Assembly: GCA_946409645.1 (NCBI GenBank)
Contig: CAMJXE010000005.1
Span: forward strand, 6,631-70,630
Origin: an uncultured Bacteroidales bacterium
Lineage (GTDB): Bacteria > Bacteroidota > Bacteroidia > Bacteroidales > WCHB1-69
Direction of reading: 5' to 3'
DNA length: 64,000 bases
Part shown: one piece after another, positions 1-64,000 of the stretch
How the letters are laid out: each line of letters begins with the position of its first letter
How positions within the stretch are numbered: position 1 is the stretch's first letter
Program-made: the position numbers and the translations under genes
The notes under the pieces: model-generated
Database searches by the model: none
The model's input: the letters and a program-made list of their open reading frames with translations, nothing else
Told to the model about the DNA's origin: nothing

Positions 1-2427
1 TTGTTGGACACCACAGTGTGTCAGAACAAGCTTCCATTTTCATGGAATGGGAGGGTATTCAACGGGGCTGGCACTCAGAGCAAGGCCTTGAAAAACCAGT
101 ACGGTTGCGACAGCATGTTGGTGATGACCGTACATGTCAACAGCATCAGTTTTACTTCATTTGACACTGTTGTGTGCGATCAGTTTGAGTGGTATGGGAA
201 TGTTTACACCACGAGCGGATACTATTCGAAAACTTTGGAAAACGCGCAGGGCTGCGACAGCATGCTTTTCGTGCATGCGACCGTGCTGCCGCCGCCGCAG
301 GTCTGCTATGACACTACGGTCTGTTCGGGGGACCTGCCCGTCAGTTGGCATGGGATAGCGTTCGATCATGCTGACACGCTGGTGTTTACATACACGTCGT
401 CGTTGGGCTGCGATAGTACGGTGACGTTTACCATGCAAGTGGTCGATCCCGACACCGTGGAGCTGGATGTGACCGCATGCGATGAGTATGTGTGGGGAGG
501 GGAGGTGTTTGACGAAAGCGACACGCTCACGAAGTATTTCACGAACCGCTACGGCTGCGACAGCACGGTGACCATCCGTCTGACGGTGAACCATTCCACC
601 GTTGGCGACACTGCGGCTATTGCCTGCGACAGCTATCTATGGCACGGCGTAACCTACACGCAATCGGGGGATTACACCACCTATTTGGCCAATGCAGCGG
701 GTTGCGACAGTGTGGCGACGCTGCACCTGACCATAAACGCCGAGGATCACACGGATTTGTACGAGACGGCGTGTGAGGAATACGAGTGGAAGGGCGTAAC
801 TTATATGGAAACTGGAAATTACAGTGACACGCTGACGAATGCTGTGGGCTGCGATTCGATAGTGACGTTGCACTTGACGATTGATACCGCGAATCACACG
901 GATCTGCACGTATTTGCGTGTGAGGAGTACGAGTGGAAGGGTGTAACCTATATAGAATCAGGTGATTATGTTGATTCGTTGACGAATGTTCATGGCTGTG
1001 ATTCGATTGTGACGTTGTATCTGACGATTGATACCGCGAATCATACGGATCTGCACGTATCTGTGTGTGAGGAATATGAGTGGAAGGGTGTAACTTATGT
1101 AGAATCAGGTGATTATATTGATTCGTTGACGAATGTTCATGGCTGTGATTCAGTGGTAACGTTGCATCTGACGATTGATACCGCGAATCACACGGATTTG
1201 TACGAGACGGCGTGTGGGGAATATGAGTGGAAGGGTGTAATTTATATGGAATCAGGTGATTATGTTGATTCGTTGACGAATGTTCATGGTTGTGATTCAA
1301 TTGTGACGTTGCACTTGACGATAAATGCCGCGGATCACACGGATCTGCACGTATTGGCGTGTGGGGAATATGAGTGGAAGGGTGTAATTTATATGGAATC
1401 AGGTGCTTATGTTGATTTGTTGACGAATGTTCATGGTTGTGACAGTGTGGTGACGTTGCGTCTGACGATTGATACCGCGGATCACACGGATCTGCACGTA
1501 TTGGCGTGTGAGGAGTACGAGTGGAAGGGTGTAATATATACTGAATCAGGTGATTATGTTGATTCGTTGACGAATGTTCATGGTTGTGACAGTGTGGTGA
1601 CGTTGCACTTGACGATAAATGCATCGGACCACTCGGATTTGCACGTGTCGGCGTGTGATGAATACGAGTGGGGCGGCGTAACCTATACGGAATCAGGGGA
1701 TTACAATGACACGTTGAGCAATGCCGATGGCTGTGATTCGACAATCACGTTGCATCTTACGATAAATCATTCCGCCGAAACCGAGGAGCATCTGACGCTT
1801 TGCGAGAACGAATTGCCTTACACATACCAAGATACGGTTTTCCTTCCCGGTATCCCGGAATTATCCCTTATCCATTATCAATTGTCCACTTCGCATGGTT
1901 GCGACAGTGTCGTCACCCTGCATCTCACCGTTATTGACACTTCCCTGCGCATCGTTTCCCTGACGGAGGATTTCTGCGAGGGCATGTCGGCGGAGCTTGT
2001 GGCGGAGACGCAGATGACGGATTATGTGTGGAGTACGGGCGAAGAGATGCCGAACATCACGGTGACGCAGCCGGGTTTGTACAGTGTGACGGCCATGCAG
2101 GGCGACTGCCGTTCCACGGCCCATTACACCGTGGAGGCATGCGATTTCCGAATCGTGCTGCCCAACGCCATCACGCCCTCCAGAGGTGACGGGGTCAACG
2201 ATGTGTTCTCCCTTCCGGAACGGGTGCAGAGCATGCTCGGCACCTTCGAGATCAGCATTTTCGACCGATGGGGCGAGTTGGTTTTCTACTCCACCGACAA
2301 GGGCTTTCAATGGCGCGGCGAAATCAACGGTCGTTTGGCCGTCAGCGTGGTCTATAACTACGTCATCCGCTGCACCGACCTGAACGGGAAATCTTATCGG
2401 TTTACGGGAAGCATCACCGTGTTGTAG
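1..2427 (+). CDS. Surface protein with T9SS type-B (gliding-motility/CHU_C-like) C-terminal sorting domain; 5' end lies outside the window
   Basis: Open from base 1. At least 13 units of a ~49-aa repeat (C..Y.W.G..Y..SG.Y...L.N..GCDS.VTL.LTI). The last ~95 aa (IVLPNAITPS..GVNDVF..IFDRWGELVF..GSITVL) look like the gliding-motility-associated C-terminal domain. Confidence 0.8.
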   Translation: MLDTTVCQNKLPFSWNGRVFNGAGTQSKALKNQYGCDSMLVMTVHVNSISFTSFDTVVCDQFEWYGNVYTTSGYYSKTLENAQGCDSMLFVHATVLPPPQVCYDTTVCSGDLPVSWHGIAFDHADTLVFTYTSSLGCDSTVTFTMQVVDPDTVELDVTACDEYVWGGEVFDESDTLTKYFTNRYGCDSTVTIRLTVNHSTVGDTAAIACDSYLWHGVTYTQSGDYTTYLANAAGCDSVATLHLTINAEDHTDLYETACEEYEWKGVTYMETGNYSDTLTNAVGCDSIVTLHLTIDTANHTDLHVFACEEYEWKGVTYIESGDYVDSLTNVHGCDSIVTLYLTIDTANHTDLHVSVCEEYEWKGVTYVESGDYIDSLTNVHGCDSVVTLHLTIDTANHTDLYETACGEYEWKGVIYMESGDYVDSLTNVHGCDSIVTLHLTINAADHTDLHVLACGEYEWKGVIYMESGAYVDLLTNVHGCDSVVTLRLTIDTADHTDLHVLACEEYEWKGVIYTESGDYVDSLTNVHGCDSVVTLHLTINASDHSDLHVSACDEYEWGGVTYTESGDYNDTLSNADGCDSTITLHLTINHSAETEEHLTLCENELPYTYQDTVFLPGIPELSLIHYQLSTSHGCDSVVTLHLTVIDTSLRIVSLTEDFCEGMSAELVAETQMTDYVWSTGEEMPNITVTQPGLYSVTAMQGDCRSTAHYTVEACDFRIVLPNAITPSRGDGVNDVFSLPERVQSMLGTFEISIFDRWGELVFYSTDKGFQWRGEINGRLAVSVVYNYVIRCTDLNGKSYRFTGSITVL
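748..1776 (+). repeat. Seven consecutive 147-bp (49-codon) tandem repeats, the high-identity core of the repeat protein
   Basis: The unit-initial His codon recurs at 748, 895, 1042, 1189, 1336, 1483 and 1630, exactly 147 bp apart. Units read HTDL(H/Y)..AC.EYEWKGV.Y.ESGDY.DSLTNVHGCDS.VTLHLTI. Confidence 0.9.
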
Positions 2428-2450
2428 AGACGCGATGAATCGCGTCTTTT
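2423..2450. repeat. REP-A copy 1 (variant loop); overlaps the stop codon of the repeat protein and is followed by a T-run, so it probably also acts as a terminator
   Basis: tgtAGAGACGCGatgaatCGCGTCTtttt; the stop TAG is at 2425-2427. Confidence 0.7.
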
Positions 2451-2489
2451 ATCCGCAAATCCGCGCAGATCCGTGTGATCCCGCGGAGA

Positions 2490-3929
2490 TTAAACCATCG
2501 GGTTCGTATGTTTCAATTCCACGACAATTTTCGGGTATTTGGCGCGGAGATGCGCGGCGGTGCGCTCGGCGAAATAGACCGATCGGTGTTGTCCGCCGGT
2601 GCAGCCGAAATTCACAGTCAGGTGTGTGAAGTTGCGCTCTAAGTAGTTATCGACAGACATATCCACAAGCGCACATACGTGATTCACAAACAGTTCCACC
2701 TCTTTATACTGTTCTAAGTATTCCTTCACACAAGCGTCTTTTCCGGTGAAGGTGGCGTACTTTTTCTCACGTCCCGGATTCGGTAGCGCGCGACAGTCGA
2801 AGACAAAACCGCCGCCATTGCCGGACGGGTCTTCAGGAACGCCCTTCTTGAACGAAAAACTCTGCACCGTAACCGTCAGTACATCAGTGTTTTGCGTTTT
2901 GGTTTCCACGTAGCTATCGACCACAGTCTGCAAAACGTGGCGCAGTTCGGGCAGATTGTCTGGTAATGCGTTCTGACTTAGCAGATAACGCAAATTGCGA
3001 ATGGCGTAGGGCACGCTCTGAAGGAAGTGCGTCTTCCGTTCGAAATAGCCGCGATATCCGTACGCGCCCATTGCTTGCATGATACGTATGAGTGAAAAAG
3101 CGTTAAAATAGGCTTTGAATTGCGCACGATCGATGGAAATCAGCTTCGATAGATTGTCCAAATAGCAGTCTAACAGCTCTTCGCGGATTTCAGGCGAGAG
3201 GTCGGCTTTGGCATCGTAGAGCAGCGAGGCAATGTCATATTGCAAAGCGCCTTTTCGACCGCCTTGATAGTCGATGAACCAAACGTCATCTTCGAAAACC
3301 ATAATGTTCCGCGATTGGAAATCACGATAGAGAAAGAAGTCATCTTCGACACTAAGCAAGTAGTCCATAAACCGCTGATAATCATTCTCTAACAGCTGTT
3401 CATTGAACGGGATGTAGGCCATCTTGAGGTAGTAATATTTGAAGTAGTTGAGGTCCCACTGCATGGATTGTCGGTCGAAAGCGGCGCGAGGGTAGGCCAC
3501 CGACATGTCAAGTCCTTGTTTTGCGGTCATCTGGAACCGGGGCAACGCTGCCACCACCTTTCGGTAATAACTCATAATCTCCTGAAAATCACCATTTTCC
3601 TTTCGCACTTTGCAGAGTATGTCGTAGAGTGTCTGTGTGCCAAGGTCGTTCAGCAGATAGTGTTTCTCGTCCTCGTGAATGGTCAGCAGGGCAGGGACAT
3701 TCAGCTTTTGTGCGGCGAAGAAGCGAGAATATTCAAAAAAGGCCTTGTTTTCCGTCACATCTTCGTTATAAGCGCCGATCAGCGTGCTGTTATCCGCGAA
3801 GGTGAAGCGGTAATAGCGTCTGTGGGAGCCGGACTGCGCCAGCGGGACGCAGGCAGTCGGTTGGTTTCCAGTATGTTCCGTGACCATTTGGGTTAACACG
3901 GAGATGGAGGTTTCGGTGGTTTCTTCCAT
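2490..3929 (-). CDS. Fusion protein: APH-fold (AmgK/MurNAc-GlcNAc-kinase-like) phosphotransferase domain plus RapZ (YhbJ) C-terminal domain
   Basis: The N-terminal ~340 aa carry the kinase catalytic-loop-like YRDFQSRNIMV and IDYQGG. The C-terminal ~135 aa (SFSFKKGVP..FVFDCRALPNPG..NFGCTGGQHRSVYFAE) align by eye to the RapZ C-terminal domain. No P-loop is present. Confidence 0.75.
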   Translation of the reverse strand: MEETTETSISVLTQMVTEHTGNQPTACVPLAQSGSHRRYYRFTFADNSTLIGAYNEDVTENKAFFEYSRFFAAQKLNVPALLTIHEDEKHYLLNDLGTQTLYDILCKVRKENGDFQEIMSYYRKVVAALPRFQMTAKQGLDMSVAYPRAAFDRQSMQWDLNYFKYYYLKMAYIPFNEQLLENDYQRFMDYLLSVEDDFFLYRDFQSRNIMVFEDDVWFIDYQGGRKGALQYDIASLLYDAKADLSPEIREELLDCYLDNLSKLISIDRAQFKAYFNAFSLIRIMQAMGAYGYRGYFERKTHFLQSVPYAIRNLRYLLSQNALPDNLPELRHVLQTVVDSYVETKTQNTDVLTVTVQSFSFKKGVPEDPSGNGGGFVFDCRALPNPGREKKYATFTGKDACVKEYLEQYKEVELFVNHVCALVDMSVDNYLERNFTHLTVNFGCTGGQHRSVYFAERTAAHLRAKYPKIVVELKHTNPMV

Positions 3930-3949
3930 AGTTTTTCTGTTTTGGTGAG

Positions 3950-4020
3950 TCCCACACTGCGCTTTGCTTGCATGGGGTTATTTGCGCTTTGCGTGTCTTG
4001 CCTCTCCGAGGCGCTCAAGA
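3950..4020 (-). repeat. REP-B copy 1 (one hairpin plus tail)
   Basis: cccacactgcgctttgcttgcatgggg ... ttgcctctccgaggcgctcaaga. It ends 21 nt from the ATG at 3929. Confidence 0.75.
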
Positions 4021-4048
4021 AAATATTTTCAAAAATTAACTTTTCCTA

Positions 4049-5305
4049 TTAGTTATCATTGAGTTTAATAAAGCAGAACAGCATCATTGTAAACGCCCAA
4101 AGGGAGGAGCCGCCATAGCTGATAAAGGGTAGTGGGATGCCGATGATGGGAATCAGTCCGATGGTCATACCGATGTTAATGAAGAAGTGGACCGCGAAGA
4201 TGCCGGCAATGCCGTACCCGTAGTATCGGACAAACGGATTTCGCTGTTTTTCAGATAGTTTCAAGATGCGGAAAATAAGTGCCCCAAAAAGACCGAAAAC
4301 GACCATTGTCCCGACGAAGCCCCATTCTTCCCCGATGGCACAGAAGATGAAGTCGGTGCTCTGTTCAGGTACGAATTTCAGTTTCGTTTGCGTCCCTTTG
4401 AGGTATCCTTTTCCAAAGAAACCTCCAGATCCAATTGCGATTTTCGATTGATTGAGATTGAAATCGGCGCCTAACGGGTCGGAAGTTTTGCCCAAAATGG
4501 TGTCGATACGCTGTTTTTGGTGCGGTTCGAAGCCGTGTTCATAGAGAAAGTCGATGGAGAAAACGAAAAGGATACTGGCTACGTAGATGATGATATTGCG
4601 ACGGATTTTCTTTTTTTGAGTACGATTGTATATCATAAAGCCAATGAAAACAGCGGTAATCATGGCGATGGCGTAGGTTTCGTTAAAGGCCAGTGTGACA
4701 ATAGTGATAATGGCGGCGATGATGCATAATACAAGGAATTGGGTGCTCAAACCTTCGCGGTAGAAAAGGATGATGAAGGAGGCGAACACGAGTGCGGAGC
4801 CTGCATCGTGCTGGAGCATCACCACAATCACAGGAATGGCGATGAGTGCGAATTGCACAATCCAGACGTAACGGCGTTGGTTGGCCGTTTTGCCCTCCTG
4901 CATGAACTTCGCCATAGCCAAAGCAGTGGCTACTTTCATGAACTCGGTGGGTTGTAAGCTGAATCCACCGATCTTGATCCACGATTTCGCACCGTTGATT
5001 TCCGCACCGATAAACAGCACTAATACCATCAAAAAGAGGCAGAATAGATAGAAAAAGTAAGCATAGTGCTGTATTATTCCGCTGTCTATCAATAAGATAA
5101 TAGTCGCCAAGACGATTGATGTTCCAATCCAAAGCATCTGCTTGCTATAGGGTTGTCCGAAGTCAAAAATCGGGGTGGAACCGTCAGGAATGTAGCAGGT
5201 GGAGTAAATGGTGATCCAACCGATAAAAACCAATGCAAGATAATAACAAATCAACCTCACATCAAAGCCTTTGGACATCTTATTATATGGATCTAATTTC
5301 GGCAT
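4049..5305 (-). CDS. rodA: Rod shape-determining SEDS protein RodA (FtsW/RodA/SpoVE family)
   Basis: Polytopic membrane protein with GGFSLQPTEFMKV and PLPFISYGGSS regions. It lies 2 nt downstream of the PBP2 gene. Confidence 0.9.
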   Translation of the reverse strand: MPKLDPYNKMSKGFDVRLICYYLALVFIGWITIYSTCYIPDGSTPIFDFGQPYSKQMLWIGTSIVLATIILLIDSGIIQHYAYFFYLFCLFLMVLVLFIGAEINGAKSWIKIGGFSLQPTEFMKVATALAMAKFMQEGKTANQRRYVWIVQFALIAIPVIVVMLQHDAGSALVFASFIILFYREGLSTQFLVLCIIAAIITIVTLAFNETYAIAMITAVFIGFMIYNRTQKKKIRRNIIIYVASILFVFSIDFLYEHGFEPHQKQRIDTILGKTSDPLGADFNLNQSKIAIGSGGFFGKGYLKGTQTKLKFVPEQSTDFIFCAIGEEWGFVGTMVVFGLFGALIFRILKLSEKQRNPFVRYYGYGIAGIFAVHFFINIGMTIGLIPIIGIPLPFISYGGSSLWAFTMMLFCFIKLNDN

Positions 5306-5307
5306 AA

Positions 5308-7116
5308 CTATTTGATGTTGAGTTCTTTCATTCGTTGTTCGAGGTCGGTGCGCGCCACCTTTCTATTGATGTAGTATTCAGCCAGTAAGCTGGCGATAGG
5401 GCAGGCCACAGTAGCCCCGAAGCCACCGTTTTCCACCAGGCAGAAGATGACGATTTTTGGGTCGTTGGCCGGAGCGATGAGAGCGAATACTGAGTGGTCG
5501 CGACCATGTGGGTTCTGCGCGGTACCGGTCTTGCCAGCTACCTCAATACCAGGAATTTGCGCTCCACGACCGGTACCGCCGGTCACCACCATTTTCATGC
5601 CTTGGAGAACCGTTTCGAAATGACGCGGCTCAATCTTTGAATAGACCTTCTCATTGAATTGTGTGTTCAAACTGTCGCGATTGCCGATGGCTCGCACCAC
5701 ATGTGGACGGATGTAGTAGCCTTTGTTAGCGATAACAGCCAGCATATTGGCCATTTGCAACGGAGTGACCGCTGCTTCGCCTTGACCGATACCCATGGAA
5801 ACCACAGTGTTACCGTTCCAGCTGTTGTTGTATTTTTTGTCGAAATATTCCGCTGTCGGGATTCGTCCCTTCAACTCATAAGGCAGGTCGGTGTTGAATT
5901 GCTGTAGAAAACCCATGGAGCTCATGTAGTCCAGCCAAGCGGAGTATGATTCGTCAATGTTCTTGTATTTCTTTCGGTTAGAAAGAATATTGTAATAAGC
6001 ACGGCAGAAGAAGGTGTTGCAGGAACGTTGAATGGCGCTGTATATATTCAGTCCGCCGCAATTATGGCAGTGTACCACGTGATTGCCAAGGTGATAACCA
6101 CCGCCGGAGCAGGAGTATATGGTGGAGGAAGTGATGATATTGTCTTGTAATGCAATAAGTCCGTTGGCCAGTTTGAAGGTGGAACCGGGTGGGTAGGCAG
6201 CTTGTAATGCTCTGTTAAACAGTGGTTTTTCGGGATCCATCACTAATTTGCCGTAGTTTTTCGGGCGGGCGGTACCTACCAGCAGGTTCGGGTCGTAGTT
6301 GGGACTGGAGACCAGACAGAGAATCTCTCCTGTTTTTGGTTCTATCGCGACTATCGCGCCACGTTTTCCCGCCATCAGCTCTTCGCCGTAGCGTTGCAAT
6401 TGCATGTCGAGGGTGCTCCAAATGGAGACCCCTGGTACAGCCACTACATCGTCATCGCCGTTGTTAAACGGTCCGACCTCACGGTTGTGCACATCCACCA
6501 GCACCTTCTGTTTGCCCTTCACACCGCGCAAAATCGATTCGTAAGCCTTTTCGATACCGCTTTTACCGATATAATCGCCCATTCTGTAATAGCCATCGTT
6601 CTCCACATCTTGTTCATCCACCTCACTGACATAGCCAAGGATGTGGGCAGCAATTGGTTGCGGATAGGTACGAAGAGTACGCTCTTGTACGAAAAAGCCT
6701 GGAAATTCAGACATTTTCTCCTGCAAATAGCCATAATCCTCTTTAGAGATCTGTTGTTTGAAAAGGGAAGGAACACTACCGGAATATTTCGCGGCCTTCT
6801 CGATTTTTTTTCGCACCTCCTCCATTTCCATATCTAACACGCGGCATAGTTCCATGGTGTCGAAATCGCGTAACTCCTTGGGTACCACCATTAAATCGTA
6901 TGCGGCATCATTATACACCAACAGCGAGTCGTTGCGATCGTAAATGAATCCACGCGCAGGATGAATAGTCTTCTCACGGATAGCGTTTTCATTGGCTTTA
7001 CGTTGGTAGGACTTGTCCAGCACTTGTAAATCGAACAGCCGTATGGTGTAAACGATAATAAGAATACCCAATACGGTGAGGATGATATAATAGCGGTTGC
7101 TGTTGTCCTGTGCCAT
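5308..7116 (-). CDS. mrdA: Penicillin-binding protein 2 (transpeptidase)
   Basis: N-terminal TM helix, transpeptidase motifs STFK and KTGTAQ, and the conserved pairing with rodA. Confidence 0.9.
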   Translation of the reverse strand: MAQDNSNRYYIILTVLGILIIVYTIRLFDLQVLDKSYQRKANENAIREKTIHPARGFIYDRNDSLLVYNDAAYDLMVVPKELRDFDTMELCRVLDMEMEEVRKKIEKAAKYSGSVPSLFKQQISKEDYGYLQEKMSEFPGFFVQERTLRTYPQPIAAHILGYVSEVDEQDVENDGYYRMGDYIGKSGIEKAYESILRGVKGKQKVLVDVHNREVGPFNNGDDDVVAVPGVSIWSTLDMQLQRYGEELMAGKRGAIVAIEPKTGEILCLVSSPNYDPNLLVGTARPKNYGKLVMDPEKPLFNRALQAAYPPGSTFKLANGLIALQDNIITSSTIYSCSGGGYHLGNHVVHCHNCGGLNIYSAIQRSCNTFFCRAYYNILSNRKKYKNIDESYSAWLDYMSSMGFLQQFNTDLPYELKGRIPTAEYFDKKYNNSWNGNTVVSMGIGQGEAAVTPLQMANMLAVIANKGYYIRPHVVRAIGNRDSLNTQFNEKVYSKIEPRHFETVLQGMKMVVTGGTGRGAQIPGIEVAGKTGTAQNPHGRDHSVFALIAPANDPKIVIFCLVENGGFGATVACPIASLLAEYYINRKVARTDLEQRMKELNIK

Positions 7117-8076
7117 CTATTTTTTGCGGCTTTGCAGATGTTGAACTAACGTGATGATGGGTTGCTTTTTAGCGTCATCGGTATGGATTTTATTGATATC
7201 TTCCATGCAAAGTTGCGTATATTTGCCGATTTCGTTTTCGGTAGCTTCTTTAACATTGACGGCATCGAAAATGGCTTTCACCTGCTCAAATTTTGTCTGT
7301 TCGTCCGCCGGAACTGTGGAAAATAGAGTTTTCAGTTCTTGGTGTTGGGATTCGTTGGCCAATTCGAGGGCTTTCAGATATACGAACGATTTTTTGTTGT
7401 CTTTAATATCTCCTCCCACTGCCTTGCCAAACGTTTCTGCGGTACCATATACATCAAGCAGGTCATCGGCGAGTTGGAAAGCGAGTCCGAGATGGATACC
7501 AAGGTCGTAGAGAGCTTGTAAGCTTTCGGCATCGGCGCCGGCCACCAGACCGCCCGACTTCAAACATCCGGCAAACATGACGGCGGTCTTCAAACGGATC
7601 ATCTCCACATATTGTTCGATGGGCACTGTCTCCATCGTTTCAAAATCGAGATCAAATTGCTGTCCTTCACATATTTCCAGTCCGATGCGAGCGAAAATTT
7701 CCGTGATGGTCTTGATAGTTTCAGGTGGGCAATTGGTCTTGAGAAGCTCCAATAAGGCTAGGGCAACGAGAGCGTCGCCCGACAGAATGGCGATGTTGCT
7801 GTTCCACTTTTTGTAAACGGTGGGTTGTCCGCGACGCACATCAGCCTTGTCCATGATGTCATCGTGAATCAGGGTGAAGTTGTGTAGCATTTCAAAGGCA
7901 GCGGCGACATGTTTCGCCTTTTCGGGGTCGCCATCGAAGAGTTCAGCAGCTATATGCACCATTGTCGGCCGCAGTCTCTTGCCAGATTGCATCAATATGT
8001 ATTCGATGGGGTCATAAAGATTATGAGGCTCCCTGTTTTGAAGAATTTCCTGAAATTGTTGTTCGATTGTATTCAC
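7117..8076 (-). CDS. trans-Polyprenyl diphosphate synthase (IspA/IspB/GGPPS family)
   Basis: Two DDxxD motifs (LIHDDIMDKAD, QLADDLLD). The start is set at GTG 8076 because a -7 box (8102-8109) lies inside the longer ORF (to 8121). The start remains uncertain. Confidence 0.75.
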   Translation of the reverse strand: MNTIEQQFQEILQNREPHNLYDPIEYILMQSGKRLRPTMVHIAAELFDGDPEKAKHVAAAFEMLHNFTLIHDDIMDKADVRRGQPTVYKKWNSNIAILSGDALVALALLELLKTNCPPETIKTITEIFARIGLEICEGQQFDLDFETMETVPIEQYVEMIRLKTAVMFAGCLKSGGLVAGADAESLQALYDLGIHLGLAFQLADDLLDVYGTAETFGKAVGGDIKDNKKSFVYLKALELANESQHQELKTLFSTVPADEQTKFEQVKAIFDAVNVKEATENEIGKYTQLCMEDINKIHTDDAKKQPIITLVQHLQSRKK

Positions 8077-8101
8077 GACTTTACAGTTAATAAAAAACCT
8101 G

Positions 8102-8109
8102 CAAAAATA
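8102..8109 (-). promoter_or_regulatory. Bacteroidota -7 box TAnnTTTG (TATTTTTG) for the polyprenyl synthase-mrdA-rodA operon
   Basis: The plus strand reads caaaaata, 26 nt upstream of GTG 8076. Confidence 0.5.
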
Positions 8110-8146
8110 ACAATTCCTCACATATAGCGAGTAGAAAAAATGTCGA

Positions 8147-9376
8147 TTATTCGAACCGTACCGCGCTCACGGGTGAGATTTTCTTGCTGATAATCCATGC
8201 TGGGATGAGCAAAACGAGCATACAAGCGATGAAAACGCCCGCATTGAGCACCAAAACTTCCAAAGCATTGAACTTAATGGGCACAAAATTGACGTAATAA
8301 GTATCAGGATCCAGTTTTACGAGATGGTGTTTCTGCTGAATCCACCCAAAACCAAGTCCAATAATATTGCCGATGAGTAATCCTTGCAATAAGGTGCGAC
8401 CCGCCAATATCATAAAGGTTTGTAATACATGTTTCGTCTTCATTCCCAGTGTTTTGAGAATTCCTATCAAGCGGGTTTTCTCTAAGATGATGATGAAGAA
8501 AATCGACATCATCGTAATCATGCAGACGCAGGTGGTGATGATGAGCAGCACGGAGACATTGGTGTCAAACAGCGCAATCCAATCAAAGATTTCGGGGTAT
8601 ATTTGTTTCACAGTTTCAGCTTTTAGGTTGATATCTATCAAATGATGAAGTTCTATGCCCACTTTATCCATTTTTTTGTAATCGCGGGTAAGCACTTCAA
8701 CACCACTTACTTGCAAAGAATCCCAATCGTTGAGTTTCTGTACATGGCGTAAATCGACTAATGCGAATTTAGTGTCGTATTCGGGCAGACCAGTTTCGTA
8801 AATCCCTGATAATGTGAAGCTTCTCTGTCTCGGTGGATTTTGCACGAAATAGGTGCGCACTTTATCGCCCACTTTAAGTTGTAGTTTGTCTGCCAATCGT
8901 TTGGAGAGGATGATATGATTGTCGGCAGTGGTGTTGCCGAGTTGTAACGTATCACCTTCCAACAGGTTGTGGGAAAACAGCTTTCCGTCGAAGGACTTGT
9001 CCACCCCTTTAAGTACAATGCCTTCCACTTGGTCGGAAGTTTTGATGACACCCACTTTTGTGGCAAAAGGTTGTAAGGAAACGACGTCAGGATGGTTTTG
9101 TATGTTTTCTAACAACGTGTCGTTCAATGTGATAGGGATTTGTTCGTAGGAGTAGTTGTGATCATAGTGCGAAATGCGGATGTGTTGACCCATGGTTACC
9201 ACTTTGTCTTCAATCACTTGTTTGTAGCCAGAAGTAACCCCAATGGCGAGCAACATGATAACCACGCCAAGTGCCACCCCACATATTGATAACCGGATGA
9301 TGGGTTTGGCAAAACGGTTGCCTTTCTCGCGCAAGATGCGGTGGGCAAGATGCCAGTGATATGTAAACTGTGACAT
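8147..9376 (-). CDS. LolC/LolE-like FtsX-family ABC transporter permease
   Basis: Four-TM FtsX architecture with a large periplasmic loop. The start is set at ATG 9376 (MSQFTYHW) because the 10 codons upstream are REP-A sequence. Confidence 0.8.
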   Translation of the reverse strand: MSQFTYHWHLAHRILREKGNRFAKPIIRLSICGVALGVVIMLLAIGVTSGYKQVIEDKVVTMGQHIRISHYDHNYSYEQIPITLNDTLLENIQNHPDVVSLQPFATKVGVIKTSDQVEGIVLKGVDKSFDGKLFSHNLLEGDTLQLGNTTADNHIILSKRLADKLQLKVGDKVRTYFVQNPPRQRSFTLSGIYETGLPEYDTKFALVDLRHVQKLNDWDSLQVSGVEVLTRDYKKMDKVGIELHHLIDINLKAETVKQIYPEIFDWIALFDTNVSVLLIITTCVCMITMMSIFFIIILEKTRLIGILKTLGMKTKHVLQTFMILAGRTLLQGLLIGNIIGLGFGWIQQKHHLVKLDPDTYYVNFVPIKFNALEVLVLNAGVFIACMLVLLIPAWIISKKISPVSAVRFE

Positions 9377-9385
9377 AGAAACAAA

Positions 9386-9415
9386 TGTAGAGACGCGCCA
9401 TGGCACGTCTCTACA
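9386..9415. repeat. REP-A copy 2 (canonical)
   Basis: tgtagagacgcgccatggcacgtctctaca, between the pta stop and the lolE-like start. Confidence 0.9.
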
Positions 9416-9433
9416 ATATTGAGGATTAGTTTG

Positions 9434-10441
9434 TTAGTACGTATTACCTGCGGCTTGGCAAGCGGTGATAGCCACGAGGCTGACGATATCATCGACGGAG
9501 CAGCCGCGGGAGAGGTCGTTGATAGGAGCGGCCATGCCCTGCATGATGGGACCAACGGCATCGGCACCAGCAAACCGCTGTACCAGTTTGTAAGCGATGT
9601 TACCGGTCTCCAATGAGGGGAACACCAACACGTTAGCCTTGCCGGCAACGGGGCTGCCAGGAGCTTTTTGAGCGCCCACAGACGGGATGATGGCGGCATC
9701 GGCCTGCAATTCACCGTCAATCACGAGGTTGGGATCCATCTCCTTGGCGATGCGGGTGGCGTTGACCACCTTATCGACCAGTTCGTGTTTTGCGGAGCCC
9801 TTGGTGGAGAAGCTCAGCATAGCCACGCGCGGCTCGATGCCGGCGATAGTACGGGCGGTTTGTGCTGTAACAACAGCAATCTGGGCGAGTTTGTTCTCGT
9901 CTGTGTTCGGGTCGGCAGCGCAGTCGGCGAACACCATCACGCCATCGTCACCCCACTTTTTGTCCTGGAAGCACATGATGAATGCGCCGGAGACCACAGA
10001 GATGCCGGGTAAGGTCTTCACAATCTGGAAGGCGGGACGAAGCACGTCGCCCGTAGCGTGTTGTGCACCAGTCACTTCACCGTCAACATCTTTGTTCTTG
10101 ATGAGCAGAGTGGCCAGATAGAGAGGATCTTCCACTTTCTTGAGGGCCTCTTCCATCGTCATGCCTTTGTTCTTGCGGATTTCATAGAGCATGTTGGCAT
10201 AGAAATCCTTTTTGGGGTTGTTCAGCGGGTCGATGATGTCGGCCTTCGCGATGTTTTTCAGACCCCATTCGGCTGCTTTGGCCTCGATGTTGGCCTTGTT
10301 GCCGAGCAGTGTGATGGCGGCGTAACCGTTCTCAATGATGATGTCCGCAGCTCTTAAGTTTCTTTCCTCTTCGCCTTCTGCCAAAACGATGCGTTTGTTG
10401 GCTTTTTTGGCATTTTCCTTGATTTTGTCGATAATGTTCAT
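9434..10441 (-). CDS. pta: Phosphate acetyltransferase (short form)
   Basis: Full-length resemblance to Pta (MNIIDKIKENAKK..RIVLAEGEE..SRGCSVDDIV). ATG 10441 was chosen because the -7 box at 10493-10500 lies inside the longer ORF. Confidence 0.9.
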   Translation of the reverse strand: MNIIDKIKENAKKANKRIVLAEGEEERNLRAADIIIENGYAAITLLGNKANIEAKAAEWGLKNIAKADIIDPLNNPKKDFYANMLYEIRKNKGMTMEEALKKVEDPLYLATLLIKNKDVDGEVTGAQHATGDVLRPAFQIVKTLPGISVVSGAFIMCFQDKKWGDDGVMVFADCAADPNTDENKLAQIAVVTAQTARTIAGIEPRVAMLSFSTKGSAKHELVDKVVNATRIAKEMDPNLVIDGELQADAAIIPSVGAQKAPGSPVAGKANVLVFPSLETGNIAYKLVQRFAGADAVGPIMQGMAAPINDLSRGCSVDDIVSLVAITACQAAGNTY

Positions 10442-10492
10442 TGTTCGATTATTTGTTTGTTGTTTGTTAGATGTATTCTTACAATGAGGCGG

Positions 10493-10500
10493 CAAAGGTA
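10493..10500 (-). promoter_or_regulatory. -7 box TACCTTTG for pta
   Basis: The plus strand reads caaaggta, 52 nt upstream of ATG 10441. Confidence 0.45.
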
Positions 10501-10573
10501 CATAATATTTCCCAATATCGCGTCGCCAAAATTGTTTTTCCACCGAACAATGACTTTTTTGGTTTTCAGGAGG

Positions 10574-11494
10574 TTATTCTCGCACAATTTTCCCACCGCC
10601 ATGAACGGTGACCTTCCCGAGTTCGGACTTGTCGGTAAGATAAGCGGTACCTGTTACAGTGGCGATGATGTAGCCGACACTGGCGTGCGTGATGTGTGCA
10701 GTTGTGACTTTCAGAAGTTGCGTGTTAACCGTGCCGGCACCTGTGTTTTCCAGCGTCATCTCTTCCGCCTTGCCGTTCATTAGCATCATATCACCCGGGC
10801 CTTGGTTCCGCAGCTCTATCCTTTTTGCCGTGATATTTTGCATTTTAATGTCCCCCGCGCCTCTATTCTGAAGAATCAGTTCTTCGGTAGGGATGCTCAT
10901 CAGGTTCACCGAAACATCACCTGGCCCTATATTGTTGACAACCAGTGAACCACTGGCGGAACTGGCCATGACTTTCACATCGCCAGCGCCCGAGTTGTTG
11001 ATGAGCAAAGTCTCTTGTCTGATGGCATCGGAGGCGGGGACGATGATGTCGCCTGGACCTTTGCTGTGTAATTCCAACGTTTTTTCAATCTTCAGACATT
11101 GGAGGGTGCAGTCGCCCGCGCCCTTGTTGATGACCGTCAGGTGCGGTTCGTTCCGCTTTTCCATCGTCACGTCACCGGGACCAGACAGGGACAACTCTTC
11201 CAAATGAGGCAAACGTATTTCTATTCGGATATCTGTTTTCCTTTGGGGCGCCTTTTTGTCCATATAAATGGATAGTTTCCCGTCTTTTACATCCGCATGG
11301 GTGTGCTCTATGAAGCTGTAATCGCTTGCCTTGATGATAACCTCATGGTTCGTGGTGCTTTGCTTTATGACCACGTCACCTATAAAGTGTATGTACACCG
11401 TGGTGAAGGGTTCCATATCTGAAATGATACGGGACTGTGCGAACAACCCGCTGATTGATAATAAGATTGCAATGGTTAATGTTGACTTTTTCAT
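10574..11494 (-). CDS. Secreted DUF2807/LiaG-like putative adhesin-head (beta-helix) protein
   Basis: Signal peptide MKKSTLTIAILLSISGLFAQ and a periodic G(P/A)GD(V/I) motif repeated about 8 times. Confidence 0.7.
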   Translation of the reverse strand: MKKSTLTIAILLSISGLFAQSRIISDMEPFTTVYIHFIGDVVIKQSTTNHEVIIKASDYSFIEHTHADVKDGKLSIYMDKKAPQRKTDIRIEIRLPHLEELSLSGPGDVTMEKRNEPHLTVINKGAGDCTLQCLKIEKTLELHSKGPGDIIVPASDAIRQETLLINNSGAGDVKVMASSASGSLVVNNIGPGDVSVNLMSIPTEELILQNRGAGDIKMQNITAKRIELRNQGPGDMMLMNGKAEEMTLENTGAGTVNTQLLKVTTAHITHASVGYIIATVTGTAYLTDKSELGKVTVHGGGKIVRE

Positions 11495-11530
11495 TGTATT
11501 TGGATTATTTTATGACGTGAGACGTAAGAC

Positions 11531-12913
11531 TTAAGACTTTGGGATGAGGTCGGACTTTTTCTGGGTCACCGGCACCACCTCCTTGCCGGCAGTGTCGATG
11601 AAGCCGTAGAAGTTTCCTTTACGCACGAGGGCACAGCCGTCGAGGTAGATTCCGAACTTGCCGATGTCGTCGTATTGCGGATGTACGACCTCCTTGCCGG
11701 CGCTATCCACAAACCCCTTGAACCCGAATATCTCCACCATTGCCCAACCGGTCCGGTATTCGTCAAACGGCCGTATGTCCGTGTATTTCGGATATACCAC
11801 GATGTTTCCGTTTTCGTCTTGGAAACCGTAGTAGCCGTTGCGCTCGAACTTCCTCAGGCTATGGTGAGGAGGTAGAGACGCGCCGTGGCACGTCTCTACT
11901 ACGTCGGATGCGGACGTTTCGGGCAATGGTGAAACAGATGATTCGGTTCCTTTTACTTGCTGTTCAGGATATGGGGGTTCCTGTAGAGACGTGCCATGGC
12001 GCGTCTCTACAACGGCGGTATCGGCATTAACGATCGTGGAATCGGTTGCAACACACGTGGTTACCACTGTCTCCAGCGGGGTCTGGCCTGTGGGTGTGGG
12101 TGCGGGTTGCGCCTGCCATGCAATGACGGAGCCGGTCACGACCGTGGCGACCACACCCGTGGCGATGGCGGGGGCTTTCGCAGCGGTGACGGCCATCCAG
12201 ACGCTAGGCTTGGGCGCGGCGGTCCAATTGACGGCGGAAAAGGGCGACGGCGTGGCAGGCGACAACGCCAGATGTTTCAGCTTCGCACGGCAAAGACGGT
12301 CGATGGCGTGCGTTTTCCAGGGGAGAAAGGGAAGCAGTATCATAAGTCCAGATTTTTTGTGGCGGACAAGGTTGTTCAAGGCGATTTGCAGCTGCATCCG
12401 CGCTTCCGCCAGATAGCGTTTTGAGCTGCGCACCCCGATTTGCAACACCTCCGCGATTTTCGCATGAGATTGGTTTTCAAAAACATGCAGGTTGAAAACG
12501 GTCCGTTGTTTGTCGGGCAGGGCGCAGATGGCATCGAGGATTTCGGATTCGGTGAGGTCGGATTCGGAGATACAAGTTTCATCAGGTTCGTCCTGTAGAG
12601 ACGTGCCATGGCACGTCTCTACAACGTCGGATGCGGACGCGATAAATCGCGTCCCCACGGTATCGTCATCCATCGACAGAAATTGCGGTTGTCGCCGCAG
12701 GTAATCCATCGTGGTGTTGAGGTTGATGCGCATCAGCCAGCCGTCGAAACTGCCGAGGCGGCGGTAGCTTCCGGACTTCTCGATGGCCTTGAGGAACGCC
12801 TCGTGCGCGAGGTCTTCGGCCACCGCGCGGTCGCCCACATAGCGGCAGCACATCCCGACCATCTTCGCGATGTTCCGCTGGTACGCCTTCGTCCAAAACT
12901 GCTTCGCCTGCAT
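11531..12913 (-). CDS. ECF-type sigma-70 factor fused to a TM segment and C-terminal WG repeats; contains three in-frame REP-A insertions
   Basis: Sigma region 2 (AEDLAHEAFLKAIE..FDGWLMRINLNTTMDYLRR), region 4 (LPDKQRTVFNLHVFENQSHAKIAEVLQIGVRSSKRYL), a hydrophobic helix (APAIATGVVATVVTGSVIAW), and WG repeats (YGFQDENGNIVV.., YGFIDTAGKEVVP). Confidence 0.7.
   Translation of the reverse strand: MQAKQFWTKAYQRNIAKMVGMCCRYVGDRAVAEDLAHEAFLKAIEKSGSYRRLGSFDGWLMRINLNTTMDYLRRQPQFLSMDDDTVGTRFIASASDVVETCHGTSLQDEPDETCISESDLTESEILDAICALPDKQRTVFNLHVFENQSHAKIAEVLQIGVRSSKRYLAEARMQLQIALNNLVRHKKSGLMILLPFLPWKTHAIDRLCRAKLKHLALSPATPSPFSAVNWTAAPKPSVWMAVTAAKAPAIATGVVATVVTGSVIAWQAQPAPTPTGQTPLETVVTTCVATDSTIVNADTAVVETRHGTSLQEPPYPEQQVKGTESSVSPLPETSASDVVETCHGASLPPHHSLRKFERNGYYGFQDENGNIVVYPKYTDIRPFDEYRTGWAMVEIFGFKGFVDSAGKEVVHPQYDDIGKFGIYLDGCALVRKGNFYGFIDTAGKEVVPVTQKKSDLIPKS
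11872..11899. repeat. REP-A copy 3, inside the sigma-fusion CDS
   Basis: gtagagacgcgccgtggcacgtctctac; translated as VVETCHGASLP. Confidence 0.9.
11982..12011. repeat. REP-A copy 4, inside the sigma-fusion CDS
   Basis: tgtagagacgtgccatggcgcgtctctaca; translated as VVETRHGTSLQ. Confidence 0.9.
12594..12623. repeat. REP-A copy 5, inside the sigma-fusion CDS (region 2/region 4 linker)
   Basis: tgtagagacgtgccatggcacgtctctaca; translated as VVETCHGTSLQ. Confidence 0.9.
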
Positions 12914-12938
12914 TTTTCGCTATTTTACAATGATGACG

Positions 12939-12946
12939 CAAAAGTA
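12939..12946 (-). promoter_or_regulatory. -7 box TACTTTTG for the sigma-fusion gene
   Basis: The plus strand reads caaaagta, 26 nt upstream of ATG 12913. Confidence 0.55.
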
Positions 12947-12974
12947 CGAAAAAGGGCCAATATCAGCTGTTAGC

Positions 12975-13003
12975 TGTAGAGACGTGCCATGGCGCGTCTC
13001 TGT
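12975..13003. repeat. REP-A copy 6, in the divergent promoter region, with its stem extended by a flanking 11-bp inverted repeat
   Basis: tgtagagacgtgccatggcgcgtctctgtca, flanked by agctgttagct / agctaacagct. Confidence 0.85.
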
Positions 13004-13031
13004 CAATAGCTAACAGCTAATAGCCAATAGC
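13004..13031. repeat. Imperfect heptanucleotide array (4 units)
   Basis: caatagc taacagc taatagc caatagc. Confidence 0.7.
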
Positions 13032-13042
13032 CGTTTTTTTTG

Positions 13043-13050
13043 TACTTTTG
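13043..13050 (+). promoter_or_regulatory. -7 box TACTTTTG for polA
   Basis: tgTACTTTTGcc, 25 nt upstream of ATG 13075. It overlaps the TTG at which the ORF track starts. Confidence 0.6.
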
Positions 13051-13074
13051 CCCTCCCTAAAAAACCCAAAGGCA

Positions 13075-15753
13075 ATGACGAAAAAAATCCTCCTGATAGA
13101 TGCTATGGGCTTGATTTTCAGAGCGTACTACGCGATGATCAAGAGTCCGCGATTCACCACCAAGGGGTTGAACACCTCCGCGATGCTCGGCTTTACCAAC
13201 TCGCTGTACGAGGTGCTCAAGAACGAGAAACCCACCCACGTGGCGGTGGCCTTCGACACCGGCGCGCCCACCTTCCGGCACGTCGAATACGAACACTACA
13301 AGGAGAATCGCGAGGCCACGCCCGACGACATCGTAATATCCATCCCTTACATCAAACGCATCCTCGACGCCTTCCAGATCACGATGGTCGGCATCGACGG
13401 CTACGAAGCGGATGACCTGGTCGGTTCGTTGGCAAAACACGCTGAAATCGAAGGATTTGAGGTGCTGATGCTCACCTCCGACAAGGACTACGGTCAGCTC
13501 GTCTCCGAGCACATCAAGATGTATAAACCCGGAAAGTTCGGTCAGCCGGCGGAAATCCTCGGCGTGGCAGAGATTTGCGAGAAGTACAAAATAGAACGTC
13601 CTGAGCAACTGATTGATATGCTCGGGCTTTGGGGTGACTCGTCCGATAACATCCCAGGCGTGCCCGGCATCGGACAGGTGCGCGCCCAAAAGTTGCTTGC
13701 CAACTACGGTAGCATAGAGGAGATGTATGCGCGCAACTTCGATAAGGATAACGACAAAACCCGCGCCCTGATGAATGAGTATAAAGAACAGGCTTTTCTC
13801 TCTAAAGAGTTGGCTACCATCATGATAGATATCCAGATGGAGTACGACTTCGACCAGATGGCCTACAACGGTCCTGACCCCACGAAACTCAAAGCCATCT
13901 TCGACGAACTGGAGTTCAAAGCCCTCACCAAACGCATCTTCACCGATTTGTCGCTGCAAGTACCTCAGCCACAGGCCGCCCCCGACCTCTTTTCCCCTAT
14001 CGAAGAGACGGAATCACAGGCACCGATGGAAGTCGAAGCACCAAAAACCGTCTTCGTGCTTCCACAAACTGTTGAGGTACAATCCATTAAAGATATTCCA
14101 GAAAAAAAGAATGACACAGTCTTCTTTACATGGATTTTCCAACAAGAACGTATCGCTGGTTTCGCCTTTGCTATGGACGAAACGAAAACTTTTTATCATT
14201 GGGTAGAAAGTGAACATCGTCACTATCAAGAGTTTATAAAGCTGATTTTCGGGGAGCCGCGCACTGTGGTGATGCACGACTGCAAAAATACGTACAAGTA
14301 TCTGAAGTCGTTCCGGGTGGAGCCGAAATGCACCTTCTGGGACGTGCAAATCGCCCATTACCTGCTGCAACCCGAGCGCAAGCATCAGTTAGTCGACCTC
14401 TGTCTAAGTTATTTCGATAGCGAGCTAACCGAAGCGAACAAACCGTCGCCCGCGCCCGAAAACGAGCAGTTGCTATTGTTGCAAAAGCTTTATCCGATTT
14501 TAGATAAAGAATTGAAAGATAATAATTTAACGGATTTGTTTTCCCAAATGGAGATGCCTTTGGTACCAGTGCTCGCTGACATGGAATATACTGGCGTGAA
14601 AGTCGATGTAGGAACTTTGCAGCAAAATTCTGATACTATGAACGCGGAAATTGCCGCTATCGAACAACAAATCTACGAATATGCAGGTGAAACGTTCAAT
14701 ATCGGGTCGCCGAAGCAGTTAGGGGAGATTCTTTTCGAGAAAATGGCATTGGTCAAAAACGCCCGTCTGACCAAAAGCAAGCAGTATCAAACGGGCGAGG
14801 AGGTGCTCAAGAAGATGGCCTACAAGCATCCCATCGTGTCGCTGATTTTAGAGTGGCGCAAGCTCTCGAAGCTGAAATCCACCTACATCGACGCATTGCC
14901 GCAGTTGATCAACCCGAAGACGGGTCGCATCCATTCCACTTTCACTCAGACGATTACGGCCACGGGTCGTCTCAGTTCCCTGAATCCGAATCTGCAGAAT
15001 ATCCCTGTGCGTACCGAGCGCGGGCGCGACATCCGCAAGGCGTTCGTGCCTTCTGAAGGCAATGTGTTGATGGCCGCCGACTACTCCCAGATCGAGTTGC
15101 GCATCGTGGCACATGTCTGTCAGGATGAGCGCATGATTGAAACATTCCGGCAAAACGAAGACATCCACGCTACAATGGCCGCGCACATCTACGGTGTTGA
15201 AAAAGAGGAAGTTACTGCAGATATGCGCCGTGCTGCCAAAACCGTCAACTTCGGCATTTTGTACGGCATTTCCGCCTTCGGACTCGCCGATAGGCTGCAG
15301 ATTCCGCAATCGGAGGCCAAACAGCTCATCATGGACTACTTCAAAAGTTTCCCGAAAATATCCGATTATCTGAACGACACGTTGGAATTCGCCCGCGAGC
15401 ACGGATATGTGGAGACGCTGATGGGCCGCCGCCGCAACATCCGCGACATCAACGCCAAGAACGGCATTCTCCGCGCCGCTGCCGAACGCAACGCCATCAA
15501 CGCACCCATTCAGGGCACTGCTGCCGATCTCATCAAAATCGCCATGATTCGCATCCACGAGGAGATGACGAAACGGAATATGCGCAGCAAAATGATTCTG
15601 CAAGTACACGATGAATTGGTGTTCGACACTTGTCCCGACGAGTTGGAAGTGCTGACGGAGCTCGTGCGCGAGCGCATGTCGGGTGCTATGCAACTCTCTG
15701 TGCCTTTGGATGTTAACATCAACAGTGGCCAAAACTGGTTCGAGGCGCACTAA
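13075..15753 (+). CDS. polA: DNA polymerase I
   Basis: 5' nuclease N-terminus, then family-A polymerase motifs A (DYSQIELR), B (RRAAKTVNFGILYG) and C (QVHDEL). Confidence 0.95.
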   Translation: MTKKILLIDAMGLIFRAYYAMIKSPRFTTKGLNTSAMLGFTNSLYEVLKNEKPTHVAVAFDTGAPTFRHVEYEHYKENREATPDDIVISIPYIKRILDAFQITMVGIDGYEADDLVGSLAKHAEIEGFEVLMLTSDKDYGQLVSEHIKMYKPGKFGQPAEILGVAEICEKYKIERPEQLIDMLGLWGDSSDNIPGVPGIGQVRAQKLLANYGSIEEMYARNFDKDNDKTRALMNEYKEQAFLSKELATIMIDIQMEYDFDQMAYNGPDPTKLKAIFDELEFKALTKRIFTDLSLQVPQPQAAPDLFSPIEETESQAPMEVEAPKTVFVLPQTVEVQSIKDIPEKKNDTVFFTWIFQQERIAGFAFAMDETKTFYHWVESEHRHYQEFIKLIFGEPRTVVMHDCKNTYKYLKSFRVEPKCTFWDVQIAHYLLQPERKHQLVDLCLSYFDSELTEANKPSPAPENEQLLLLQKLYPILDKELKDNNLTDLFSQMEMPLVPVLADMEYTGVKVDVGTLQQNSDTMNAEIAAIEQQIYEYAGETFNIGSPKQLGEILFEKMALVKNARLTKSKQYQTGEEVLKKMAYKHPIVSLILEWRKLSKLKSTYIDALPQLINPKTGRIHSTFTQTITATGRLSSLNPNLQNIPVRTERGRDIRKAFVPSEGNVLMAADYSQIELRIVAHVCQDERMIETFRQNEDIHATMAAHIYGVEKEEVTADMRRAAKTVNFGILYGISAFGLADRLQIPQSEAKQLIMDYFKSFPKISDYLNDTLEFAREHGYVETLMGRRRNIRDINAKNGILRAAAERNAINAPIQGTAADLIKIAMIRIHEEMTKRNMRSKMILQVHDELVFDTCPDELEVLTELVRERMSGAMQLSVPLDVNINSGQNWFEAH

Positions 15754-16718
15754 CCCTTTTTGACTTTCAGTTGCTCCGCCAAAGAGTTTCGTTCCCAAAA
15801 CACGCCGTCCGAGTAGCCTTGGATGGCGGTGTCGTGTTCGGCCAGCCGGAGCCGTTTTTCCGCCCACAGACAGTACTGTTCATTGAGTTCCACACCGCAA
15901 TAGTGGCGGCCTAACTTTTTGGCTGTCACGCTGGTAGTGCCGCTACCGAGGAAGGGGTCGAAGACGATTTGCCCGGGTTGCGACGAGGCGAGAATCAGCT
16001 TTGCGATGAGCTTTTCGGGCTTCTGCGTGGGATGGTCGGTGTTTTCGGGCATCGACCAGAAAGGCACGCTGATGTCGTCCCAGAAGTTGGAAGGGTGGGT
16101 GAGACGGTAGTTGCCGTCAGATTCCGAAGTCCAGTCCTTGGGCTTCCCGTTCTCTTTGTAGGGAGCGAGCACGCGGCGTTTCATCATCACCGCATCCACG
16201 TTAAAGCAGTAGTTGTCAGGATTTTTCACCGCAAACCAGATGTCCTCCATGCTGTTTTTCCAATTGGCTTTCGCGCCTCGTCCCTTTTCGCGTTGCCAGG
16301 TGATGCGGTTGAGGATGGTCAGCTCTTTTTCCACTGCCCGTTGTAGTGCCGCTGTGCATTTCCAATCACCGCAAATGTAGAGGGAACCGCTCTTTTTCAG
16401 CTTTTTACAGACTTCTGGAAACCAAGAAGCCAAGAAGGTGTCGTAATCGTTTTCCGATCTTGCGCTGAATTTCGTGCCGTGGAAATTTTTGGTGAGATTG
16501 TAGGGCGGGTCGATGATGATGAGGTCGGCGAATTGGTCGGGAAGGAGCGGTAGAATCCGCAACAAATCCCCATGGATGGTCGTGTCCAGGAGATCGGGGC
16601 GCGATTCGAGCTTCTTTTCCGTCAACAATCGCGGCTGCAGCAGGTCAGCCTCCTCTTGCGAGAGGGTCAGAGTCCGGTTGCGGGGTGCTTTCGACCGTGC
16701 TGCGGTGGGTTTTGCCAT
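15750..16718 (-). CDS. Orphan beta-class DNA methyltransferase (N6-adenine or N4-cytosine)
   Basis: The catalytic IIIDPPYNL motif precedes the AdoMet motif FDPFLGSGTT. No neighbouring endonuclease. Its stop overlaps the polA stop (cTAa). Confidence 0.85.
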   Translation of the reverse strand: MAKPTAARSKAPRNRTLTLSQEEADLLQPRLLTEKKLESRPDLLDTTIHGDLLRILPLLPDQFADLIIIDPPYNLTKNFHGTKFSARSENDYDTFLASWFPEVCKKLKKSGSLYICGDWKCTAALQRAVEKELTILNRITWQREKGRGAKANWKNSMEDIWFAVKNPDNYCFNVDAVMMKRRVLAPYKENGKPKDWTSESDGNYRLTHPSNFWDDISVPFWSMPENTDHPTQKPEKLIAKLILASSQPGQIVFDPFLGSGTTSVTAKKLGRHYCGVELNEQYCLWAEKRLRLAEHDTAIQGYSDGVFWERNSLAEQLKVKKG

Positions 16719-16758
16719 AACAGTTTGGGAAATGTTCTCGAATATTGATAATCAGAAA

Positions 16759-17463
16759 TTATTTGGACAGATGCCGTTCTAATGAGATGGTGTCCTCGGG
16801 ATAGGTGAGTTTCTGGTTGGCAGTGTCGCCTGCGACGATGAAAATGGGCACTTCGGGACAATACTTGAGGAGTACACCGCAGTCGTCGGTGCTGGTGAAG
16901 TCAGGGTCTTGCAGCGCTTTTCGGTAGGCCACGCGGATGATGTCGATGCGGAAGGCTTGCGGGGTCTGGGCGCAGCGCAGACGCTTGCGTGACGGTATCG
17001 CCGTGATGAAGCTGCCGTCTTCGGTCACTTCGAAAACGGTGTCTGTGGCAGAAATGGCCACGGCCACGGCAGGATGATTCTGTAACGCCGTAACGGTCTC
17101 TTCTATAATGCGTTGGCTTACGGCAGGACGGGCAGCATCGTGGAAGATGAGGTTGATATCGGAACAGCCCCCGTAGGCGTTGATGGCGGAGAGTGTGGAG
17201 AAGTGGCGTTCCGCACCGCCGGGCAGGAGCTTGCGCACCTTTTTCCAGCTGTTGCGGTCGATAATCGATTGCATCTGAGGCAGATAGTCGGTGTTCATCA
17301 CCACCGCGATTTCGTCGATGGCGGCACACTTCTCGAAGGCATCAACGCTATGTTCGATGACCGTTTTGCCCGCCAACGGCAGGAATTGCTTCGGCAGGGC
17401 GGTTCCGAATCGCTGTCCGCTGCCGCCGGCGAGGATGACTGCTATGTTCGTGGTTTTATTCAT
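16759..17463 (-). CDS. ispD: 2-C-methyl-D-erythritol 4-phosphate cytidylyltransferase
   Basis: AVILAGGSGQRFG..PKQFLPLAGK; 234 aa, a typical IspD length. Confidence 0.9.
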   Translation of the reverse strand: MNKTTNIAVILAGGSGQRFGTALPKQFLPLAGKTVIEHSVDAFEKCAAIDEIAVVMNTDYLPQMQSIIDRNSWKKVRKLLPGGAERHFSTLSAINAYGGCSDINLIFHDAARPAVSQRIIEETVTALQNHPAVAVAISATDTVFEVTEDGSFITAIPSRKRLRCAQTPQAFRIDIIRVAYRKALQDPDFTSTDDCGVLLKYCPEVPIFIVAGDTANQKLTYPEDTISLERHLSK

Positions 17464-17480
17464 TGCTTGTTCTTGGGTTT

Positions 17481-17650
17481 CTATACTGCGCTGCGCTTGT
17501 GTGTCTGGCTCCCCACACTGCGCTGCGCTTGTGTCAGGTTCCCCACACTGCGCTGCGCTTGTGTGGCTTCTTTAACCCCCACACTGCGCTGCGCTTGTGT
17601 GGGGTTAATTGCGCTTCGCGCGTGTTGCCTCTCCGAGGCTGCTCAAGGAA
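17481..17650 (-). repeat. REP-B copy 2 (hairpin module amplified 4 times, plus tail)
   Basis: actgcgctgcgcttgtgtg recurs at about 17485, 17517, 17547 and 17583, followed by ttaattgcgcttcgcgcgtgttgcctctccgaggctgctcaaggaa. It is 18 nt from the ispD ATG. Confidence 0.85.
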
Positions 17651-17683
17651 GTTTTTTAGTATGTTTGGGGTTGTTCGTTTCTG

Positions 17684-17704
17684 TTTGCTGTTGCCTGTTG
17701 CCTT
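17684..17704. repeat. Heptanucleotide array (3 units), overlapping the yitT-like stop codon
   Basis: tttgctg ttgcctg ttgcctt. Confidence 0.55.
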
Positions 17705-18644
17705 ATTCTTTCGGGATCGCTTTGAAGCCTTCTCCCATGATTTCGGAGCTGTCGATGATGTTGACGAAGGCGGTCGGGTCGATGTCGTGGAGGTGGTTTT
17801 TGAGCTTGATCATGTCGGAGCGGTCGAGGGAGACGTAGATCATGTTGCGCTCGGCGCCGCCGTAGAGGCCCTTGCCCACGAAAAGGGTGCCGCCGCGATG
17901 GAGGTCGTTGAGGATGTAGTTTCGCACGACTTCCACGTTGTTGGTCACGATATAGACGGTCTTGTAGCTCTTCAAACCGTCCACAATCAGGTCGATGATC
18001 TTGCCTTCGATGTAGATCAGGATAATGGAGTAGATAGGCAGACGGATCTGCTTGAAAGCAATGAGAGTGGTGAGGGTGATGACGGAATCGACGACCATCA
18101 CGAGGGTGCCAAGGGAGATTTTCGTGTACTTGTGGATAATCATAGAGATGATATCGCTGCCGCCGGAAGTGGCTCCCGATCTGAAAATCAGACCGATAGC
18201 GATACCATAGATGAGGCCGGCCACGACGGTATTCAGGAAGTAGTCGGGCACGAAAAAGAGTTCGCTGTGCGGAATCTGCACCATGTTGGGCATACTGGCG
18301 GTCTCCATGATCCCTTCATGAATCACGGGGTTATAGCCCCAGAAAGTCTCTATCAACCAGGTGAATGCGAATATCAGGATGGTGGAAAGGACGGTCTTGA
18401 AGCCGAACTTCGGACCGAGAATCCAGGTGCCGATGAGCAGCAACGGGATGTCCATACAGATGGCGTAGTAACTGATTTTCCAGGGCCAGACGGTGTTCAG
18501 CACGTTGGAAAGGCCGTACGTGCCGCCGGGTGCGAGGAGGTAAGGGTTGACAAACATCACGTCGCCGACGGCAAAAAGGAAGCTGCCGGCAATCAGCATT
18601 AAGTATGCGATAATCTGCTCGTTAACTCTGTTTTTCTGCTCCAT
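17703..18644 (-). CDS. YitT-family membrane protein
   Basis: N-terminal polytopic region (LIAGSFLFAVGDVMFVNPYLLAPGGTYGLS) plus a soluble C-terminal domain typical of YitT/DUF2179 proteins. Confidence 0.75.
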   Translation of the reverse strand: MEQKNRVNEQIIAYLMLIAGSFLFAVGDVMFVNPYLLAPGGTYGLSNVLNTVWPWKISYYAICMDIPLLLIGTWILGPKFGFKTVLSTILIFAFTWLIETFWGYNPVIHEGIMETASMPNMVQIPHSELFFVPDYFLNTVVAGLIYGIAIGLIFRSGATSGGSDIISMIIHKYTKISLGTLVMVVDSVITLTTLIAFKQIRLPIYSIILIYIEGKIIDLIVDGLKSYKTVYIVTNNVEVVRNYILNDLHRGGTLFVGKGLYGGAERNMIYVSLDRSDMIKLKNHLHDIDPTAFVNIIDSSEIMGEGFKAIPKE

Positions 18645-18667
18645 TTTTCTCTAATTTTTTGCGGCGG

Positions 18668-18675
18668 CAAAGATA
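18668..18675 (-). promoter_or_regulatory. -7 box TATCTTTG for the yitT-like gene
   Basis: The plus strand reads caaagata, 24 nt upstream of ATG 18644. Confidence 0.55.
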
Positions 18676-18686
18676 CGATTTTTGAG

Positions 18687-19907
18687 TTACTCGTACCGCA
18701 GCGCGGAAATTGGGTCCATATTCGCGGCTTTTTTTGCGGGATACCAGCCGAAGAAGATGCCAGTGAGGGCGCAGACGACGAACGAGGCGAAAATAGACAT
18801 TTCGCTTACGACAAATGGCATGTTCATTAGCTTGGAGGCTGCGAAGGCGATAATCAGTCCCAAAATGATGCCAATGATACCGCCAATCAGACTTAAAATC
18901 ACACTTTCGCACAGGAATTGCAACTTGATGTCGCGATTGTGTGCTCCGATAGCCATGCGCAGACCGATTTCTTTCGTCCGCTCGGTCACCGTGACGTACA
19001 TGATGTTCATGATGCCTATACCGCCCACAATCAACGAGATGGAGGCGATAGCGGCTAACAATGTGGTCATCAGGCCGGTAATGGAGCTCATTGTGGAAAC
19101 CAGCTCCTCTTGTGTTCGAATGTCGAAGTCGTCTTTTTCGCCGCTTTTGATGCCATGGTTACTACGCAAAATGTAGGTGATTTCGGTGGCAGCCAACTCA
19201 GACTCCTCCTCCGAAGTGGCCGAAGCATACATCATATTAAAGTAAGTGATGCCCAAAAAACGCTTTTGAATGGTGGTGTAAGGTGCGAAAACGATGTCGT
19301 CTTGATCGTTACCCATGCCATTCTGCCCTTTTTCTGCCAAAACGCCAATGATTTTCATCGGAATAGAGCCGAAACGAACAGTTTTTCCTATGGGATTTTC
19401 ACCGTTGGTGAACAGCTTTTTCACCACCGTTTGCCCGATGACACACACTTTGTTGTAGCGTTTCACATCCTCCTCGGTGAACATCACGCCCTCTTTGATC
19501 TCGTATTTTCGAATATCTAAGTAGGCTGCGGAAACTCCGTTGATGGAGCTACTATGGTTGTTGTTACCGTAAATCAGCTGCGCGTTGCTGCTAACCATCG
19601 GAGATACAGCGGCAACATAGCGCGTGTTCTTGGAAAGGGATTCTAAATCTTTGTTGTCCAATGTTTTAGATAATGACATGCCCATATCCACGCCCCCCCT
19701 TTGTTGACGGGCAGGCATAATCATGATCATGTTGGAACCCATGGAGGAGAGTTCTGATTTCACGCTTTGGGTGGAGGCCTGTCCAATGCTGACCATAGCT
19801 ATGACAGACGCGATGCCAATCACGATGCCGAGCATGGTGAGGGCTGTGCGCATCTTGTTGCGGAACAGCGAGCTGATGGCTATTTTGATGAGATTTCCGA
19901 TATTCAT
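18687..19907 (-). CDS. MacB-like ABC efflux permease (FtsX domain)
   Basis: N-terminal TM, a periplasmic MacB-type domain and a C-terminal FtsX 3-TM bundle. It follows the ABC ATPase gene by 3 nt. Confidence 0.85.
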   Translation of the reverse strand: MNIGNLIKIAISSLFRNKMRTALTMLGIVIGIASVIAMVSIGQASTQSVKSELSSMGSNMIMIMPARQQRGGVDMGMSLSKTLDNKDLESLSKNTRYVAAVSPMVSSNAQLIYGNNNHSSSINGVSAAYLDIRKYEIKEGVMFTEEDVKRYNKVCVIGQTVVKKLFTNGENPIGKTVRFGSIPMKIIGVLAEKGQNGMGNDQDDIVFAPYTTIQKRFLGITYFNMMYASATSEEESELAATEITYILRSNHGIKSGEKDDFDIRTQEELVSTMSSITGLMTTLLAAIASISLIVGGIGIMNIMYVTVTERTKEIGLRMAIGAHNRDIKLQFLCESVILSLIGGIIGIILGLIIAFAASKLMNMPFVVSEMSIFASFVVCALTGIFFGWYPAKKAANMDPISALRYE

Positions 19908-19910
19908 AGC

Positions 19911-20654
19911 TTACTCTTCTTTTTGGAAGTTGAGAGCCGCCAATGCTTCGGCAGCCGATAGGGTGTTAATGGGTGCATCTTCGATGATTTGCCCGTCGCG
20001 GAGTTTGATTTTGCGGGTGGTGAAGGTGGCGATGTCGGGTTCGTGCGTCACGAAAGCAATGGTTTTTCCCTGATTGTGAAGGTCTTGGAAAAGACTCATT
20101 ATTTCGTAAGAGGTGCGGGTGTCGAGGTTGCCAGTGGCCTCGTCCGCCAAGAGGATGACAGGGTCGTTGACTAATGCGCGGGCTATGGCGACTCGCTGCT
20201 GCTGACCGCCGGAGAGTTGGTTGGGCATGTGTTCCATACGGCTTTCAAGTCCCACTAATTTCAGTGCGGCCACGGCGCGGTCGCGGCGTTCCTTGGCAGG
20301 TACTTCATTGTTGTAGAACAATGGCAACTCTACGTTTTCCACGGCCGTGGTGCGCGCCAGCAGGTTGTAGTTCTGAAACACAAACCCGATTTTGCGGTTG
20401 CGTAAAGTTGACAATTCATTCTTGCTCAGACTTTTGATAGAAACGCCATCGATGATGTAGTCTCCGGCAGAAGGGGTGTCCAAACAGCCCAAAATGTTCA
20501 GCAATGTAGATTTTCCAGATCCGCTGGTGCCCATAATGCTGACGAACTCGCCTTCCGTGATAGAGAAAGTGATGCCACGAAGGGCGTGCACATCCTCACT
20601 ACCCACGCGGAAAATGCGTTCTAGTTTTTCAACTCTTAAAATGTCTTTTGCCAT
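19911..20654 (-). CDS. ABC transporter ATP-binding protein (MacB/LolD type)
   Basis: Walker A GTSGSGKST, signature LSGGQQQR, Walker B ILLADE. Confidence 0.9.
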   Translation of the reverse strand: MAKDILRVEKLERIFRVGSEDVHALRGITFSITEGEFVSIMGTSGSGKSTLLNILGCLDTPSAGDYIIDGVSIKSLSKNELSTLRNRKIGFVFQNYNLLARTTAVENVELPLFYNNEVPAKERRDRAVAALKLVGLESRMEHMPNQLSGGQQQRVAIARALVNDPVILLADEATGNLDTRTSYEIMSLFQDLHNQGKTIAFVTHEPDIATFTTRKIKLRDGQIIEDAPINTLSAAEALAALNFQKEE

Positions 20655-20693
20655 AACGTTTTTTTTGCGTAAGTAGGCGTATGATTATACGCC

Positions 20694-21932
20694 CTACCGG
20701 GTTTTTCGTTGTGGCGGTCCCATTTTGAAGGGATTGGAACTGCCATTGTCGGGCCCCTTGCTGGTCATTCCCTCTATTGTCTCGCTGACACTGACGACCA
20801 CCTCTTCACCTTCGCGCAAACTTTCGGGTATCAGCACCTTAACGCCATTATTCAAACCCACAGTTACGCTAATTTGTTCGTAAGCGTTTTCTCCTCTCTT
20901 CACCCAAATGGTCTTTTTCGTCACATCCTTCAATCCTTGGGTCAGCTCTTCCTGGTTTTTATACAGCGATTTGAAGGTGTAGCCTTTTTTTTCCAGCTGT
21001 TTCATCATTTCTGGTTCAAAAGAGATATAAAGTGCAGGCATAGGAATACAGACACCATTCTCCTTTTTGGTGGTGATGGTCACGCTGGCGGTCATACCCG
21101 GAAAGAGCTTGGTTTCGGGATTCGGCGCATTGATGATGACGGTGTAGGTCACCACGTTGGAGGTCACGGTCGGATTTATGCGTACCTCCTTGACTGTGCC
21201 GGTGAAGACATCATCCGGAAAAGCATCTACTGTGAAAGTCACGGGTTGCCCAGCCTTCACTTCTCCGATGTCAGCCTCATCCACTTTTGCCTCTACTTGC
21301 ATCTGTGTCAAGTCGTTAGCGATGGTGAATAGAGTGGGTGTATTGAAAGATGAAGCCACGGTCTGTCCCTCTTCCACGGCCTTGTTCATGATGATACCGT
21401 CGATAGGAGAGTAGATAGTGGCGTAGGAGAGGTTAGTCTGAGCGCGCGACAGGTCTGACTGCGCGGTTTTAAGCTGGTTCTTCGCCAACGTCAGGGAGTT
21501 GACAGCCGATTCGTAGGTCTCTAATGTGGCGGCCTTGTTGTCGTACAAAGCTTTGATCCTGTCGAACTGTTTCTGCGCCAATGTCAGATTGCTTTGCGCA
21601 TTCGACACGCTTGCCTGCGCCGTTTTCAGCTGTTCGTTGAGGTTAGAGCGGTCGAGTTCGGCCAGCAATTGTCCCTTTTTTACCACGGTGTTGAAATCGA
21701 CGTAGATATGCTCTACGATACCGGACACCTGCGTGCCTACATCCACTTTATAGACGGGTTGCAGTTCGCCGGTGGCGGTCACCGTTACCTCAATGCTGTC
21801 GATGCTACTGCGCTCAGTCATTACCCGCAATTCAGCTTTCTTGCCTTTCTTCAAAACAGAAATCAGGATTAACGCGAAGATTACCACTGCAATCATCCCT
21901 AAAATCCACCATATTTTTTTCGATTTCTTCAT
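20694..21932 (-). CDS. Efflux periplasmic adaptor (HlyD/MacA membrane-fusion family)
   Basis: N-terminal TM, a coiled-coil hairpin region and beta-barrel domains. It sits between the TolC and ABC genes. Confidence 0.85.
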   Translation of the reverse strand: MKKSKKIWWILGMIAVVIFALILISVLKKGKKAELRVMTERSSIDSIEVTVTATGELQPVYKVDVGTQVSGIVEHIYVDFNTVVKKGQLLAELDRSNLNEQLKTAQASVSNAQSNLTLAQKQFDRIKALYDNKAATLETYESAVNSLTLAKNQLKTAQSDLSRAQTNLSYATIYSPIDGIIMNKAVEEGQTVASSFNTPTLFTIANDLTQMQVEAKVDEADIGEVKAGQPVTFTVDAFPDDVFTGTVKEVRINPTVTSNVVTYTVIINAPNPETKLFPGMTASVTITTKKENGVCIPMPALYISFEPEMMKQLEKKGYTFKSLYKNQEELTQGLKDVTKKTIWVKRGENAYEQISVTVGLNNGVKVLIPESLREGEEVVVSVSETIEGMTSKGPDNGSSNPFKMGPPQRKTR

Positions 21933-21949
21933 ATTTTTAGTTTTTGATT

Positions 21950-22012
21950 CCCCACATTGCGTTTCACTTGTATGGGGTTATTAAAAATTCATTTCTTCGA
22001 GACTGCTTAAGG
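21950..22012 (-). repeat. REP-B copy 3
   Basis: ccccacattgcgtttcacttgtatgggg ... cttcgagactgcttaagg; 18 nt from ATG 21932. Confidence 0.7.
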
Positions 22013-22051
22013 ATTGAAATTTAAGTTTATAAAATCAATAACCTATAACCA

Positions 22052-23374
22052 TTATAATGTTACAGGTATTCCCATATAGACATCCAAAATCTTGCGTTTC
22101 AGCACATAAGTGTATTTCGCCTCCATGAAATCATTGAGTTCATCGAGAAAGTTCGTCTGTTGTTGGATAAGATCGACAGCGGTGACGGAGCCGTATTTGA
22201 ACCTGATGCTGTAGGATTTGTAGTTTTCGAGGTAGGCGTTCATCTTGGCTTCCGCCGCAATGAAGTCGTTTTGGGCACTCAACACCTCCAGATAGCCCTC
22301 TTGCAGTTGCTGGGCGAGACTGTATTTGGTGTTTATGTAATCCAATTCACATTGCTCTTTTCGATATTCCGCTTGTTTGACATTGTTACGCACCGCACTG
22401 CGCTGGTAAATCGGGATGTTGAGCGAAAGTCCTATGTTCTCACCGAGACCGTGCCACAGTTGCGTGCCCCAGGCCGTATTCGGAGCATTTAAGTTGGAAC
22501 TGTTATAACCCGTACTGATGCCTGCATTGGCAGTGAGCGAAGGATAATAGGCTGATTTCTGAAGTTTTATGTCATAATCTGCCATGGAAATTTCATTCTG
22601 GCTTCTTTTCAGTTCCGGCAAATATTCCAATCCCCTTTCTATCAATTCTTGGAAAGCCGGCATCTCAAGATTTTTGAATAGTGTTGCACTGTCGGGGCGA
22701 ACGATGCTGATCTCCTGAAACGGGTCAATAGATAGTAAACTTTTGAGTTTCAAGTAACTGGCTTTGATATTATTCTTATAGTTCTCCAGTGCATAAAGAT
22801 CTTCCGTATATTGGGCATGAAGGATTTTGGAATCGCTTTCGAGAATTTGGCCAACATTGAATTTTTGGTCGCCTTGTTCCACCTGCTCCTTGCTTTTGGC
22901 AATCACCTGTTCTTGGTATTTGAGCATATCTTCGTTCATCATGATGGCCAAAAAAGCCCTGATTACAGAAACGCGGAGTTCGTTCTTGCTACTCTCCAGC
23001 ATGAATTGAGACTGTTGTACATCCAATTGGCTCTGTTTTATTTTGTTGGCATTGTACAATCCATTGAAAAGGGTCATGCTGGCGTTGATGCCATAGTTGC
23101 CGCCCCAGCCGACCGACTTCTCGTAGTTGCCAAAATTGACATTCTGCGACATCGATGCCGATACTGACGGAGCGATATTCAGCTTGGCTTGTTTCAAGTT
23201 CAACTCCGCAGATGAGACGTTGATGTTGGAGGATTGAAGAGAAAAATTGTGAGTCTCCGCATATTGAATGCATTCCTCGAGGGTGAAAGACTTTTTGTCA
23301 CTGGGATTCTCCTGGGCGAAGATAGAGAATAAACCCAGCAAAAGCAAGCTTGATAATATCAGGTGTTTTTTCAT
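22052..23374 (-). CDS. TolC-family outer membrane efflux protein
   Basis: Signal peptide, two tandem OEP-type repeats, and position as first gene of the efflux operon. Confidence 0.85.
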   Translation of the reverse strand: MKKHLILSSLLLLGLFSIFAQENPSDKKSFTLEECIQYAETHNFSLQSSNINVSSAELNLKQAKLNIAPSVSASMSQNVNFGNYEKSVGWGGNYGINASMTLFNGLYNANKIKQSQLDVQQSQFMLESSKNELRVSVIRAFLAIMMNEDMLKYQEQVIAKSKEQVEQGDQKFNVGQILESDSKILHAQYTEDLYALENYKNNIKASYLKLKSLLSIDPFQEISIVRPDSATLFKNLEMPAFQELIERGLEYLPELKRSQNEISMADYDIKLQKSAYYPSLTANAGISTGYNSSNLNAPNTAWGTQLWHGLGENIGLSLNIPIYQRSAVRNNVKQAEYRKEQCELDYINTKYSLAQQLQEGYLEVLSAQNDFIAAEAKMNAYLENYKSYSIRFKYGSVTAVDLIQQQTNFLDELNDFMEAKYTYVLKRKILDVYMGIPVTL

Positions 23375-23416
23375 AAATCAGTTAATATAAAGGGGAACAG
23401 AGTTTTAGTGAAAAGT

Positions 23417-26029
23417 TTAACCCTTTTTTTTGCCTGTCAACAACTGTTGGATTTCGTTCAGCTTCATGAGTGCTTCGACAGGCGTGAGGCTGTTGATATC
23501 GAGACCAATGATGATGTCTTTGATGTCGAGTAATAGCGGATCGTCCAGGTTAATGAAACTCAGTTGATAACCATCTGTTTGCGACTTTTCAATGCGAACC
23601 TCGTCCTTGCCTTTTTGTGCGCGGGATTTTTCAAGCTGTTGGAGGATATCTTCTGCGCGGCGCAATACGGCGGTGGGCATTCCGGCCATACGTGCCACGT
23701 GAATACCGAAACTGTGTTCGCTGCCGCCTTTCTCGAGTTTTCGCAAGAAATAGACTTTATTGTCTAACTCTTTGACTGTCACGTGATAATTCTTGATACG
23801 GGGGAACTGCGCAGCCATATCGTTGAGCTCATGATAGTGGGTGGCAAAGAGCACTTTTGCTCGGTGGTAAGGATTTTCGTGCAGATATTCAGCGATGGAC
23901 CACGCAATGGAAATGCCGTCATAAGTGCTTGTGCCTCTGCCGATCTCGTCGAGCAGAACCAAACTGCGATTGGTGACATTGTTGAGAATGTTGGCGGTTT
24001 CGTTCATCTCCACCATGAAAGTGGATTCACCCGTGGAGATGTTGTCGGACGCGCCAACGCGAGTGAAAATCTTATCAACAAGACCTATAGAACACTGTTT
24101 AGCAGGCACATAGCAGCCCATCTGAGCCATCAACGTGATAAGTGCAGTCTGTCGTAACAATGCTGATTTACCTGACATGTTGGGACCGGTGATAATGATG
24201 ATCTGCTGTTTTTCATTATCCAAGTGGATGTCGTTGGCAATGTAAGGTTCATCAGGGGGGAGTTGCCTTTCAATCACAGGGTGTCTTCCTGCTTTGATGC
24301 TAATACTCTGTCCCTCATTGATTTGTGGTTTTGTATAATGATAGTTAACCGTACAATAGGCAAAAGCGTAAAACACGTCCAGTCGGGCAGCCAAACGAGC
24401 ATTGTTCTGAATGAGAGGGATGTAGTCCGTGATGCTGACCACCAATTCGTTAAAGAGTCGGGCTTCAATTTCCAAAATTTTCTCTTGAGCGCCTAATATT
24501 TTGGTTTCGAGAGTTTTAAGTTCCTCGGTAATGTAACGTTCACTGCCTGTGAGAGTTTGTTTGCGAATCCATTCCGTCGGCACTTTCGATTTATAAGTGT
24601 TGGTCACTTCCAAGTAATAGCCAAAAACATTGTTAAATCCGATTTTTAAGGAGCTGATGCCCGTTCTTTCCGCTTCACGGCGTTGAATGTCGGCCAGTAT
24701 GCTGCGGCTGTTGGTGGCTAAATCGGTTAGTTCGTCCAATTCCGCATTGACGTTGCGACGGAACACCCCACCTTTGCTCACCATCACCGGCGGTTCTTCG
24801 TTAATCTCCTTCTCGATGCGTTGCACCACATTCGCACAGGGATTCAATTTATCAGCAAATACTTGTAAAACAGGAGATTGTGAGGATTCACAAAGTGTTT
24901 TCAACTGTTCAATAGCGCGTAACGAAGCGGACAACTGCAATATTTCGCGAGGATTAATTTTTCCAGTAGCAATTTTGGAAACCATTCTCTCCATGTCGCC
25001 AATGGGTTTGAGGATGGCTTCCAATTGTTGTGTAAAATCTTGATTGTTAACAAGATATTCAACTGCAGAGAGTCTTTCCTCAATAAGTACTTTTTCTTTA
25101 AGGGGCATGAGAAGCCATTTTCGCAACATTCGGGAACCCATCGGGGTGCGAGTCTCGTCTAAGACATTGAGGAGGGTGACAGCGTTTTCATTGGGTGAAT
25201 GAATAAGTTCGAGGTTGCGGATGGTAAACTTGTCAAGCCACACGTACAAGTCTTCCTCTATTCGGCTTATCTTAGTGATATGCTGTATTTTATGGTTTTG
25301 AGTTTCGTAGATGTAATGGAGAGCGGCACCTGCGGCAATCAATCCGGACTTGAGCTCTTCAACGCCGAAACCTTTCAGTGATTTGGTCTGGAAGTGTTTG
25401 GTTAACAGGTCGAAAGTGTAGTCGGATTTGAACACCCAATCGTCAAGTTGAGTCAGTAGCATCTTTTCGCCGAATAGCTGTCGGAAGGTTTGGGTTTTGC
25501 CCTTCTGAATCACTAACTCCATGGGTTTGAAGTTCTGGAAGAGTTTGTCAATGTATTCGTTGTTGCCTTCAGCCACGTAAAATTCGCCAGTGGAAATATC
25601 CAAAAAAGAGATACCACTTTGTTTATCAGTAAGATGAATGGCTGCGAGGAAGTTGTTTTCACGTTGTTCCAGCACTTTGTCGTTGATCGAAACGCCAGGC
25701 GTGACCAGTTCGGTGATGCCGCGCTTGACGAGTGTTTTAGTCTGTTTCGGGTCTTCCAATTGCTCGCAAATAGCCACGCGGTATCCCGCTCGAACCAATT
25801 TCGGGAGATAGGTGTCAAGGGCATGGTGGGGGAAACCCGCCAATTCGGTCTGAGATGCGCCTTTCCCATGCCGTGTCAGCGTAATGCCTAATATTTTGGA
25901 AGATTTGATAGCATCTTCGCCGTATGTTTCGTAAAAGTCGCCCACTCTGAATAGTAAAATGGCATCGGGATGTTGTGCCTTAAAGTGGTTGTACTGTCTC
26001 ATCAAAGGAGTTTCGGAACTCTTTTCCAT
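23417..26029 (-). CDS. mutS: DNA mismatch repair protein MutS
   Basis: TPLMRQYNHFKAQHPDAILLFRVGDFYE at the N-terminus and Walker A GPNMSGKS. ATG 26029 was chosen because the -7 box at 26048-26055 lies inside the longer ORF. Confidence 0.95.
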   Translation of the reverse strand: MEKSSETPLMRQYNHFKAQHPDAILLFRVGDFYETYGEDAIKSSKILGITLTRHGKGASQTELAGFPHHALDTYLPKLVRAGYRVAICEQLEDPKQTKTLVKRGITELVTPGVSINDKVLEQRENNFLAAIHLTDKQSGISFLDISTGEFYVAEGNNEYIDKLFQNFKPMELVIQKGKTQTFRQLFGEKMLLTQLDDWVFKSDYTFDLLTKHFQTKSLKGFGVEELKSGLIAAGAALHYIYETQNHKIQHITKISRIEEDLYVWLDKFTIRNLELIHSPNENAVTLLNVLDETRTPMGSRMLRKWLLMPLKEKVLIEERLSAVEYLVNNQDFTQQLEAILKPIGDMERMVSKIATGKINPREILQLSASLRAIEQLKTLCESSQSPVLQVFADKLNPCANVVQRIEKEINEEPPVMVSKGGVFRRNVNAELDELTDLATNSRSILADIQRREAERTGISSLKIGFNNVFGYYLEVTNTYKSKVPTEWIRKQTLTGSERYITEELKTLETKILGAQEKILEIEARLFNELVVSITDYIPLIQNNARLAARLDVFYAFAYCTVNYHYTKPQINEGQSISIKAGRHPVIERQLPPDEPYIANDIHLDNEKQQIIIITGPNMSGKSALLRQTALITLMAQMGCYVPAKQCSIGLVDKIFTRVGASDNISTGESTFMVEMNETANILNNVTNRSLVLLDEIGRGTSTYDGISIAWSIAEYLHENPYHRAKVLFATHYHELNDMAAQFPRIKNYHVTVKELDNKVYFLRKLEKGGSEHSFGIHVARMAGMPTAVLRRAEDILQQLEKSRAQKGKDEVRIEKSQTDGYQLSFINLDDPLLLDIKDIIIGLDINSLTPVEALMKLNEIQQLLTGKKKG

Positions 26030-26047
26030 CTTGCAATTTTTAATGCG

Positions 26048-26055
26048 CAAAAGTA
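26048..26055 (-). promoter_or_regulatory. -7 box TACTTTTG for mutS
   Basis: The plus strand reads caaaagta, 19 nt upstream of ATG 26029. Confidence 0.6.
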
Positions 26056-26079
26056 CGATTTTTCTTTGGAATTTTTTAG

Positions 26080-26087
26080 TACTTTTG
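26080..26087 (+). promoter_or_regulatory. -7 box TACTTTTG for trmO (back-to-back with the mutS promoter)
   Basis: agTACTTTTGcag, 18 nt upstream of ATG 26105. Confidence 0.6.
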
Positions 26088-26104
26088 CAGATATGATTAA
26101 TAAT

Positions 26105-26791
26105 ATGAAAATCGTCGCACGTGCGCATAGTGAGTTCCCTTCCAAGTTTGGGATTCCGAGGCAGAGCGGTTTGGCATCTGCTTTGCGTACGCGCATTGTC
26201 TTTGAGCCAGAATTCCGCAATGTCGAAGCGTTGCGCGGCATTGAGGAGTTTTCGCATTTATGGCTGATTTGGGACTTTTCGGAGGCGCATCAAGAGCAGT
26301 GGTCGCCCACGGTTCGGCCGCCGCGACTTGGCGGCAACCGGCGCATGGGAGTTTTCGCCACGCGCTCGCCCTTCCGCCCCAATCCCATTGGGCTTTCCTG
26401 CGTGGAACTTGTCGAGGTCGATCTCAATCCCAAGAGTCCCACGCTGTTGGTGGGCGGTGCGGATCTGATGGACGGCACCCCAATTTACGACATCAAACCC
26501 TATTTGCTCACCACCGACTGTCACCCGGATGCTTCAAAGGGGTTCACGCAAGAGCACGAAAACTACCAACTCGAAGTGGAAATCCCCGACACCATCGTCA
26601 AAAAGATGCCGACTGAAAAGTTGACGAAACTGCGCGAAGTGCTGGCGCAAGACCCTCGCCCCGCTTACCACCACGACGAATCCCGCATTTATGGTTTCCC
26701 GTTCGACGGATATGAGGTGAAATTCTCTGTGAATGGAAACAAAGCCATCCTCCAAAGCGTAAAACGCTTACTCCCCCCAAAAAACGTGTAA
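26105..26791 (+). CDS. trmO: tRNA (m6t6A37) methyltransferase TrmO/TsaA family
   Basis: MKIVARAHSEFPSKFGIPRQSGL..FSHLWLIWDFS..RSPFRPNPIGLS. The start could also be ATG 26093. Confidence 0.85.
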   Translation: MKIVARAHSEFPSKFGIPRQSGLASALRTRIVFEPEFRNVEALRGIEEFSHLWLIWDFSEAHQEQWSPTVRPPRLGGNRRMGVFATRSPFRPNPIGLSCVELVEVDLNPKSPTLLVGGADLMDGTPIYDIKPYLLTTDCHPDASKGFTQEHENYQLEVEIPDTIVKKMPTEKLTKLREVLAQDPRPAYHHDESRIYGFPFDGYEVKFSVNGNKAILQSVKRLLPPKNV

Positions 26792-26811
26792 ATGTGTGAG
26801 CGAGTAAGCCC

Positions 26812-27822
26812 CTAAAACCGGTTCACCCATTCCGCCACTTCCGTCGCGGAGATGTTGTTCATGCACTTGAAATGTTTCCGTTTGCACTTGGTACTGCCAA
26901 ATTTGGAGCAAGGGCGGCAACGGAGCGGGCATACTTCGAAGTTGCGGAAATTATGGCGTTCACCAGGCATATAGGGATAGTAACCGTATTCGGGGATGGT
27001 GGAACCGAAGATGGCGGCTGTAGGTTTGTGCAACGCTGCTGAGATGTGCATCAGACCTGTGTCGCCAGTGATCACACAATCAGCATGTTGCAGAATCGCC
27101 GCCGACTGATATAGCGAATATTTGCCGCAGCCGTTTGTGGCGCGCTCGCCTAGTTGGGAAACCACGCGCTCGCCCTCCTCATACACATCTTTACCGCCCA
27201 AAAGCATAATGGGTTTATGCAAAATGCTGCCGATTTCCACCACTTTGGAAACGGGGATGCGCTTGGTAAAATGTTGCGCTGCCAACACGATAGCCACAAA
27301 GCCATCGTCAAACATCATTGGCAAATCATCTTCGTCAAAACCTTGATTCTCAGGAATATAAAACTCCAATCCCTTGTGGTCGTTGTGGATATCCAACATC
27401 TTCACTGCCTCGAAATAGCGTTCCACAATGTGGGTTTCCGGCAAACCGTTCATCTTGAGTCGATAGCAGATCCATTTCGAGAAATTGTGCTTGTTGAAGG
27501 TGTAGGAAGGTACTCCCAATCGACGCACCACTTTGCGTGAACGTATCGTTTTCTGCAAATCAATGACGACCGAGAATTGCTCTTTCTTCAGTTCCTCGAT
27601 GGTTTGGCTTACGTTGTCGGGATCGTAGGCATGTACCTTGTGGATGTGTGGATTGTTCTCAATGACAGAGAGAAAGTCTTTCCTCACCAAATAATGAACC
27701 TCAACATCTGGAAGTTGTTCATTCACAGCTCTCACGACAGGAGTGGTGAGCACGATATCGCCGATGGAGCTCAGTCTGATAATTAAAACTTTCGGTTGCG
27801 ACGGGGGTTGTAGTTCGTCCAT
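26812..27822 (-). CDS. Glycosyltransferase family 9 (heptosyltransferase-like)
   Basis: KVLIIRLSSIGDIVLTTPVVRAV at the N-terminus and GDTGLMHISAAL in the C-terminal half. Confidence 0.8.
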   Translation of the reverse strand: MDELQPPSQPKVLIIRLSSIGDIVLTTPVVRAVNEQLPDVEVHYLVRKDFLSVIENNPHIHKVHAYDPDNVSQTIEELKKEQFSVVIDLQKTIRSRKVVRRLGVPSYTFNKHNFSKWICYRLKMNGLPETHIVERYFEAVKMLDIHNDHKGLEFYIPENQGFDEDDLPMMFDDGFVAIVLAAQHFTKRIPVSKVVEIGSILHKPIMLLGGKDVYEEGERVVSQLGERATNGCGKYSLYQSAAILQHADCVITGDTGLMHISAALHKPTAAIFGSTIPEYGYYPYMPGERHNFRNFEVCPLRCRPCSKFGSTKCKRKHFKCMNNISATEVAEWVNRF

Positions 27823-27837
27823 ATTGAGTTAAAAAAA

Positions 27838-28974
27838 TTAATTTTCTTCAGATATTGTTTTATAATGATTGTCAACAGGTGTGGCATAAATTTTCAGCAG
27901 ATTCTCGCGCATTTTTTCTTCGGAAACGTCCTCAATGCGGGATTTCATCTGCAAATATTGTTCAAAAGCTGTTTTTTCATCTTCAGTATAGTGCTCGTGG
28001 TATTCATCATTTTGATGGAGCAAGTCGTGGGCAATATAGTTGTTGGGGAAGAGTACATAGTTCATATATATCTGTTTGTCAATAAATTGACAGACAGATT
28101 GTAATTTATCATTGTTGGAGAGATTTTCGGGAATCGTATCCAATTCTTGGTCTATCGGTACGCCGATGGTGAGAGCGATACGACCTTTCGATCCAAAAAT
28201 ACCTTGCTTAATGCTTTCGAAGTCTTCGCCAGGTTTCTTCTGATAAACAGTGTGTTCGCTGATGGCCGACTCCCTTGCTTTCAGTTTGTCACAGGGTTCA
28301 ATTTCGTAAGAGACGGTCACAGGGGTGATTTTCATTCGACGTAAGAAATCGATGAGGTTGTCGTGGTTGCCGAGCGTGAGCATTTTCACAAGTCCATGTT
28401 TGGTGTAGTCGTTGCCGTCTTTGGTGCGACCGTCCCGCTGGGCAATCCACACTGATTCGTTTTCCACTAAGATGGATTGTTGTATGTAGGCGGCCAGTTT
28501 TTGCGAGTTTTCAAGCTTCTCGCGCATGGTGCCGTTCCTTTTCACCTTGATCATCTTGTTCACTCTTGCGATTTCGCCAAGAAGAGGAGTTGTAAAAAGA
28601 TTATCTCCAACGGCAATGCGAGAAGTTTTGCGGTGTTCGATGAAAAAATAGTATTCCAATAACGCGGGATCGAAAGTGATGTCACGATGGTTGGCGATGA
28701 ATAGGTACGCGTCGTCATCGCTGATGTTTTCTATGCCCTTTAGCATAACGCCTTTGGAAGATTGTGCAATGAACGAATCAACAAAACGTTTGTCAAAATC
28801 GCGTTGTACTTCTTCAATAGTGTTAAAATTCGTGAAATCTTTGCGGAATTGGTCAATGGAATAGTTGGGAATGCACAAAGCAATGGCCTCTTGAAAACGC
28901 CGGTCATCCATCAATCGATAGTATGCTTCCTTGAATTCAAGATTCGTATAAGGTCGTATATCTTCAAAATCCAT
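27838..28974 (-). CDS. Putative lysophospholipid/glycerolipid acyltransferase-like protein
   Basis: FIANHRDITFDPALL resembles the acyltransferase H-box region. The rest is unrecognised, so the functional call is weak. Confidence 0.5.
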   Translation of the reverse strand: MDFEDIRPYTNLEFKEAYYRLMDDRRFQEAIALCIPNYSIDQFRKDFTNFNTIEEVQRDFDKRFVDSFIAQSSKGVMLKGIENISDDDAYLFIANHRDITFDPALLEYYFFIEHRKTSRIAVGDNLFTTPLLGEIARVNKMIKVKRNGTMREKLENSQKLAAYIQQSILVENESVWIAQRDGRTKDGNDYTKHGLVKMLTLGNHDNLIDFLRRMKITPVTVSYEIEPCDKLKARESAISEHTVYQKKPGEDFESIKQGIFGSKGRIALTIGVPIDQELDTIPENLSNNDKLQSVCQFIDKQIYMNYVLFPNNYIAHDLLHQNDEYHEHYTEDEKTAFEQYLQMKSRIEDVSEEKMRENLLKIYATPVDNHYKTISEEN

Positions 28975-28997
28975 TATTAGTCTTTCAAAACCGGCGG

Positions 28998-29005
28998 CAA
29001 AGATA
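28998..29005 (-). promoter_or_regulatory. -7 box TATCTTTG for the acyltransferase-like gene
   Basis: The plus strand reads caaagata, 24 nt upstream of ATG 28974. Confidence 0.55.
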
Positions 29006-29057
29006 GCATTTTTTTTGTTGTGAGCCGAGTAAGTATCGTGATGTGTTGGAATCTCCT

Positions 29058-32000
29058 CTATTGTTCCTTTACGTTGGCTTTTAAAGCATTGTTAATAAGT
29101 GATTTAAGTTCCAACACATTCGATTCCACTACATTTTTCTTCTCGGGATTGAAGAGAGTGGCGTATTTCGCTTTTCCGACTTTGAAGTTCCGTTTATTCT
29201 CTAAACCTATGATATCCAGACCAATACGTATGGGTTTGAGCAAGGAAATGTTATAATCGTAGGTCAAGTCGAGATTATGTCGCCCAGAGATAATGGCTTG
29301 GTATTTGTCAATGGAGAGCAAGAACGGATAGACATCCACTTCGTTGCGGAAGATGGTGATTTCTGTTGATAAGCTATCGATTTTGTTCTGCGTTTTCTTG
29401 TTGAACATCAATTTCTTAGCGATGGTTTTGTAAGTTTCGTTGTCCAAAACCACCAAGTCGTGACCATTGATGGCGGCGGCGCCGCGTAGGGTAGAGAATT
29501 TGATGTCGTAATTCGATTTCAGGTAGGTTTCCGCAGCGAAGTGGAACTCAGCGTTGCCACTGAAGGCCTTCAACATAGGGATAATTGTATCGACTTCAGG
29601 AATCATAGTAATGAGTTTATCTATCTTGATATCAAGTAGATGAAAGTCAAAACCTAAGAAGAGGTGATTCATGCGCGGAGTGCGGTACATGGCCGTAAGT
29701 TGCATCCGTGCGGCATCGTTCGTGAGACCCATTTCCTCCAATACTAATACGCCATCCTTCACGTACACGCGACCGGCGATGTTGCGGAATTCTGATTTCT
29801 CATACAAGGCTTTCTTGATGGTGGTGTTCATATTGACATCCACGCCAAACGGCACGATGAAAGGTGTTGACTCGTTGTTCTCGGTCAATTGTTCAGCCTG
29901 TTCCAACAGTGTATCAGGTGCTCCGAAACCATCTACAAATGCCATCAATTCATTCAAATTCAAATAGTTGGCTATTAATTCTAAGTCGCCTTTAAGTAAT
30001 CCTTTGTTTTGGAGGTAGGGTTCTATACCCGTAACGGTGCCCGTGAGATTAATATCTGACTGTCCAAACTTCAAATTAGCTTTTTTTAACACACATTTCT
30101 GTGGGTTGAAGTCAATATTCAGTGTCGGAAATTCTATGGCGTGCGCCACATCTCGGATTTCTGTTTTGGCATTCGTGGTATGCAATTTCACCACCGGCGA
30201 CCACTGCAATAGAGGGTGCCCTGCATGTTCCTTGTAATCAATTTCAGTTTGCAGATTAATTTTGTCTGTGGTGAAGTCAATGAGATTACCCATACCGGAA
30301 CTCGTGGATTGCCCTGAGTTGCTCACATGAACTTTAACATTGTTTCCGTTATAGTCTAAACGTATTTGATTCATGTTTTTCAACACTACAACACCTTGAG
30401 GATGTGAGAGTTCTGCAGAGATCGTGTCTGCCCTCATGCTGAGATGATTCAGTTTAAAGGAAGTGGCAAGTTTGAGATCTACCGTGCTGTCTAACAGATT
30501 GTTGGAATAAGCGTCCAATTGAATGGAAGAGCCCAAGATTTCCTTCTTCGCAGTAGAGCGTATGTTTCGGATTAATAGTTCGCTCGTTTTCACCTTAGCA
30601 TTGAGCCATTCGTCGATTTTGTACGGATTATCAGTGGTAGGGAATGTCAAATCAACCTGTAAATCAGGTGAATAGACAGACATGGTGTCGTCATACAGCA
30701 GTTTCAAGTCCTTAAACTGTCCGTTGACGATGGCCTTGGAGATATTGTCAACAGAAAACTCGGCTTCGGGGTCGTATGCAAGTTGTGTTGTCACCTTGAC
30801 ATCCGCCGTTCCTTCGTATGAAGTGAAAATTTCGGGCAGGAAATCTTTGAAGTCTTTAATGTGCAGGTTTCCGTTGGCGACAATGTCGCATAACATCTTG
30901 CCAAACAGATTCTTAACAGTACCCGTAGCGGTCAATTTATTCTGTTTTCTCGTGGTCGCGGACAACGTTTTGACGGTTAAATCGCTTTGATTGTTGAGAT
31001 CCAGATGGAGGTCGAAACGACCGTTCACTTTCTCAAAATCAAGCGGCAGGCTTTTCATCGCAAAAGAACCGTTTTTCCAAACAATGTCGGAAGTGACGAC
31101 GGGTAAATGAGAAGGATAATACATTCCTTTCACCGTTCCCTGGATTTGCATTTTTCCATCTATCGTTATGTTATCCAGAGCGTTACCGATTACTGCATCG
31201 GGAATAATGGGAAGGATATCCAGGATGTTCCACTCGTCGGTTTCGTATTGCAGGTCGGTGTATAGACCGTGACGGGTTGTATCTTGTTGTACCATACCGT
31301 TCACCAAAAGGGAATGGCCATCGACCTTGAATACCGTTTCTTTCAAGTCATACCGTTGTGCGTCAAAGTCAGCGCGCAATATTGAATAGAAAGAAGCGTC
31401 TAAATTATTGACATATAGAGCTGTATCGACGAGAAGTTGCGTGTTTTGCAGCTGTACATCTACTTCTCCGTCTATAAGGTTAAAATTTGTGAAGGAGCCG
31501 TTGTAGGAAGCTTCCAAATTTTGTCCAAACAGGTTGATTTTAGTGCTGTCAGTCAAGACAAAAAGCATAGATTTAGCATTTGCCTCCAACTTTCCAACAA
31601 TGTTTTTTTTGGCAAAAGCCCCTTTTACTGCCAAGTTCACCTGTTGAAGTTCTGCTTTAAATTTGGATTGTTCATTTTGATAGAGGATATCAACATTTTT
31701 CGTTTTAACTTTTTGTAAATCAATTGTATAATCGAAAGAAGATGTATCTTCAGGATTCGTACGAAAAACATTATAGTTTCCGTTCCCTTCTTCATCCACA
31801 CAAAGATTCACTTGTCCGTCAGAAAGTGAAAAATCGTTAATTTCAACGTGTCGATTCTTGATTAATTCACGGATGTTGAGAGCCGCCACACAATCTTTAA
31901 CATAGAGCAAGGTGTCCGATACGACAGCATTTTGAGGGTTATTTAGCACTACATTTTCCAAATCGAGACCGATTTTTGGAAAAGTTTTGAAAAAAGTGAG

Positions 32001-32174
32001 TCCAACTTTATCTATATGGAATTCGCAAGAAAGGAAACGGTCGGCTTGGTTATTGACGATTTGCGCCAGTTTGGAGGGTGAAAAAATGTAAAAACAGAGA
32101 ACAGAAAATGCCAAAGCAATCGCTAAGATTAGCGAGCTTATTGAAAGTAATACTATTTTCAGTCCTTTTTTCAT
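29058..32174 (-). CDS. AsmA-family / TamB-like large envelope protein
   Basis: 1038 aa with a single N-terminal TM anchor (IVLLSISSLILAIALAFSVLCFYIF), then a long beta-rich, repeat-poor body. The call rests on architecture only. Confidence 0.55.
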   Translation of the reverse strand: MKKGLKIVLLSISSLILAIALAFSVLCFYIFSPSKLAQIVNNQADRFLSCEFHIDKVGLTFFKTFPKIGLDLENVVLNNPQNAVVSDTLLYVKDCVAALNIRELIKNRHVEINDFSLSDGQVNLCVDEEGNGNYNVFRTNPEDTSSFDYTIDLQKVKTKNVDILYQNEQSKFKAELQQVNLAVKGAFAKKNIVGKLEANAKSMLFVLTDSTKINLFGQNLEASYNGSFTNFNLIDGEVDVQLQNTQLLVDTALYVNNLDASFYSILRADFDAQRYDLKETVFKVDGHSLLVNGMVQQDTTRHGLYTDLQYETDEWNILDILPIIPDAVIGNALDNITIDGKMQIQGTVKGMYYPSHLPVVTSDIVWKNGSFAMKSLPLDFEKVNGRFDLHLDLNNQSDLTVKTLSATTRKQNKLTATGTVKNLFGKMLCDIVANGNLHIKDFKDFLPEIFTSYEGTADVKVTTQLAYDPEAEFSVDNISKAIVNGQFKDLKLLYDDTMSVYSPDLQVDLTFPTTDNPYKIDEWLNAKVKTSELLIRNIRSTAKKEILGSSIQLDAYSNNLLDSTVDLKLATSFKLNHLSMRADTISAELSHPQGVVVLKNMNQIRLDYNGNNVKVHVSNSGQSTSSGMGNLIDFTTDKINLQTEIDYKEHAGHPLLQWSPVVKLHTTNAKTEIRDVAHAIEFPTLNIDFNPQKCVLKKANLKFGQSDINLTGTVTGIEPYLQNKGLLKGDLELIANYLNLNELMAFVDGFGAPDTLLEQAEQLTENNESTPFIVPFGVDVNMNTTIKKALYEKSEFRNIAGRVYVKDGVLVLEEMGLTNDAARMQLTAMYRTPRMNHLFLGFDFHLLDIKIDKLITMIPEVDTIIPMLKAFSGNAEFHFAAETYLKSNYDIKFSTLRGAAAINGHDLVVLDNETYKTIAKKLMFNKKTQNKIDSLSTEITIFRNEVDVYPFLLSIDKYQAIISGRHNLDLTYDYNISLLKPIRIGLDIIGLENKRNFKVGKAKYATLFNPEKKNVVESNVLELKSLINNALKANVKEQ

Positions 32175-32546
32175 TTATTGTTTAGTAAATGTGTAGGTTT
32201 TTCCGTAATTGTCGTGATAGGCAAGGGTGGTGGCGTTTAGTTTTGTAACCGTATATGTTTTCGGGATGTTACCGCCCATTTCCATTCTGTGAATTTGGGT
32301 CAGCGTGGAACCTTCCAACGTCCAGGTAAAGGGTTGTGCTTCCTCTTCGGATACATCGTCAGCGGTGTCCCAAGTATAACCAGTTCCCGTTGCGTTGTAA
32401 TGTTCGTGCAATGTTCCTGACACCCAAGAGCCCGGAAGCAAGGTTTTGTCGAACTTCTCGCCACCATTGATGGGGTCACAACTGGTCATCCAAAATGCAA
32501 CCAGGCAGAAACATAATATTTGAAGTTTTTTTTTCATTATATGCAA
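32175..32546 (-). CDS. Small lipoprotein (lipocalin-like), function unknown
   Basis: Signal peptide ending in the lipobox-like WMTSC. Its stop abuts the AsmA-like start, and its start overlaps the murB stop by 10 nt. Confidence 0.6.
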   Translation of the reverse strand: MHIMKKKLQILCFCLVAFWMTSCDPINGGEKFDKTLLPGSWVSGTLHEHYNATGTGYTWDTADDVSEEEAQPFTWTLEGSTLTQIHRMEMGGNIPKTYTVTKLNATTLAYHDNYGKTYTFTKQ

Positions 32547-33547
32547 TTGATTTCCATCTCTAACGTTATGTCAAACAGAGTGTTAACATCTTTGACGATG
32601 GTTTCAGCAGTATCTAATACTTCTTTAGGAGTGGCTTCGCCATAGTTAACAAGTACTAAAGCCTGATTTTTCCACGTACCGGCTTTGCCCAGTCGCTTGC
32701 CTTTCCATCCAGCTTTTTCAATTAGCTGTCCGGCAGAGAGTTTCTTACATCCATCGGGAGCATCGTAAGCCACTAAATCGGGATAATGTGCTTTCAGTTT
32801 TTGGAATTGTTCAATGGAAACGACTGGATTTTGGAAAAAACTTCCGCCATTTCCGATGGTTTTTGGATCGGGCAGTTTTTCGTCGCGAATTTTGCGCACA
32901 CATTCGGAGATATAGCGCAATTTCAGCGGTAATTCGCGCTCCGCCAGAGCGTTGGCCAGTCCTTGGTAGGATAACGTAAAATGCTCTTTGGTAGATAGTT
33001 GGAACCATACGTAGGTGATGATGCAATCGTTTTTCAATGCCTGTTTAAAAATGGAATTGCGGTAAGTAAACTGGCAATCGATATTCATCAGTTCGAACGG
33101 TTTGCCAGTGGAGATGCGATAACCCTCAACTTTGTAGATTGTGTCCTTCACTTCCACGCCGTATGCGCCGATGTTTTGCACTGGGGAGCTACCCACCAAT
33201 CCAGGAATGGCCGTAAGATTCTCAATACCAAAGTATTCGTGCTTGATGCAATATTGTATCAGGTTGTCCCACGGCTCGCCCGCCGCAACACGTAGCAGCA
33301 CATTTTCACCGAATATTTCCATCACCTCAATACCTTCGAAAACGGGGTGGGCTATGACACCATCAAAATCTTTGGTAAACAGCGTGTTACTACCTCCTCC
33401 GAGAATATAATAGGGCTGTTTTGACAAAAAATCTTGGATAATAGCGGGAACCTCATCGGCGGATTCCATTTGGAGAAATTGCCGAGCGTACACCTCCATC
33501 CCAAAGGTGTTGTATGTTTTAAGATTTTGATTTTCAGATAATTTCAT
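32537..33547 (-). CDS. murB: UDP-N-acetylenolpyruvoylglucosamine reductase
   Basis: FAD-binding N-terminal region (YYILGGGSNTLF) and a MurB C-terminal domain (GSFFQNPV..SAGQLIE.AG.KG). Confidence 0.9.
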   Translation of the reverse strand: MKLSENQNLKTYNTFGMEVYARQFLQMESADEVPAIIQDFLSKQPYYILGGGSNTLFTKDFDGVIAHPVFEGIEVMEIFGENVLLRVAAGEPWDNLIQYCIKHEYFGIENLTAIPGLVGSSPVQNIGAYGVEVKDTIYKVEGYRISTGKPFELMNIDCQFTYRNSIFKQALKNDCIITYVWFQLSTKEHFTLSYQGLANALAERELPLKLRYISECVRKIRDEKLPDPKTIGNGGSFFQNPVVSIEQFQKLKAHYPDLVAYDAPDGCKKLSAGQLIEKAGWKGKRLGKAGTWKNQALVLVNYGEATPKEVLDTAETIVKDVNTLFDITLEMEINCI

Positions 33548-33550
33548 GAA

Positions 33551-34978
33551 TTAGAACATGTATCCCATTTTGACATAAATATTGGCCATACCGTCGTTGT
33601 CGCGCTTGTCGAATGGTACCGCCCAATCGACGGAAAGCACGAAATTGTCGTTCATCATCAGCTTCAGACCCAAACCGCCGGAAAAGTGTGGACGATAGAC
33701 ATTCCTAGTGTCATCAAAAACGATGTATTCGGAGAGATCGTCAAGATTGAATTCGGGGTCGTTTTGCTGAATATTGGCGATGATGGCATTTTGGTCCAAA
33801 CGGTAGGGTTGAAGAACGAGTCCCATATCCACAAATGGGTTCAAACCGATGAAGAAGTGCTCCTTTCCGATGTCGAATTTGCAGATTTGGAATCTGAACT
33901 CCACATTGGCAAAAGCGTAACTTTTAGCGGTAATGCGGTGGCGCAGAATGCCACGACAGGTGTTACCGCCGCCAAGTCCTTCGTATAAAACCCTTTGGAT
34001 AAACAGGTTGTTGTAATAGTTGTTGAGATAGAAAGGAGCATCACCAGCCACATTCATCTGAGCAGCCAAGCGGTAAGCAAAAGTAATGATGTCTTTATAA
34101 ACAGGCACAAAATGGCGAAAATTAGCGTTGAAAATCAAACTGTTAGCATTCTTATCTTCGCCAAAACCGGCGTAATAGGTCAGAAAAACATCCGCATTCA
34201 TGCCCCTTTTGGTGTTTTGCTGACGGTCGCGGCTGTCAAAGGTGATGCCACCACGCAGGTAAGGGTGCCATCCGCCATTGGCCTCCGCCGGCGAGATAAT
34301 CCCCCATTTCACGTATTTGTCGTACATTCCATCCACGTAAGGCAGCATGTTTTCCGGTTTCTTTCCCTTATTAATCATGTCGATATTTACGGGTGCTATG
34401 TTATACCACAACAATCCCAGTCCCGCGTTCCAGAACCAGTTTCCTCCGATTTTGCCGTCAATGTCGGCAGCGATACGAAGAAGGTCGCGTTGCGATTTGT
34501 AGAAGGCGCGAGAAATGTATTCCTCACTTTTCTTCTTCGCCCAACCACCATTATAAACGCTCTGATAACCATTGTAGCCGTAGAAATCGCACAATGCATC
34601 AGGCAGATAGGAAAGATCTATCTTCAGATGGTGCTCTGGAATAAGGTATTTGGAGTCGTAGGCGAAACGGAACAGTCCGGAACGCTTGGTTGTATAAGCC
34701 GCCTCAAAATAGAGCGAATGGAAGTAGTCGGGGTAAATGGATCCGTCGCCGAAATTGTAAACGTTAGACAACACACCGAACTGGAAGCCTTTGTCGGCAT
34801 CGTATGCAATGCTGGGCAATATGCCAAACGTCCATCCCGTACGGACCTCGCTTTTCTCTTTTTTGGGTTTTGGTTTTTTATCCCGTTGAACTGCTGTGGT
34901 GTCGCCGTCGTTGGCGTATGTGGTGAGAGTGCCCATCAGAAGGGCAATAGTTAGGGTGAGAGTGATTCTTTTTGTCAT
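33551..34978 (-). CDS. Omp85/BamA-TamA-family-like outer membrane beta-barrel without recognisable POTRA domains
   Basis: Signal peptide, alternating aromatic beta-strand pattern, and a C-terminal ..YVKMGYMF with terminal Phe. Confidence 0.6.
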   Translation of the reverse strand: MTKRITLTLTIALLMGTLTTYANDGDTTAVQRDKKPKPKKEKSEVRTGWTFGILPSIAYDADKGFQFGVLSNVYNFGDGSIYPDYFHSLYFEAAYTTKRSGLFRFAYDSKYLIPEHHLKIDLSYLPDALCDFYGYNGYQSVYNGGWAKKKSEEYISRAFYKSQRDLLRIAADIDGKIGGNWFWNAGLGLLWYNIAPVNIDMINKGKKPENMLPYVDGMYDKYVKWGIISPAEANGGWHPYLRGGITFDSRDRQQNTKRGMNADVFLTYYAGFGEDKNANSLIFNANFRHFVPVYKDIITFAYRLAAQMNVAGDAPFYLNNYYNNLFIQRVLYEGLGGGNTCRGILRHRITAKSYAFANVEFRFQICKFDIGKEHFFIGLNPFVDMGLVLQPYRLDQNAIIANIQQNDPEFNLDDLSEYIVFDDTRNVYRPHFSGGLGLKLMMNDNFVLSVDWAVPFDKRDNDGMANIYVKMGYMF

Positions 34979-34990
34979 ATTTGTAGTATA

Positions 34991-35131
34991 GGGTTTTAAG
35001 GTTTAAAGGTGATGGTTTTTAGTTTTTAGTTTATAGTTTATGGTTTATAGTTTATGGTTTATAGTTTATGGGTTATAGTTTATGGGTTATCGTGACGTTA
35101 TTTATAAAACCTTAAACCCTAAACCTTAAAC
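34991..35131. repeat. Composite intergenic repeat: 11 heptamers (RGTTTAT) flanked by inverted GGTTTAA-type arms
   Basis: 35014-35090 reads ggttttt agttttt agtttat agtttat ggtttat agtttat ggtttat agtttat gggttat agtttat gggttat. The arms are gggttttaaggtttaaaggt (34991-35010) and aaaccttaaaccctaaaccttaaac (35107-35131); the latter overlaps the yggS stop. Confidence 0.85.
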
Positions 35132-35797
35132 GGAATAGTTTCTCGGACCGAAAATCGCGCTGCCAATACGGATCAACGTGCTGCCTTCGGAAATGGCGAT
35201 TGGGTAATCATCCGTCATTCCCATAGAAAGTTCCTTGAAATCAGGATTTTGTGAAAAATAGCGGGTTTTGAGATCTTCGAAAATCCGGCGGAGGTGGTGG
35301 AACTCGCGGCGCACTTGTGCTTGGTCGTCGGTGAAGGTGGCCATCCCCATCACACCGTGTATTACCACATTTTTAAGTTCCTGGAACTCTGCACTTAGCA
35401 ACATATCCTCGCACTCCTCCAGTGTGAAACCGAACTTGGTCTCCTCATCGGCGATATGGAACTGCAGCAGACAAGGGATGATGCGCCCGTTTTTCACGGC
35501 GTACTTGTTAACCTCTTTCAGCAGGGGAAAACTGTCAATGCTGTGAATCAGAGCCACATACGGAGCGATATACTTGATTTTGTTGGTTTGCAGATGACCG
35601 ATAAAATGCCACTCAATGTCTTGAGGAAGAACTTCGTGCTTGGCTTTCATCTCTTGGGCGTGGTTCTCACCGAAAACGCGCTGACCGTGTTGGTACAGCG
35701 CGGCGATGTCTTCCGCCGGTTTGAACTTGGAAACGGCGACCAGGCGCACACCTCCGGGCAGGGAAGCCCGGATTTCGTCGTATTTTTCGATATTCAT
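35126..35797 (-). CDS. yggS: YggS-family pyridoxal-phosphate homeostasis protein
   Basis: 223 aa; VAVSKFKP..FGENHAQE..WHFIGHLQTNK..MGMT.D signature regions. Confidence 0.9.
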   Translation of the reverse strand: MNIEKYDEIRASLPGGVRLVAVSKFKPAEDIAALYQHGQRVFGENHAQEMKAKHEVLPQDIEWHFIGHLQTNKIKYIAPYVALIHSIDSFPLLKEVNKYAVKNGRIIPCLLQFHIADEETKFGFTLEECEDMLLSAEFQELKNVVIHGVMGMATFTDDQAQVRREFHHLRRIFEDLKTRYFSQNPDFKELSMGMTDDYPIAISEGSTLIRIGSAIFGPRNYSV

Positions 35798-35812
35798 ACG
35801 GACTCTATTTAG

Positions 35813-35886
35813 TGACCCCGGCGGGATTCAAACCCACGACTTTCAGAACCGGAATCTGACGTTCTATTCAGCTGAACTACGGGGCC
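35813..35886 (-). tRNA. tRNA-Arg (anticodon CCG)
   Basis: The reverse complement GGCCCCGTAGTTCAGCTGAATAGAACGTCAGATTCCGGTTCTGAAAGTCGTGGGTTTGAATCCCGCCGGGGTCA folds as a cloverleaf. The anticodon loop is TTCCGGT. CCA is not encoded. Confidence 0.9.
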
Positions 35887-35897
35887 GATTCGAGGCG

Positions 35898-35905
35898 CAA
35901 AAGTA
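35898..35905 (-). promoter_or_regulatory. -7 box TACTTTTG for tRNA-Arg
   Basis: The plus strand reads caaaagta, 12 nt upstream of the tRNA 5' end. Confidence 0.55.
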
Positions 35906-35956
35906 CAATTTTTTTTTATAACTTTGGCTTTTGGTTTTTGGCTTTGGCAGAGGGAG

Positions 35957-36958
35957 TTAGATCACTATGGAGCAGACGATGAAGATGATGCTGGCGAATT
36001 GCAGGATATTGCGGGCGAGAAACCAGCGGATGGCAAACCATTCGAGGTGGTTTTCCGAAATCGCGTCCCAGTGCTCGATAGGACCATACCACCATTGCCG
36101 TTTGAATTCACGGTCGGGGTGGTAGCAGAACTGGCAGAGGAGATAAAACAGCGTGACGGAGAGTGGCAGCAACAGGAAGATGGCGGAAAAAGCCGGATGC
36201 AAATATTTGAAAATCAGCGAAATGAGAAGGATAATATAAGGTGTGAAATTGAAAATGGCAGAAGCGGTCAGTTGCAACGGTTTGGTTTTCAGGACCTCGG
36301 CCAACGTTTTTTTCCCCACTTTTTTGTCAGTGGAAATCTCCATGACGGAGTGCGTGTACAGGATGTTGACCACCCAGAGTCCCACAGCCACTGAAACGAC
36401 CCACACCCCCGTGTTGAGCGAACCGCATGCCGCATAATGCACACCGGCCATCAACAGCGGTCCGAAGATGAGACCTGTGACCAATTCCCCGAGACCGTGA
36501 TAACAGAAACGGATGGGTTTCCCGGAGTAGAAAAAGCCGAGGAACCCGGCTCCCAGAGCAATGTAGAGCGGTATGAAACCGCGTTTTGCGAAAACGATGC
36601 AGCCCAATAGCAGAGCGGTGAGTCCGAAGAGGGAAGCCACGAAAAAGAGTTTTTTCGGAGTGACTTCGCCGGAGGTGAGATAAGGGCTCTTGGCGATACG
36701 CGCACGCTCGCCTTCGGCAGCCACCTGCTCGCGAACCTCTTCGCTCTTGAACTGGTAGTCGAAATAATCGTCGAAAAGGTTGACAGACAAGTGGGCCAGC
36801 GCCACCCCGATGACGGCCACTATACCCAACCAAACGGAAAACGATTCATTGCCCGAGGCCATGAACACCGCGACCAACGCGGGCAACATGCTTTGCGGCA
36901 GCGCGAAGGCACGTGCGTTTTGGATCCAATAGAGAAGCTTTTTCATCATCTTGACCAT
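35957..36958 (-). CDS. UbiA-family prenyltransferase (MenA-like)
   Basis: Polytopic membrane protein with the Asp-rich motif NLFDDYFDYQ. The start is set at ATG 36958 (36949 or 36946 are also possible) because the longer ORF runs through tRNA-Glu. Confidence 0.7.
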   Translation of the reverse strand: MVKMMKKLLYWIQNARAFALPQSMLPALVAVFMASGNESFSVWLGIVAVIGVALAHLSVNLFDDYFDYQFKSEEVREQVAAEGERARIAKSPYLTSGEVTPKKLFFVASLFGLTALLLGCIVFAKRGFIPLYIALGAGFLGFFYSGKPIRFCYHGLGELVTGLIFGPLLMAGVHYAACGSLNTGVWVVSVAVGLWVVNILYTHSVMEISTDKKVGKKTLAEVLKTKPLQLTASAIFNFTPYIILLISLIFKYLHPAFSAIFLLLPLSVTLFYLLCQFCYHPDREFKRQWWYGPIEHWDAISENHLEWFAIRWFLARNILQFASIIFIVCSIVI

Positions 36959-36971
36959 TTCACATACACTA

Positions 36972-37008
36972 TAAAAAAAAACCACCCGTCCGTAAGAAAG
37001 GTGGCTTT
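36972..37008 (-). terminator. Intrinsic terminator downstream of tRNA-Glu
   Basis: The minus strand reads agccacc-tttcttacggacg-ggtggtt followed by a T-run of 7 or more. Confidence 0.5.
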
Positions 37009-37011
37009 TAG

Positions 37012-37083
37012 TACCGCGTACGAGAATCGAACTCGTATTGCAAGATTGAGAATCTTGATTCCTAACCGTTAGAAGAACGCGGC
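37012..37083 (-). tRNA. tRNA-Glu (anticodon CUC)
   Basis: The reverse complement GCCGCGTTCTTCTAACGGTTAGGAATCAAGATTCTCAATCTTGCAATACGAGTTCGATTCTCGTACGCGGTA folds as a cloverleaf. The anticodon loop is TTCTCAA and the T-loop is TTCGATT. Confidence 0.85.
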
Positions 37084-37098
37084 AGTTGAAATCGGCGG

Positions 37099-37106
37099 CA
37101 AAAATA
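37099..37106 (-). promoter_or_regulatory. -7 box TATTTTTG for tRNA-Glu
   Basis: The plus strand reads caaaaata, 16 nt upstream of the tRNA 5' end. Confidence 0.5.
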
Positions 37107-37176
37107 CATTTTTTTTTGATATAACGGCTTGTTTTCAAATTATTTTTTATCCAAAGCATAAGTTTAATAATCCCAT

Positions 37177-37213
37177 CGTAAAATTCCCTTACACCTTGTA
37201 AGATTTTCTTACA
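37177..37213 (+). promoter_or_regulatory. Tandem dyad sites (TGTAAR-N5-YTTACA, two copies), a candidate enhancer (UAS) for a sigma-54 activator
   Basis: cGTAAAattccCTTACA (37177-37193) and TGTAAGattttCTTACA (37197-37213), centres 20 bp apart. The same architecture recurs at 41729-41767. Confidence 0.55.
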
Positions 37214-37266
37214 CTTTTTCGTCGCTGCTTTCCGCTGAGCGTTTCACAATCAGCATATTACAGTTT

Positions 37267-37283
37267 TGGTATCCTTTTGGCAT
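37267..37283 (+). promoter_or_regulatory. Candidate sigma-54 -24/-12 promoter for tolC-hlyD
   Basis: tTGGtatccttttgGCat, with GG (37268-37269) and GC (37280-37281) 12 nt apart as in the TGGCAC-N5-TTGC consensus. The half-sites are imperfect, and the alternative register TGGCATattctTTTCG also exists. Confidence 0.4.
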
Positions 37284-37297
37284 ATTCTTTTCGAAAT

Positions 37298-37327
37298 TGT
37301 AGAGACGCGCCATGGCACGTCTCTACA
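37298..37327. repeat. REP-A copy 7 (canonical), in the predicted 5' UTR of tolC
   Basis: tgtagagacgcgccatggcacgtctctaca. Confidence 0.9.
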
Positions 37328-37344
37328 ACGTCAAAAATGATAAT

Positions 37345-38688
37345 ATGGCAAAAAGAACGACTATAACCTTTTTGATGACACTCTTGTTCGGGGCGGCTTA
37401 TGCGCAGGACACGGCAGTGATGACCCTGCGCGACTGCGTGCGTTACGCGCTGTCGCATTCAGCGGAGGTGCGCGTGCTGCAGGCCGATCTTGGGGACGCG
37501 CAGTTAGCCCGCCGAAACGCCATCCTCAACGCTTTCACCCCGGAGATTGACGCCAATACATACGCCTATTCCAACTTCGGGCGCTCCATTGACCCTGAGA
37601 CCAATATCTACAGCAACACCACCTCCTTCCACAATGGCTACAGTCTATCCGCAGGTATCACCCTCTTTAACGGCTTTCGCGCAATCAACAACATGAAAAT
37701 CACGAAGATTGCGGAGGCGACGGGTGTGACGAGAATTCAGCAGACGGAGGACAAAATCACGCTTGCCACGATGGAGGCCTACTGCAATGTGCTCTATTAC
37801 ACGGAGTTGTTGAAAACGCTACAGTCGCAGACGGAGACTGCGGAGACGGCCTTGCGGCTCGCGCAACGGCAGAGGGAGTTGGGGCAGAAGTCGCCGGCGG
37901 AGGTACTGCAGATGGAGGCAGACCTCTCCGACCGCAGGTACAGGTTCATCGTCTGTGAGAACCAACTTCAGAACTCCTATATCACGTTGAAAGACATTAT
38001 GTTATATCCGACAGAACAGCCATTTTCCGTCACGAATGTGGAGACGGACACGATGCTGTCGGATGTGGTACGTACGATGAAAGTGAGTCAAGCGGCGGAG
38101 CGTCTGCCGGCCGTAATCATAGCCGAAAATGAGTGGCAGACCGCCCGCCTCGCCCTCAAAACCGCGAAGTGGCAGCTGTTGCCGTCGCTGTCGTTGTATG
38201 GCGGCTGGTCCTCGACCTACTTCACCTACCCGGGACGGGCTGACTACGTGCCCGTTCCCTATTGGAGGCAACTCTCCGACAACGGCGGCGAGTACGTGCA
38301 GTTGTCGCTGAGCATCCCGATTTACGACCGTCTGTCGCGGCAGACGGAAATCGCACGGCGACGCAATGACTGCGACCGTGCGGAAGCCCGATACGCGCAG
38401 GCACGGCAGACCGTGGAAGCCGAAATCCACCGCGCCCTTGCCGACCGCGACGGAGCTGCCGCTGCCCTTCAGCAGGCCGAGCAGCACTCCGCTTTACAAC
38501 AGCAGTTGTACGCCATGAGCGTCCGCCAGTTCGAGCAGGGCCTCATCTCCGCCCTCGACTACCAGACCGTTGCCGACAACCACCTCACCGCCGTTGCCGA
38601 CCTCCTCAACGCGCGGTTGCAGCTGTTTCTGAAGACGTGGGTGGTGCGATACTATTTTCAATTAAGAATGCAGAATTCAGATTTATAG
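37345..38688 (+). CDS. TolC-family outer membrane efflux protein
   Basis: Signal peptide MAKRTTITFLMTLLFGAAYAQ and two OEP repeats. The ORF-track start at 37312 is the ATG inside REP-A. Confidence 0.85.
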   Translation: MAKRTTITFLMTLLFGAAYAQDTAVMTLRDCVRYALSHSAEVRVLQADLGDAQLARRNAILNAFTPEIDANTYAYSNFGRSIDPETNIYSNTTSFHNGYSLSAGITLFNGFRAINNMKITKIAEATGVTRIQQTEDKITLATMEAYCNVLYYTELLKTLQSQTETAETALRLAQRQRELGQKSPAEVLQMEADLSDRRYRFIVCENQLQNSYITLKDIMLYPTEQPFSVTNVETDTMLSDVVRTMKVSQAAERLPAVIIAENEWQTARLALKTAKWQLLPSLSLYGGWSSTYFTYPGRADYVPVPYWRQLSDNGGEYVQLSLSIPIYDRLSRQTEIARRRNDCDRAEARYAQARQTVEAEIHRALADRDGAAAALQQAEQHSALQQQLYAMSVRQFEQGLISALDYQTVADNHLTAVADLLNARLQLFLKTWVVRYYFQLRMQNSDL

Positions 38689-39975
38689 ATGCTGAGTTTA
38701 AATACAAATGCTATGGATAGAGCGATAAAGCAAAAAAAAGGATTCCGGAAACTCTTCACCCGCAAGGCGTTGCCCTACTGGGGCGGGGCGCTGCTGCTCG
38801 TCTTCATCGGGTGGTTAGTGCTGCGCGACGATGCTCGGAAACTGCGCGTGGGCGGTGAGGCAATCACCGTTAGCGAGGTGCGGCGGGGCGAGTTCAACGA
38901 CTACATCCGCGTGAGCGGGCGCGTGGTACCGATGACCACCGTGCAGCTTAGCCCGTTGGAGGGTGGGGTAGTGCGCGAGATTGTTGCGGAAGAGGGTGCG
39001 CACGTCCGCGAAGGCGACGTCATCCTGATCCTCAGCAACGAAAGTCTCGACATGCAGATTCTCAATGCGGAGGCAGACCTAGCCGAGAAGGAGAATATCC
39101 TCCGCAACACGATGATCCAGATGGAGCAGCAGAAGCTGACCCTGCAACAGGAAAAGTTGCAGCTACAGATGGAGGTGCGCCGCAAGAAACGCACCTACGA
39201 GGCGCAGAAATCGCTGTACGACGACAACCTCATCGCCCGAGAGGCTTTTCTGCAGGCCGAGGAGGACTACCAGTTGGCCAAAGACCGCCTCACGCTGGTG
39301 GAGAACCGCGCCAAGCAGGACAGCCTCTACCGGTCGGTGGAGATCCGGCAAATGCGTGAGAGCCTGGAGAACATGCGGCTTAACATGCAGATGATACGGC
39401 ACAGGAAGGAGAATCTCACCATCAAAGCCCCGATTGACGGCGAGCTGGGCCTCGTCGATGTGGTGCTCGGACAGTCTGTCGCGATGGGCAGCAAGGTCGG
39501 ACAGATTAACAATCAGGACAACTACAAGATCGAGGCCCTGATTGACGAGCACTACATCGACCGGGTGACGGCAGGGTTGGAGGCCGATTTCGAGCGGCAG
39601 GGCGACAAGTGCAACGTGCTGATACGCAAGGTCTATCCTGAGGTTCGCGACGGCAAGTTTAAGGCTGACTTTAAATTTGCGGACGGTCAGCCGGAAAATA
39701 TCCGCAACGGTCAGACGTTCTACCTGAACCTGCAGCTCGGTCAGCCGGTGGAGGCCCTCCTCATCCCGCGCGGCGCCTTCTACCAGAAGACCGGTGGCAA
39801 GTGGATCTACGTGGTCTCCCCCGATGGCAGGCGTGCCGTGAAGCGCGACATCCGCATCGGCCGCCAGAACCCGCAGTACTACGAGGTTTTGGAAGGGTTG
39901 GAGCCTGGCGAGAGGGTGATTACTTCCTCATATGACGGGTATGGAGAGGCGGAGGTGCTGGAAATTAAGAATTAA
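38689..39975 (+). CDS. Efflux periplasmic adaptor (HlyD family)
   Basis: N-terminal TM, a coiled coil and beta-barrel domains. The ATG directly abuts the TolC stop (TAGATG). Confidence 0.85.
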   Translation: MLSLNTNAMDRAIKQKKGFRKLFTRKALPYWGGALLLVFIGWLVLRDDARKLRVGGEAITVSEVRRGEFNDYIRVSGRVVPMTTVQLSPLEGGVVREIVAEEGAHVREGDVILILSNESLDMQILNAEADLAEKENILRNTMIQMEQQKLTLQQEKLQLQMEVRRKKRTYEAQKSLYDDNLIAREAFLQAEEDYQLAKDRLTLVENRAKQDSLYRSVEIRQMRESLENMRLNMQMIRHRKENLTIKAPIDGELGLVDVVLGQSVAMGSKVGQINNQDNYKIEALIDEHYIDRVTAGLEADFERQGDKCNVLIRKVYPEVRDGKFKADFKFADGQPENIRNGQTFYLNLQLGQPVEALLIPRGAFYQKTGGKWIYVVSPDGRRAVKRDIRIGRQNPQYYEVLEGLEPGERVITSSYDGYGEAEVLEIKN

Positions 39976-40012
39976 GAATTAAGAATTATGAATGATGAAT
40001 TATGAATGATGG
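39964..40012. repeat. Imperfect heptanucleotide array (7 units) starting in the last codons of hlyD
   Basis: aattaag aattaag aattaag aattatg aatgatg aattatg aatgatg. Confidence 0.85.
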
Positions 40013-40047
40013 GGATAGTATATGCTTTTTTAGGATAGAATTCGAAA

Positions 40048-40087
40048 ATACACAAAAGTGTTGTCTATAGGCAACATTTTTGTGTAT
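40048..40087. repeat. 16-bp-arm palindrome downstream of ATPase cassette A
   Basis: ATACACAAAAGTGTTG-tctatagg-CAACATTTTTGTGTAT (one mismatch). Confidence 0.8.
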
Positions 40088-40128
40088 AAACTGTTGGTTA
40101 TGGACAACGCTTTGGTTTTCGTAAATAT

Positions 40129-40178
40129 GAGATTGCGCCAACCTTGTGATAGAATTCTGGCGTAATCTCGATTTTTTT
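40129..40178 (+). terminator. Strong intrinsic terminator (plus-strand sense) between hlyD and cassette A
   Basis: GAGATTGCGCCA-17 nt-TGGCGTAATCTC, then gaTTTTTTT. A direct repeat of gattgcgccaa lies at about 40184. Confidence 0.6.
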
Positions 40179-40218
40179 ATGGGATTGCGCCAAGGAACTT
40201 GTTTTGCGAAAGAGCGAA

Positions 40219-41568
40219 TTACAGCAGAACTTCCGTCGGTGGGGTTGACGGAATGAAAAACATGACGTAGTATATCGGAAGATAAGTCACCTTCCCGTTT
40301 TGCTTGATTTCGCGCTCGTTCGACATTACAAAAGCCTGCTCGATGTGGTAGTCGGGAGTGGCGACAAAGGCATCCAACGAAGCGTGCTCATTGTAGTTTT
40401 TCCCCGATTTCACTTCGATGGGAAGAACCGAAAGCAGATCATAATCGTTCACAAGAAACTCGATCTCGCCTTTCTTCTTGTTGTCGTAATAGAACAACGG
40501 GAAGCCGTGCGCAACAAGTTCGCTGCAGACCACCGATTCATACACGGAACCCAGGTTTACGCTTTTCACATCATCCATAATGGCTGCTATGCTGTATTGA
40601 TAAAGCAGTCGGGTTAACAGTCCCACATCATTCAGATACAGTTTCAGCAAATTCTTGCTCTCTGATTCCACAAGAGGGAACCTTGGATTGGAAATCGCTT
40701 TTACTTCGTGACAGATACCGCTCTTTACAAGATACTCGAATTCAGCCTGATATTGCCAAGCCCTTGCCTGTTTCTTGTTCTCTATTTGGTTGAAATGAAC
40801 CCGTTTCTTCTTGTTTTCAAGATACGAAGGCACCAATTCGTACACCCGCTCAATAACCAGTTTGCGTTCTTTGTCATATTGACTTGCATCGCCCTTATAC
40901 AGATCATACACCTCCTTTTGAGCCGCCCTCACCTCAACGATGTTGTGTGTTTCAACGAACTTGTTCACGGCATCGGGTAGTCCTCCCACCAACAAATATT
41001 TCTTGAACAAATCCATCATTCGGTTGTGGAGTGGTTCGTCCAAGGCTACTTTTTTCAAAAAACACTGGCGTGTATGTTCGACAAACTCTTCTCCTACGTT
41101 GTTGGCCCACAAAAACTCCTCGAAATCAAGCTGGAACATGTTCACAACCTTGATTTTCCCGCCAGGCTTGGAGAGCGTTTCGTTAAGGGCAATTCCTAAT
41201 TGAGAACCGCTGACGATATAGGTGAATCTGTCTTCTTGGCGCAGGAACTTCAAGAGGGTGAGCATATCGGGATAGGCCTGTATCTCGTCCAAAAACACCA
41301 ACGTGTTCTCTTTTTGCCCCATACGGTCACCGGCAACAGTGCTGAGTCGAAGGTAAAAATCTTCTTTGTTTCTCGTACCTTCAAAGATCTTTTCACCATT
41401 TTTGTCTTCATACAAATCAATTTCAATATAGTTCTTGAAGCGTTTTTGCCCTTCATACCGAATGATAAAAGACTTCCCTATCTGACGAGCTCCATCAAGA
41501 ACCAGTATCTTATCAGACCCATTATCAAGATAATCAGCGATTTCCTTTTGAATCTTTCTTTTTAACAT
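40219..41568 (-). CDS. AAA+ ATPase (AAA_14-type) with DUF4143 / PD-(D/E)xK nuclease-like C-terminus: cassette A
   Basis: Walker A GARQIGKS, Walker B LVFLDEIQ, and C-terminal GEIEFLV..PIEVKSGKN (D/E..ExK). The start ATG 41568 gives MLKRKIQKEI. Confidence 0.85.
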   Translation of the reverse strand: MLKRKIQKEIADYLDNGSDKILVLDGARQIGKSFIIRYEGQKRFKNYIEIDLYEDKNGEKIFEGTRNKEDFYLRLSTVAGDRMGQKENTLVFLDEIQAYPDMLTLLKFLRQEDRFTYIVSGSQLGIALNETLSKPGGKIKVVNMFQLDFEEFLWANNVGEEFVEHTRQCFLKKVALDEPLHNRMMDLFKKYLLVGGLPDAVNKFVETHNIVEVRAAQKEVYDLYKGDASQYDKERKLVIERVYELVPSYLENKKKRVHFNQIENKKQARAWQYQAEFEYLVKSGICHEVKAISNPRFPLVESESKNLLKLYLNDVGLLTRLLYQYSIAAIMDDVKSVNLGSVYESVVCSELVAHGFPLFYYDNKKKGEIEFLVNDYDLLSVLPIEVKSGKNYNEHASLDAFVATPDYHIEQAFVMSNEREIKQNGKVTYLPIYYVMFFIPSTPPTEVLL

Positions 41569-41644
41569 ACACTTTTCCTTTAAATTCAAGTCTGCAAAAA
41601 TACACTTTTCCGAAAAACAATCGCATGAAATAATACACTTTTCC
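41567..41644 (-). repeat. Three direct copies of GGAAAAGTGTAT at 33-nt phasing in the leader of cassette A
   Basis: The plus strand reads atacacttttcc at 41567-41578 (overlapping the ATG), 41600-41611 (overlapping the -7 box) and 41633-41644. Confidence 0.85.
41595..41602 (-). promoter_or_regulatory. -7 box TATTTTTG for cassette A
   Basis: The plus strand reads caaaaata, 27 nt upstream of ATG 41568. Confidence 0.55.
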
Positions 41645-41674
41645 GTCAATCATACTTATTTCTACCAAAAATAA

Positions 41675-41682
41675 TATCTTTG
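41675..41682 (+). promoter_or_regulatory. Candidate -7 box TATCTTTG reading toward permease 1
   Basis: aaTATCTTTGcc, divergent from the cassette A promoter and upstream of the dyad sites. Confidence 0.3.
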
Positions 41683-41728
41683 CCATTATGAAAGTTTCAA
41701 TGATGACTTTTAATAAAATGATGATACC

Positions 41729-41767
41729 TGTAAAGAAACCTTACACCTGCTGTAAGAAATCTTTACA
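41729..41767 (+). promoter_or_regulatory. Tandem dyad sites (TGTAAR-N5-YTTACA, two copies), the second candidate UAS
   Basis: TGTAAAgaaacCTTACA (41729-41745) and TGTAAGaaatcTTTACA (41751-41767), centres 22 bp apart. Confidence 0.55.
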
Positions 41768-41818
41768 GCGGCCCTTTTGTTAGATATTTATAGAATTGAC
41801 AACCAATGGTTTATGTTT

Positions 41819-41835
41819 TTGGCACGGAAAATGAT
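41819..41835 (+). promoter_or_regulatory. Candidate sigma-54 promoter for permease 1-ATPase-permease 2
   Basis: ttTGGCACGgaaaaTGAt. The -24 half is canonical and the -12 half is weak. The GG lies 62 nt from the proximal dyad centre, against 63 nt at the tolC locus. Confidence 0.35.
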
Positions 41836-41885
41836 GTATGAGAATGATGAAGAACGATGTATGGATGTTTATAAAAAAAATAAAT

Positions 41886-41957
41886 CCTTAAGCAGCCTCG
41901 GAGAGGCAAGACGCGCGAAGCGCTAATAACCCCATACAAGCGAAGCGCAGTGTGGGG
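41886..41957 (+). repeat. REP-B copy 4
   Basis: ccttaagcagcctcggagaggcaagacgcgcgaagcgctaataaccccatacaagcgaagcgcagtgtgggg; 17 nt from ATG 41974. Confidence 0.85.
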
Positions 41958-41973
41958 CTTAAAACAAAAAAAT

Positions 41974-44322
41974 ATGAAAAGTTACCTCAAATTCCTCAGT
42001 CGCAACAAACTCTACACCGCCGTCGAGGCGGTGGGCCTGGTCGTGAGCCTCGCCTTCGTCATCCTAATCGGCAGTTACGTGACGCAAAATCTGGCCGTCG
42101 TGTATCAGCAACCCGGCCATGACCGCATTTACGGCCTCGGCACCACCTCCAACTTGGGGCTTTCGGTGTGGGACAAAGCCTCCATCGAAGCACAGGTGCC
42201 CGGAATTGAGGCTATCGCTCGCTTTGGCTATGCCACCGACGAGATTTCTTACCACAAAAAAAACTATGAAGCGGAAGTTCGTCAGGTGGATGCGGAGTTC
42301 TTCGAGATCTTTCCCCAGTTTAGCCTTGTGGAGGGCACAGCCATCCCGTTCGACGGCACCCATAACGCCATTGTCAGCTGGAGTTTCGCGAACAGTCTGG
42401 AGAAAAAGGGCGACCTTATAGGACAACGTTTCATCATAGAAGGAGAGGAGGAGGAATACATCATTTGCGGCATTATGGATGGTCCGGAAAACACCTTGGT
42501 TGCCCACATTGATGTATTGATTCCGGTGAATGAGAAATGGTGGGCTGGGCGCGAACCTTTCCATAGCGTGGATGGCACGAAAACCTTTATCCGCAGGATG
42601 GAAAACACCAACGAAGAAGATTTCCTGGCCCAGATACTTGAAGTTAGCCGTCAGAACTATGGATCGTGGCTCAACAAAGAACTTAAAGTATTCGGTTTCA
42701 AGGAGATGTTCTTCCGCACTGAGAACGATTATGTATTACGCAGCGGCAACCTCAGCAGCATACGGATATTGTCGGCGGTGGTGTTCCTTCTCCTTCTGTC
42801 GGCGCTCGTCAACTACGTCAACCTCAACATGGCGTTGGTGGGGAAACGCGCCAAGGAGATGGCCACCCGCAGGCTTTTGGGTGCGCAGAAACTTTCCGTC
42901 ATGGGCAAGTTTATCGTCGAATCCGTCTTGTTCACGGCGGTGTGTTTTGTTTTCGCCCTTTTGATGGCTCACGCCCTTGTTCCCGTGATGAACTGGCTGT
43001 TGGCCAGTGCAACACCGGAAAGCGACATTCAATTGCAGTTGTTGATGAAACCGGCTTACATAGTCGCGTATCTGAGTGGCATCCTGCTGTTAGGGACGCT
43101 CTCGGGTTGGTTGCCGGCACTGTATGCATCGCACTACGAACCCATCGATGTGGTGCGGGGCACCTTCCGCTATCACAGTAAGATGTGGCTCAACAAAATC
43201 TTCATCGTCTTCCAGAACGTCTTGTCTGTTATACTGATAGCCATTGCCATCGTGATGGAAGTGCAAATGTGGCACATGATCAAGCGGCCCGTCCATGCGA
43301 ACACGAAAGACTTGTTCTACATCAGCGGGATCTGGTATCCTGTGCCTCATTTGGCTACTTTAGCCGATGAAATAGCGCAACTGCCTTGTGTCAAAGAGGT
43401 TGGCATAGGGCGAGGATTTCCCGGAAGCGCGGCTTATTCTGTCGGCATACGTTTGGACGAGGAAGATTTTATCTTGAAGTTGCTCATCGGTGACAGCGCT
43501 TATTTTCGCATGTTAGGTTTCGAAGTGGTGGAAGATTTCGGCCATCCACTCGCCAACTCGCTCTGGCTTGGTGAACACGCCTTTGCCAAAAGCGGAGCTT
43601 CTGACACATCGGTTACCATGCCGAAAAAACTTGCAATCATGATGAATCAGGATGCCGACTACATCGGCGGAATGCTTAAAGATTTCCCGGGGGAGAGCGC
43701 GGCCTCTCCGGATGGCTTAAGCAACCAGAACGTGGGTGTACTGGTACAGGAAACCCGGAAGTTGGCATGGGCAAGCGATCTATTTGTCAGAACCATCGGC
43801 GACCATTTGGAGGCCCGGAAGATTATCCTGAAACAGTGCCAGCAGTGGGCGGAAAAGGATGGGGAACCCTTTGCGGGACAGGACGATTGCGGTTATGTGG
43901 ACGACCTGAATCTTAAGTCGTTGGAGCCAGCCAAGCGCACCGTCCGACTGTTGGAGATTTTCATGGGCTTGTCGGTGCTGCTGTCGCTGCTCGGTCTCGT
44001 CGCCATGAGCACCTACTATTGCGATGAAGGAAGCCACAGTATTGCCGTCCGCAAAGTCTTCGGCAGCGATGTCAACCGCGAGTTGCTGCGCACGGTGAAG
44101 AGTTATATGATGCTCGTCGGAATCGCCGCCATCATCGGAGCTCCCATTGCGGTTTGGCTTAGCGGCAAATACTTGGAACGTTTCGCCTACCGAATCGAAC
44201 ATTACGGCTGGATCATTGTCGTGGCGGTTGTGGTCACCCTGTTGCTGGCCTTCCTCTCGGTGTTATGGCAGACGTTACGCGCCGCGAGGACGAACCCTGC
44301 GGAGGCGTTGAAGAAAGAATGA
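41974..44322 (+). CDS. MacB-like ABC efflux permease with two FtsX modules (permease 1)
   Basis: MKSYLKFLSRNKLYTAVEAVGLVVSLAFVILIG.. at the N-terminus, two FtsX TM bundles each preceded by a periplasmic domain, and the ending ..LRAARTNPAEALKKE. Confidence 0.85.
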   Translation: MKSYLKFLSRNKLYTAVEAVGLVVSLAFVILIGSYVTQNLAVVYQQPGHDRIYGLGTTSNLGLSVWDKASIEAQVPGIEAIARFGYATDEISYHKKNYEAEVRQVDAEFFEIFPQFSLVEGTAIPFDGTHNAIVSWSFANSLEKKGDLIGQRFIIEGEEEEYIICGIMDGPENTLVAHIDVLIPVNEKWWAGREPFHSVDGTKTFIRRMENTNEEDFLAQILEVSRQNYGSWLNKELKVFGFKEMFFRTENDYVLRSGNLSSIRILSAVVFLLLLSALVNYVNLNMALVGKRAKEMATRRLLGAQKLSVMGKFIVESVLFTAVCFVFALLMAHALVPVMNWLLASATPESDIQLQLLMKPAYIVAYLSGILLLGTLSGWLPALYASHYEPIDVVRGTFRYHSKMWLNKIFIVFQNVLSVILIAIAIVMEVQMWHMIKRPVHANTKDLFYISGIWYPVPHLATLADEIAQLPCVKEVGIGRGFPGSAAYSVGIRLDEEDFILKLLIGDSAYFRMLGFEVVEDFGHPLANSLWLGEHAFAKSGASDTSVTMPKKLAIMMNQDADYIGGMLKDFPGESAASPDGLSNQNVGVLVQETRKLAWASDLFVRTIGDHLEARKIILKQCQQWAEKDGEPFAGQDDCGYVDDLNLKSLEPAKRTVRLLEIFMGLSVLLSLLGLVAMSTYYCDEGSHSIAVRKVFGSDVNRELLRTVKSYMMLVGIAAIIGAPIAVWLSGKYLERFAYRIEHYGWIIVVAVVVTLLLAFLSVLWQTLRAARTNPAEALKKE

Positions 44323-44379
44323 ACGGCGAACAATTGTCGGCGAATTGAACGAATTATGCGAATTATATAAAGACATATT

Positions 44380-44446
44380 CCTTGAGCAGCCCCGGCAGGG
44401 GCAAGAGCTTGGTAGCCCCATACAAGGCGAAGCCGCAGTGTGGGGG
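44380..44446 (+). repeat. REP-B copy 5
   Basis: ccttgagcagccccggcaggggcaagagcttggtagccccatacaaggcgaagccgcagtgtggggg; 33 nt from ATG 44479. Confidence 0.75.
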
Positions 44447-44478
44447 ACATCAGAACGAACAATTTAATACCCATTATT

Positions 44479-45159
44479 ATGATACAAGTACAAAACCTCA
44501 CCAAAATCTTCCGCACGGAAGACATCGAGACCCTCGCGTTAGATGGGGTGTCATTCACCATCAACGATGGCGAGTTCGTTGCCGTCATGGGGCCGTCGGG
44601 CTGCGGCAAATCCACGCTGCTCAACATCCTCGGCCTCCTGGATAATCCCACCGAGGGCACCTATGAGCTGCTCGGACAGCAGGTCGGCAGCCTGAAGGAG
44701 AAGGAGCGCACCAAGTTCCGCAAGGGCAACATCGGCTTCGTGTTCCAGAGCTTCAACCTCATCGACGAGCTGAACGTCTATGAGAACATCGAGCTGCCGC
44801 TGCGCTACCTGAATATCAGCGCGACGGAGCGCAAGGAGCGGGTCACGGCGATGATGAAACGGATGGCCATCACCCACCGGGCCAAGCATTTCCCGCAGCA
44901 GCTCTCGGGCGGACAGCAGCAGCGCGTGGCCATCGCCCGCGCCGTGGTCGCGAACCCCAAGCTCATCCTCGCCGACGAGCCCACCGGCAACCTCGACTCC
45001 AAGAACGGCAAGGAGGTGATGGACCTGCTCACCGAGCTGCACAACGAGGGCACCACCATCGTGATGGTCACCCACTCGCAGCGCGACGCGGGCTACGCCG
45101 ACCGCATCATCAACCTCTTCGACGGCAGGATCGTGGAGGATGTGTTGCCGGAACTGTGA
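44479..45159 (+). CDS. ABC transporter ATP-binding protein (MacB type)
   Basis: Walker [10 protein letters not shown], signature LSGGQQQR, Walker B LILADE. Confidence 0.9.
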
Positions 45160-45183
45160 TGCCATAACATATTGAAGGGATTT

Positions 45184-45212
45184 TATAGAGACGCACCATG
45201 CGCGTCTCTACA
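45184..45212. repeat. REP-A copy 8 (variant loop)
   Basis: tatagagacgcaccatgcgcgtctctaca. Confidence 0.85.
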
Positions 45213-45249
45213 GACCCACCTTAAATTGCAGAAACCAAACATCAATTAT

Positions 45250-47592
45250 ATGTTTCGAAAAAGTAATCTCCTAATCCAGATACTCTCCCTCGGGGTGGGT
45301 CTTGCAATCGGCATCGTGCTGATTGCCAAAGTGTGCTTCGAGTTGTCGTACGACAGTTTCTATAAAGACGTGGACCGTATATATTGTATCCGTTCTGGTT
45401 ACGAACTACAGGGCGAATCCAGAGATTTCCCTCAGGTGAGTGGTGCGGTAGCATTTGGCTTCAAGGCAGAGGTGCCGGGAGTGGAAGAAGCCACTCGAAT
45501 GACTTTCTATTTCAATAGTGACCGTTATTTGGACGAGGATGGCAATGTCATCACCGGAAATCTCCGTTTAGCCGATTCATGCTTCTTCCGCGTTTTTGAC
45601 CGTCCCATTCTGGCTGGCAATCCGGAGAAAGTGCTGTCAGAGCCGCTATGTTTGATGGTGTCGGAGTCGTTTGCCCAAAAAATGGGTGGCGTGGAGGAAT
45701 GTATTGGCAAAATCATCTACAACGAGGATGTCCCTTTGTTGAAAATGACTATTGAGGGCGTATTCAAGGATTTCCCTAAAAATGGTTCTATAGACGCCGA
45801 CATTTTGCTGTCGATGGAGAGTTATTCAAAAAGCAGCACGGAGAACTGGGTCGGTAACGACCGCTATGTGGGATTTGTGAAATTGCAACAAGGTGTTGAT
45901 CCGCAATCGCTTAACGATGCCATCCGTAGGATGCAGGAGGCTCATCAGCCTTTGCAGGAGTTTGAGAAGAACGGCATGAAGCTGTGGTATTATCTTGCAC
46001 CATTTGGTAAAACCCACCTCAAAGAGTCTTCGGTGCATTCAATGGTAATACTGCTTTCCGTTATTGCAACAATGCTGATTGTCATCAGCTTACTCAACTA
46101 TATCCTGATCACAATTTCGTCTATGGTACATCGAGCCAAAGAAATTGGGGTACGAAAGTGCTATGGTGCGAACGCTTTCAGTATTTATGGATTATTGGCT
46201 CGGGAGTCGATAATACATCTATTATTGGCACTCGTTTTTGCAGCTGCCATTATTTTTGCCACAAAAGGATTGATACAGAACTTGTTGGGTGTGCCATTTG
46301 GGACATTACTTGTTCCCCAAAGCATTTGGACTATTGTGGCTGTGCTGTTGCTTGTGCTGTTCGTTTCCGTTTTCGTTCCTGCGCAGCTTTACATGCGCAT
46401 TCCCGTTTCGGTGGCCTTCCGCAATTATACGGAAAATTCGCGGCGATGGAAAATAGGACTGCTTGGCGTTCAGGTGTTTGTCAATGTATTTGTCATTTCG
46501 ATGCTGATGGTCATCGCTTCGCAATATCATAAAATGATGAACGACGACCCGGGCTACAATTATGAGAATGTGTTGTTTGTGGACATGTACGACGGAAATC
46601 AAGAGGCTCAACAACGTGTGGTGAATGCTCTTGGCCAACTTTCTGAAGTGACACACATTGCAGCAAGTTATGGTCTTCCTTACATTTGGTCGAATGGCGA
46701 CAACATATATCTTCCCGGTGATGATCGTGAATTGTTCAACGTGGCCGACCAATACGAGGCCACAGAGCAATTCTATGCTCTTTTCGGGATGGAGTTTGTT
46801 GACGGTCGCGCACCGGCCGATTCCAATGAAGTGGTGGTGAGCGAGAGTTTCGTGAAACGAATGAATGACTTCACGGACTGGAGCGATGGAGCGGTGGGGA
46901 AACAGATTATGATTACCGGACACGAAAACTCTTTGACAAATCTTAAATCATTCACGATCACAGGTGTTTACCGCGACTATCGTCTGGGTAGCCTCTTGGA
47001 TATGGATACCCGACCGAGCGTGCGTTTCTACGGCAGTTTGGAGGACGGAGAGTCTTATATGCCGCATCTGGTTTTCAAAGTGAATAAAATGGATGAAACC
47101 ACGATGGGGAAGCTGAAGGAAACCATTTCTAAGGCCCTTGATGGAAAAGATGTACAGTTGAAAGTATATGCGGACGAAATGCATTCAGCATACGAAGATA
47201 GTCGCAAGATGCGCAACACCGTTTTCATCGGTTCCATTTTTGCATTGATGATTGCCATGTTGGGCCTCATCGGTTTCATACGCGATGAGTCGAGTCGTCG
47301 GAGCAAAGAAATGGCCATCCGCAAAATTAACGGTGCTACAGAGAGAGATGTACTAAGTATTTTTGCTTGGGGTGTGTTGAAGTTATCTCTTATTATGTCG
47401 ATTTTTGCGTGTGTTTTCGCCTATTTCGTTGCCGACAAATGGCTTGAACAGTTCGCCGAGCGCATCGGCCTCTCGCCGTTGTATTTCATTTTTGGCGCAA
47501 CTGTGGTTCTTCTCATCGTAGCAGTCGTAGTCGTTATGAGTAGTGTCAGAATTGCGAAGACTAACCCTGCTGAGGCGTTGAAGAAGGAGTAG
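45250..47592 (+). CDS. MacB-like ABC efflux permease with two FtsX modules (permease 2)
   Basis: MFRKSNLLIQILSLGVGLAIGIVLIAKV.. at the N-terminus, ending ..AKTNPAEALKKE. The ORF-track start at 45172 (TTG) reads through REP-A. Confidence 0.85.
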   Translation: MFRKSNLLIQILSLGVGLAIGIVLIAKVCFELSYDSFYKDVDRIYCIRSGYELQGESRDFPQVSGAVAFGFKAEVPGVEEATRMTFYFNSDRYLDEDGNVITGNLRLADSCFFRVFDRPILAGNPEKVLSEPLCLMVSESFAQKMGGVEECIGKIIYNEDVPLLKMTIEGVFKDFPKNGSIDADILLSMESYSKSSTENWVGNDRYVGFVKLQQGVDPQSLNDAIRRMQEAHQPLQEFEKNGMKLWYYLAPFGKTHLKESSVHSMVILLSVIATMLIVISLLNYILITISSMVHRAKEIGVRKCYGANAFSIYGLLARESIIHLLLALVFAAAIIFATKGLIQNLLGVPFGTLLVPQSIWTIVAVLLLVLFVSVFVPAQLYMRIPVSVAFRNYTENSRRWKIGLLGVQVFVNVFVISMLMVIASQYHKMMNDDPGYNYENVLFVDMYDGNQEAQQRVVNALGQLSEVTHIAASYGLPYIWSNGDNIYLPGDDRELFNVADQYEATEQFYALFGMEFVDGRAPADSNEVVVSESFVKRMNDFTDWSDGAVGKQIMITGHENSLTNLKSFTITGVYRDYRLGSLLDMDTRPSVRFYGSLEDGESYMPHLVFKVNKMDETTMGKLKETISKALDGKDVQLKVYADEMHSAYEDSRKMRNTVFIGSIFALMIAMLGLIGFIRDESSRRSKEMAIRKINGATERDVLSIFAWGVLKLSLIMSIFACVFAYFVADKWLEQFAERIGLSPLYFIFGATVVLLIVAVVVVMSSVRIAKTNPAEALKKE

Positions 47593-47605
47593 TTACTTGA
47601 AAAGG

Positions 47606-47929
47606 TCAATTGATATGTGCAAAATGGTCCAAATAACGGTTGAGCGCGGCAAGGGTGTCCAAATCCCCATCAAGGAAAGCCCCGCAGTAAAGTTCCCTGA
47701 ATCGGCAGAGCTCTTTCAGGAGGGCTTTGCGGTTGGGTTGCCCAAGCCTGCCGTATGCGATGGTCAGGTCGATGAGCTCCTGCATCCGCTCAAAAGCCTT
47801 TTCGGCGTTGTCGCAACGGCCTTTAGCGAGCCATTTCGTGGCACGATAAGTTTCGCTCCCAATATTGGCCATCTGTTTTGCAAAGGGCATCTCGGCCCAT
47901 GCTCCGTTACTGAGTGTCACGTGCTGCAT
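47606..47929 (-). CDS. Hypothetical 107-aa protein, predicted helical, unrecognised
   Basis: Intact ORF. Its ATG overlaps the stop of the upstream remnant frame (TAATG). Confidence 0.45.
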   Translation of the reverse strand: MQHVTLSNGAWAEMPFAKQMANIGSETYRATKWLAKGRCDNAEKAFERMQELIDLTIAYGRLGQPNRKALLKELCRFRELYCGAFLDGDLDTLAALNRYLDHFAHIN

Positions 47930-48098
47930 TATTCAACGAATTTTGAAACGATGGATTTTATTTGTTCCCTGACTTCCGGATTCTCAACATCACGGCTGCG
48001 GTTGCCTTATCGGCCACACACTTAATCATATCAATGAAAGTATTGGATGCCAATTCTTTAAGTTGTTCTCTTGATATTTTTTCAGTAAGTACCTGCAT
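47929..48098 (-). pseudogene. Internally deleted, frame-shifted small gene (resembles my recollection of the DUF5674 family)
   Basis: ATG 48098 opens MQVLTEKISREQLKELASNTFIDMIKCVADKATAAV.. and stops after 46 codons. A second frame reads GNRSRDVENPEVREQIKSIVSKFVE-stop, ending at 47929. Confidence 0.35.
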
Positions 48099-48136
48099 AA
48101 ATCATTTTTTCGGCAAAAATAATAAAATATCAACTT

Positions 48137-48240
48137 CCTTAGAGCAGCCCCGGAGGGGCAAAACGCGCGCAGCGCAATTAACCCCACACAAGCGCAGCGC
48201 AGTGTGGGGCCCATCCCCAAGCGTCGCAGCGCAGTGTGGA
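48137..48240 (+). repeat. REP-B copy 6 (tail plus two hairpin modules)
   Basis: ccttagagcagccccggaggggcaaaacgcgcgcagcgcaattaaccccacacaagcgcagcgcagtgtggggcccatccccaagcgtcgcagcgcagtgtgga; 18 nt from ATG 48258. Confidence 0.85.
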
Positions 48241-48257
48241 ACCTAAAACCAAATGAT

Positions 48258-50648
48258 ATGAAAAGCTACCTCAAATTCCTCAGCAGAAACAAACTCTACA
48301 CCGCCGTTGAGGCGGTGGGACTAGTGGTGAGCCTCGCGTTCGTCATCCTGATTGGCAATTATGTGTATCAACAGTATTCCGTGGCCTACGGCAATCCTTA
48401 TCGAGATAGGATTTATGCCGTAGGATGCCAGGATTATATGTCGCTGTCGTGGTGGGACAAGGCCGTCTTTGAGGACAAGCTTCCCGAAGCCGAGGCAGTG
48501 TGCCGCATCAGCAATGCCGACGGGGACGGTAACATCACTGTTGGCGACGAACAGCCTGTCAGTGCCGTAGTCGCCGAGGCCGACCCGGAGCTTTTTGAAC
48601 TCTTTCCAAGTCTCATTTTGATTGACGGAAATCTCGACGAGTTCCGTCTCAAAGGGCATTGTCTCGTGTCTGAGTCACTTGCTAAAGGAGCTTTCCATGG
48701 GGATGCTATCGGTAAACCGGTCAAGGTCACTTATTTCGATGAAAAAAAAGAAGCCGTGGTTTGTGGCGTGTTTAAGGATGCCGCCAACTCGATGGTGCCT
48801 CACACCGATGTGCTTTTCAACCCCGAGTTCAACGAATGGTATGTATCGGGGGAAAAGGAGCCATTCACTTCCATTGGTTCGTATGTGACCTTGATAAAAG
48901 TCCACGAAGTCACCGACCGTGAGCAGCTTGCGAAGAAAGTTGAAGCCGTGGGGTTGCCCAATTATTCCGATGGTTTCGTGAGTGCCATGCCGATTTACAC
49001 GCTTCCGGAAGTCTTTTTCTCTGAAAACCAGTGGATGTTCAAGAAAGGCAACAAACAGGTGCTGCAAATGCTGACCGTGGTGGTGGTGCTGCTCTTGCTC
49101 TCGGCCATTTTCAACTATGTCAACCTCAACATGGCCCTTTCGGGGAAACGCGCCAAGGAGATGGCCACGAGGCGGCTTCATGGGGCCACGAAAGGACTAA
49201 TCGTAATAAAGTATATCCTTGAGTCCGTGGCGTTTACGGCAATATCTTTTGTTTTGGCATTCTTGGTGGCTTACGCTTTCCTCCCGATGATGAACAGTTT
49301 GCTGCATAGTGTTTCGGGCGGCGAATTTGGCATCGATGCACCGTTTGAGCAGTTTGTTCCTGTTCGATTTGAGTGGTCTGTGGGCATTGTGGCAGCTTAT
49401 CTTGTGGCGGTTGTGCTGTTGGGCACTTTGGCGGGCATCGCGCCTGCCGCCATTGCTTCGCGTTGCGATCCGATTGATGTGGTGCGTGGCACCTATCGGC
49501 TTCAAACAAAAAGGGTGTTCAGCAAGGTGTTCATTGTGTTCCAAAACACCATCACCATCGTCCTGATTGCCATGGCAATCCTGATGGAAGTGCAAATGCG
49601 CCACATGATGAACCGTCCCACTAACATGCGCTCGGAGGGCTTGTATTCGTTGCAATGCTGGGTGGCGGACTATTCCGATATAGCACCGCTCATCGACCGT
49701 TTGGAGAAGATCCCGAACGTGAAAGCAGTGAGCTACGGTCGTGGTTTTGCCGGGCAGATGAACATGGGCACCACTGTGATCACGCCCGAAGGCGAAAAGG
49801 TGAACTTGCAACTCATTCTATGCGATGAAACGTATTTCGATATGCTTGGTTTGCAGATTGTAGAGGATTTCGGCGTGCCAAAAACCAATTCAGTCTGGAT
49901 GTCGAAGACTTTGGCTGAAAAACTCGCTTTGAACGACTCAACGATGCATTATTACCCCCGACACATGCGCATCAATGGCTCCCGACCCGAGACCGTGGGC
50001 GGCATCTATGAAGACTTCCCGACACGGTCGGCAGCGGCCTCCGAACCCAACCAGTTTTCGGCAGTCATCATCGCCAAGGCGGAAGATCTGATTTGGGGCA
50101 ATGGCGTAATGGTGGATGTTTCTGGTGATTACAAAGAGACCGAAAAAGCCATTCTGCAAGCCTATGCCGACTATTCCGAGGAAAAGAACGGCACCTACGT
50201 GGAACCGGCGCAAAACGGCTATGTGCAAAACCTTAACAACTTGTTGCTTCGACCTGTAAAAATGGCCATGCGCCTGCTCGAACTGTTCATGCTGCTATCC
50301 GTCTTGATTTCGCTGCTCGGTCTCGTCGCCATGAGCACCTACTACAGCGGCGAGAACACCAAGAGCATCGCCGTGCGGAAAACCTTCGGCAGCGATGTGC
50401 GGCGCGAGCTGTGGCGCACCGTCAGAAGCTACATGCTGCTCGTGGGAATCGCGGCAATGATCGGTGTGCCTGTCGCTGTCTGGCTAAGCGGGAAGTACTT
50501 GGAACGTTTCGCCTACCGCATCGAGCATTACGGCTGGGTCTTCGCCGTGGCCGTCCTACTCACCGCGCTGATGGCCTTCCTCTCGGTGCTTTGGCAGACC
50601 CTCCGCGCCGCGCGGACGAACCCGGCGGAGGCGTTGAAGAAGGAATAG
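48258..50648 (+). CDS. MacB-like ABC efflux permease with two FtsX modules (permease 3)
   Basis: The N-terminal 33 aa are identical to permease 1. The TM bundles and C-terminal ~110 aa are closely similar, the periplasmic domains are divergent, and it ends ..WQTLRAARTNPAEALKKE. Confidence 0.85.
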   Translation: MKSYLKFLSRNKLYTAVEAVGLVVSLAFVILIGNYVYQQYSVAYGNPYRDRIYAVGCQDYMSLSWWDKAVFEDKLPEAEAVCRISNADGDGNITVGDEQPVSAVVAEADPELFELFPSLILIDGNLDEFRLKGHCLVSESLAKGAFHGDAIGKPVKVTYFDEKKEAVVCGVFKDAANSMVPHTDVLFNPEFNEWYVSGEKEPFTSIGSYVTLIKVHEVTDREQLAKKVEAVGLPNYSDGFVSAMPIYTLPEVFFSENQWMFKKGNKQVLQMLTVVVVLLLLSAIFNYVNLNMALSGKRAKEMATRRLHGATKGLIVIKYILESVAFTAISFVLAFLVAYAFLPMMNSLLHSVSGGEFGIDAPFEQFVPVRFEWSVGIVAAYLVAVVLLGTLAGIAPAAIASRCDPIDVVRGTYRLQTKRVFSKVFIVFQNTITIVLIAMAILMEVQMRHMMNRPTNMRSEGLYSLQCWVADYSDIAPLIDRLEKIPNVKAVSYGRGFAGQMNMGTTVITPEGEKVNLQLILCDETYFDMLGLQIVEDFGVPKTNSVWMSKTLAEKLALNDSTMHYYPRHMRINGSRPETVGGIYEDFPTRSAAASEPNQFSAVIIAKAEDLIWGNGVMVDVSGDYKETEKAILQAYADYSEEKNGTYVEPAQNGYVQNLNNLLLRPVKMAMRLLELFMLLSVLISLLGLVAMSTYYSGENTKSIAVRKTFGSDVRRELWRTVRSYMLLVGIAAMIGVPVAVWLSGKYLERFAYRIEHYGWVFAVAVLLTALMAFLSVLWQTLRAARTNPAEALKKE

Positions 50649-50690
50649 AAACCTTGGATCACCTTGCGAAAGGTATGACTTTTTGGGCAT

Positions 50691-50718
50691 TGTGAGATGC
50701 AAAATTTTGCGTCTCTAC
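50691..50718. repeat. REP-A copy 9 (variant: stem retained, A/T loop)
   Basis: tgtGAGATGCaaaattttGCGTCTCtac. Confidence 0.7.
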
Positions 50719-50755
50719 CGGCTGTATCCGTCGCCAAAACTAATCAAGAACTTTG

Positions 50756-50792
50756 AAAATGGCGATTTATATATCTTATATTTCGCCATTTT
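50756..50792 (+). promoter_or_regulatory. 10-bp-arm inverted repeat upstream of the cassette B promoter (possible operator)
   Basis: AAAATGGCGA-17 nt-TCGCCATTTT. A third partial copy, attttggcgg, is at 50808-50817. The word resembles the GAAAATGTGAT of cassette C. Confidence 0.45.
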
Positions 50793-50835
50793 AGGTTATT
50801 TTTATTTATTTTGGCGGACTATCTGAATAAAATTG

Positions 50836-50843
50836 TATCTTTG
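50836..50843 (+). promoter_or_regulatory. -7 box TATCTTTG for cassette B
   Basis: tgTATCTTTGca, 25 nt upstream of ATG 50868. Confidence 0.55.
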
Positions 50844-50867
50844 CACCTGTCATAAAACGGTATTGTT

Positions 50868-52289
50868 ATGGATAAAAATTTTATCGGCAGAAAACAGGAA
50901 ATCAAAATGTTACAAGACATTAAAGATTCTGGAAAAGCTGAATTTGTGGCCGTTTACGGGCGTCGGCGCGTGGGCAAGACTTATCTGATACAGCAATTCT
51001 TCAATTACAGCTTCGCCTTCTCTGCCACGGGCATCATAGAAGGCACCCGCGAAGAGGAACTCTTTGCCTTTACGAGTGCCATGATTGCTGTCGGTTATAC
51101 AGGACCCCAGCCCAAGACTTGGCTCGAAGCATTTGAAGCACTCAAATCTGTTTTAGAGAAACAGTCGCACAAAGGTCGTCTGGTCATCTATATTGACGAA
51201 CTCCCTTGCTTTGATACGCCCAAGTCAGGCTTTGTACGTGCTTTAGGGCATTTTTGGAACACCTGGGCCGCATTACGTAAAGATGTCATACTTGTTGTTT
51301 GCGGTTCCGCTACCTCTTGGATGATTGAGAACATTGTCAATGACCACGGTGGGCTCCATGATCGAACCACCCATACTATCTATTTGAGGCAGTTTACGTT
51401 AGCAGAAACGGAATCCTATCTGAAGACTAAGAAAATCCATTGGTCGCGTCAGATGATTGTTGAGACATACATGATGCTCGGGGGCATACCCTATTACCTC
51501 AGTTTGCTCAACCCTCAAGAGAGCCTTGCCCAAAACATCGACAGACTCTATTTTCATAAAAACGCTGAACTCGGACAGGAATACAAACGTCTTTATGCCT
51601 CTCTGTTCAAGTCGCCAGAATCTTACATTCGCATTGTGGAGCTGTTAGGCAAGAACAAGCAGGGGCTCACAAGAGGAGAAATTGCAGAAAATCTGAAAAT
51701 ATCATCCAGCGGCACACTGAGTAAACAGCTTGAAAATCTGGAATATTGCGACATTATTCGCCGTTATGTGACCAAGATGGGTGGCAAACCTAAAACCAAC
51801 GAGGCCTATTTCCAATTGGTGGACCTCTTCACGCTTTTCCATCTCACTTTCTCCAAGAAACTTACTACCGAAGACTATTGGGTGCAGCATCTCAACACTC
51901 CAGTCCTTAACACTTGGCAAGGACTTGCTTTCGAGCATGTCTGCATGGTACATATAAACCAGATTCGTCATGCCCTTGGCCTTGACAGAATTGCGGTGGA
52001 ATACTACTCTTGGCGAAACTCTAAAGTTCCTCGGGCACAAGTGGATATGATTATCGAGCGTGCTGACCGTCTCATTAACCTTTGCGAAATCAAATACACC
52101 CAATCGGAATACACCATTACTTCCGATGAGGATCTGAAAATCCGTAACCGTACGGCGGTATTCGTCCGAGAGACTAAGACCCGAAGCGGTATTCTTCCCA
52201 CTTGGATTACTCCTTACGGTCTTTCCCCGAATGAGTTTTCCTCAAATGTCCAATATCAGGTAACGATGGACGACCTGTTTGCAGGCTGA
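50868..52289 (+). CDS. Archaeal-type ATPase (ATPase_2) with DUF234 / PD-(D/E)xK-like C-terminus: cassette B
   Basis: FIGRKQEIKML.., Walker A GRRRVGKT, Walker B LVIYIDEL, and C-terminal AQVDMIIE..NLCEIKYT. Confidence 0.85.
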   Translation: MDKNFIGRKQEIKMLQDIKDSGKAEFVAVYGRRRVGKTYLIQQFFNYSFAFSATGIIEGTREEELFAFTSAMIAVGYTGPQPKTWLEAFEALKSVLEKQSHKGRLVIYIDELPCFDTPKSGFVRALGHFWNTWAALRKDVILVVCGSATSWMIENIVNDHGGLHDRTTHTIYLRQFTLAETESYLKTKKIHWSRQMIVETYMMLGGIPYYLSLLNPQESLAQNIDRLYFHKNAELGQEYKRLYASLFKSPESYIRIVELLGKNKQGLTRGEIAENLKISSSGTLSKQLENLEYCDIIRRYVTKMGGKPKTNEAYFQLVDLFTLFHLTFSKKLTTEDYWVQHLNTPVLNTWQGLAFEHVCMVHINQIRHALGLDRIAVEYYSWRNSKVPRAQVDMIIERADRLINLCEIKYTQSEYTITSDEDLKIRNRTAVFVRETKTRSGILPTWITPYGLSPNEFSSNVQYQVTMDDLFAG

Positions 52290-52299
52290 ATTGTCCGCT

Positions 52300-52350
52300 A
52301 CGTTGCGCGCCGCGAAGACGAATCCTGCGGAGGCGTTGAAGAAGGAGTAG
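52300..52350 (+). pseudogene. Orphan 3' end of a MacB-like permease gene (16 codons plus stop)
   Basis: acg ttg cgc gcc gcg aag acg aat cct gcg gag gcg ttg aag aag gag tag = TLRAAKTNPAEALKKE-stop. No permease body lies upstream. Confidence 0.7.
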
Positions 52351-52353
52351 GGA

Positions 52354-52385
52354 TGTATAGAGACGCAATGCATTGCGTTTCTACA
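52354..52385. repeat. REP-A copy 10 (variant loop); overlaps the stop codon of cassette C
   Basis: tgtatagagacgcaatgcattgcgtttctaca. Confidence 0.8.
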
Positions 52386-53721
52386 TCTTCTCCTTTAGGA
52401 AACGTTTCAGCAGGAAGGCGAGAAAATAGGGGAATGTGTAGAAGCTTCCGTTCCAACCGATGTTCTTGTATCCGAATTTGATGCCGTATTTGACTTCAGG
52501 ATAGGAATCCCATTTGATCAGGTTGTTCAGCGAAGCCGTCGTCCCGTCTTTGGCCTTCACCTCAACGGGAATCAGCGAATCGGCATCCCTTACAAAGAAA
52601 TCCATCTCTACGGCAGGATTGTCATGTTTATAGAAGTACAATTGTTCATAGCCCGACTTGCGCAACATCTCGCCGACCACATTCTCATAGACGGCACCTT
52701 TGTACGTTCCGAAGTTTCGATTGACCCTGAGATCGTCCTGTGCCTCCTCGTCTAACGAAGCAATCAGCAGACCTGTATCGTGGTAATAGATTTTGTAAAA
52801 ATCGGGATCATAATTACCTTTCAGCGGCAACTCCACGTTGTTTAGGCAATAACAGACATTGATCACGCCAGCCTCTTTCAACCACTCCACAGCACCGATA
52901 TACTCCCGGTTACGCGCACCTTTGGCAACCTTCGTGATCTGGAACTTTTTGTTTTCTTTCGCCAAGAATGTCGGGATGTGGCTATACACTGCAAGAACTT
53001 TTGCCTTGTCTGTCTCCTTGGCATATTTCGTGATGTCTTCCTCATAATCTTTCAGAAGCTGGCGTTGCAGTTTCAACGTTCCGCCGAAATGGCCGTTGTC
53101 AATGTACATTTTGACCACCTCCGGCATACCACCGAGTGTCATATAATCGCGGAAAATCCCCATATAGGTGTCCATCTCAAGCTGCGAGAAAGGCTTTAGT
53201 GAAAGCGTATGGGCAAAAAGGTCTTCGACCTGTTCCTTAGAATAGCCTTTGGCCCACAAAAATTCCTCGAAATCCATTGAAAACATGTCGTAATCTTCTT
53301 TGTAACCGACTGCATTCGATTCGATTTCTTCGTAATAGATGCCCATAAGCGAGCCCGAGCAAATCACATCGAAACGCCGGTCCTGACAAAATGACTTGAG
53401 TGAGGTAGCACAGTCGGGACATTTCTGCAACTCATCGAAAAACAGCAGAGTCCTGTTTGGGATAATCTTCCACGACGGTTCCAGAATGCTGATGTTCTTG
53501 ATAATCTGGTCCACCTCGTAGCCATCGTTGAAGATATTGCGGAATTTCTTCTGAAGCATGAAATTCATTTCGAGTACAGAATCGTAGTTTACACGTCCAA
53601 AAGCTCTGATAGATTCAGTTTTACCAATTTGTCTGGCTCCTTTCACTATCAAAGGTTTCCTTTTTGGGTTGCTCTTCCAGTCCGATAGGAATGTATCTAT
53701 TTTTCTTTCAAGTAGTTCCAT
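52381..53721 (-). CDS. AAA+ ATPase (AAA_14-type) with DUF4143 / PD-(D/E)xK nuclease-like C-terminus: cassette C
   Basis: Walker A GARQIGKT, Walker B LLFFDELQ, and C-terminal VEMDFFV..IPVEVKAKDG. Confidence 0.85.
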   Translation of the reverse strand: MELLERKIDTFLSDWKSNPKRKPLIVKGARQIGKTESIRAFGRVNYDSVLEMNFMLQKKFRNIFNDGYEVDQIIKNISILEPSWKIIPNRTLLFFDELQKCPDCATSLKSFCQDRRFDVICSGSLMGIYYEEIESNAVGYKEDYDMFSMDFEEFLWAKGYSKEQVEDLFAHTLSLKPFSQLEMDTYMGIFRDYMTLGGMPEVVKMYIDNGHFGGTLKLQRQLLKDYEEDITKYAKETDKAKVLAVYSHIPTFLAKENKKFQITKVAKGARNREYIGAVEWLKEAGVINVCYCLNNVELPLKGNYDPDFYKIYYHDTGLLIASLDEEAQDDLRVNRNFGTYKGAVYENVVGEMLRKSGYEQLYFYKHDNPAVEMDFFVRDADSLIPVEVKAKDGTTASLNNLIKWDSYPEVKYGIKFGYKNIGWNGSFYTFPYFLAFLLKRFLKEKM

Positions 53722-53729
53722 GTTTTATT

Positions 53730-53806
53730 ATCACATTTTCGGCTGCAAAAATAATAAAAAAATCACATTTTCAGATATTCAACTTGAAAAAAAATCACAT
53801 TTTCAG
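53730..53806 (-). repeat. Three direct copies of YYGAAAATGTGAT at 32-nt phasing in the leader of cassette C
   Basis: The plus strand reads atcacattttc(g/a)g at 53730-53742, 53762-53774 and 53794-53806. Confidence 0.85.
53746..53753 (-). promoter_or_regulatory. -7 box TATTTTTG for cassette C
   Basis: The plus strand reads caaaaata, 25 nt upstream of ATG 53721, between word copies 1 and 2 (counting from the ATG). Confidence 0.55.
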
Positions 53807-53820
53807 ACTTCTCCGTCCTT

Positions 53821-53877
53821 TGGCAAACGCGCCGCGCCGCGAAGACGAATCCGGCGGAGGCGTTGAAGAAAGAGTAG
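53821..53877 (+). pseudogene. Second orphan 3' end of a MacB-like permease gene (18 codons plus stop)
   Basis: tgg caa acg cgc cgc gcc gcg aag acg aat ccg gcg gag gcg ttg aag aaa gag tag = WQTRRAAKTNPAEALKKE-stop. Confidence 0.7.
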
Positions 53878-53945
53878 GAACGTGGTGCCCCGGTTTGTGT
53901 TTCCAAGTAATTTGAAACAACACGCATTGGTGTCATAATATTTTG

Positions 53946-53953
53946 TACTTTTG
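53946..53953 (+). promoter_or_regulatory. -7 box TACTTTTG with no nearby start codon (265 nt upstream of ATG 54218)
   Basis: tgTACTTTTGct. The transcript would begin about 70 nt before the 11-bp repeat array. Confidence 0.4.
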
Positions 53954-54026
53954 CTGAAGTGAATTGAATGTCATTGAAAGCTCGTAGCATCGTCATAGTA
54001 AGCTTGTTGCGTCGATGATGAGAGCA

Positions 54027-54131
54027 AGGATACTCGATTGATATTCGAATGATACACAATTCATATTCGATTGTTTTTCGAAAAAAATCGAATATCAATC
54101 GAAAAAGAATCGAATATCAATCGAATATCAG
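54027..54131. repeat. Divergent array of nine 11-bp units (consensus TCGAATATCAA) around an A-tract centre
   Basis: Plus strand, 54088-54131: tcgaatatcaa tcgaaaaagaa tcgaatatcaa tcgaatatcag. Minus strand, 54081 down to 54027: tcgaaaaacaa tcgaatatgaa ttgtgtatcat tcgaatatcaa tcgagtatcct. Confidence 0.85.
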
Positions 54132-54217
54132 AGGACGCATCTACGAGCCTGCATAGGCGCAAGGAGGTAGGAACAGCGAAAGAACAATATTATATCATCA
54201 ATAAAACCGAACATGTT

Positions 54218-54949
54218 ATGGAAAAAAAAGGAATCACTTTCACTGGGAGTCTCCGCTCGGACGGAATCACCATCTATCAGAAACAGGGCAAGACCATTAT
54301 ACGCTCGTCGAGCAGGAGCACATCGAAAGGCTTTACGATAAAGCAGTTCATACAGCGGCAGCGGATGCGCCATGCCATCGCTTTGTGGCGGGAGCTGGAG
54401 CATTGCTATCCGATGTTCACCGGAGCCAAATCAGCCTACAACGGCTTCGTGTCACTGGCCAACCGTCTGCCCGCCGTCTTCGTCACCAAGGACGAGGCCA
54501 TGCGTCATCCGTCGTTCCTTATGCCCGGCATCCCCGTAAGCGACGGCACCCTTTCGGAATTGAAGCTGCGACTGGGCGAGGTGGACGGCACGGCAGCCTT
54601 GATAACCAACATCGAAAGGTATGAGACACCTTTTACGGAAACGCTAAAACTTTACATTGCCGAACAGACCAACGAATATAATTTCCCAAGAGTGAAATTC
54701 CGTATGCGAAACGTCTTGAAGGAGGAGCTGGTTGAAACGGGAAACGGTCTGGCCTTGGTGGGGGATGAGTTTGCCGACGACAACAAGGGCTGGGCGTTGG
54801 TGCTGGTGATGGGCGACCGTTGCTCTCCGCAGAGCATCGTCACGCGCTGCACACTCTACCGGCAGTTCACCACCGAAGAGGTGATGAACGAAGCCGCCAA
54901 GACCTACGGCCCCATCAAGGAAAGTCCTTTCCCGTCGCCGAGGAGATAG
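54218..54949 (+). CDS. Hypothetical 243-aa protein, no recognised domain
   Basis: Intact ORF from ATG 54218 (MEKKGITFTGSLRSDG..). The N-terminal part of the ORF-track version (from 54071) is the 11-bp array read as protein. Confidence 0.5.
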   Translation: MEKKGITFTGSLRSDGITIYQKQGKTIIRSSSRSTSKGFTIKQFIQRQRMRHAIALWRELEHCYPMFTGAKSAYNGFVSLANRLPAVFVTKDEAMRHPSFLMPGIPVSDGTLSELKLRLGEVDGTAALITNIERYETPFTETLKLYIAEQTNEYNFPRVKFRMRNVLKEELVETGNGLALVGDEFADDNKGWALVLVMGDRCSPQSIVTRCTLYRQFTTEEVMNEAAKTYGPIKESPFPSPRR

Positions 54950-54969
54950 ATGGCGTGTAAAGAATCCTT

Positions 54970-55293
54970 TTGGAAATCAACCCGGAGGCAAACTTGGACG
55001 AGCTTTTTCGCCCGCTTGAAAATAGCCGTGCTACTGAAATGAAATTAGGAAGGGAAAAGGCTCGATTAAAAGACCGCCCAAACCATGCCAGTTGGTTGCG
55101 CATTTATGCCATAAAACTAAACCCGGGCATATATGTTGTTACTGGTGGTGCAATAAAATTGACTCGTACGATGCAGGAACGGGAGCATACGCTCAAAGAA
55201 CTGGTAAAGATGGAGAAGGTGCGCCAATACCTTGTCGCGAACAATGTGATAGATGACGACAGTTTTACAGATTTCATCAAAGAAAAAGGATAA
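54970..55293 (+). CDS. Putative type II toxin (HigB / Gp49-like); start uncertain
   Basis: ..ASWLRIYAIKLNPGIYVVTGGAIKLT.. core, 4 nt upstream of an XRE-HTH gene. It opens with TTG. An ATG at 54950 (abutting the upstream stop, TAGATG) would be in frame only with one extra T in the T4 run at 54968-54971. Confidence 0.45.
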   Translation: MEINPEANLDELFRPLENSRATEMKLGREKARLKDRPNHASWLRIYAIKLNPGIYVVTGGAIKLTRTMQEREHTLKELVKMEKVRQYLVANNVIDDDSFTDFIKEKG

Positions 55294-55297
55294 GAAA

Positions 55298-55609
55298 ATG
55301 AAAACCGCAGCAGAACAAATAGCGTTTTTGGAGGAACATTCTTCGTCTGAACCTTCGAAGTGGCGCGAGAAGGCGGAATGGCGGAGAGCGAACCACGACT
55401 GGCTCCGCTATTCGCGGAAAATCGCCATCGTCGTGGCCTTGTCTTTGGAAGAACTGAACATGTCCCAAAAGCAGTTGGCGGAACTTGTCGGCTGCTCCCC
55501 GCAATATATTTCCCGGCAGCTGAAGGGCGAGGAAAACCTCACTTTGGAGACGTTATGCAAGTTGGAGCGGGCACGGAACCGTCCCATCATGCAGCAGGTT
55601 TTTGCATAA
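55298..55609 (+). CDS. XRE-family helix-turn-helix protein (HigA-like antitoxin / regulator)
   Basis: HTH segment NMSQKQLAELVGCSPQYISRQLKGEENLTLETLCKLE; 103 aa. Confidence 0.7.
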   Translation: MKTAAEQIAFLEEHSSSEPSKWREKAEWRRANHDWLRYSRKIAIVVALSLEELNMSQKQLAELVGCSPQYISRQLKGEENLTLETLCKLERARNRPIMQQVFA

Positions 55610-55626
55610 GAATGCCACAACAACTC

Positions 55627-55815
55627 CTAACTTCTAACTATTTTTCTCACCACGCCCCCCCCTCGAAGTTGATCTTCACGAGGTAAGTGTCGGAGAGATA
55701 GGGCGAGAGGTCGATTTCGCGGTGGTCACCTTGCGCAGTTTGAGAGCCGCCACGGTAAACCCGGTGAAGTCATTGAGGAACGAATAACCCTTACCCCCTT
55801 GGAAATTGTAGCGTT
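55627..55815 (-). pseudogene. Remnant of the C-terminus of a T9SS-sorted protein (frame-shifted)
   Basis: The minus strand reads ..YNFQGGKGYSFLNDFTGFTVAALKLRK / GDHREIDLSPYLSDTYLVKINFEGG.., broken by one frameshift. A C8 tract (55655-55662) would restore ..GGGVVRKIVRS-stop with one more C. Confidence 0.3.
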
Positions 55816-55959
55816 GCGAAGATTGGTTATGCTATAGTATTGAAATACAATCAATTTCGCAATAATAGAGATGAATTATTCATTCAGAAAAATGGGCTTA
55901 AAGCCAAATATTCGTTCAGAAAAACGGTTTAGATGGTTGTTTTTTCGTTGGAAAAAGTG

Positions 55960-55967
55960 TATTTTTG
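55960..55967 (+). promoter_or_regulatory. -7 box TATTTTTG for cassette D
   Basis: Within ggaaaaagtgTATTTTTGcgg, the same word as in the cassette A leader; 22 nt upstream of ATG 55989. Confidence 0.55.
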
Positions 55968-55988
55968 CGGCGTTAATTCGTTTGAAAA

Positions 55989-57422
55989 ATGCTGAGAAGA
56001 AAAATTGAAAATACCCTTCGGGAATGGAAAGACACACCGAATCATTTGCCGCTTGTCATTATGGGAATTCGCCAATGCGGAAAGACCTTTATCGTCAGAA
56101 AATTTGCAGAGGAAAATTACAAGTATGTCTATTACATGAACTTTATTAAGCAACCCAAACGCATTGGTGCATTTTTGGGATCCAAAGAAGTTGATGCGAT
56201 TCTTCTGGAGCTTTCCACCCAAATAAAAGGAGCTAATTTCGTTCCCGGACAAACCTGTTTCATCTTTGATGAAATTCAAGACTGTCCAGATGCCCGTACT
56301 TCTTTGAAGTTTTTCAAAGAGGATGGACGTTTCGATGTTATTGCAACAGGCTCCCTTTTGGGCGTTTTAGGTTATGGCGAGAAGAAAAAGAAGTTGAAAA
56401 GAAAACATAAGGATGATATGCAGTTGGGGAAAAATTCTGTTCCTGTTGGTTTTGAAGACATCGTGCAGATGTATCCGCTTGATTTCGAAGAGTTCCTTTG
56501 GGCAAATGGAATCTCAGAAGATGTGATTGTGTTTCTTAAAGACTGTTTGTCAGACGAAAAACCAGTGCCTGTTGGAATACATCTCACTATGAATAATCTT
56601 CTGAATCGTTATGTCGCTGTTGGCGGTTTGCCCGCAGCTGTAAACAAGTTGCTGGATACCAGTAATATGAGCAAGGTTGATGCCGTCCTCCGTAGGATTT
56701 TGAAAGAATACAAAGATGACATGGTGAAATATGCTAACGATGACGACAAACCCTACATACGAGGGTGCTTTGATTCCATTACCAAACAGCTTGCCAAAGA
56801 CTATAAAAAGTTTCAATACAATCTCATCAAAAAAGATGGTCGTGCGGAAGATTATGCCGGATCACTTCAATGGTTGGAAGATGCTGGAATGATCCGTCGC
56901 TGCTATAATACTGAAGCGACGGGTTTGCCAATGGAAGGAAATGCTATCGAATCAACCTTTAAAGTGTATGTCACTGACATCGGTTTACTTACGACTATGC
57001 TTGGCGGTTCCACACGAAATGACATCATACAAGGAAACTTGGGCGGTTTCAAGGGTGCTATTTACGAGAATTTGATGGCAGATACGCTTCACAAGAAAGA
57101 ACAGGCCTTGTACTATTATCGCAAGGAATCCGGTATGGAACTGGACTTTTTGATTAGCTACAAGGGCGAATGTGTTCCTGTTGAAGTCAAGGCCAAGACC
57201 TCCAAAGCCAAGAGCCTTTCAACTGCACTGAAGCATCCAGATAAGTATCATATATATCACGCCATAAAGTTTGGTGATTTCAACATCGGCCGCGAAGGTC
57301 CTTTGTTGACACTTCCGAACTATATGCAGTTCCTTTTGGAGTTGGAACCCGAAGAAATCATTTTGGAGCATATTGATGCAGAAGAACTTAACCGCATGAC
57401 AAAAGAGCTGTTGGAGAAATAG
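55989..57422 (+). CDS. AAA+ ATPase (AAA_14-type) with DUF4143 / PD-(D/E)xK nuclease-like C-terminus: cassette D
   Basis: Walker A GIRQCGKT, Walker B CFIFDEIQ, and C-terminal MELDFLI..VPVEVKAKTS. Confidence 0.85.
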   Translation: MLRRKIENTLREWKDTPNHLPLVIMGIRQCGKTFIVRKFAEENYKYVYYMNFIKQPKRIGAFLGSKEVDAILLELSTQIKGANFVPGQTCFIFDEIQDCPDARTSLKFFKEDGRFDVIATGSLLGVLGYGEKKKKLKRKHKDDMQLGKNSVPVGFEDIVQMYPLDFEEFLWANGISEDVIVFLKDCLSDEKPVPVGIHLTMNNLLNRYVAVGGLPAAVNKLLDTSNMSKVDAVLRRILKEYKDDMVKYANDDDKPYIRGCFDSITKQLAKDYKKFQYNLIKKDGRAEDYAGSLQWLEDAGMIRRCYNTEATGLPMEGNAIESTFKVYVTDIGLLTTMLGGSTRNDIIQGNLGGFKGAIYENLMADTLHKKEQALYYYRKESGMELDFLISYKGECVPVEVKAKTSKAKSLSTALKHPDKYHIYHAIKFGDFNIGREGPLLTLPNYMQFLLELEPEEIILEHIDAEELNRMTKELLEK

Positions 57423-57443
57423 TTTGTTTAAAGAATAAAGATT

Positions 57444-58787
57444 ATGCCCAAACTCAAATCGAAAATATTGGTCGTGGATGACAATGCGGGGGTGCGCGCC
57501 ACGCTGAACATCCTGCTGCCGCCTCGCTTCGAGGCGGTGGAGACCGTCGGCACGCCCAAAGTGCTGATTTCCACCGTGCGCAGCTTCCGCCCAGACGTGG
57601 TGCTGCTCGACATGAACTTCGAAACCGACATCAACACCGGCAACGAAGGCCTCTACTGGCTCTCCGAACTGCGACGGCAATTCCCCGACATCCAAGTGGT
57701 GCTGATGACGGCCTACGCGGACGTGCCGCTCGCTGTGGAAGGCATGAAACGCGGCGCCTTCGACTTCATCGTGAAACCGTGGGAGAACGAGCATCTCATG
57801 GCCGTGTTGGAGGCCGCCTGCAAACAAGGGAAAGCCGACAGTCAGCCTGTTGCAAAGCACCATCAACCGGCGATGCTTTGGGGCGCGAGTCCCGCCATGA
57901 CCGCCATCCGCTATACGGTGGAGAAGGTGGCCCCGACGGATGCCACGGTGCTGATTATCGGCGAGAACGGAACCGGCAAAGACGTGCTGGCCAACGAGAT
58001 ACACCAGCTGTCGTCGCGAGCAGCCAAACCGATGGTGAGCGTGGATATCGGGGCGCTGTCGGAGAGTCTGTTCGAGAGCGAGCTCTTTGGACACGTGAAA
58101 GGCGCGTTCACCGACGCGCGCACCGACCATACGGGCAAGTTCGAGCAGGCCAATGGCACCACGCTCTTCCTCGACGAAATCGGGAATATCCCGCTGCATC
58201 TGCAGTCCAAGCTCTTGCGGGTGCTGCAAAACCGCTGCGTCACCAAGGTCGGCGACACCAAGTCCGTGCCGATCGACATCCGGCTGATATGCGCCACCAA
58301 CAAGGACCTCCCCGCGATGGTGCGCGACGGCCAATTCCGCGAGGATCTCTACTACCGTATCAACACGGTAATGTTGCAGCTGCCGCCCCTGCGTGAGCGT
58401 ACAGACGAGATTGAACCGTTAGCATCCTTGTTCATAGAATATTACGCCAAGAAGTACCGTCGCAATGTGACGGGAATTTCGGAGGATGCCGTGGATCTGC
58501 TGCGCCGATGCAGCTGGTCTGGGAATGTGCGCGAACTACAGAACCGGATTGAGCAGGCGGTCATCTTGGCCGAGAACGAAGTGTTGCAATCAGACGACTT
58601 CCAAATCAATGATTCTGAGCTGAATACGATGGCCTTTCCCATCCAGGCAGAGTCCTTGGAAGATGCCGAGGAGCAGGTCATCCGCAACGCCGTCAAGAAG
58701 TACAACGGCAACCTGACCTTAGTGGCCAAAGCGTTGAATATCAGTCGCCCGACATTATACAACCGCTTGAAAAAGTACGGAATATGA
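57444..58787 (+). CDS. Sigma-54-dependent response regulator (NtrC family: REC-AAA+-Fis HTH)
   Basis: Receiver domain (ILVVDDN..LLDMNF), Walker A GENGTGKD, sigma-54 contact loop GAFTDA, Walker B TLFLDEIG, and a C-terminal HTH. Confidence 0.9.
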   Translation: MPKLKSKILVVDDNAGVRATLNILLPPRFEAVETVGTPKVLISTVRSFRPDVVLLDMNFETDINTGNEGLYWLSELRRQFPDIQVVLMTAYADVPLAVEGMKRGAFDFIVKPWENEHLMAVLEAACKQGKADSQPVAKHHQPAMLWGASPAMTAIRYTVEKVAPTDATVLIIGENGTGKDVLANEIHQLSSRAAKPMVSVDIGALSESLFESELFGHVKGAFTDARTDHTGKFEQANGTTLFLDEIGNIPLHLQSKLLRVLQNRCVTKVGDTKSVPIDIRLICATNKDLPAMVRDGQFREDLYYRINTVMLQLPPLRERTDEIEPLASLFIEYYAKKYRRNVTGISEDAVDLLRRCSWSGNVRELQNRIEQAVILAENEVLQSDDFQINDSELNTMAFPIQAESLEDAEEQVIRNAVKKYNGNLTLVAKALNISRPTLYNRLKKYGI

Positions 58788-59641
58788 GCACGTGGACATG
58801 GATAGGGATTCTGGCGGGCAGTTGCTTCATCGTGGCTTTGTTGACGACCTTGTGGGTTTCCAAGCGGAATCGCGACAAGGTGGCCTATATGATGGATGCT
58901 TTGGAGGACGGAGAGACCAATTTCCGTTTCCGTGACAACACCGCCATGAACCGCGAACTCAACCGCATCCGAACCATCATGGACCGGCAAAGTGCTCAGA
59001 ATGAGGATGTCTCGTGGAGTAAGCTCTTTCGGGTCATTACGCATGAGATGATGAACACGGTAACTCCGATTGCGGCCTTGAGCGACGCGCTTGTCAAGGA
59101 CGACACGTTGGATGTGAAGGCTGGTTTGGAGACCATTTCGACCTCTTCCCGCGAACTGATTCGTTTTGTGGAATCCTACCGCTCGTTCACCAAGGCCGCG
59201 CCTCCCGTGTGCAAAACCTTGTTGGTCAGTGAATTGTTGGATAGGGTAGTGCGCTTGAACGAAGTGAAGGCGGCGGCGAACAATGCCACGGTAACCTACA
59301 CGGTCAATCCCCCTGATTTGCTGCTCTACGCTGATGAGTCGCAGCTGATGCAGGTTTTCAACAATTTGATTAAAAACGCTTTGGAGGCCAATGCCACGGA
59401 AATCAGCATCGAAGCTGGATTGGGTAGCGAAGACCGCACGGTGATTCAGGTGCGCAACAACGGTCAGCCAGTACCGCTTCGTCAGCACGAGGAGATTTTC
59501 GTGCCCTTCTATTCCACCAAAACAAGTGGCAGCGGCATCGGGTTGAGCCTCTCGCGCCGCATCATGCAGCGTCACAACGGGTCGTTGGTGCTGCGCCAGA
59601 GCGACCGTCATCAGACGGTTTTCGCGCTGATTTTCCCGTGA
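58784..59641 (+). CDS. Sensor histidine kinase (single TM, HisKA plus HATPase_c)
   Basis: H-box ITHEMMNTVTPI, N-box NLIKNALEA, and G-boxes. The start overlaps the regulator stop (ATGA). Confidence 0.85.
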   Translation: MSTWTWIGILAGSCFIVALLTTLWVSKRNRDKVAYMMDALEDGETNFRFRDNTAMNRELNRIRTIMDRQSAQNEDVSWSKLFRVITHEMMNTVTPIAALSDALVKDDTLDVKAGLETISTSSRELIRFVESYRSFTKAAPPVCKTLLVSELLDRVVRLNEVKAAANNATVTYTVNPPDLLLYADESQLMQVFNNLIKNALEANATEISIEAGLGSEDRTVIQVRNNGQPVPLRQHEEIFVPFYSTKTSGSGIGLSLSRRIMQRHNGSLVLRQSDRHQTVFALIFP

Positions 59642-59656
59642 GAACAGGCAATTAAT

Positions 59657-60499
59657 TTACTTCACCATCCCTTGCAACAATCGGATTTCCCCCGCCCACA
59701 ACGTTTCGACCGGGGTTTCGAGAATGAGCGGCATGTCGTCAAAGCGCGGGTCGTTCATGAAACGCTCGAAAAATTCTATGCCGAGGAGGCCTTTTCCGAT
59801 GCTGTCGTGGCGATCGACGCGGCTGGCGAACTCTTTTTTGGTGTCGTTGAGGTGCACTGCCCGCAGGTAGTGCGCGCCCACGGTGTCGTCGAATTCCTGC
59901 CAGGTTTTGCTGTATCCGTTTTCGGTCTTCAGATCGTAACCCGCGGAATAGGTGTGGCACGTGTCAATGCAGATGCCCACGCGGCTTTTGTCTTCCACTT
60001 TGTCAATGATATACGCCAAATGTTGGAAGCTGAATCCCACGTTGGAGCCTTGTCCGGCGGTGTTTTCGATTACAGCCGTCACGCCCTGTGTTTTGTCCAA
60101 AGCGAAGTTGATGCTTTCGGCCACGCGAGTGAGACATTCCTCCAAGGTTATCTGTTTCAGATGGCTGCCTGGGTGGAAATTAAGCATTTTTAACCCTAAT
60201 TGTTCACAGCGTTGCATCTCTTCGAGGAAGGAGTTGCGTGACTTTTCCAATCCTTCCGGATCTGGACTACCGAGGTTGATGAGGTAGCTGTCGTGGGGGA
60301 GTACATAATCGGCGGAAACACCTGATTTGGCAAGGTTTTCCTTGAAGGCGACGATGGATTTCTCGCTCAAGGGTGCCGAAAACCACTGCCGCTGGTTTTT
60401 GGTGAATAGGGCGAATGCGGTCGCACCCACCTGCATCGCATTCAACGGGGCGTTCTCCACCCCGCCGCTGGCGCTGACATGTGGTCCGATGTATTTCAT
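59657..60499 (-). CDS. nfo: Endonuclease IV (deoxyribonuclease IV)
   Basis: [13 protein letters not shown]..; 280 aa TIM-barrel AP endonuclease with conserved His/Asp/Glu metal ligands ([26 protein letters not shown]). Confidence 0.9.
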
Positions 60500-60520
60500 A
60501 ATGCTTTTTTTTCGTTTTGA

Positions 60521-60650
60521 TTCCAGGGGTTGCGCTTTGCTTATCCCTCTATTCCAGGGGTTGCGCTTCGCTTACCCCTTTATTCCAGGGGCTTCGCTTC
60601 GCTTGCCCCTGGCTACCGAGCTTTTGCCCCTACGGGGCTGCTTAAGGAAG
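60521..60650 (-). repeat. REP-B copy 7 (divergent hairpin module 3 times, plus tail)
   Basis: ttccagggg(t/c)t(g)cgctt(t/c)gctt.cccct three times, then gcttttgcccctacggggctgcttaaggaag; 22 nt from the nfo ATG at 60499. Confidence 0.75.
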
Positions 60651-60676
60651 TATTTTTATTATATTGGGGTTGTCCG

Positions 60677-60717
60677 TTGCTATTGCCTGTTGCCTGTTGC
60701 CTATTGCCTATTGCCTT
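60677..60717. repeat. Heptanucleotide array (about 6 units) overlapping the purM stop codon
   Basis: ttgcta ttgcctg ttgcctg ttgccta ttgccta ttgcctt. Confidence 0.8.
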
Positions 60718-61745
60718 AACTTAATGTCCACAACACCCTCTTTATCGGTGACGTTGCCAATGACAAACGCTTTCTCTCCCAACTCGTTGAACATCTTGAC
60801 GGTGCGGTCAGCATCTTTCGGATCGACCATCAGCACCATGCCGATGCCCATGTTGAAGACGTTGAACATTTCGCGGTGGTTGACCTTGCCGTACTTTTCG
60901 AGGAACGGGAAGATGGCGGGCATTTCCCAGTTGTGCTCATCGACAAAGATACCTTGTCCGGGACGCAACGCGCGCGGGATGTTCTCGTCGAAGCCGCCGC
61001 CGGTGATGTGACAAATGGCGTGGATGTCAACATTTTTTAACACTTCCAAAACGGGTTTCACATAGATGCGCGTCGGGGTGAGCAGCATGTTGCCCAACGT
61101 GTCAGGGAGCGTCTCGTATTGCTTGTCGAGGTCCAGTTGGTTGTCTTTGAAGACAATCTTGCGCACCAGCGAGAAACCGTTGGAGTGCACGCCGCTGGAG
61201 GCCAGACCGATGAGCACGTCACCTACATTGACTTTGGAGCCGTCGATGAGTTTGGATTTTTCGACCGCGCCCACGGTGAAGCCGGCGATGTCGTATTCAT
61301 CTTCGTCGTACATGTCGGGCATCTCCGCAGTTTCACCGCCGATGAGCGCGCAGTTGGAGAGGACGCAGCCGTCGGCCACGCCTTTCACAATCGCCTCGAT
61401 CTTGGTGGGTTCGTTCTTGCCTACGGCGATGTAATCCAAGAAGAAGAGGGGAGCTGCACCCTGCGCGAGCACGTCGTTCACGCACATGGCCACCGCGTCC
61501 TGACCGATTGTGTCGTGGCGGTCCATCATGAACGCCAGTTTCAGTTTGGTGCCCACGCCGTCGGTGCCGCTGACCAGCACAGGTTCCTTGTAGCCAAGGG
61601 AGGCGAGGTCGAACATGCCACCGAAGCTGCCGATGTTGCCCATCATGCCAGGACGGTTGGTGCGGGAAATATGTTTCTTGATGAGGCGCACCGACTCATA
61701 GCCAGCTTCCAATTGAACGCCTGCTTCTTGATATGCTTTTGACAT
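60708..61745 (-). CDS. purM: Phosphoribosylformylglycinamidine cyclo-ligase (AIR synthetase)
   Basis: SKAYQEAGV.., [11 protein letters not shown], and typical length (345 aa). Confidence 0.95.
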
Positions 61746-61767
61746 AGTTTTGTCGTATTAAAAAACG

Positions 61768-62841
61768 TTAAATAATCAACATGGCATCACCGTAAGTGAG
61801 GAAGCGGTATTTCTCTGCCACCGCCTCTTTGTAGGCCTTCATCACGAAGTCGTAGCCACCGAACGCTGACACCATCATCAGCATAGAACTTTGTGGGGCA
61901 TGGAAGTTGGTAATCATAGCGTTGGCCACTTTGAAACGATACGGAGGATAGATGAACTTGTTGGTCCACATGTCCTCTTTGCCGTTCATTTCGGTAGTTT
62001 TCACCATGCCGCTGTCATAGACAGACGATTCCAAAGCCTTCATTGTGGTGGTGCCGACCACGGCAACTTTGTGACCGGCTTTTTTTGTTTCGTTGATTTT
62101 GTCGGCCACTTCCGCGCGAATAATCATACGCTCGGAGTCGGGTTTATGTTTCGACAAGTCTTCAACGTCAATATCGTTAAAATTACTTAATCCGGCGTGC
62201 AAAGTGATGTAGGTACGCTCAATACCCTTGATCTCCATCTTGGAGAGCAGGAAGCGACTGAAGTGGAAACCAGCGGCAGGAGCCACCACTGCACCTTCTT
62301 CAGTAGCATAAATGGTTTGATAATCAAACTCATCGTTTGGTTCTATGTCACGCAGACGCTGGATGTCGTTGGGCAGAGGAGTAGTGCCGATTTCCATCAA
62401 TTTCTTCTTGAACGCATCGTGATCACCGTCGAAGAGGAAGCGCAAGGTACGGCCACGGGAGGTCGTGTTGTCGATGACCTCCGCTACTAAACTGTCGTCT
62501 TCTGTAAAGGAAAGTTTATTTCCGATACGAATTTTGCGTGCGGGATCTACCAGCACGTCCCACAAACGACTCTCTTCGTCTAACTCTCTTAGAAGAAAAA
62601 CGCGAATTTGGGCGCGCGTTTGTTCTTTCTCACCGAACATCAAAGCCGGGAAGACGCGGGTGTTGTTCATCACAAACAAATCCCCTTCGTCAAAGTAATC
62701 AATAATATCTTTAAATAACTTATGCTCAATAGTTTTAGTCTTTCTATTGAGCACCATCATACGCGCCTCATCACGCTCTTCTGTAGGGTGAAGAGCTATC
62801 AATTCCTGAGGCAAATAATACTTAAATTCTGATAATTTCAT
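61768..62841 (-). CDS. queA: S-adenosylmethionine:tRNA ribosyltransferase-isomerase
   Basis: [31 protein letters not shown]. The start ATG 62841 lies 20 nt downstream of the -7 box. Confidence 0.9.
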
Positions 62842-62860
62842 CAAATAAAATTTGGACGCG

Positions 62861-62868
62861 CAAAGATA
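62861..62868 (-). promoter_or_regulatory. -7 box TATCTTTG for queA
   Basis: The plus strand reads caaagata. It lies inside the longer ORF-track version of queA. Confidence 0.55.
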
Positions 62869-62887
62869 CAATATTTTTTGGCGTTTG

Positions 62888-63715
62888 TCAAGGTTTTTTT
62901 TTAGAAAAATTACTTAAAATTTTCTTAACTTCAATCGCTTCTTTGACATCGTGGACGCGCAAAATATCCGCTCCCTTCATCAATGCTACGGTATTGAGAG
63001 TCGTTGTCCCGTTCAACGCACCTTCAGGAGTAGTGCCCAATATTTTGTAAATCATTGATTTTCTAGAAATTCCAACCAAAACCGGCAGCCCAAGTTGTTG
63101 AAATACTTCGAGGTTGTCCATCAGAAAATAGTTCTGTTCCAAGGTTTTCCCGAATCCGAAACCTAGGTCGATGATAATATCGTGGACGTGATATGCGTGA
63201 AGTTTCTCCAACTGTCGCCCGAAGAACTGCAGCATATCGGCAAGGATGTCGTCGTATTCCGTATGTTGCTGCATATCAGACGGTTTTGATGTGGTATGCA
63301 TCAGGCAATAGGGCACTTGCAGCTCACCGACAATGGGAATCATGTCAGGGTCGAAAGTGCCGCCCGAGATGTCGTTGATCATATCAGCACCCGCCTCCAC
63401 CGCAGCTTTGGCCACTGCCGCACGATAGGTATCGATGGAGAGCACTGCCTCCGGATAGCGGACACGGATGGTGCGCACCGTCTTCACAATTCGCGAAATC
63501 TCCTCTTCTTCAGGAATTTCCATTGCATTCGGACGGGTGGACATGGCCCCGACATCGATGATGTCGCCACCTTCTGAAAGAATCTGCGCGGCACGTTTGA
63601 GTATGTTTTCCTCGTTCACGTATCGGCCCCCGTCATAGAACGAATCTTCTGTGACATTGAGGATGCCCATGATGATAGGCTCAGTAGCGTTAAGCTTTCC
63701 GTTGAAGTTGTACAT
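62888..63715 (-). CDS. folP: Dihydropteroate synthase
   Basis: [16 protein letters not shown].., [22 protein letters not shown]. Confidence 0.9.
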
Positions 63716-63740
63716 TTCTTTGGTATTAGTGTTTGGTGAT

Positions 63741-63803
63741 TAGTTAGTAGATAGTAGTTAGGGGTTGTCATGGTTAAAGTCATGGTTATAGTTATTGTTA
63801 TAG
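63741..63803. repeat. Short-period intergenic repeats upstream of folP (three 7-nt units, then three 12-nt units)
   Basis: tagttag tagatag tagttag; then catggttaaagt catggttatagt tattgttatagt. Confidence 0.6.
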
Positions 63804-63870
63804 TTATTTGCCGAGAAGCGACTGTGTTTAAATAACCATAAAGAATTCTATCACTACTATAATGTCAATG

Positions 63871-63903
63871 AACAAAAGAGGGACAGTCTTTCGACCATCC
63901 CTC
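63871..63903 (-). terminator. Intrinsic terminator downstream of the partial T9SS cargo gene
   Basis: The minus strand reads GAGGGA-tggtcgaaagactg-TCCCTC followed by TTTTGTT. Confidence 0.6.
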
Positions 63904-63933
63904 TTTATATCTATATATATGTATTAAGCAAAA

Positions 63934-64000
63934 TTACTTCACAACCACTTTGGTGGTGTAAGATTTGCCGTTTTGGTTGATCTTGAGCATGTAAACGCCG
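63934..64000 (-). CDS. 3' end of a gene encoding a protein with a T9SS (Por-type) C-terminal sorting domain; the rest lies outside the window
   Basis: The minus strand reads ..GVYMLKINQNGKSYTTKVVVK-stop, the typical last beta-strands of a T9SS CTD. Confidence 0.6.
   Translation of the reverse strand, partial: GVYMLKINQNGKSYTTKVVVK

Follow-up and report, generated by a model that had tools for sequence, protein, structure and literature searches.

Small interspersed repeats tend to be regarded as passengers that gather where they are least harmful, for example at the 3′ ends of genes and in convergent gaps. REP-B, the hairpin repeat family studied here in an uncultured rumen Bacteroidales bacterium, does the opposite: in this genome it concentrates in operon-internal junctions, across several species it is co-oriented with transcription in about 90% of cases, and a second family in the same genome, REP-A, behaves classically and provides an internal control.

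The closest described repeats are the REP and BIME sequences, known together with RAYT/TnpAREP genes (Nunvar, 2010, PMC2817692; Di Nocera, 2013, PMC3733652; Quentin, 2018, PMC6006769). Like them, REP-B consists of short GC-rich imperfect palindromes, in the 20–40-nt range and high extragenic copy number (about 100) by which a REP is recognised; it is a mosaic of several conserved motifs with local amplification, it is lineage-specific and vertically persistent, and it lies mostly between unidirectional genes. GTAG-tagged REPs have an unpaired GT[AG]G tag at the foot of the palindrome and a cognate single-copy RAYT gene flanked by the same REPs. In REP-B the type II form has GGTAG directly 5′ of the palindrome and type I has AATTAA in its place, and the genome has a single-copy Y1 (HUH) gene flanked by related hairpins. 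There are also differences. BIME REPs are regularly spaced in alternating (inverted) orientation, whereas REP-B modules are direct; the whole REP-B unit, unlike a REP, is asymmetric, and about 90% of units point with transcription; convergent gaps, usually enriched in REPs, are depleted of it; it sits closer to the downstream start, unlike published uni-REPs, which hug the upstream 3′ end; and the Y1 gene, in contrast to RAYT/TnpAREP genes, is IS200-like and does not track copy number.

Other families offer partial parallels. ERIC/IRU of enterobacteria and yersiniae is likewise a small structured repeat inside operons, and ERIC is co-transcribed with an orientation-dependent effect on the mRNA (De Gregorio, 2005, as summarised in PMC2229807). 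This makes it the closest functional parallel to REP-B as a polar repeat between cistrons. However, ERIC as that summary presents it is a MITE with terminal inverted repeats and TA duplications, found in both orientations; REP-B is nearly one-directional and has neither the terminal inverted repeats nor the target-site duplication that mark MITEs such as ERIC, Correia and RUP. The pneumococcal BOX shares the modular build, A-B(n)-C with a variable number of internal modules, and BOX, RUP and SPRITE are transcribed with neighbouring genes (Croucher, 2011, PMC3049150), but in Table 1 of that paper each of the three is over-represented in convergent gaps, where REP-B is under-represented. Finally, non-autonomous (PATE-like) elements derived from IS200/IS605 resemble REP-B in several ways: their two ends are asymmetric and carry different hairpins, inverted terminal repeats and target duplication are both missing, and an IS200-like Y1 gene does occur in the REP-B genome. 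REP-B differs in showing no lagging-strand bias of the kind expected, no conserved target word and no full-length parent IS.

Anatomy of the unit and its copies in the window

The window is the whole 64-kb stretch analysed, and its coordinates equal the contig position minus 6630. Read in the sense of the downstream gene, a unit opens with an A/T-rich stretch and a head, TTCCTTRAGCAG, with a 5-bp GC hairpin; the order is (T)TCCTTRAGCAG, hairpin, CAAGA, a type-specific spacer, modules, an A-rich leader and the ATG. After CAAGA, type I units carry ACGCGCGAAGCGCAATTAA and type II units GCTCGGTAG, the spacer being either a GCGAAGC mini-hairpin or GCTCGGTAG. One to four stem-loop modules follow, 28-nt palindromes of the form CCCCACAC-12 nt-GTGTGGGG or CCAGGGG-14 nt-CCCCTGG, directly preceded by GGTAG in type II and by AATTAA in type I. 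Modules and tandem heads are always direct repeats, never alternating in orientation, and module number expands and contracts in place. With head matches as the copy count, a scan of the window returned exactly seven copies:

3951–4021, minus strand: copy 1, type I, head slightly degenerate, one module; 21-nt leader (3930–3950), ATG at 3929 of a RapZ-C/APH-like gene; rodA/ftsW-like gene upstream
17481–17650, minus strand: copy 2, type I head, GCGAAGC spacer hairpin, four modules, the last degenerate; 17-nt leader, ATG at 17463 (ispD); YitT-family membrane protein gene upstream
21950–22014, minus strand: copy 3, decayed head hairpin, one module (CCCCATAC...GTGGGG); 17-nt leader, ATG at 21932 (HlyD-type adaptor); TolC-like OEP gene upstream
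41884–41957, plus strand: copy 4, type I, one module with a T.G wobble; 16-nt leader, ATG at 41974 (FtsX-type permease)
44378–44446, plus strand: copy 5, type II head ending in GGTAG, one module; leader of about 32 nt, ATG at 44479 (ABC ATPase); permease gene of the same transporter upstream
48134–48239, plus strand: copy 6, type I, head with one extra base, two modules; 18-nt leader, ATG at 48258 (second FtsX-type permease)
60523–60650, minus strand: copy 7, type II head ending in GGTAG, three CCAGGGG...CCCCTGG modules; 23-nt leader, ATG at 60499 (nfo); AIR-synthase-related kinase gene upstream

All seven lie where the sequence-only reading of this DNA had placed them, with the order of parts it described, pointing with the downstream gene and 16–33 nt before its ATG. 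Its distances from the last module to the ATG (21, 18, 18, 17, 33, 18 and 22 nt) shift slightly on remeasurement, to 21, 17, 17, 16, 32, 18 and 23 nt; the in-place amplification it had noticed is borne out, with four, three and two modules at 17481–17650, 60523–60650 and 48134–48239. Five of the seven lie, as it had said, between co-directional genes, the exceptions being copy 4, in a divergent gap, and copy 6, whose 5′ neighbour is a weak, doubtful minus-strand ORF. The only sense match near copy 4 to the Bacteroidetes −7 promoter box, TAnnTTTG, is TATCTTTG at 41675–41682, about 200 nt upstream of the head, so that copy 4 would lie in a 5′ UTR. Copy 3 lies between genes for a TolC-like OEP and an HlyD-type adaptor, and so inside an efflux operon. 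Near copy 2, heptamer repeats and a CCCCAAA box occupy 17651–17700.

The stems covary. The head hairpin is 98.7% paired, with two pairs fully compensated, and covariation extends to the spacer (GCGC/GCAC...GCGC/GTGC) and the module tips (GCG/CGC, GGC/GCC, GGCC/GGCC). Sense RNA folds better than antisense (folding z-scores of −3.2, −3.4 and −1.5 vs −1.7, −0.9 and −0.2), with the leader and ATG unpaired in the folded sense RNA, and leaders 3′ of REP-B are T-poor. The copies have no terminal inverted repeats in common, only weak complementarity of head and linker in some multi-module copies.

Polarity, gap preference and the transcript

The genome holds 103 REP-B heads, 96 of them intergenic. Co-directional gaps contain 77 in sense and 8 in antisense (binomial p=2.8e-15), and the rest of the intergenic heads lie between convergent (7) or divergent (4) genes. 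The same polarity recurs within the genus, in genomes G016 and G017 (27 sense vs 3 antisense) and in mixed species (24 vs 1), and the orientation bias that a genome census was meant to check is thus genome-wide and genus-wide, far beyond chance. Per slot, REP-B is under-represented in gaps of both other kinds, convergent (OR 3.5, p=3e-4) and divergent (OR 6.2, p=7e-6), whereas REP-A is over-represented between convergent genes (p=0.003), the pattern published for BOX, RUP, SPRITE and REPs (PMC3049150, PMC3733652). A pure model of repeats tolerated where harmless leaves the convergent-gap depletion of REP-B unexplained.

Orientation could in principle be set by replication, through lagging-strand insertion as in IS608 and ISDra2 combined with co-orientation of genes and replication, and the closest enzyme family, IS200/IS605, acts in this way (PMC6006769). 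However, the copies switch strand with the genes inside the 64-kb window (4 minus, 3 plus), 12 of the 36 adjacent pairs on one contig lie on opposite strands, and the tie to the replication strand that characterises IS200/IS605 is not seen, the split being 35:26 (26:23 for sense copies) against a strand inferred from GC skew, which is rough on MAG contigs and is followed by only 53% of genes. Strand switching and the skew split already contradict replication as the cause, which we consider scarcely credible; REP-B polarity tracks transcription, not replication.

The gaps that hold REP-B are almost devoid of promoters. On the sense strand TAnnTTTG occurs in 80% of divergent leaders and in 55% of co-directional gaps of 100–300 nt that have no REP-B, but in only 7% (5/71) of those that do (Fisher p=2e-15), and REP-B gaps are therefore operon-internal, in keeping with the earlier proposal that the copies lie inside polycistronic transcripts. 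REP-B has colonised promoter-less junctions of co-directional genes, where about 90% of copies run head-to-module with the mRNA. Promoter absence and gene order, including TolC–HlyD, permease–ATPase and, in G003, cysD–cysN, suggest that transcription reads through it and that polycistronic mRNAs include it. The GC-rich hairpins after a stop codon and the loosely promoter-like AT-rich stretch 5′ of the head might instead be taken for a transcription-unit boundary, that is, a terminator for the gene before it, a promoter for the gene after it, or both. This is very improbable, given that 93% of REP-B gaps have no −7 box, that on neither strand is a stem followed by a T-run, that the copies carry no called terminator-like site, and that copies lie inside such obvious operons.

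Genome-wide, REP-B is closer to the start codon of the gene after it than to the stop codon of the gene before it, with a floor of about 14 nt before the ATG, a mode at 14–28 nt (27 of 58 copies) and most of the rest at 32–86 nt. This floor and mode with a tail to 86 nt amount to no fixed distance, and the strict spacing seen in the window does not generalise. Orientation and spacing together had been held to set the family apart from a passively spreading REP; the orientation bias is real, but the spacing is not strict.

Turnover and the IS200-like Y1 gene

Copy number ranges from 0 to 139 among 24 congeners, no copy was found in 16 other families and, among the genomes sampled, REP-B was confined to this one genus of uncultured rumen Bacteroidales. 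At orthologous junctions it has been gained and lost and module numbers change: the nfo junction (copy 7) has three modules here, one in sister species L032 and none in L033, while the junction orthologous to copy 6 is likewise occupied in species L020. One junction may be empty, type I or type II in different species. Whole gaps have turned over at REP-B junctions, and comparison of filled with empty orthologous junctions revealed neither a target-site duplication nor a clean insertion boundary, nor was a conserved target word found. Of roughly 26 junctions that hold REP-B in another species, about 17 hold it here too, far above random independent insertion at about 5% of gaps, which fits selective retention as well as inheritance or hot spots.

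The range of copy number, the gain and loss at junctions, the REP-like parts and the non-fixed spacing argue for a dispensable mobile repeat, and we put at roughly two in three the probability that REP-B is a mobile repeat of the REP/BIME-like kind, modular, non-autonomous and polar, and is transcribed together with the operons in which it sits. It probably spread either through single-stranded DNA (an HUH/Y1 route) or through recombination between copies. Read-through would carry it into polycistronic mRNA, where its RNA would form a row of stable hairpins ending at least about 14 nt before the next start and would leave the A-rich, SD-less leader unpaired; translation initiation in Bacteroidota depends on unstructured A-rich leaders. 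Polarity may be maintained by transcript-level constraints, sense copies being compatible with read-through and downstream initiation and full antisense copies not tolerated, or alternatively set by insertion coupled to the transcribed strand. Any benefit, for example hairpins shielding flanking cistrons from exonucleases, would be accessory, because congeners do without the element.

The genome's single Y1 gene (PF01797, 70.5 bits) scores above the cut-off of the IS200 model and below that of the RAYT model, and its signature, Y---Q--HH, is that of IS200-like subclass 1.2 rather than the TnpAREP class. Here and in congeners, the gene is preceded, in both orientations, by head-core hairpins with GCTCGGTAG after them; these repeats match only model positions 14–33 and lack the TTCCTTGAGCA part of the head. 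Across congeners the gene and REP-B copy number do not correlate: the three richest genomes (116–139 copies) have Y1 genes only about 30% identical, one genome whose gene is intact and 93% identical carries a single copy, and in G000 the gene is frameshifted. No full-length parent IS with REP-B ends was seen, and the link between the Y1 gene and REP-B is weak.

Such an enzyme might nonetheless account for the polarity, if a single-strand-specific HUH/Y1-type activity placed the active strand into the transcription-exposed non-template strand and so left sense copies in transcribed non-coding DNA. This one step would cover the sense orientation, the depletion from divergent gaps (upstream of promoters) and from convergent gaps (beyond operon ends), and the concentration in junctions crossed by read-through. 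The genome does have a Y1 gene accompanied by head-core repeats, and mini-hairpins of the GCGAAGC type, d(GCGAAGC), suit recognition of single-stranded DNA. Against it stand the want of a conserved target word or clean boundary, a copy number that the gene does not track, and a literature in which no experimental precedent was found. Insertion of this kind is compatible with REP-B as a mobile repeat, for which it would supply the cause of polarity, but we rate it as rather unlikely.

A possible role in the RNA

REP-B may also have a dedicated processing, stabilising or insulating role. In its fullest form, REP-B would be an intercistronic RNA element under positive selection, with mobility only its means of spread: the two small 5′ hairpins would cap the upstream cistron, the single-stranded AAUUAA/GGUAG linker would be an endonuclease site, and the large module hairpin or hairpins would guard the 5′ end so created and insulate the leader, which has no SD, so that neighbouring cistrons could be independent in stability or translation. 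The fixed 5′-to-3′ order and sense polarity agree with this, as do the confinement of REP-B to junctions that lack promoters and its depletion from convergent gaps, the usual place for passive repeats to accumulate, the spacing floor before the ATG with its unpaired leader, the covariation of all three stems, the frequent co-occupancy of orthologous junctions and the precedent of ERIC, with its orientation-dependent mRNA effect (PMC2229807). Module stems also favour G.T over A.C pairs, 36 to 11; however, 16 of the 36 trace to a single position inherited within one subfamily, and some of the surplus could come from C-to-T bias on the non-template strand. Otherwise similar congener genomes hold only 0–10 copies, the same junction is empty, type I or type II by species, the spacing has its long tail, and no Rfam family matches: in an Rfam 15 scan only two tRNAs reached the gathering score, and at E<=1 there were no matches over 41800–48300. 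We therefore regard a dedicated element as a tentative proposal and, on balance, an unlikely one.

More speculatively, and with only a small chance of being right, REP-B could be mobile operon punctuation, a selfish ssDNA element that persists or inserts only in the transcribed sense strand of promoter-less junctions and whose RNA acts as a processing and stabiliser cassette, uncoupling neighbouring cistrons in bacteria without Shine-Dalgarno-led initiation. If so, a spreading repeat would shape operon-internal expression ratios in these Bacteroidales. REP-B is a clean natural system for asking whether REP-type orientation is set by RNA-level selection or by insertion mechanism, and it may show whether structured repeats tune cistron ratios in Bacteroidota. 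It accounts for a large share of the unusual, highly variable intergenic DNA in these rumen MAGs, and it will confuse start-codon calling because GTG and ATG starts occur inside or against modules. A few start codons abut a module or fall within one.

Architecture and spacing of the REP-B unit

The description that best fits REP-B is a polar mobile repeat of the REP/BIME-like kind, which occupies operon-internal junctions and which, we infer, is co-transcribed with the genes around it. When the seven sites in the window are oriented by their downstream genes, one architecture is seen at all of them and the order of parts proposed by the sequence-only reading is borne out; a search with the head HMM detects no further copies there. 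Two variants, type I and type II, differ in spacer and module.

Parts of the REP-B unit, oriented by the downstream gene
Part 1: A/T-rich stretch with a conserved AAA within it
Part 2: head, (T)TCCTTRAGCAG
Part 3: GC hairpin of 5 bp with a loop of 3-4 nt, then CAAGA
Type I spacer: ACGCGCGAAGCGCAATTAA, a GCGC-GAA-GCGC mini-hairpin
Type I modules: CCCCACAC-AAGCGMAGCGCA-GTGTGGGG
Type II spacer: GCTCGGTAG, after CAAGA
Type II modules: CCAGGGG-TAAGCGAAGCGCAA-CCCCTGG

The module tips carry an extra stem of 3-4 bp. REP-B matched no Rfam family at the gathering cut-off, and a search of window positions 41800-48300 gave nothing at E<=1; literature searches found no description of the family. The assembly under study (G000) comprises 3.09 Mb in 147 contigs with 48% G+C, and the window corresponds to positions 6631-70630 of its contig C5. 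Uncultured Bacteroidales MAGs from rumen and gut supply all the close relatives of the window's nfo gene. A CCCCAAT box and the AT-rich stretch precede the REP-B head, and at some sites a third hairpin module (TCCCC..GGGG-TGCCCGAAGGGCGGGGTAG) has been inserted precisely between the two, apparently a different GTAG-tagged repeat nested there.

Sites of the third hairpin module
G000 contigs: C104; C72:5178; C146:2375; C83:1637
Further extracted loci: L016; L019; L028

Compensatory changes were sought in the stems and are present in the head hairpin, where 98.7% of cells are paired and two positions are fully compensated (C-G to U-A), far above slid controls, as well as in the spacer and module tips. 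The 99 type I modules show an excess of G.T over A.C pairs (36:11, p=3.5e-4), but 16 of the G.T pairs represent one position in one subfamily, so that the counts are not independent (20:11 without them) and the asymmetry was rejected as a proof that the RNA folds; the excess may instead stem from mutational bias. Relative to shuffled sequences, sense RNA gives folding z-scores of -3.2, -3.4 and -1.5 and antisense RNA -1.7, -0.9 and -0.2, and the predicted sense fold leaves the leader and ATG unpaired. The stem data are consistent with a strand-specific fold, either of RNA or of top-strand DNA. One candidate explanation for the polarity of REP-B is positive use at the RNA level, whether in processing, in stabilisation or in insulating SD-less leaders. 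The wide range of copy number between species speaks against REP-B being essential.

In the seven window copies the last module lies 21, 17, 17, 16, 32, 18 and 23 nt before the ATG, each distance differing by at most 1 nt from the value first reported. The accompanying proposal of a 17-33 nt spacing holds as a typical range but not as a strict rule: across the genome the distance between the last recognisable module and the ATG has a floor of ~14 nt, with 27 of 58 copies at 14-28 nt and 24 of 58 at 32-86 nt. The median is 26 nt (interquartile range 21-38) with HMM-defined modules, 17 nt with MFE hairpins and 39 nt with strict stems, and because these figures vary with the definition of the hairpin, a floor and a mode are reported here and no fixed distance. 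The leader was rejected as a part of REP-B, as the tails after the last module have a common A/C-rich composition and no conserved motif. Landing of REP-B on ATGAAA starts, suggested by one pair of filled and empty junctions (L028 vs C69), is ruled out by two others: ATGAAA is absent from the L022 vs C6 pair, and in L118 vs C132 the last ~14 nt of the leader are native and have been kept. Several ORFs that resemble lipoprotein genes (signal peptide plus Cys) have as their apparent start a GTG in the 3' arm of a module (GTGTGGGG) or an ATG abutting it. REP-B may thus provide start codons or crowd them, and start calling will be misled by it.

Lipoprotein-like ORFs with an apparent start in or against a module
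G000 contigs: C146:996; C23:1799; C14:26571; C14:27131

Orientation and gap preference

The genome contains 103 REP-B heads by HMM (threshold E<0.01) and 102 by an Infernal model; 96 are intergenic, with gaps defined by our own gene calls (2364 genes, 88% coding). The orientation bias noticed in the window extends to the whole genome, where 77 copies in co-directional gaps are sense and 8 antisense (binomial p=2.8e-15), the remaining intergenic heads lying between convergent (7) or divergent (4) genes. The same direction prevails in loci from mixed species (24 sense, 1 antisense, 5 divergent, 1 convergent) and in two copy-rich species (27, 3, 2 and 1, respectively), both sets being non-independent through kinship and including some orthologous junctions. 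Antisense copies tend to score lower than sense copies (median 31 vs 38 bits, p=0.05) and are in most cases head-only or degenerate. Purging of antisense copies is a candidate cause of the polarity.

REP-B occupies 84 of 1693 co-directional gaps, 5 of 262 convergent gaps and 4 of 262 divergent gaps (Fisher p=7e-4), and per available sense slot it is depleted with odds ratios of 3.5 in convergent and 6.2 in divergent gaps. A second, palindromic family, REP-A (GTAGAGACG..CGTCTCTAC; 67 copies in G000, 12 of them within genes), serves as an internal control and follows the classical REP pattern: it occupies 5.7% of convergent vs 2.2% of co-directional gaps (p=0.003), and lies 34 nt from the upstream stop vs 53 nt from the downstream start. 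REPs are found near the upstream 3' end at a variable distance from the downstream ORF (PMC3733652), and convergent gaps hold an excess of BOX, RUP and SPRITE repeats (PMC3049150). REP-B shows the reverse of this published pattern.

Probable transcription across REP-B

In Bacteroidetes the -7 promoter box, as in Bacteroides promoters, is TAnnTTTG. It is present in sense in 80% of divergent-gap leaders in G000, with a median distance to the ATG of 43 nt, and is therefore a usable promoter proxy. The box occurs in 55% of co-directional gaps of 100-300 nt without REP-B, in 32% of gaps of 40-120 nt, which are closer to the 'native' length, and in only 5 of 71 REP-B-bearing co-directional gaps (7%; Fisher p=2e-15 vs the 100-300-nt gaps). 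Leaders 3' of REP-B are A-rich and T-poor. Window copies lie within evident operons (TolC-like to HlyD-like; permease to ABC ATPase), and the sole copy of another species, G003, is between cysD and cysN. The rarity of the box together with these operons indicates that downstream genes would be reached by read-through across REP-B, which upholds, at the level of inference, the initial suggestion that the copies lie inside polycistronic transcripts.

REP-B was also considered as a promoter itself and ruled out, since TAnnTTTG is absent within and after the element; an AT-rich stretch reads TAnnTTT on the reverse strand, with the final G in just 1 of 42 copies. Nor are antisense copies intrinsic terminators: on neither strand does a simple scan place a terminator at the elements, and no stem is followed by a T-run, so antisense termination is not the cause of the polarity. 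Two local features of the window concern promoter and gene calls. A perfect TATGTTTG box, on the strand opposite the CCCCAAACATA motif upstream of copy 2, is directed antisense into the YitT gene and probably reflects chance; a long minus-strand ORF call is doubtful because of its overlap with two tRNA genes.

Local features of the window
17660-17667, plus strand: TATGTTTG box
35813-35886, minus strand: tRNA gene
37012-37083, minus strand: tRNA gene
35957-37159, minus strand: doubtful ORF call

The polarity of REP-B tracks transcription and not replication. Window copies change strand together with their genes, neighbouring copies that share a contig are on opposite strands in 12 of 36 pairs, and relative to the leading strand inferred from GC skew, a rough proxy on MAG contigs, the genome-wide ratio is 35:26 (26:23 for sense copies). 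Transcription-coupled single-strand insertion is a further candidate explanation for the polarity.

Turnover in the genus and the Y1 gene

Of the 24 species sampled within the genus, the covariance model finds REP-B in 21, at 1-139 copies, and no copy in three; none was found in 16 genomes of other families of the order. Orthologous junctions may be empty or occupied by either type, and their module number may differ, as at the nfo junction, which has three modules in G000, one in L032 and none in L033. Neither a target duplication nor a clean boundary was seen on comparing filled with empty junctions, and whole gaps turn over between species, heptamer microsatellites and other hairpin modules included. 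Of about 26 junctions that carry REP-B in another species, about 17 carry it in G000 too, which points to inheritance, hot spots or retention, and this co-occupancy and the depletion from convergent gaps argue together against pure passive tolerance.

A single IS200-like, HUH-type gene (Y1) is present in G000, where it is frameshifted; in congeners the frame is open (161-178 aa), as in L141 and L142 with 173-178 aa. The Y---Q--HH signature of the G000 gene is that of subclass 1.2 (PMC6006769). Upstream of it, as in congeners, are head-hairpin repeats followed by GCTCGGTAG, in both orientations. A REP/RAYT link is suggestive only, because these flanking repeats are without the TTCCTTGAGCA part of the head and the Y1 gene shows no clean relation to REP-B copy number across congeners. 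Within L001 (G000 C2:43402-46707) the Y1 gene is adjacent to a partial second copy of a comM/Mg-chelatase-like gene; one and the same C-terminal peptide is encoded at both 1013-1235 and 2425-3282 of L001.

Gaps in the genus are built of ordered pieces, with heptamer microsatellites after the stop, including (TTAGCAG)n, (TAGGCAA)n, (GAATGCT)n and (AATTAAG)n; since most heptamers contain a stop codon, at least three repeats give stops in all three frames. Arrays of the (CGATGAT)n type, up to about 300 nt, can stand between REP-B and the next start.

Examples of heptamer and array gaps, which occur at many loci
Window: 17651-17700; 60651-60700
G000: C24:11319-11617

In two species with 1-2 copies (G005 and G013), the copy examined (L022, L023) is flanked by DNA-methyltransferase-like and DUF262/HNH-like genes, a restriction-modification-like pair that may have carried REP-B between species.

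Follow-up and report, generated by a model that had tools for sequence, protein, structure and literature searches.

Rickettsia palindromic elements (RPEs) are about 100–150 bp long, and the palindrome described here, which is 28–30 bp long, unrelated to them in sequence and found in a different phylum, resembles them in behavior alone. Intragenic, in-frame GTAG/CGTC REPs were described by Di Nocera, De Gregorio and Rocco (2013, BMC Genomics 14:522, PMC3733652), in the part of their paper drawn on here, as tolerated insertions in modular proteins that add 10–30 residues. Those REPs and the RPEs leave the frame unbroken and some genes hold two or more copies, as is also the case here. REPs lying in frame within genes are already known, and are common in our source genome; differing core variants at one fixed site in a set of orthologs and near-universal occupancy of one gene family are not among the features given in that part of the Di Nocera et al. 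paper. The double-foot REPs of TnpA-REP/RAYT subclass 2.4 (Quentin et al. 2018, BMC Genomics 19:475, PMC6006769) are 28-bp hairpins with 5′ GTAG and 3′ CTAC feet, as here. They occur in frame within the tnpA-REP genes themselves, with Bacteroidetes among the hosts, whereas the host gene in our case encodes an ECF sigma factor and not a transposase. An exact 28-mer, GTAGAGACGCACGGCCGTGCGTCTCTAC (core CACGGCCGTG), present in the orthologs L004 and L009 of our gene and also in related genomes, is a subclass 2.4 REP in supplementary file 2 of that study, although its record there is coded 'CaggA01' and is not from the Bacteroidales. On the side of the host protein, 19 ECF groups have fused C-terminal extensions, including ECF263 with transmembrane (TM) helices (Casas-Pastor et al. 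2021, NAR 49:986, PMC7826278), and these likewise have a core of sigma2 and sigma4 only, an extension of >50 residues and no adjacent anti-sigma gene. A preliminary description of this DNA had called the architecture of the protein unusual, which these groups, some of them membrane-spanning, make less so than claimed; the extensions that the portion of that paper used here names for ECF groups do not include a single TM helix followed by WG repeats.

The gene lies in a window of 64,000 nucleotides, the whole stretch of DNA analyzed, from a rumen Bacteroidales bacterium. It is a 460-codon ORF (11531..12913, minus strand, as are all genic features below) without a stop, assigned to a membrane-tethered ECF sigma factor of 460 residues from Pfam and NCBIfam matches (TIGR02937, 59.8 bits, cut-off 42.9), >100 orthologs and dN/dS. 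The protein is ordered as sigma2, an acidic linker, sigma4, a conserved juxtamembrane segment, a TM segment, a disordered linker and WG repeats. Sigma-70 region 2 (aa 11–75, 12689..12883; Sigma70_r2 PF04542, E=3.7e-12) is helical in an AF2 model and region 4 (aa 124–175, 12389..12544) matches Sigma70_r4_2 PF08281 at E=4e-12; these two regions with a linker between them are the only sigma domains, as in ECF group 4, and 275 residues follow sigma4. A single TM helix is predicted at about aa 247–266 (12116..12175) from a Kyte-Doolittle peak of 1.77 over aa 247–265 and strong sequence conservation, with T252, G253, V255, A256, T257, V259, T260 and G261 invariant in aligned homologs; the helix is absent from the AF2 model. 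The presumably extracytoplasmic WG (KWG-type) beta-repeat domain (11564..11848) consists of repeated WG-containing beta units and matches WG_beta_rep PF14903 in two stretches from aa 362 (E=9.1e-18; 64 bits, cut-off 25.6), with beta strands modeled over aa 354–451 at pLDDT 80–91. Confidence in the model is low overall (mean pLDDT 51, pTM 0.30) and we used it only for the pattern of order and disorder: pLDDT falls below 50 at residues 64–117 and 187–352, and these two segments contain every REP peptide.

The fusion proposed in the preliminary description proved to be the conserved native state, since sigma and WG Pfam domains occur together in nearly all of the 120 homologs listed, so that the outcome which it had named as a refutation, orthologs with the two as separate genes, did not occur. 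The architecture is found at the DNA level in 34 independently assembled genomes, and the juxtamembrane segment, TM segment and WG domain are all conserved across 74 aligned homologs. The topology and the conserved Gly/Thr-rich TM segment suggest that the extension may control the activity of the sigma factor, for instance through tethering to the membrane and proteolytic release. Calculated region by region against ten orthologs, dN/dS was 0.03–0.17 for sigma2, 0.01–0.23 for sigma4, 0.07–0.30 for the mid/TM region and 0.13–0.50 for the WG domain. In linker 2, the main REP-bearing linker, it was about 0.85 (mostly 0.8–0.9 against close relatives), and in linker 1 it was 0.2–0.3 for the closest relatives and rose above 1 in comparison with some distant orthologs. 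The polA gene is divergent from the sigma gene and shares its intergenic region, and a gene for a secreted DUF2807 (GIN-domain) protein (10574..11494, minus strand; PF10988, E=2e-26) lies 37 nt downstream, a position it holds in nearly all orthologous loci.

Because >100 orthologs have the same fusion and domain dN/dS is low, the gene appears to be functional, encoding a membrane-tethered ECF, and not decaying as had been suggested. We consider it highly improbable that it is a decaying fusion pseudogene or that its in-frame copies are artifacts of metagenome assembly. Two observations point in that direction: in a close relative (L036) homology extends precisely to the final base of REP copy A and no further, and one MAG has the gene divided between two contigs (L012, L035), one of which begins at the codon with which copy A starts. 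Against this, the reading frame stays open both here and in >30 independent assemblies produced by different studies, purifying selection on the domains is strong and the locus retains its conserved DUF2807 partner gene. The two breaks at copy A show that REPs do break or mis-join assemblies, or genomes, and REP ends should be regarded as places where metagenome assemblies are liable to such errors.

The palindrome, GTAGAGACG-N10-CGTCTCTAC, is 28 bp long, and its form GTAGAGACGYGCCATGGCRCGTCTCTAC is found in three in-frame copies, at 11872–11899, 11983–12010 and 12595–12622; the window has six matches, compared with none in 100 shuffles. Four copies fall within 1.5 kb where the genome averages 0.047, for a Poisson P of about 2e-7, which becomes about 4e-4 once corrected for all windows. 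Copy A (12595..12622), a perfect palindrome of 28 bp, or 30 bp with its T/A flanks, encodes VETCHGTSL (aa 98–106) in the sigma2–sigma4 linker. Copies B (11983..12010, VETRHGTSL, aa 302–310) and C (11872..11899, VETCHGASL, aa 339–347) lie in the linker after the TM segment. The extended readings of copies C, B and A are VVETCHGASLP, VVETRHGTSLQ and VVETCHGTSLQ, respectively, VVETCHGTSLQDEPDETCISE is one REP-coded segment of the protein, and 16 nt of left flank are common to copies C and A. The frame and placement of these copies agree with the preliminary description, in which the ORF stayed open through three copies in one frame, one in the linker that joins the two sigma regions and the others between the TM helix and the WG repeats; tolerated insertion, one of the options it gave, is likewise supported. 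Its count of three genic copies and one upstream was right as far as it went, and missed a fourth in-frame copy, decayed, in the sigma2–sigma4 linker (12632..12657, minus strand; TGGGGACGCGATTTATCGCGTCCGCA, peptide VGTRFIAS), which retains an 11-bp stem palindrome and an RNA fold of −19 kcal/mol (z −2.4) and whose site is occupied by intact REPs in the relatives L009 and L011. The upstream copy (12976..13003, no strand assigned), 90 nt before the start codon in the intergenic region with polA, has one degenerate foot and sits inside an 11-nt outer inverted repeat beside RGCTRTT heptamers.

By its sequence the palindrome belongs to the catalogued double-foot GTAG REPs. It is a short hairpin within the 20–40 bp typical of REPs (28–30 bp, stem 12–15 bp), and the three genic copies and the listed genome copies have the GTAG...CTAC form of the double-foot definition (GT[AG]G foot, C[TC]AC at the 3′ end) of Quentin et al. 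(2018). Many dispersed copies are common to related genomes: the source genome has 96, divided among several core subfamilies, and 25 of the 31 related genomes searched contain the pattern, with 0–237 exact-arm copies per genome. Since a REP is its own reverse complement, the orientation of insertion is irrelevant. One of its reading frames contains TAG. The remaining two, V-E-T-x3-x-S-L and R-D-x-x-x-x-V-S-T, have no stop, and a copy that lands in a tolerant segment therefore persists as an addition of ten residues. In the source genome 28 of the 96 copies lie inside ATG-started ORFs of at least 150 residues, a few of which look spurious, and 68 lie outside; Pfam-confirmed REP-bearing genes include those for AcrB (two copies, one in each open frame), HlyD, EPSP synthase and a protein with a T9SS sorting domain. 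VETxxxxSL and RDxxxxVST repeats in Bacteroidales proteins should be annotated as translated REPs and not as domains or signs of a pseudogene. Genome-wide, flanks were not conserved beyond T at −1 and T/C at −2, giving no insertion target motif, and a literature search with the arm sequences returned chance primer matches only.

Comparison of orthologs showed REP decapeptides in 112 of 120, in the same linkers. A total of 253 decapeptides were found, 246 of which map to three linker segments and all of which are read in the V-E-T frame, none in the other open frame. Their codons are nearly uniform (GTA 95%, GAG 98%, ACG 95%, TCT 88%, CTA 95%), compared with 16, 47, 30, 13 and 4%, respectively, for the same codons elsewhere in the same genes, while the core residues differ completely (CHGA, FHET, QNFA, QCIA, RRAA, HGRA). 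The REPs are thus conserved as nucleotide sequence and not as peptide. This bears directly on the proposal that the decapeptides were exapted as protein parts, serving as modules that set the length, charge or protease sensitivity of the linkers. The confinement of copies to the two linkers, the exclusive use of one frame and the tandem duplication in some orthologs of 42-nt units (REP plus acidic tail) would all suit it; selection on the peptide, however, predicts neither synonymous codons frozen to the palindrome (GTA-GAG-ACG...TCT-CTA) nor freely varying core residues, linker dN/dS is about 0.85, and linkers are of similar length in REP-free orthologs and paralogs. We therefore hold exaptation of the peptide, which the preliminary description had offered as an option, to be very unlikely. 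A separate candidate, that the linkers were built wholly from decayed REPs, was rejected in that general form: a scan for arm-like 9-mers returned the four known copies and one match at chance level, there were eight arm matches against 3.8 ± 1.9 in shuffles, and REP-free paralogs have equally long acidic linkers.

Conservation at the nucleotide level with a peptide free to vary is also what would be expected if the hairpins had been co-opted in cis to tune sigma expression, whether by affecting the stability of the mRNA, by making ribosomes pause ahead of the TM segment and the periplasmic domain, or by shaping the promoter, with the clade keeping perfect palindromes for that purpose. Occupancy favors such a role, being near-universal among the orthologs (112 of 120), and REP density is 0.96 per kb in the sigma gene, 0.22 in its flanks (a 4.5-fold difference) and 0.03 genome-wide. 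Arms are unchanged even between orthologs with dS >1, the copies form stable hairpins as RNA (−20 to −24 kcal/mol, z −4.3 to −5.5), and a REP lies 90–113 nt before the start codon here and in the distant orthologs L031, L032 and L034 (−91 to −113). Yet REP copies keep the same perfect arms genome-wide, whatever their position, which means that no selection specific to this gene is needed. In addition, eight of the 120 orthologs, and likewise L006, L008, L029 and L030, keep an intact gene without an intact copy, copy number ranges from 0 to 5 per protein with varying positions, and the hairpins, which the preliminary description had thought might attenuate expression, have no U-tract, none was flagged by a scan for intrinsic terminators, and Rfam gave no match at E≤1 in 11000–13400. 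On balance, co-option in cis seems unlikely.

At site C this gene and its relative L002 differ at 12 of 120 flank positions, none of 18 arm positions and six of 10 core positions (p=5e-4). For L007 compared with L009 the differences are 16 of 120, one of 18 and six of 10, respectively; the core TTTCATGAAA occurs in sister genomes at a junction identical to that of copy C. Flanks and arms that are shared between close relatives with different cores indicate that the 10-nt self-complementary cores have been swapped in place. A tentative extension, less likely than not, is that intragenic REPs sit at fixed landing pads and undergo continual rewriting there, in which the junctions and the 9-nt GTAG arms would persist and the 10-nt core would be drawn from discrete subfamilies (TGCCATGGCG, TTTCATGAAA, CAAAATTTTG, CACGGCCGTG and others). 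If true, such rewriting would point to cassette exchange by an HUH enzyme cutting at both feet, or to arm-primed conversion, and would explain perfect hairpins in one frame of this sigma gene family across lineages with saturated synonymous sites. A stronger version would have the clade retain the hairpins because they control sigma expression.

The explanation that we consider probable is that of a functional ECF sigma factor with near-neutral REP passengers in disordered linkers, whose palindromes are kept by the dynamics of the REP family. The copies are in frame and in near-neutral segments predicted to be disordered. A cytoplasmic sigma2–sigma4 part would be joined by a single TM helix to WG repeats in the periplasm, with the DUF2807 gene as partner of the sigma gene, and its two intrinsically disordered linkers would have been colonized by the 28-bp REP, dispersed through this genome and many Bacteroidales, whose landings in tolerant segments survive. 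These passengers would have little effect on the protein, and their perfection would be maintained not by selection for a function in the sigma gene but by a process that homogenizes REPs, such as HUH/RAYT-type activity, short-patch conversion or hairpin-templated repair. Several findings count against passengers. REPs occupy this gene far more densely than the background and do so almost throughout the clade. Five paralogs of ~357 residues (L037–L041) with similarly long acidic linkers have no REP peptide by inspection, so that mere tolerance is insufficient as an explanation, and the restriction of all 253 peptides to one of two open frames calls for frame selection or in-place maintenance. 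No REP-flanked RAYT/tnpA-REP gene (REPtron) was found in the source genome, a MAG that is 96% complete and from which a gene could be missing. Its sole Y1 transposase gene (PF01797) is frameshifted with no REP within about 1.5 kb, and none of the 11 Y1 loci of relatives is REP-flanked or of subclass 2.4 type, which differs from the systems of Quentin et al. (2018); L052 is the one locus with a REP, at a distance of 1.5 kb.

Assuming that the one-polypeptide transmembrane ECF is organized as predicted, its sigma2–sigma4 linker and periplasmic tether accept large and variable insertions. The >100 natural alleles, which include gain, loss, half-deletion, duplication and core replacement, form a data set for how double-foot REPs move and how they stay palindromic. 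At site A the relative L006 represents the empty allele, with a clean 36-nt gap, and a 4-nt GACG direct repeat flanks the clean 36-nt insert. Site C has no clean insertion, with 24 nt added and neighboring sequence altered, and no general insertion rule emerged. Alleles half-deleted by microhomology were also seen among relatives.

Re-examination of the ECF sigma/TM/WG-repeat fusion gene (11531..12913, minus strand; hereafter the sigma gene) bore out an earlier preliminary description, in that its 460-codon ORF is open through three in-frame copies of a 28-bp REP palindrome, A (12595-12622), B (11983-12010) and C (11872-11899), with another copy, one foot of which is degenerate, 90 nt before the start codon (12976-13003). 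The palindrome GTAGAGACGYGCCATGGCRCGTCTCTAC had six matches in the window and none in 100 shuffles. Copies A, B and C all read GTA-GAG-ACG..., encoding VVETCHGTSLQ, VVETRHGTSLQ and VVETCHGASLP, respectively. A fourth in-frame palindrome absent from that description, TGGGGACGCGATTTATCGCGTCCGCA (12632-12657; peptide VGTRFIAS), is a decayed REP copy, and intact REPs occupy its position in the related loci L009 and L011. The upstream REP is nested in an outer inverted repeat of 11 nt (AGCTGTTAGCT / AGCTAACAGCT; 13004-13032 and 12955-12975), with four heptamers in tandem (GGCTATT GGCTATT AGCTGTT AGCTATT) ahead of it. Two further canonical REPs lie in the window at 37299-37326 and at 9387-9414, the latter immediately beyond the pta stop codon.

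The sigma gene product has Pfam matches to Sigma70_r2 (aa 11-75), Sigma70_r4_2 (aa 124-175) and, from aa 362, two stretches of WG_beta_rep (E=9e-18), and its N-terminal 180 residues belong to the ECF superfamily (NCBIfam TIGR02937, 59.8 bits versus a cut-off of 42.9). The single TM helix predicted earlier is consistent with a hydropathy peak of 1.77 at aa 247-265. An AlphaFold2 model based on 74 homologues had low overall confidence (mean pLDDT 51), with the sigma helices and WG beta domain resolved (pLDDT 70-91) and values below 50 at residues 64-117 and 187-352, within which all REP peptides fall. This architecture suggests that the ECF sigma is cytoplasmic and tethered to the membrane through its own TM helix, and that the periplasmic WG-repeat domain is the likely sensor. 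Putative release of the sigma by regulated proteolysis is plausible, as the TM segment is conserved and Gly/Thr-rich. The one-polypeptide layout that had been called unusual is real, but it is not a new design: since 19 groups of ECFs with fused C-terminal extensions, some membrane-spanning, are described in PMC7826278, the fusion is a variant of a known one.

The sigma gene is functional and under purifying selection. Sigma and WG domains occur in one protein, not as separate genes, in nearly all of the best 120 homologues (70-89% identity, 404-489 aa, from MAGs of rumen and gut Bacteroidales), and at the DNA level the frame is open in 34 orthologous loci of genomes that were assembled independently of one another. 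Against ten orthologues, dN/dS was 0.03-0.17 for sigma2, 0.01-0.23 for sigma4, 0.07-0.30 for the juxtamembrane and TM segment and 0.13-0.50 for WG. Values for the post-TM linker were mostly 0.8-0.9 versus close relatives, and those for the sigma2-sigma4 linker were 0.2-0.3 versus the closest relatives and above 1 versus some distant ones. A gene for a DUF2807 (GIN-domain) secreted protein lies 37 nt downstream, as it does in nearly all orthologous loci. The REPs are compatible with the translated frame, and the linkers in which they lie are near-neutral and predicted to be disordered, within a gene under purifying selection. Of the possibilities raised in the preliminary description, tolerated insertion fits these data and decay does not. 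That the gene is a pseudogene, or its in-frame REPs an assembly artefact, is most improbable given its conserved architecture, low domain dN/dS and open orthologues, and given that other confirmed genes of the same genome carry in-frame REPs as well.

In-frame REPs are common in this genome (3.09 Mb, 147 contigs, 96% complete). Allowing one mismatch per arm, it has 96 copies, 28 of which fall within ORFs that start with ATG and are 150 aa or longer, including ORFs of 1737 and 1973 aa. Both open frames are used (V-E-T-x-x-x-x-S-L and R-D-x-x-x-x-V-S-T; the third contains TAG). Pfam-confirmed hosts are AcrB (two copies, one per open frame), EPSP synthase, HlyD, the T9SS sorting domain of a peptidase, a THUMP-like protein and a molybdopterin oxidoreductase-like protein. 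In two distinct T9SS cargo proteins (C11:13405 and C46:16569), the decapeptide occupies one and the same loop within the C-terminal sorting domain (...DVYGK.V..VETxxxxSL...INVSxLxAGMYFVR....). In-frame intragenic REP insertion is an already known kind of event. The cases described in Di Nocera et al. 2013 (PMC3733652) resemble ours in having GTAG (and also CGTC) REPs in frame, at times two per gene, and were linked there to Rickettsia RPEs.

Among the 120 best homologues, 112 have at least one intact REP decapeptide (range 0-5 per protein), and three linker segments hold 246 of the 253 decapeptides, every one of which is in the V-E-T frame and none in the R-D frame. When REP peptides were picked by protein sequence alone, their codons were GTA (95%), GAG (98%), ACG (95%), TCT (88%) and CTA (95%), versus 16%, 47%, 30%, 13% and 4% elsewhere in the same genes. 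It is the palindrome that is conserved in this family, not the peptide. Because synonymous sites are frozen to the palindrome, exaptation of the decapeptides as linker peptides, as had been proposed, is contradicted and very unlikely.

The REPs are also concentrated at this gene, with four copies in 1.5 kb versus 0.047 expected (Poisson P=1.9e-7, ~4e-4 corrected), and with 0.96 per kb in the gene versus 0.22 in 158 kb of flanks across the 34 loci. The main rival to a passenger status is a cis-regulatory role of the hairpins, which we consider unlikely; it keeps some probability because occupancy is high and near-universal and a copy recurs upstream. Several observations speak against it: some orthologues have no REP, the number of copies is variable, and the hairpins lack both a U-tract and any Rfam match. 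By inspection, no REP peptides were found in five ~357-aa membrane-tethered sigma paralogues, whose acidic linkers are equally long. The gene lying divergently upstream at the orthologous locus L007 encodes a 343-aa membrane-tethered ECF sigma paralogue (L007:1140-2171, minus strand) with two in-frame REPs 93 nt apart in its post-TM tail (V-E-T frame; VETFPETSL and VETRHGTSL). REP pairs at approximately -1000 to -1300 at about ten other loci (L002, L003, L005, L009-L011, L015, L019, L025) suggest that the same paralogue may be present there; in the window, polA occupies its slot.

Alignment of genome-wide copies defined a unit of ~30 bp, T-GTAGAGACG-N10-CGTCTCTAC-A, starting with GTAG and ending with CTAC, with no conserved flanks past two bases. 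The cores form discrete subfamilies (CGCCATGGCA, ~30 copies; CGATTAATCG, 10; TTGCGCGCAA, 8; CAAAATTTTG, TTTCATGAAA and others), and in 77 of the 96 self-complementarity is broken by no more than one mismatched pair. The exact-arm pattern, at 0-237 copies per genome, was present in 25 of the 31 related genomes and extends to several further families within the order; a reversed control pattern had no matches in that search. The feet are those of the "double-foot" REPs linked to TnpA-REP/RAYT subclass 2.4 of Cyanobacteria and Bacteroidetes (Quentin et al. 2018, PMC6006769). As the exact 28-mer GTAGAGACGCACGGCCGTGCGTCTCTAC in supplementary file 2 of that study sits in the sigma gene orthologues L004 and L009, the repeat family is already catalogued.

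No cognate transposase was found in the genome or at the Y1 loci of relatives. In the genome's single PF01797 (Y1_Tnp) gene (C2:44902-45207), a 1-nt frameshift separates WQEG from YGAFSYS, before the presumed catalytic Tyr motif RYIENQ, and there are no REPs within ~1.5 kb; three orthologues in relatives (L056-L058) are intact, and REP flanking was absent at eleven Y1 loci of relatives. In a small sample, G011 (98% complete) is the sole genome of the genus without a PF01797 match and the sole one with zero REPs; G020, from a different family, has eight REPs and no PF01797 match.

The sigma gene REPs are maintained at the nucleotide level, and indels and core swaps account for their turnover. 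Alignment with a REP-less orthologue, a check proposed in the preliminary description, revealed a clean 36-nt gap at the position of copy A in L006; in other orthologues, half of a REP has been deleted via ATGAAAC microhomology, or a 42-nt stretch is duplicated in tandem. At the position of copy C, the window's allele and L002 differ at 12/120 flank, 0/18 arm and 6/10 core positions (Fisher p=5e-4), and the corresponding differences between L007 and L009 at the L2a site are 16/120, 1/18 and 6/10 (p=0.002), with all of these cores self-complementary (at most two mismatched pairs). Since both core-variant alleles share derived flanks that are missing from empty alleles, a single insertion whose core later changed in place is more parsimonious than two independent insertions. 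The main value of the locus is this large natural allele series, with REP cores swapping at fixed intragenic sites. We think it probable that the REPs ride as passengers in the linkers, their palindromes being kept perfect by family-wide homogenisation and not by a function in the sigma gene. Candidate processes are the action of a HUH/RAYT-type enzyme on the two GTAG feet, short-patch conversion for which the 9-nt arms serve as primers, and hairpin-templated repair.

In one close relative (L036; polA 96% identical), 95% nucleotide identity to the sigma gene stops exactly at the last base of copy A (L036:2792-2819), beyond which is unrelated sequence beginning with TATTGCC/TGTTACC heptamers like those beside the window's upstream REP. 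Either a rearrangement mediated by the REP has truncated the gene at codon 107, or the MAG contig is a chimera whose parts meet at the repeat. A further MAG has the sigma gene split across two contigs (L012 and L035), the second of which starts at aa 95, the REP site.

What the first reader, a model, noticed from the sequence alone, without database searches (positions are those of the whole stretch)
50592..53877. The permease 3' end occurs three times and brackets two ATPase-nuclease cassettes (att-like layout)
The last 19 codons of permease 3 (50592-50648, WQTLRAARTNPAEALKKE-stop) recur twice as orphan, in-frame, stop-terminated copies. One is at 52300-52350 (TLRAAKTNPAEALKKE-stop) and one at 53821-53877 (WQTRRAAKTNPAEALKKE-stop). 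Neither has a permease body upstream. Each interval between copies holds exactly one self-contained gene. The first is the DUF234-type ATPase on the plus strand, whose stop lies 10 nt before copy 2. The second is the AAA_14/DUF4143 ATPase on the minus strand, whose repeat-bearing leader ends 14 nt before copy 3. Copies 2 and 3 share the codons AAG ACG AAT, which permeases 1 and 3 lack. Cassette B is additionally flanked by REP-A variants at 50691 and 52354. The layout repeat-cassette-repeat-cassette-repeat is what tandem site-specific integration into a gene's 3' end produces, when the element supplies a replacement 3' end. However, no integrase or transposase is present in the window. The alternative is that two further permease paralogues were each replaced down to their last 51-57 bp, which would also need an explanation for such uniform breakpoints.
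Basis: partly seen in the sequence, partly recalled or inferred. Interest (0 to 1): 0.78.

Follow-up and report, generated by a model that had tools for sequence, protein, structure and literature searches.

The report
Defence-gene cassettes flanked by duplicated gene-ends
Two single-gene ATPase-nuclease "candidate phage-defence" cassettes sit one after the other behind an efflux-pump gene, each bracketed by a spare copy of that gene's last 50-70 bases; related strains lack one or both cassettes, so these very common genes are gained and lost as discrete units by recombination inside a duplicated gene end.

Summary
The FtsX-permease 3' end occurs five times in the window: three real ends and two orphans, at 52300-52350 and 53806-53877. 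I found a further orphan of another permease subfamily at 55722-55787.

The genes between the copies are PADLOC candidates PDC-S27 (B) and PDC-S01 (C). Two more PDC-S01 cassettes (A, D) lie in the same operon.

Metagenome contigs show that C plus orphan tail 3 is a 99%-identical unit. It lies beside at least five different permease ends and three different right flanks.
- B and C occur independently of each other.
- One allele (L118) lacks both, and carries a single tail collinear with both copies that flank C.

The behaviour extends beyond permeases. 7 of 59 PDC-S01 homologues are flanked by other duplicated host segments, against 2 of 212 controls. One filled/empty pair shows a perfect 43-bp duplication. 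The cassettes share a three-iteron leader and invariant Walker and D..ExK motifs.

The att-like reading is partly supported. These are discrete cassettes bounded by duplicated gene ends, but there is no integrase, the duplicated sequence differs between lineages, and one orphan is a plain deletion remnant. The recombination enzyme is unknown.

The parts
50581..50648 (+). Genuine 3' end (tail 1) of FtsX/MacB-type permease 3 (ORF 48204-50648).
50649..50721 (+). Variable spacer between the permease 3 stop and the conserved start of cassette B. It contains REP-like palindrome REP-A (50694-50717). This stretch differs between contexts of B (window/L091, L090, L095, L115), so it is host-derived intergenic sequence.
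50722..52302 (+). Cassette B. It comprises a leader with a 40-nt inverted repeat (50732-50816), the ATPase_2 (DUF234-type) plus nuclease gene 50868-52289, and about 12 nt after the stop (..GCTAC). PADLOC assigns it to PDC-S27.
   Evidence: I3; E 1e-185.
52303..52350 (+). Orphan tail 2. It is 48 nt including the stop, identical to the end of the FtsX772 permease of L105, and linked to the right end of B in every context that has it.
52354..52385 (.). REP-like palindrome between the stop of tail 2 and the stop of ATPase C. In other contigs it follows the stop of a full permease in the same way.
   Evidence: (I10).
52381..53721 (-). Cassette C gene: AAA_14 + DUF4143 (PD-(D/E)XK) ATPase-nuclease, PADLOC PDC-S01. 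Walker A, Walker B and D374..E387-V-K389 are conserved.
   Evidence: (E 1e-150).
53722..53807 (-). Leader of cassette C. Three direct repeats (ATCACATTTTC on the + strand) lie at about 53730, 53762 and 53794, spaced 32 nt. This is the family-wide iteron array at -19/-51/-83.
53806..53877 (+). Orphan tail 3, about 70 nt including the stop. Its 5' part and breakpoint are constant and linked to C in all contexts. Its 3' part and the downstream flank vary.
44255..44322 (+). Genuine tail of permease 1.
47525..47592 (+). Genuine tail of permease 2. Its downstream sequence (TTACTTGAAAAGG..) follows orphan tail 2 in L091/L093 and follows FtsX772 in L105.
40219..41660 (-). Cassette A, a PDC-S01 gene with a leader carrying three GGAAAAGTGTAT repeats. 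It is inserted between the HlyD-type gene and permease 1, and is absent at this position in L090, L095 and L118.
55722..55787 (+). Orphan tail of another FtsX subfamily (..VNPVKSLRNE*). It is the last 66 nt of a 797-aa permease that is intact in L090.
55860..57422 (+). Cassette D, a PDC-S01 gene 55989-57422 with a repeat-bearing leader. L093 carries a different ATPase_2 cassette in the same slot.
   Evidence: (D14).

Best explanation
B and C are compact, self-contained gene cassettes. Each consists of a leader with repeated protein-binding-type motifs plus one AAA+ ATPase / PD-(D/E)XK nuclease gene, about 1.5 kb in all. They belong to the families PADLOC calls PDC-S27 and PDC-S01.

Each cassette is linked to a copy of the last 48-70 nt of an FtsX permease gene, together with part of the REP hairpin that follows it. 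Recombination between that cassette-linked copy and a resident permease end places the cassette behind the intact permease. It leaves a second, orphan copy on the far side, giving attL/attR-like hybrids as in Campbell-type integration.

Two such events at one site gave tail1-B-tail2-C-tail3. C arrived at a permease end, and B then entered the tail to its left.

FtsX tails are conserved among many paralogues, so the same cassette-plus-tail modules, and whole permease genes, are reshuffled among tails within and between strains.

Shown:
- the discrete cassette units;
- the linkage of orphan tails to cassettes;
- presence/absence alleles;
- duplication of a single-copy target.

Inferred:
- the order of events;
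- that exchange occurs inside the tail;
- the enzyme. My preferred reading is homology-dependent recombination, possibly stimulated by the cassette's own nuclease, rather than a dedicated integrase.
For: 1. The exact ATPase C protein is on 9 further contigs. The block window 52351-53878 is 99% identical in them.
   - On its left it abuts the stop codon of at least five different permease ends: L002; L004/5/7; L006; L009, which is permease 3; and tail 2 in the window.
   - On its right the orphan tail always starts at the same breakpoint, CTTCTCCGTCCTTTGGCAAACGC.
   - That orphan is followed by three different flanks: the window, L002/3/5/L090/L116, and L008.
2. Empty allele L118 reads permease1-ABC-permease2'-355-aa gene. 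L118 5799-5963 aligns to the left side of C in L005 and L118 5878-6509 to the right side. An 86-nt segment that is single in L118 is therefore duplicated around C, while the permease stays intact in L004 (1316 nt, 87%).
3. B and C are independent units.
   - L009 has a permease-3-type tail directly followed by C.
   - L091-94 and L115 have B plus the 48-nt orphan, followed by the native downstream sequence of an FtsX772/permease-2-type gene.
   - Tail 2 is 48/48 identical to the FtsX772 tail of L105 but differs at about 9 of 48 positions from permease 3's own tail. It therefore came with B and was not copied locally.
4. L098 has B preceded by only the last 28 nt of a tail, in an unrelated context.
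5. The behaviour is general.
   - Direct repeats of at least 35 bits flank 7 of 59 PDC-S01 homologues, against 2 of 212 shifted controls.
   - They usually cover the end of the neighbouring gene, in both geometries seen for B and C.
   - L082 (filled) and L119 (empty), 98.6-99.4% identical, show a 1521-nt cassette between perfect 43-bp copies of a segment that is single in the empty site.
   - L023 carries a cassette 98% identical to that of L022, with 209 and 92 nt of L022-type flank. This leaves an orphan 77-nt gene end, while L023's native copy is only 80% identical.
6. The unit is defined. Homology between cassettes in different contexts runs from about -83/-120 to the stop codon. The iteron array lies at -83/-51/-19 in 32 of 78 loci, against a background of 0.05 per 200 nt.
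7. The Walker motifs and D..ExK are invariant in 80 homologues.
8. The cassettes are about 10% lower in G+C than the operon.
Against: - No circular or excised form, and no recombination event, was observed. Everything is inferred from static alleles.
- Most alleles are short metagenome contigs. The tails are repeats at which assemblers break or could mis-join, so the fine mosaic of SNPs inside tails may be partly artefactual.
- The empty allele L118 is only 87-95% identical to the filled ones, so it is a relative and not an isogenic strain.
- Many 'different left neighbours' of C share one right flank. They could arise from deletions or permease swaps by tail-tail recombination, not from C moving.
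- In L090 the left end of B lies 23 nt after the ABC gene with no tail. This needs an extra deletion.
- The 90%-identical B lineage (L095-L114) has no orphan tail.
- Cassettes A and D have no flanking duplication.
- Only about 12% of homologues show one.
- Homologous recombination across 50-90 nt of 70-90% identity is inefficient.
- The L082 lineage is always at one site, so new-site insertion was not caught in the act.
Confidence: 0.6

Rival explanations
1. Ordinary decay. The operon once had more tandem permease paralogues. ATPase genes landed in or next to them, and deletions removed the permease bodies, leaving 48-70-nt 3' stumps. The orphans are pseudogene remnants, not products of integration.
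For: - The orphan at 55722-55787 is exactly this: the 797-aa permease is intact in L090.
- L093 keeps a longer stump of the same gene, at least 111 nt.
- In L090 permease 2' is absent and B-C occupies its place, while L118 has it.
- Tail 2 in L091 is followed by the native downstream sequence of an FtsX772-type gene, as if B had replaced that gene's body.
Against: - L004/5/7 keep the orthologue of L118's permease intact and still have C plus the orphan tail, so nothing was lost there.
- The C-linked and B-linked breakpoints are identical across contexts. That means a single origin followed by spread, not repeated deletions.
- No long stump (hundreds of nt) is seen anywhere.
- The same bracketed architecture occurs at a single-copy gene with a perfect 43-bp duplication and a clean empty site.
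Confidence: 0.15
2. True transposition. The ATPase-nuclease, or a partner, makes widely staggered cuts, and every insertion creates a new long target-site duplication of 24-90 bp.
For: - The perfect 43-bp duplication in L082 against a single copy in L119.
- A perfect 24-nt repeat in L026.
- Duplicated sequences are unrelated between lineages.
- The repeats abut the cassette ends, at +1 after the stop in L018 and L049.
- The nuclease catalytic residues are invariant.
Against: - For B and C the two copies flanking a cassette differ by 10-30% and derive from different permease types, while the cassette itself is 99% identical between sites. The duplication was therefore not made afresh at each site.
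- Duplication length varies three-fold.
- There are no terminal inverted repeats.
- The L082 lineage, at 100% and 96% protein identity, is always at one site.
- The repeat in L018 includes 42 nt of the ATPase ORF itself.
Confidence: 0.12
3. Cis-mobilisable cassettes serviced in trans. A tyrosine or serine integrase encoded elsewhere in the genome, for example on an integrative element that targets FtsX 3' ends, recombines the tails. B and C are integrase-less hitchhikers accreted in tandem, as with CIMEs next to ICEs.
For: - The att-like hybrid copies.
- Tandem accretion.
- The host ORF is preserved.
- The L098 breakpoint falls next to the point where the C-linked constant part ends (..GACGAA|YCC..).
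Against: - No integrase within 64 kb, nor on any fetched locus next to a tail.
- The duplicated segments of other lineages are unrelated sequences, so each would need its own integrase.
- SNP patterns suggest exchange points at several positions in the tail.
- This was not tested genome-wide.
Confidence: 0.1

Closest known systems
Integrative islands and cis-mobilisable elements (CIMEs) at the 3' ends of tRNA or protein genes
   Same: Direct repeats formed by the target gene's 3' end bracket the insert. The host gene stays intact. Elements can accrete in tandem, giving repeat-element-repeat-element-repeat. Empty sites carry one copy.
   Different: The inserts here are about 1.5 kb with one gene. 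They carry no integrase and none is nearby. The repeated segment differs between related cassettes. The two copies can come from different paralogues.
Campbell-type (single-crossover) integration of a circle that carries a short host-homologous segment
   Same: It predicts exactly a duplication of the homologous segment on both sides, hybrid copies, and precise loss by recombination between the copies.
   Different: No circular form was observed. The homology is very short (24-94 nt) and often imperfect. How a cassette first acquires a host segment is unexplained.
Integron gene cassettes
   Same: Single-gene units are arrayed head to tail and separated by a recurring recombination sequence. 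REP-like palindromes sit at cassette borders.
   Different: There is no IntI and no attI. The cassettes have their own promoter-type leaders and lie in either orientation. The recurring sequence is a coding 3' end, not an attC.
PADLOC phage-defence candidates PDC-S01 (AAA_14 + DUF4143) and PDC-S27 (ATPase_2/DUF234-type)
   Same: The four ATPase genes of the window match these models end to end (E 1e-143 to 1e-185).
   Different: Published surveys treat them as abundant, unvalidated single-gene defence candidates (PMC12988326, PMC13356809). None of the papers my searches returned mentions a defined cassette structure, iterons, flanking duplications or presence/absence alleles.
Free-standing homing endonuclease genes
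   Same: A small selfish-looking unit encodes a nuclease and spreads between otherwise collinear genomes together with short pieces of flank (L022/L023).
   Different: Homing leaves no duplication of the target. Cleavage specificity for the tails is untested. The ATPase-nuclease architecture is not one of the known homing families.

Membership tests
PADLOC PDC-S01 | Full-length match to a PDC-S01 profile; AAA_14 plus DUF4143 domains | tested here: met
   A, C and D give E 1e-171, 1e-150 and 1e-143 over nearly the whole profile. Pfam finds AAA_14 and DUF4143 above the gathering scores.
PADLOC PDC-S27 | Full-length match to a PDC-S27 profile; ATPase_2 domain | tested here: met
   B gives E 1e-185 over profile positions 3-473 of 474. 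Pfam ATPase_2 scores 60 bits against a cutoff of 33.
PADLOC PDC-S01 / PDC-S27 | Protection against phage | not testable with these tools
   The literature says validation is pending (PMC12988326).
Site-specific integrative element (tyrosine/serine recombinase type) | Direct repeats at both ends formed from the target gene's 3' end, with one copy in the empty site | tested here: met
Site-specific integrative element (tyrosine/serine recombinase type) | Integrase gene inside or next to the element | tested here: not met
   No Phage_integrase, Resolvase or Recombinase hit in the cassettes or in any large ORF of the 64-kb window. The rest of the genome was not available.
Site-specific integrative element (tyrosine/serine recombinase type) | A fixed crossover core | tested here: inconclusive
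   The constant C-linked part ends near ..GACGAA and the L098 breakpoint is adjacent. SNP mosaics suggest several exchange points. The data come from short contigs.
Insertion sequence / transposon | Transposase (DDE, HUH, serine or tyrosine) | tested here: not met
   Only AAA+ and PD-(D/E)XK domains were found.
Insertion sequence / transposon | Terminal inverted repeats | tested here: not met
   None at the cassette ends.
Insertion sequence / transposon | Target-site duplication of fixed length, made anew at each site | tested here: not met
   Lengths range from 24 to 94 nt. The copies flanking B and C are of different paralogue origin.
Integron cassette array | intI and attI next to the array; attC at each cassette; promoterless cassettes in one orientation | tested here: not met
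   No integrase is present. B and C are in opposite orientations and each has its own leader. The recurring element is a coding tail. The REP palindromes were not tested for attC features.
REP/BIME-type repeats | Short palindromes dispersed in intergenic regions | tested here: met
   11 half-site matches in the window against 2.7 expected, after several unrelated genes. They are a host feature at the cassette borders and are not specific to the cassettes.

The most novel reading that the evidence does not exclude
PDC-S01 and PDC-S27 genes, among the most frequent 'defence candidates' in prokaryotic genomes, would be self-mobilising single-gene elements. The AAA+ ATPase / PD-(D/E)XK nuclease binds the three iterons of its own leader. 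It then cuts or pairs DNA so that the 1.5-kb unit integrates next to a gene end and duplicates 25-90 bp of it. That would be a mobile-element class with no transposase or integrase of any known family. It would also mean their abundance partly reflects selfish spread, not defence.
Probability: 0.2. Interest if true: 0.9.

Novelty: new variant of a known kind. Interest (0 to 1): 0.7.

Why it matters
PDC-S01 is reported as the most frequent single 'defence' locus in rumen genomes and the fourth most common across prokaryotes, yet it is unvalidated (PMC13356809, PMC12988326). How such single genes move is not addressed in any of the papers my searches returned.

This locus and its relatives show four things:
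- The genes come as a sharply bounded unit of three iterons plus the ORF.
- They are bracketed by duplicated host gene ends.
- They are present or absent between close relatives.
- They can stack in tandem.

That gives a concrete, testable model for the turnover of single-gene defence candidates. It also warns that counts of these genes may be inflated by element-like spread.

For the host, the conserved permease tail acts as a junction at which permease genes and foreign cassettes are swapped without breaking the operon.

Tried and rejected
- Exact-protein look-ups of B, D and the response regulator found nothing. Strain-level alleles had to come from C and from 90-96% relatives of B.
- I first took the many left neighbours of C as proof that C hops between loci. 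I rejected that as proof once L090, L002, L003, L005 and L116 turned out to share one right flank. Tail-tail deletions could give the same picture. Only the window, L008 and the L090 type are clearly distinct right flanks.
- I assumed the window ORF 54071-54949 was the homologue of the 355-aa gene that follows tail 3 elsewhere. It is not.
- I looked for permease tails next to 80 homologues in reference genomes and found none. The tail is therefore not a family-wide target.
- I treated '..GGAGTAG' at the left of C as cassette-derived. I dropped this because the native FtsX772 tail in L105 ends the same way.
- Viral contigs hold no close relative of B.
- No PDB sequence relative of B or C exists.
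- No Rfam family was found in 39-58 kb, and no tRNA gene lies at the cassette borders.
- The sigma-70 and terminator scan was uninformative for a Bacteroidales-type genome.
- Testing whether the L082 lineage sits at several sites gave one site only. De novo transposition is neither shown nor excluded.
- I did not run structure prediction. Domain content was already clear from Pfam, PADLOC and the conserved motifs.

Full report
**1. The observation**

The region lies in a MacAB/TolC-type efflux operon. Its gene order is:
- OEP (37312-38688) and a HlyD-type adaptor (38689-39975);
- FtsX/MacB permease 1 (41950-44322);
- an ABC ATPase (44440-45159);
- permease 2 (to 47592) and permease 3 (48204-50648);
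- further downstream, a sigma-54 response regulator (57444-58787) and a histidine kinase.

The permease 3' end occurs five times (family D2). A 20-nt core matches five times, against 0.00 expected. Three copies end real permeases. Two are orphans, at 52300-52350 and 53806-53877, both in frame and stop-terminated. Between the copies lie an ATPase_2 gene (B, plus strand) and an AAA_14/DUF4143 gene (C, minus strand).

Copy 3 is about 15 nt longer than stated.

I add three things.
- Two more AAA_14/DUF4143 genes sit in the same operon: A (40219-41649) and D (55989-57422).
- A fourth orphan tail, from a different permease subfamily, lies at 55722-55787.
- All four ATPase genes are about 45% G+C in a 55% operon.

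No integrase or transposase domain occurs in any large ORF of the window. The rest of the window is ordinary chromosome, with PolA, MutS, PBP2 and RodA.

**2. What the genes are**

A, C and D match PADLOC PDC-S01. B matches PDC-S27, end to end. Both families are AAA+ ATPases fused to PD-(D/E)XK nuclease domains (PMC3424549; PMC12988326).

In 80 homologues of C, the Walker A (GxxxxGKT) and Walker B (FFDE) motifs and D374..E387-V-K389 are invariant. No solved structure is related by sequence.

The literature treats them as very abundant, unvalidated defence candidates. My searches turned up nothing on how they move.

**3. Cassette C is a unit that carries orphan tail 3**

The exact C protein is on nine other contigs. 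The block from the palindrome after the permease stop, through C and its leader, to the end of the orphan tail is 99% identical in all of them.

To its left it abuts the stop codon of different full permease ends: L002; L004/5/7; L006; and L009, which is the permease-3 type.

To its right the orphan tail always begins at the same breakpoint. The sequence after its stop codon falls into three classes: the window; L002/3/5/L090/L116; and L008.

The 5' part of tail 3 therefore travels with C.

**4. An empty site**

L118 is a JGI contig, 95% identical to L090 across permease 1 and the ABC gene. It reads HlyD-permease 1-ABC-permease 2'-355-aa gene, with no B and no C.

The orthologue of its permease 2' is intact to the left of C in L004 (1316 nt, 87%) and in L005 and L007. 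Its 355-aa gene lies to the right of C in L002, L003 and L005.

L118 5799-5963 aligns to the left side of C in L005, and L118 5878-6509 to the right side. An 86-nt stretch, made of tail plus the first arm of the following REP, is thus single in L118 and duplicated around C. The motif CCGTCCT just upstream of TGGCAAAC is shared by L118's tail and by orphan tail 3, but not by the left-hand tails. This fits the orphan being the original resident copy.

**5. Cassette B is a second, independent unit with its own orphan**

The conserved B unit runs from about 50722 to 12 nt after its stop (..GCTAC). The 73 nt between the permease stop and 50722, including REP-A, differ among contexts.

- In the window, L001 and L090, B is followed by tail 2 and then C.
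- In L091-L094 and L115, B is followed by the same 48-nt orphan, then the sequence that natively follows permease 2 / FtsX772 (TTACTTGAAAA..), then the 355-aa gene, with no C.
- L009 shows a permease-3-type tail directly followed by C, with no B.

Tail 2 is 48/48 identical to the FtsX772 tail in L105 but differs at about 9 of 48 positions from permease 3's own tail. It therefore came with B and was not copied from permease 3.

A 90%-identical B lineage sits between two permeases without an orphan. In L098 only the last 28 nt of a tail precede it, in an unrelated context.

**6. The locus is a patchwork joined at tails**

L090 belongs to a related species. It has no cassette A, lacks permeases 2 and 3, and carries the B-tail2-C-tail3 block 23 nt after the ABC gene. 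It keeps intact the 797-aa permease whose stump is the window's orphan at 55722.

L093 has a different ATPase_2 cassette in the slot of D.

Permease 2 of the window and FtsX772 of L105 are different genes with the same downstream sequence. Whole permease genes are therefore also exchanged with junctions at the tail.

It cannot explain section 4.

**7. The behaviour is not special to permeases**

None of the 80 homologues of C from reference genomes (61-91% identity) is next to a permease tail. Yet direct repeats of at least 35 bits flank 7 of 59 of them, against 2 of 212 shifted control intervals.

The repeats are unrelated in sequence and 24-94 nt long. They usually cover the end of the neighbouring gene.
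- In L018 and L049 the neighbour converges on the cassette, as with C.
- In L034 and L082 the neighbour is co-directional, as with B.

For L082 I found the empty site. L119 is 98.6-99.4% identical on both sides and holds one copy of a 43-bp segment, the last 37 nt of a 231-aa gene plus AAAAAA. That segment flanks the 1521-nt cassette perfectly in L082. The cassette lies between the stop codon and the terminator hairpin.

Proteins 100% and 96% identical to that cassette are always at this same site. The two repeat copies share lineage-specific SNPs.

L022 and L023 carry the same cassette (98%) together with 209 and 92 nt of L022-type flank. This leaves an orphan 77-nt gene end in L023, whose native copy is only 80% identical.

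**8. The unit**

Homology between cassettes in different contexts runs from about -83 to -120 up to the stop codon.

The leader holds direct repeats of GAAAATGTGAT-like motifs at -83, -51 and -19, spaced 32-33 nt. They occur in 32 of 78 loci, against a background of 0.05 per 200 nt. C has this array at 53730, 53762 and 53794. A and D have variants.

The first repeat coincides with the 5' limit of conservation.

**9. Explanation**

The best-supported reading has four parts.
- These are discrete cassettes linked to a copy of a host gene end.
- Recombination between that copy and the resident gene end inserts the cassette behind an intact gene and leaves the second copy as an orphan.
- Recombination between the two copies can remove the cassette again.
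- Two successive events give the triple-tail layout.

The tail of FtsX permeases is conserved among many paralogues, so it offers many landing sites and lets modules be reshuffled.

I favour homology-dependent exchange, possibly stimulated by the cassette's nuclease, for three reasons: no integrase is present, the repeated segment differs between lineages, and exchange points look variable.

This step is inferred and not shown. The rivals are decay of extra paralogues, true transposition with long target duplications, and a trans-acting integrase. They keep some weight, for the reasons given in their entries.

Caveats:
- Most alleles are short metagenome contigs that break at the repeats.
- The empty allele for C comes from a relative.
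- Only a minority of homologues show a duplication.
- A and D show none.

**10. Comparison and novelty**

The architecture is that of integrase-less, att-flanked cassettes, as in CIME-like elements or Campbell-type integration. The cargo and unit are new: a 1.5-kb iteron-plus-ATPase-nuclease gene of two families that are among the commonest 'defence candidates'.

I rate it a new variant of a known kind. If the protein itself proves to be the recombination enzyme, it would be a new class of mobile element.

Noticed in passing
window 55722-55787: A fourth orphan permease tail (VVTLRSLRAATVNPVKSLRNE*) from a different FtsX subfamily lies just upstream of cassette D. The 797-aa gene is intact in L090 (16523-16588 is the homologous end). 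L093 keeps a longer stump.
   Followed up: yes
window 53730-53806; L010-L089 upstream regions: PDC-S01 genes carry three direct repeats (GAAAATGTGAT-like) at -83/-51/-19 with 32-33-nt spacing, in 32 of 78 loci. The first repeat marks the 5' limit of cassette conservation. They may be operators for autoregulation or binding sites used in mobility.
   Followed up: partly
window 40219-41660: Cassette A (PDC-S01, minus strand) lies between the HlyD-type gene and permease 1. L090, L095 and L118 have no gene there. No flanking duplication was found.
   Followed up: partly
window 54012-54146: A dense array of 11-nt periodic repeats (TCGAATATCAA-like, 4 or more copies) forms 66-nt inverted arms, just upstream of an unannotated ORF (54071/54218-54949, no Pfam hit). 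It replaces the 355-aa gene found at this position in relatives.
   Followed up: no
window 54970-55609: A two-gene module (107-aa ORF plus a 118-aa HTH_3 protein), toxin-antitoxin-like in layout, occupies the place of the body of the 797-aa permease.
   Followed up: no
window 47597-48140: Small minus-strand genes lie between permeases 2 and 3: a 107-aa ORF and a truncated DUF5674 gene. L091 has the full 112-aa DUF5674 gene and about 170 nt more.
   Followed up: partly
window 41891-41958, 48143-48210, 44434-44451: A second intergenic repeat family (AGCAGCCYCGGAGRGGCAA..CCCCAYACAAGCG..GTGTGGGG) occurs upstream of permease 1, permease 3 and the ABC gene, and between OEP and HlyD in L090.
   Followed up: no
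window 2425, 9388, 11873, 12000, 37300, 45186-45210, 50708, 52358-52383: The REP-like palindrome family (TAGAGACGC..GCGTCTCTA) is dispersed after unrelated genes across the window: 11 half-sites against 2.7 expected.
   Followed up: partly
L018 5752-5844 and 7294-7387: The direct repeat flanking this cassette is 94 nt (92.6%). It includes the last 42 nt of the ATPase ORF plus 52 nt of host sequence, as if a cassette/host junction had been duplicated or an earlier cassette had been replaced.
   Followed up: partly
L022 5792-7433 and L023 5792-7433, 9314-9390: The same cassette (98% identical) sits in two species, together with 209 and 92 nt of donor-type flank. L023 thereby holds an orphan 77-nt end of a 346-aa gene, 1.9 kb from its native copy (80% identical).
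   Followed up: partly
L090 9694-9781: In this relative the left end of cassette B starts 23 nt after the ABC gene stop, with no permease tail on that side. No model here accounts for this junction without an extra deletion.
   Followed up: partly
L093 3556-4692: A different, shorter ATPase_2 gene (378 aa) occupies the slot between the NPVKSLRNE tail and the response regulator. The window and L090 have cassette D there, so this slot also turns over.
   Followed up: no
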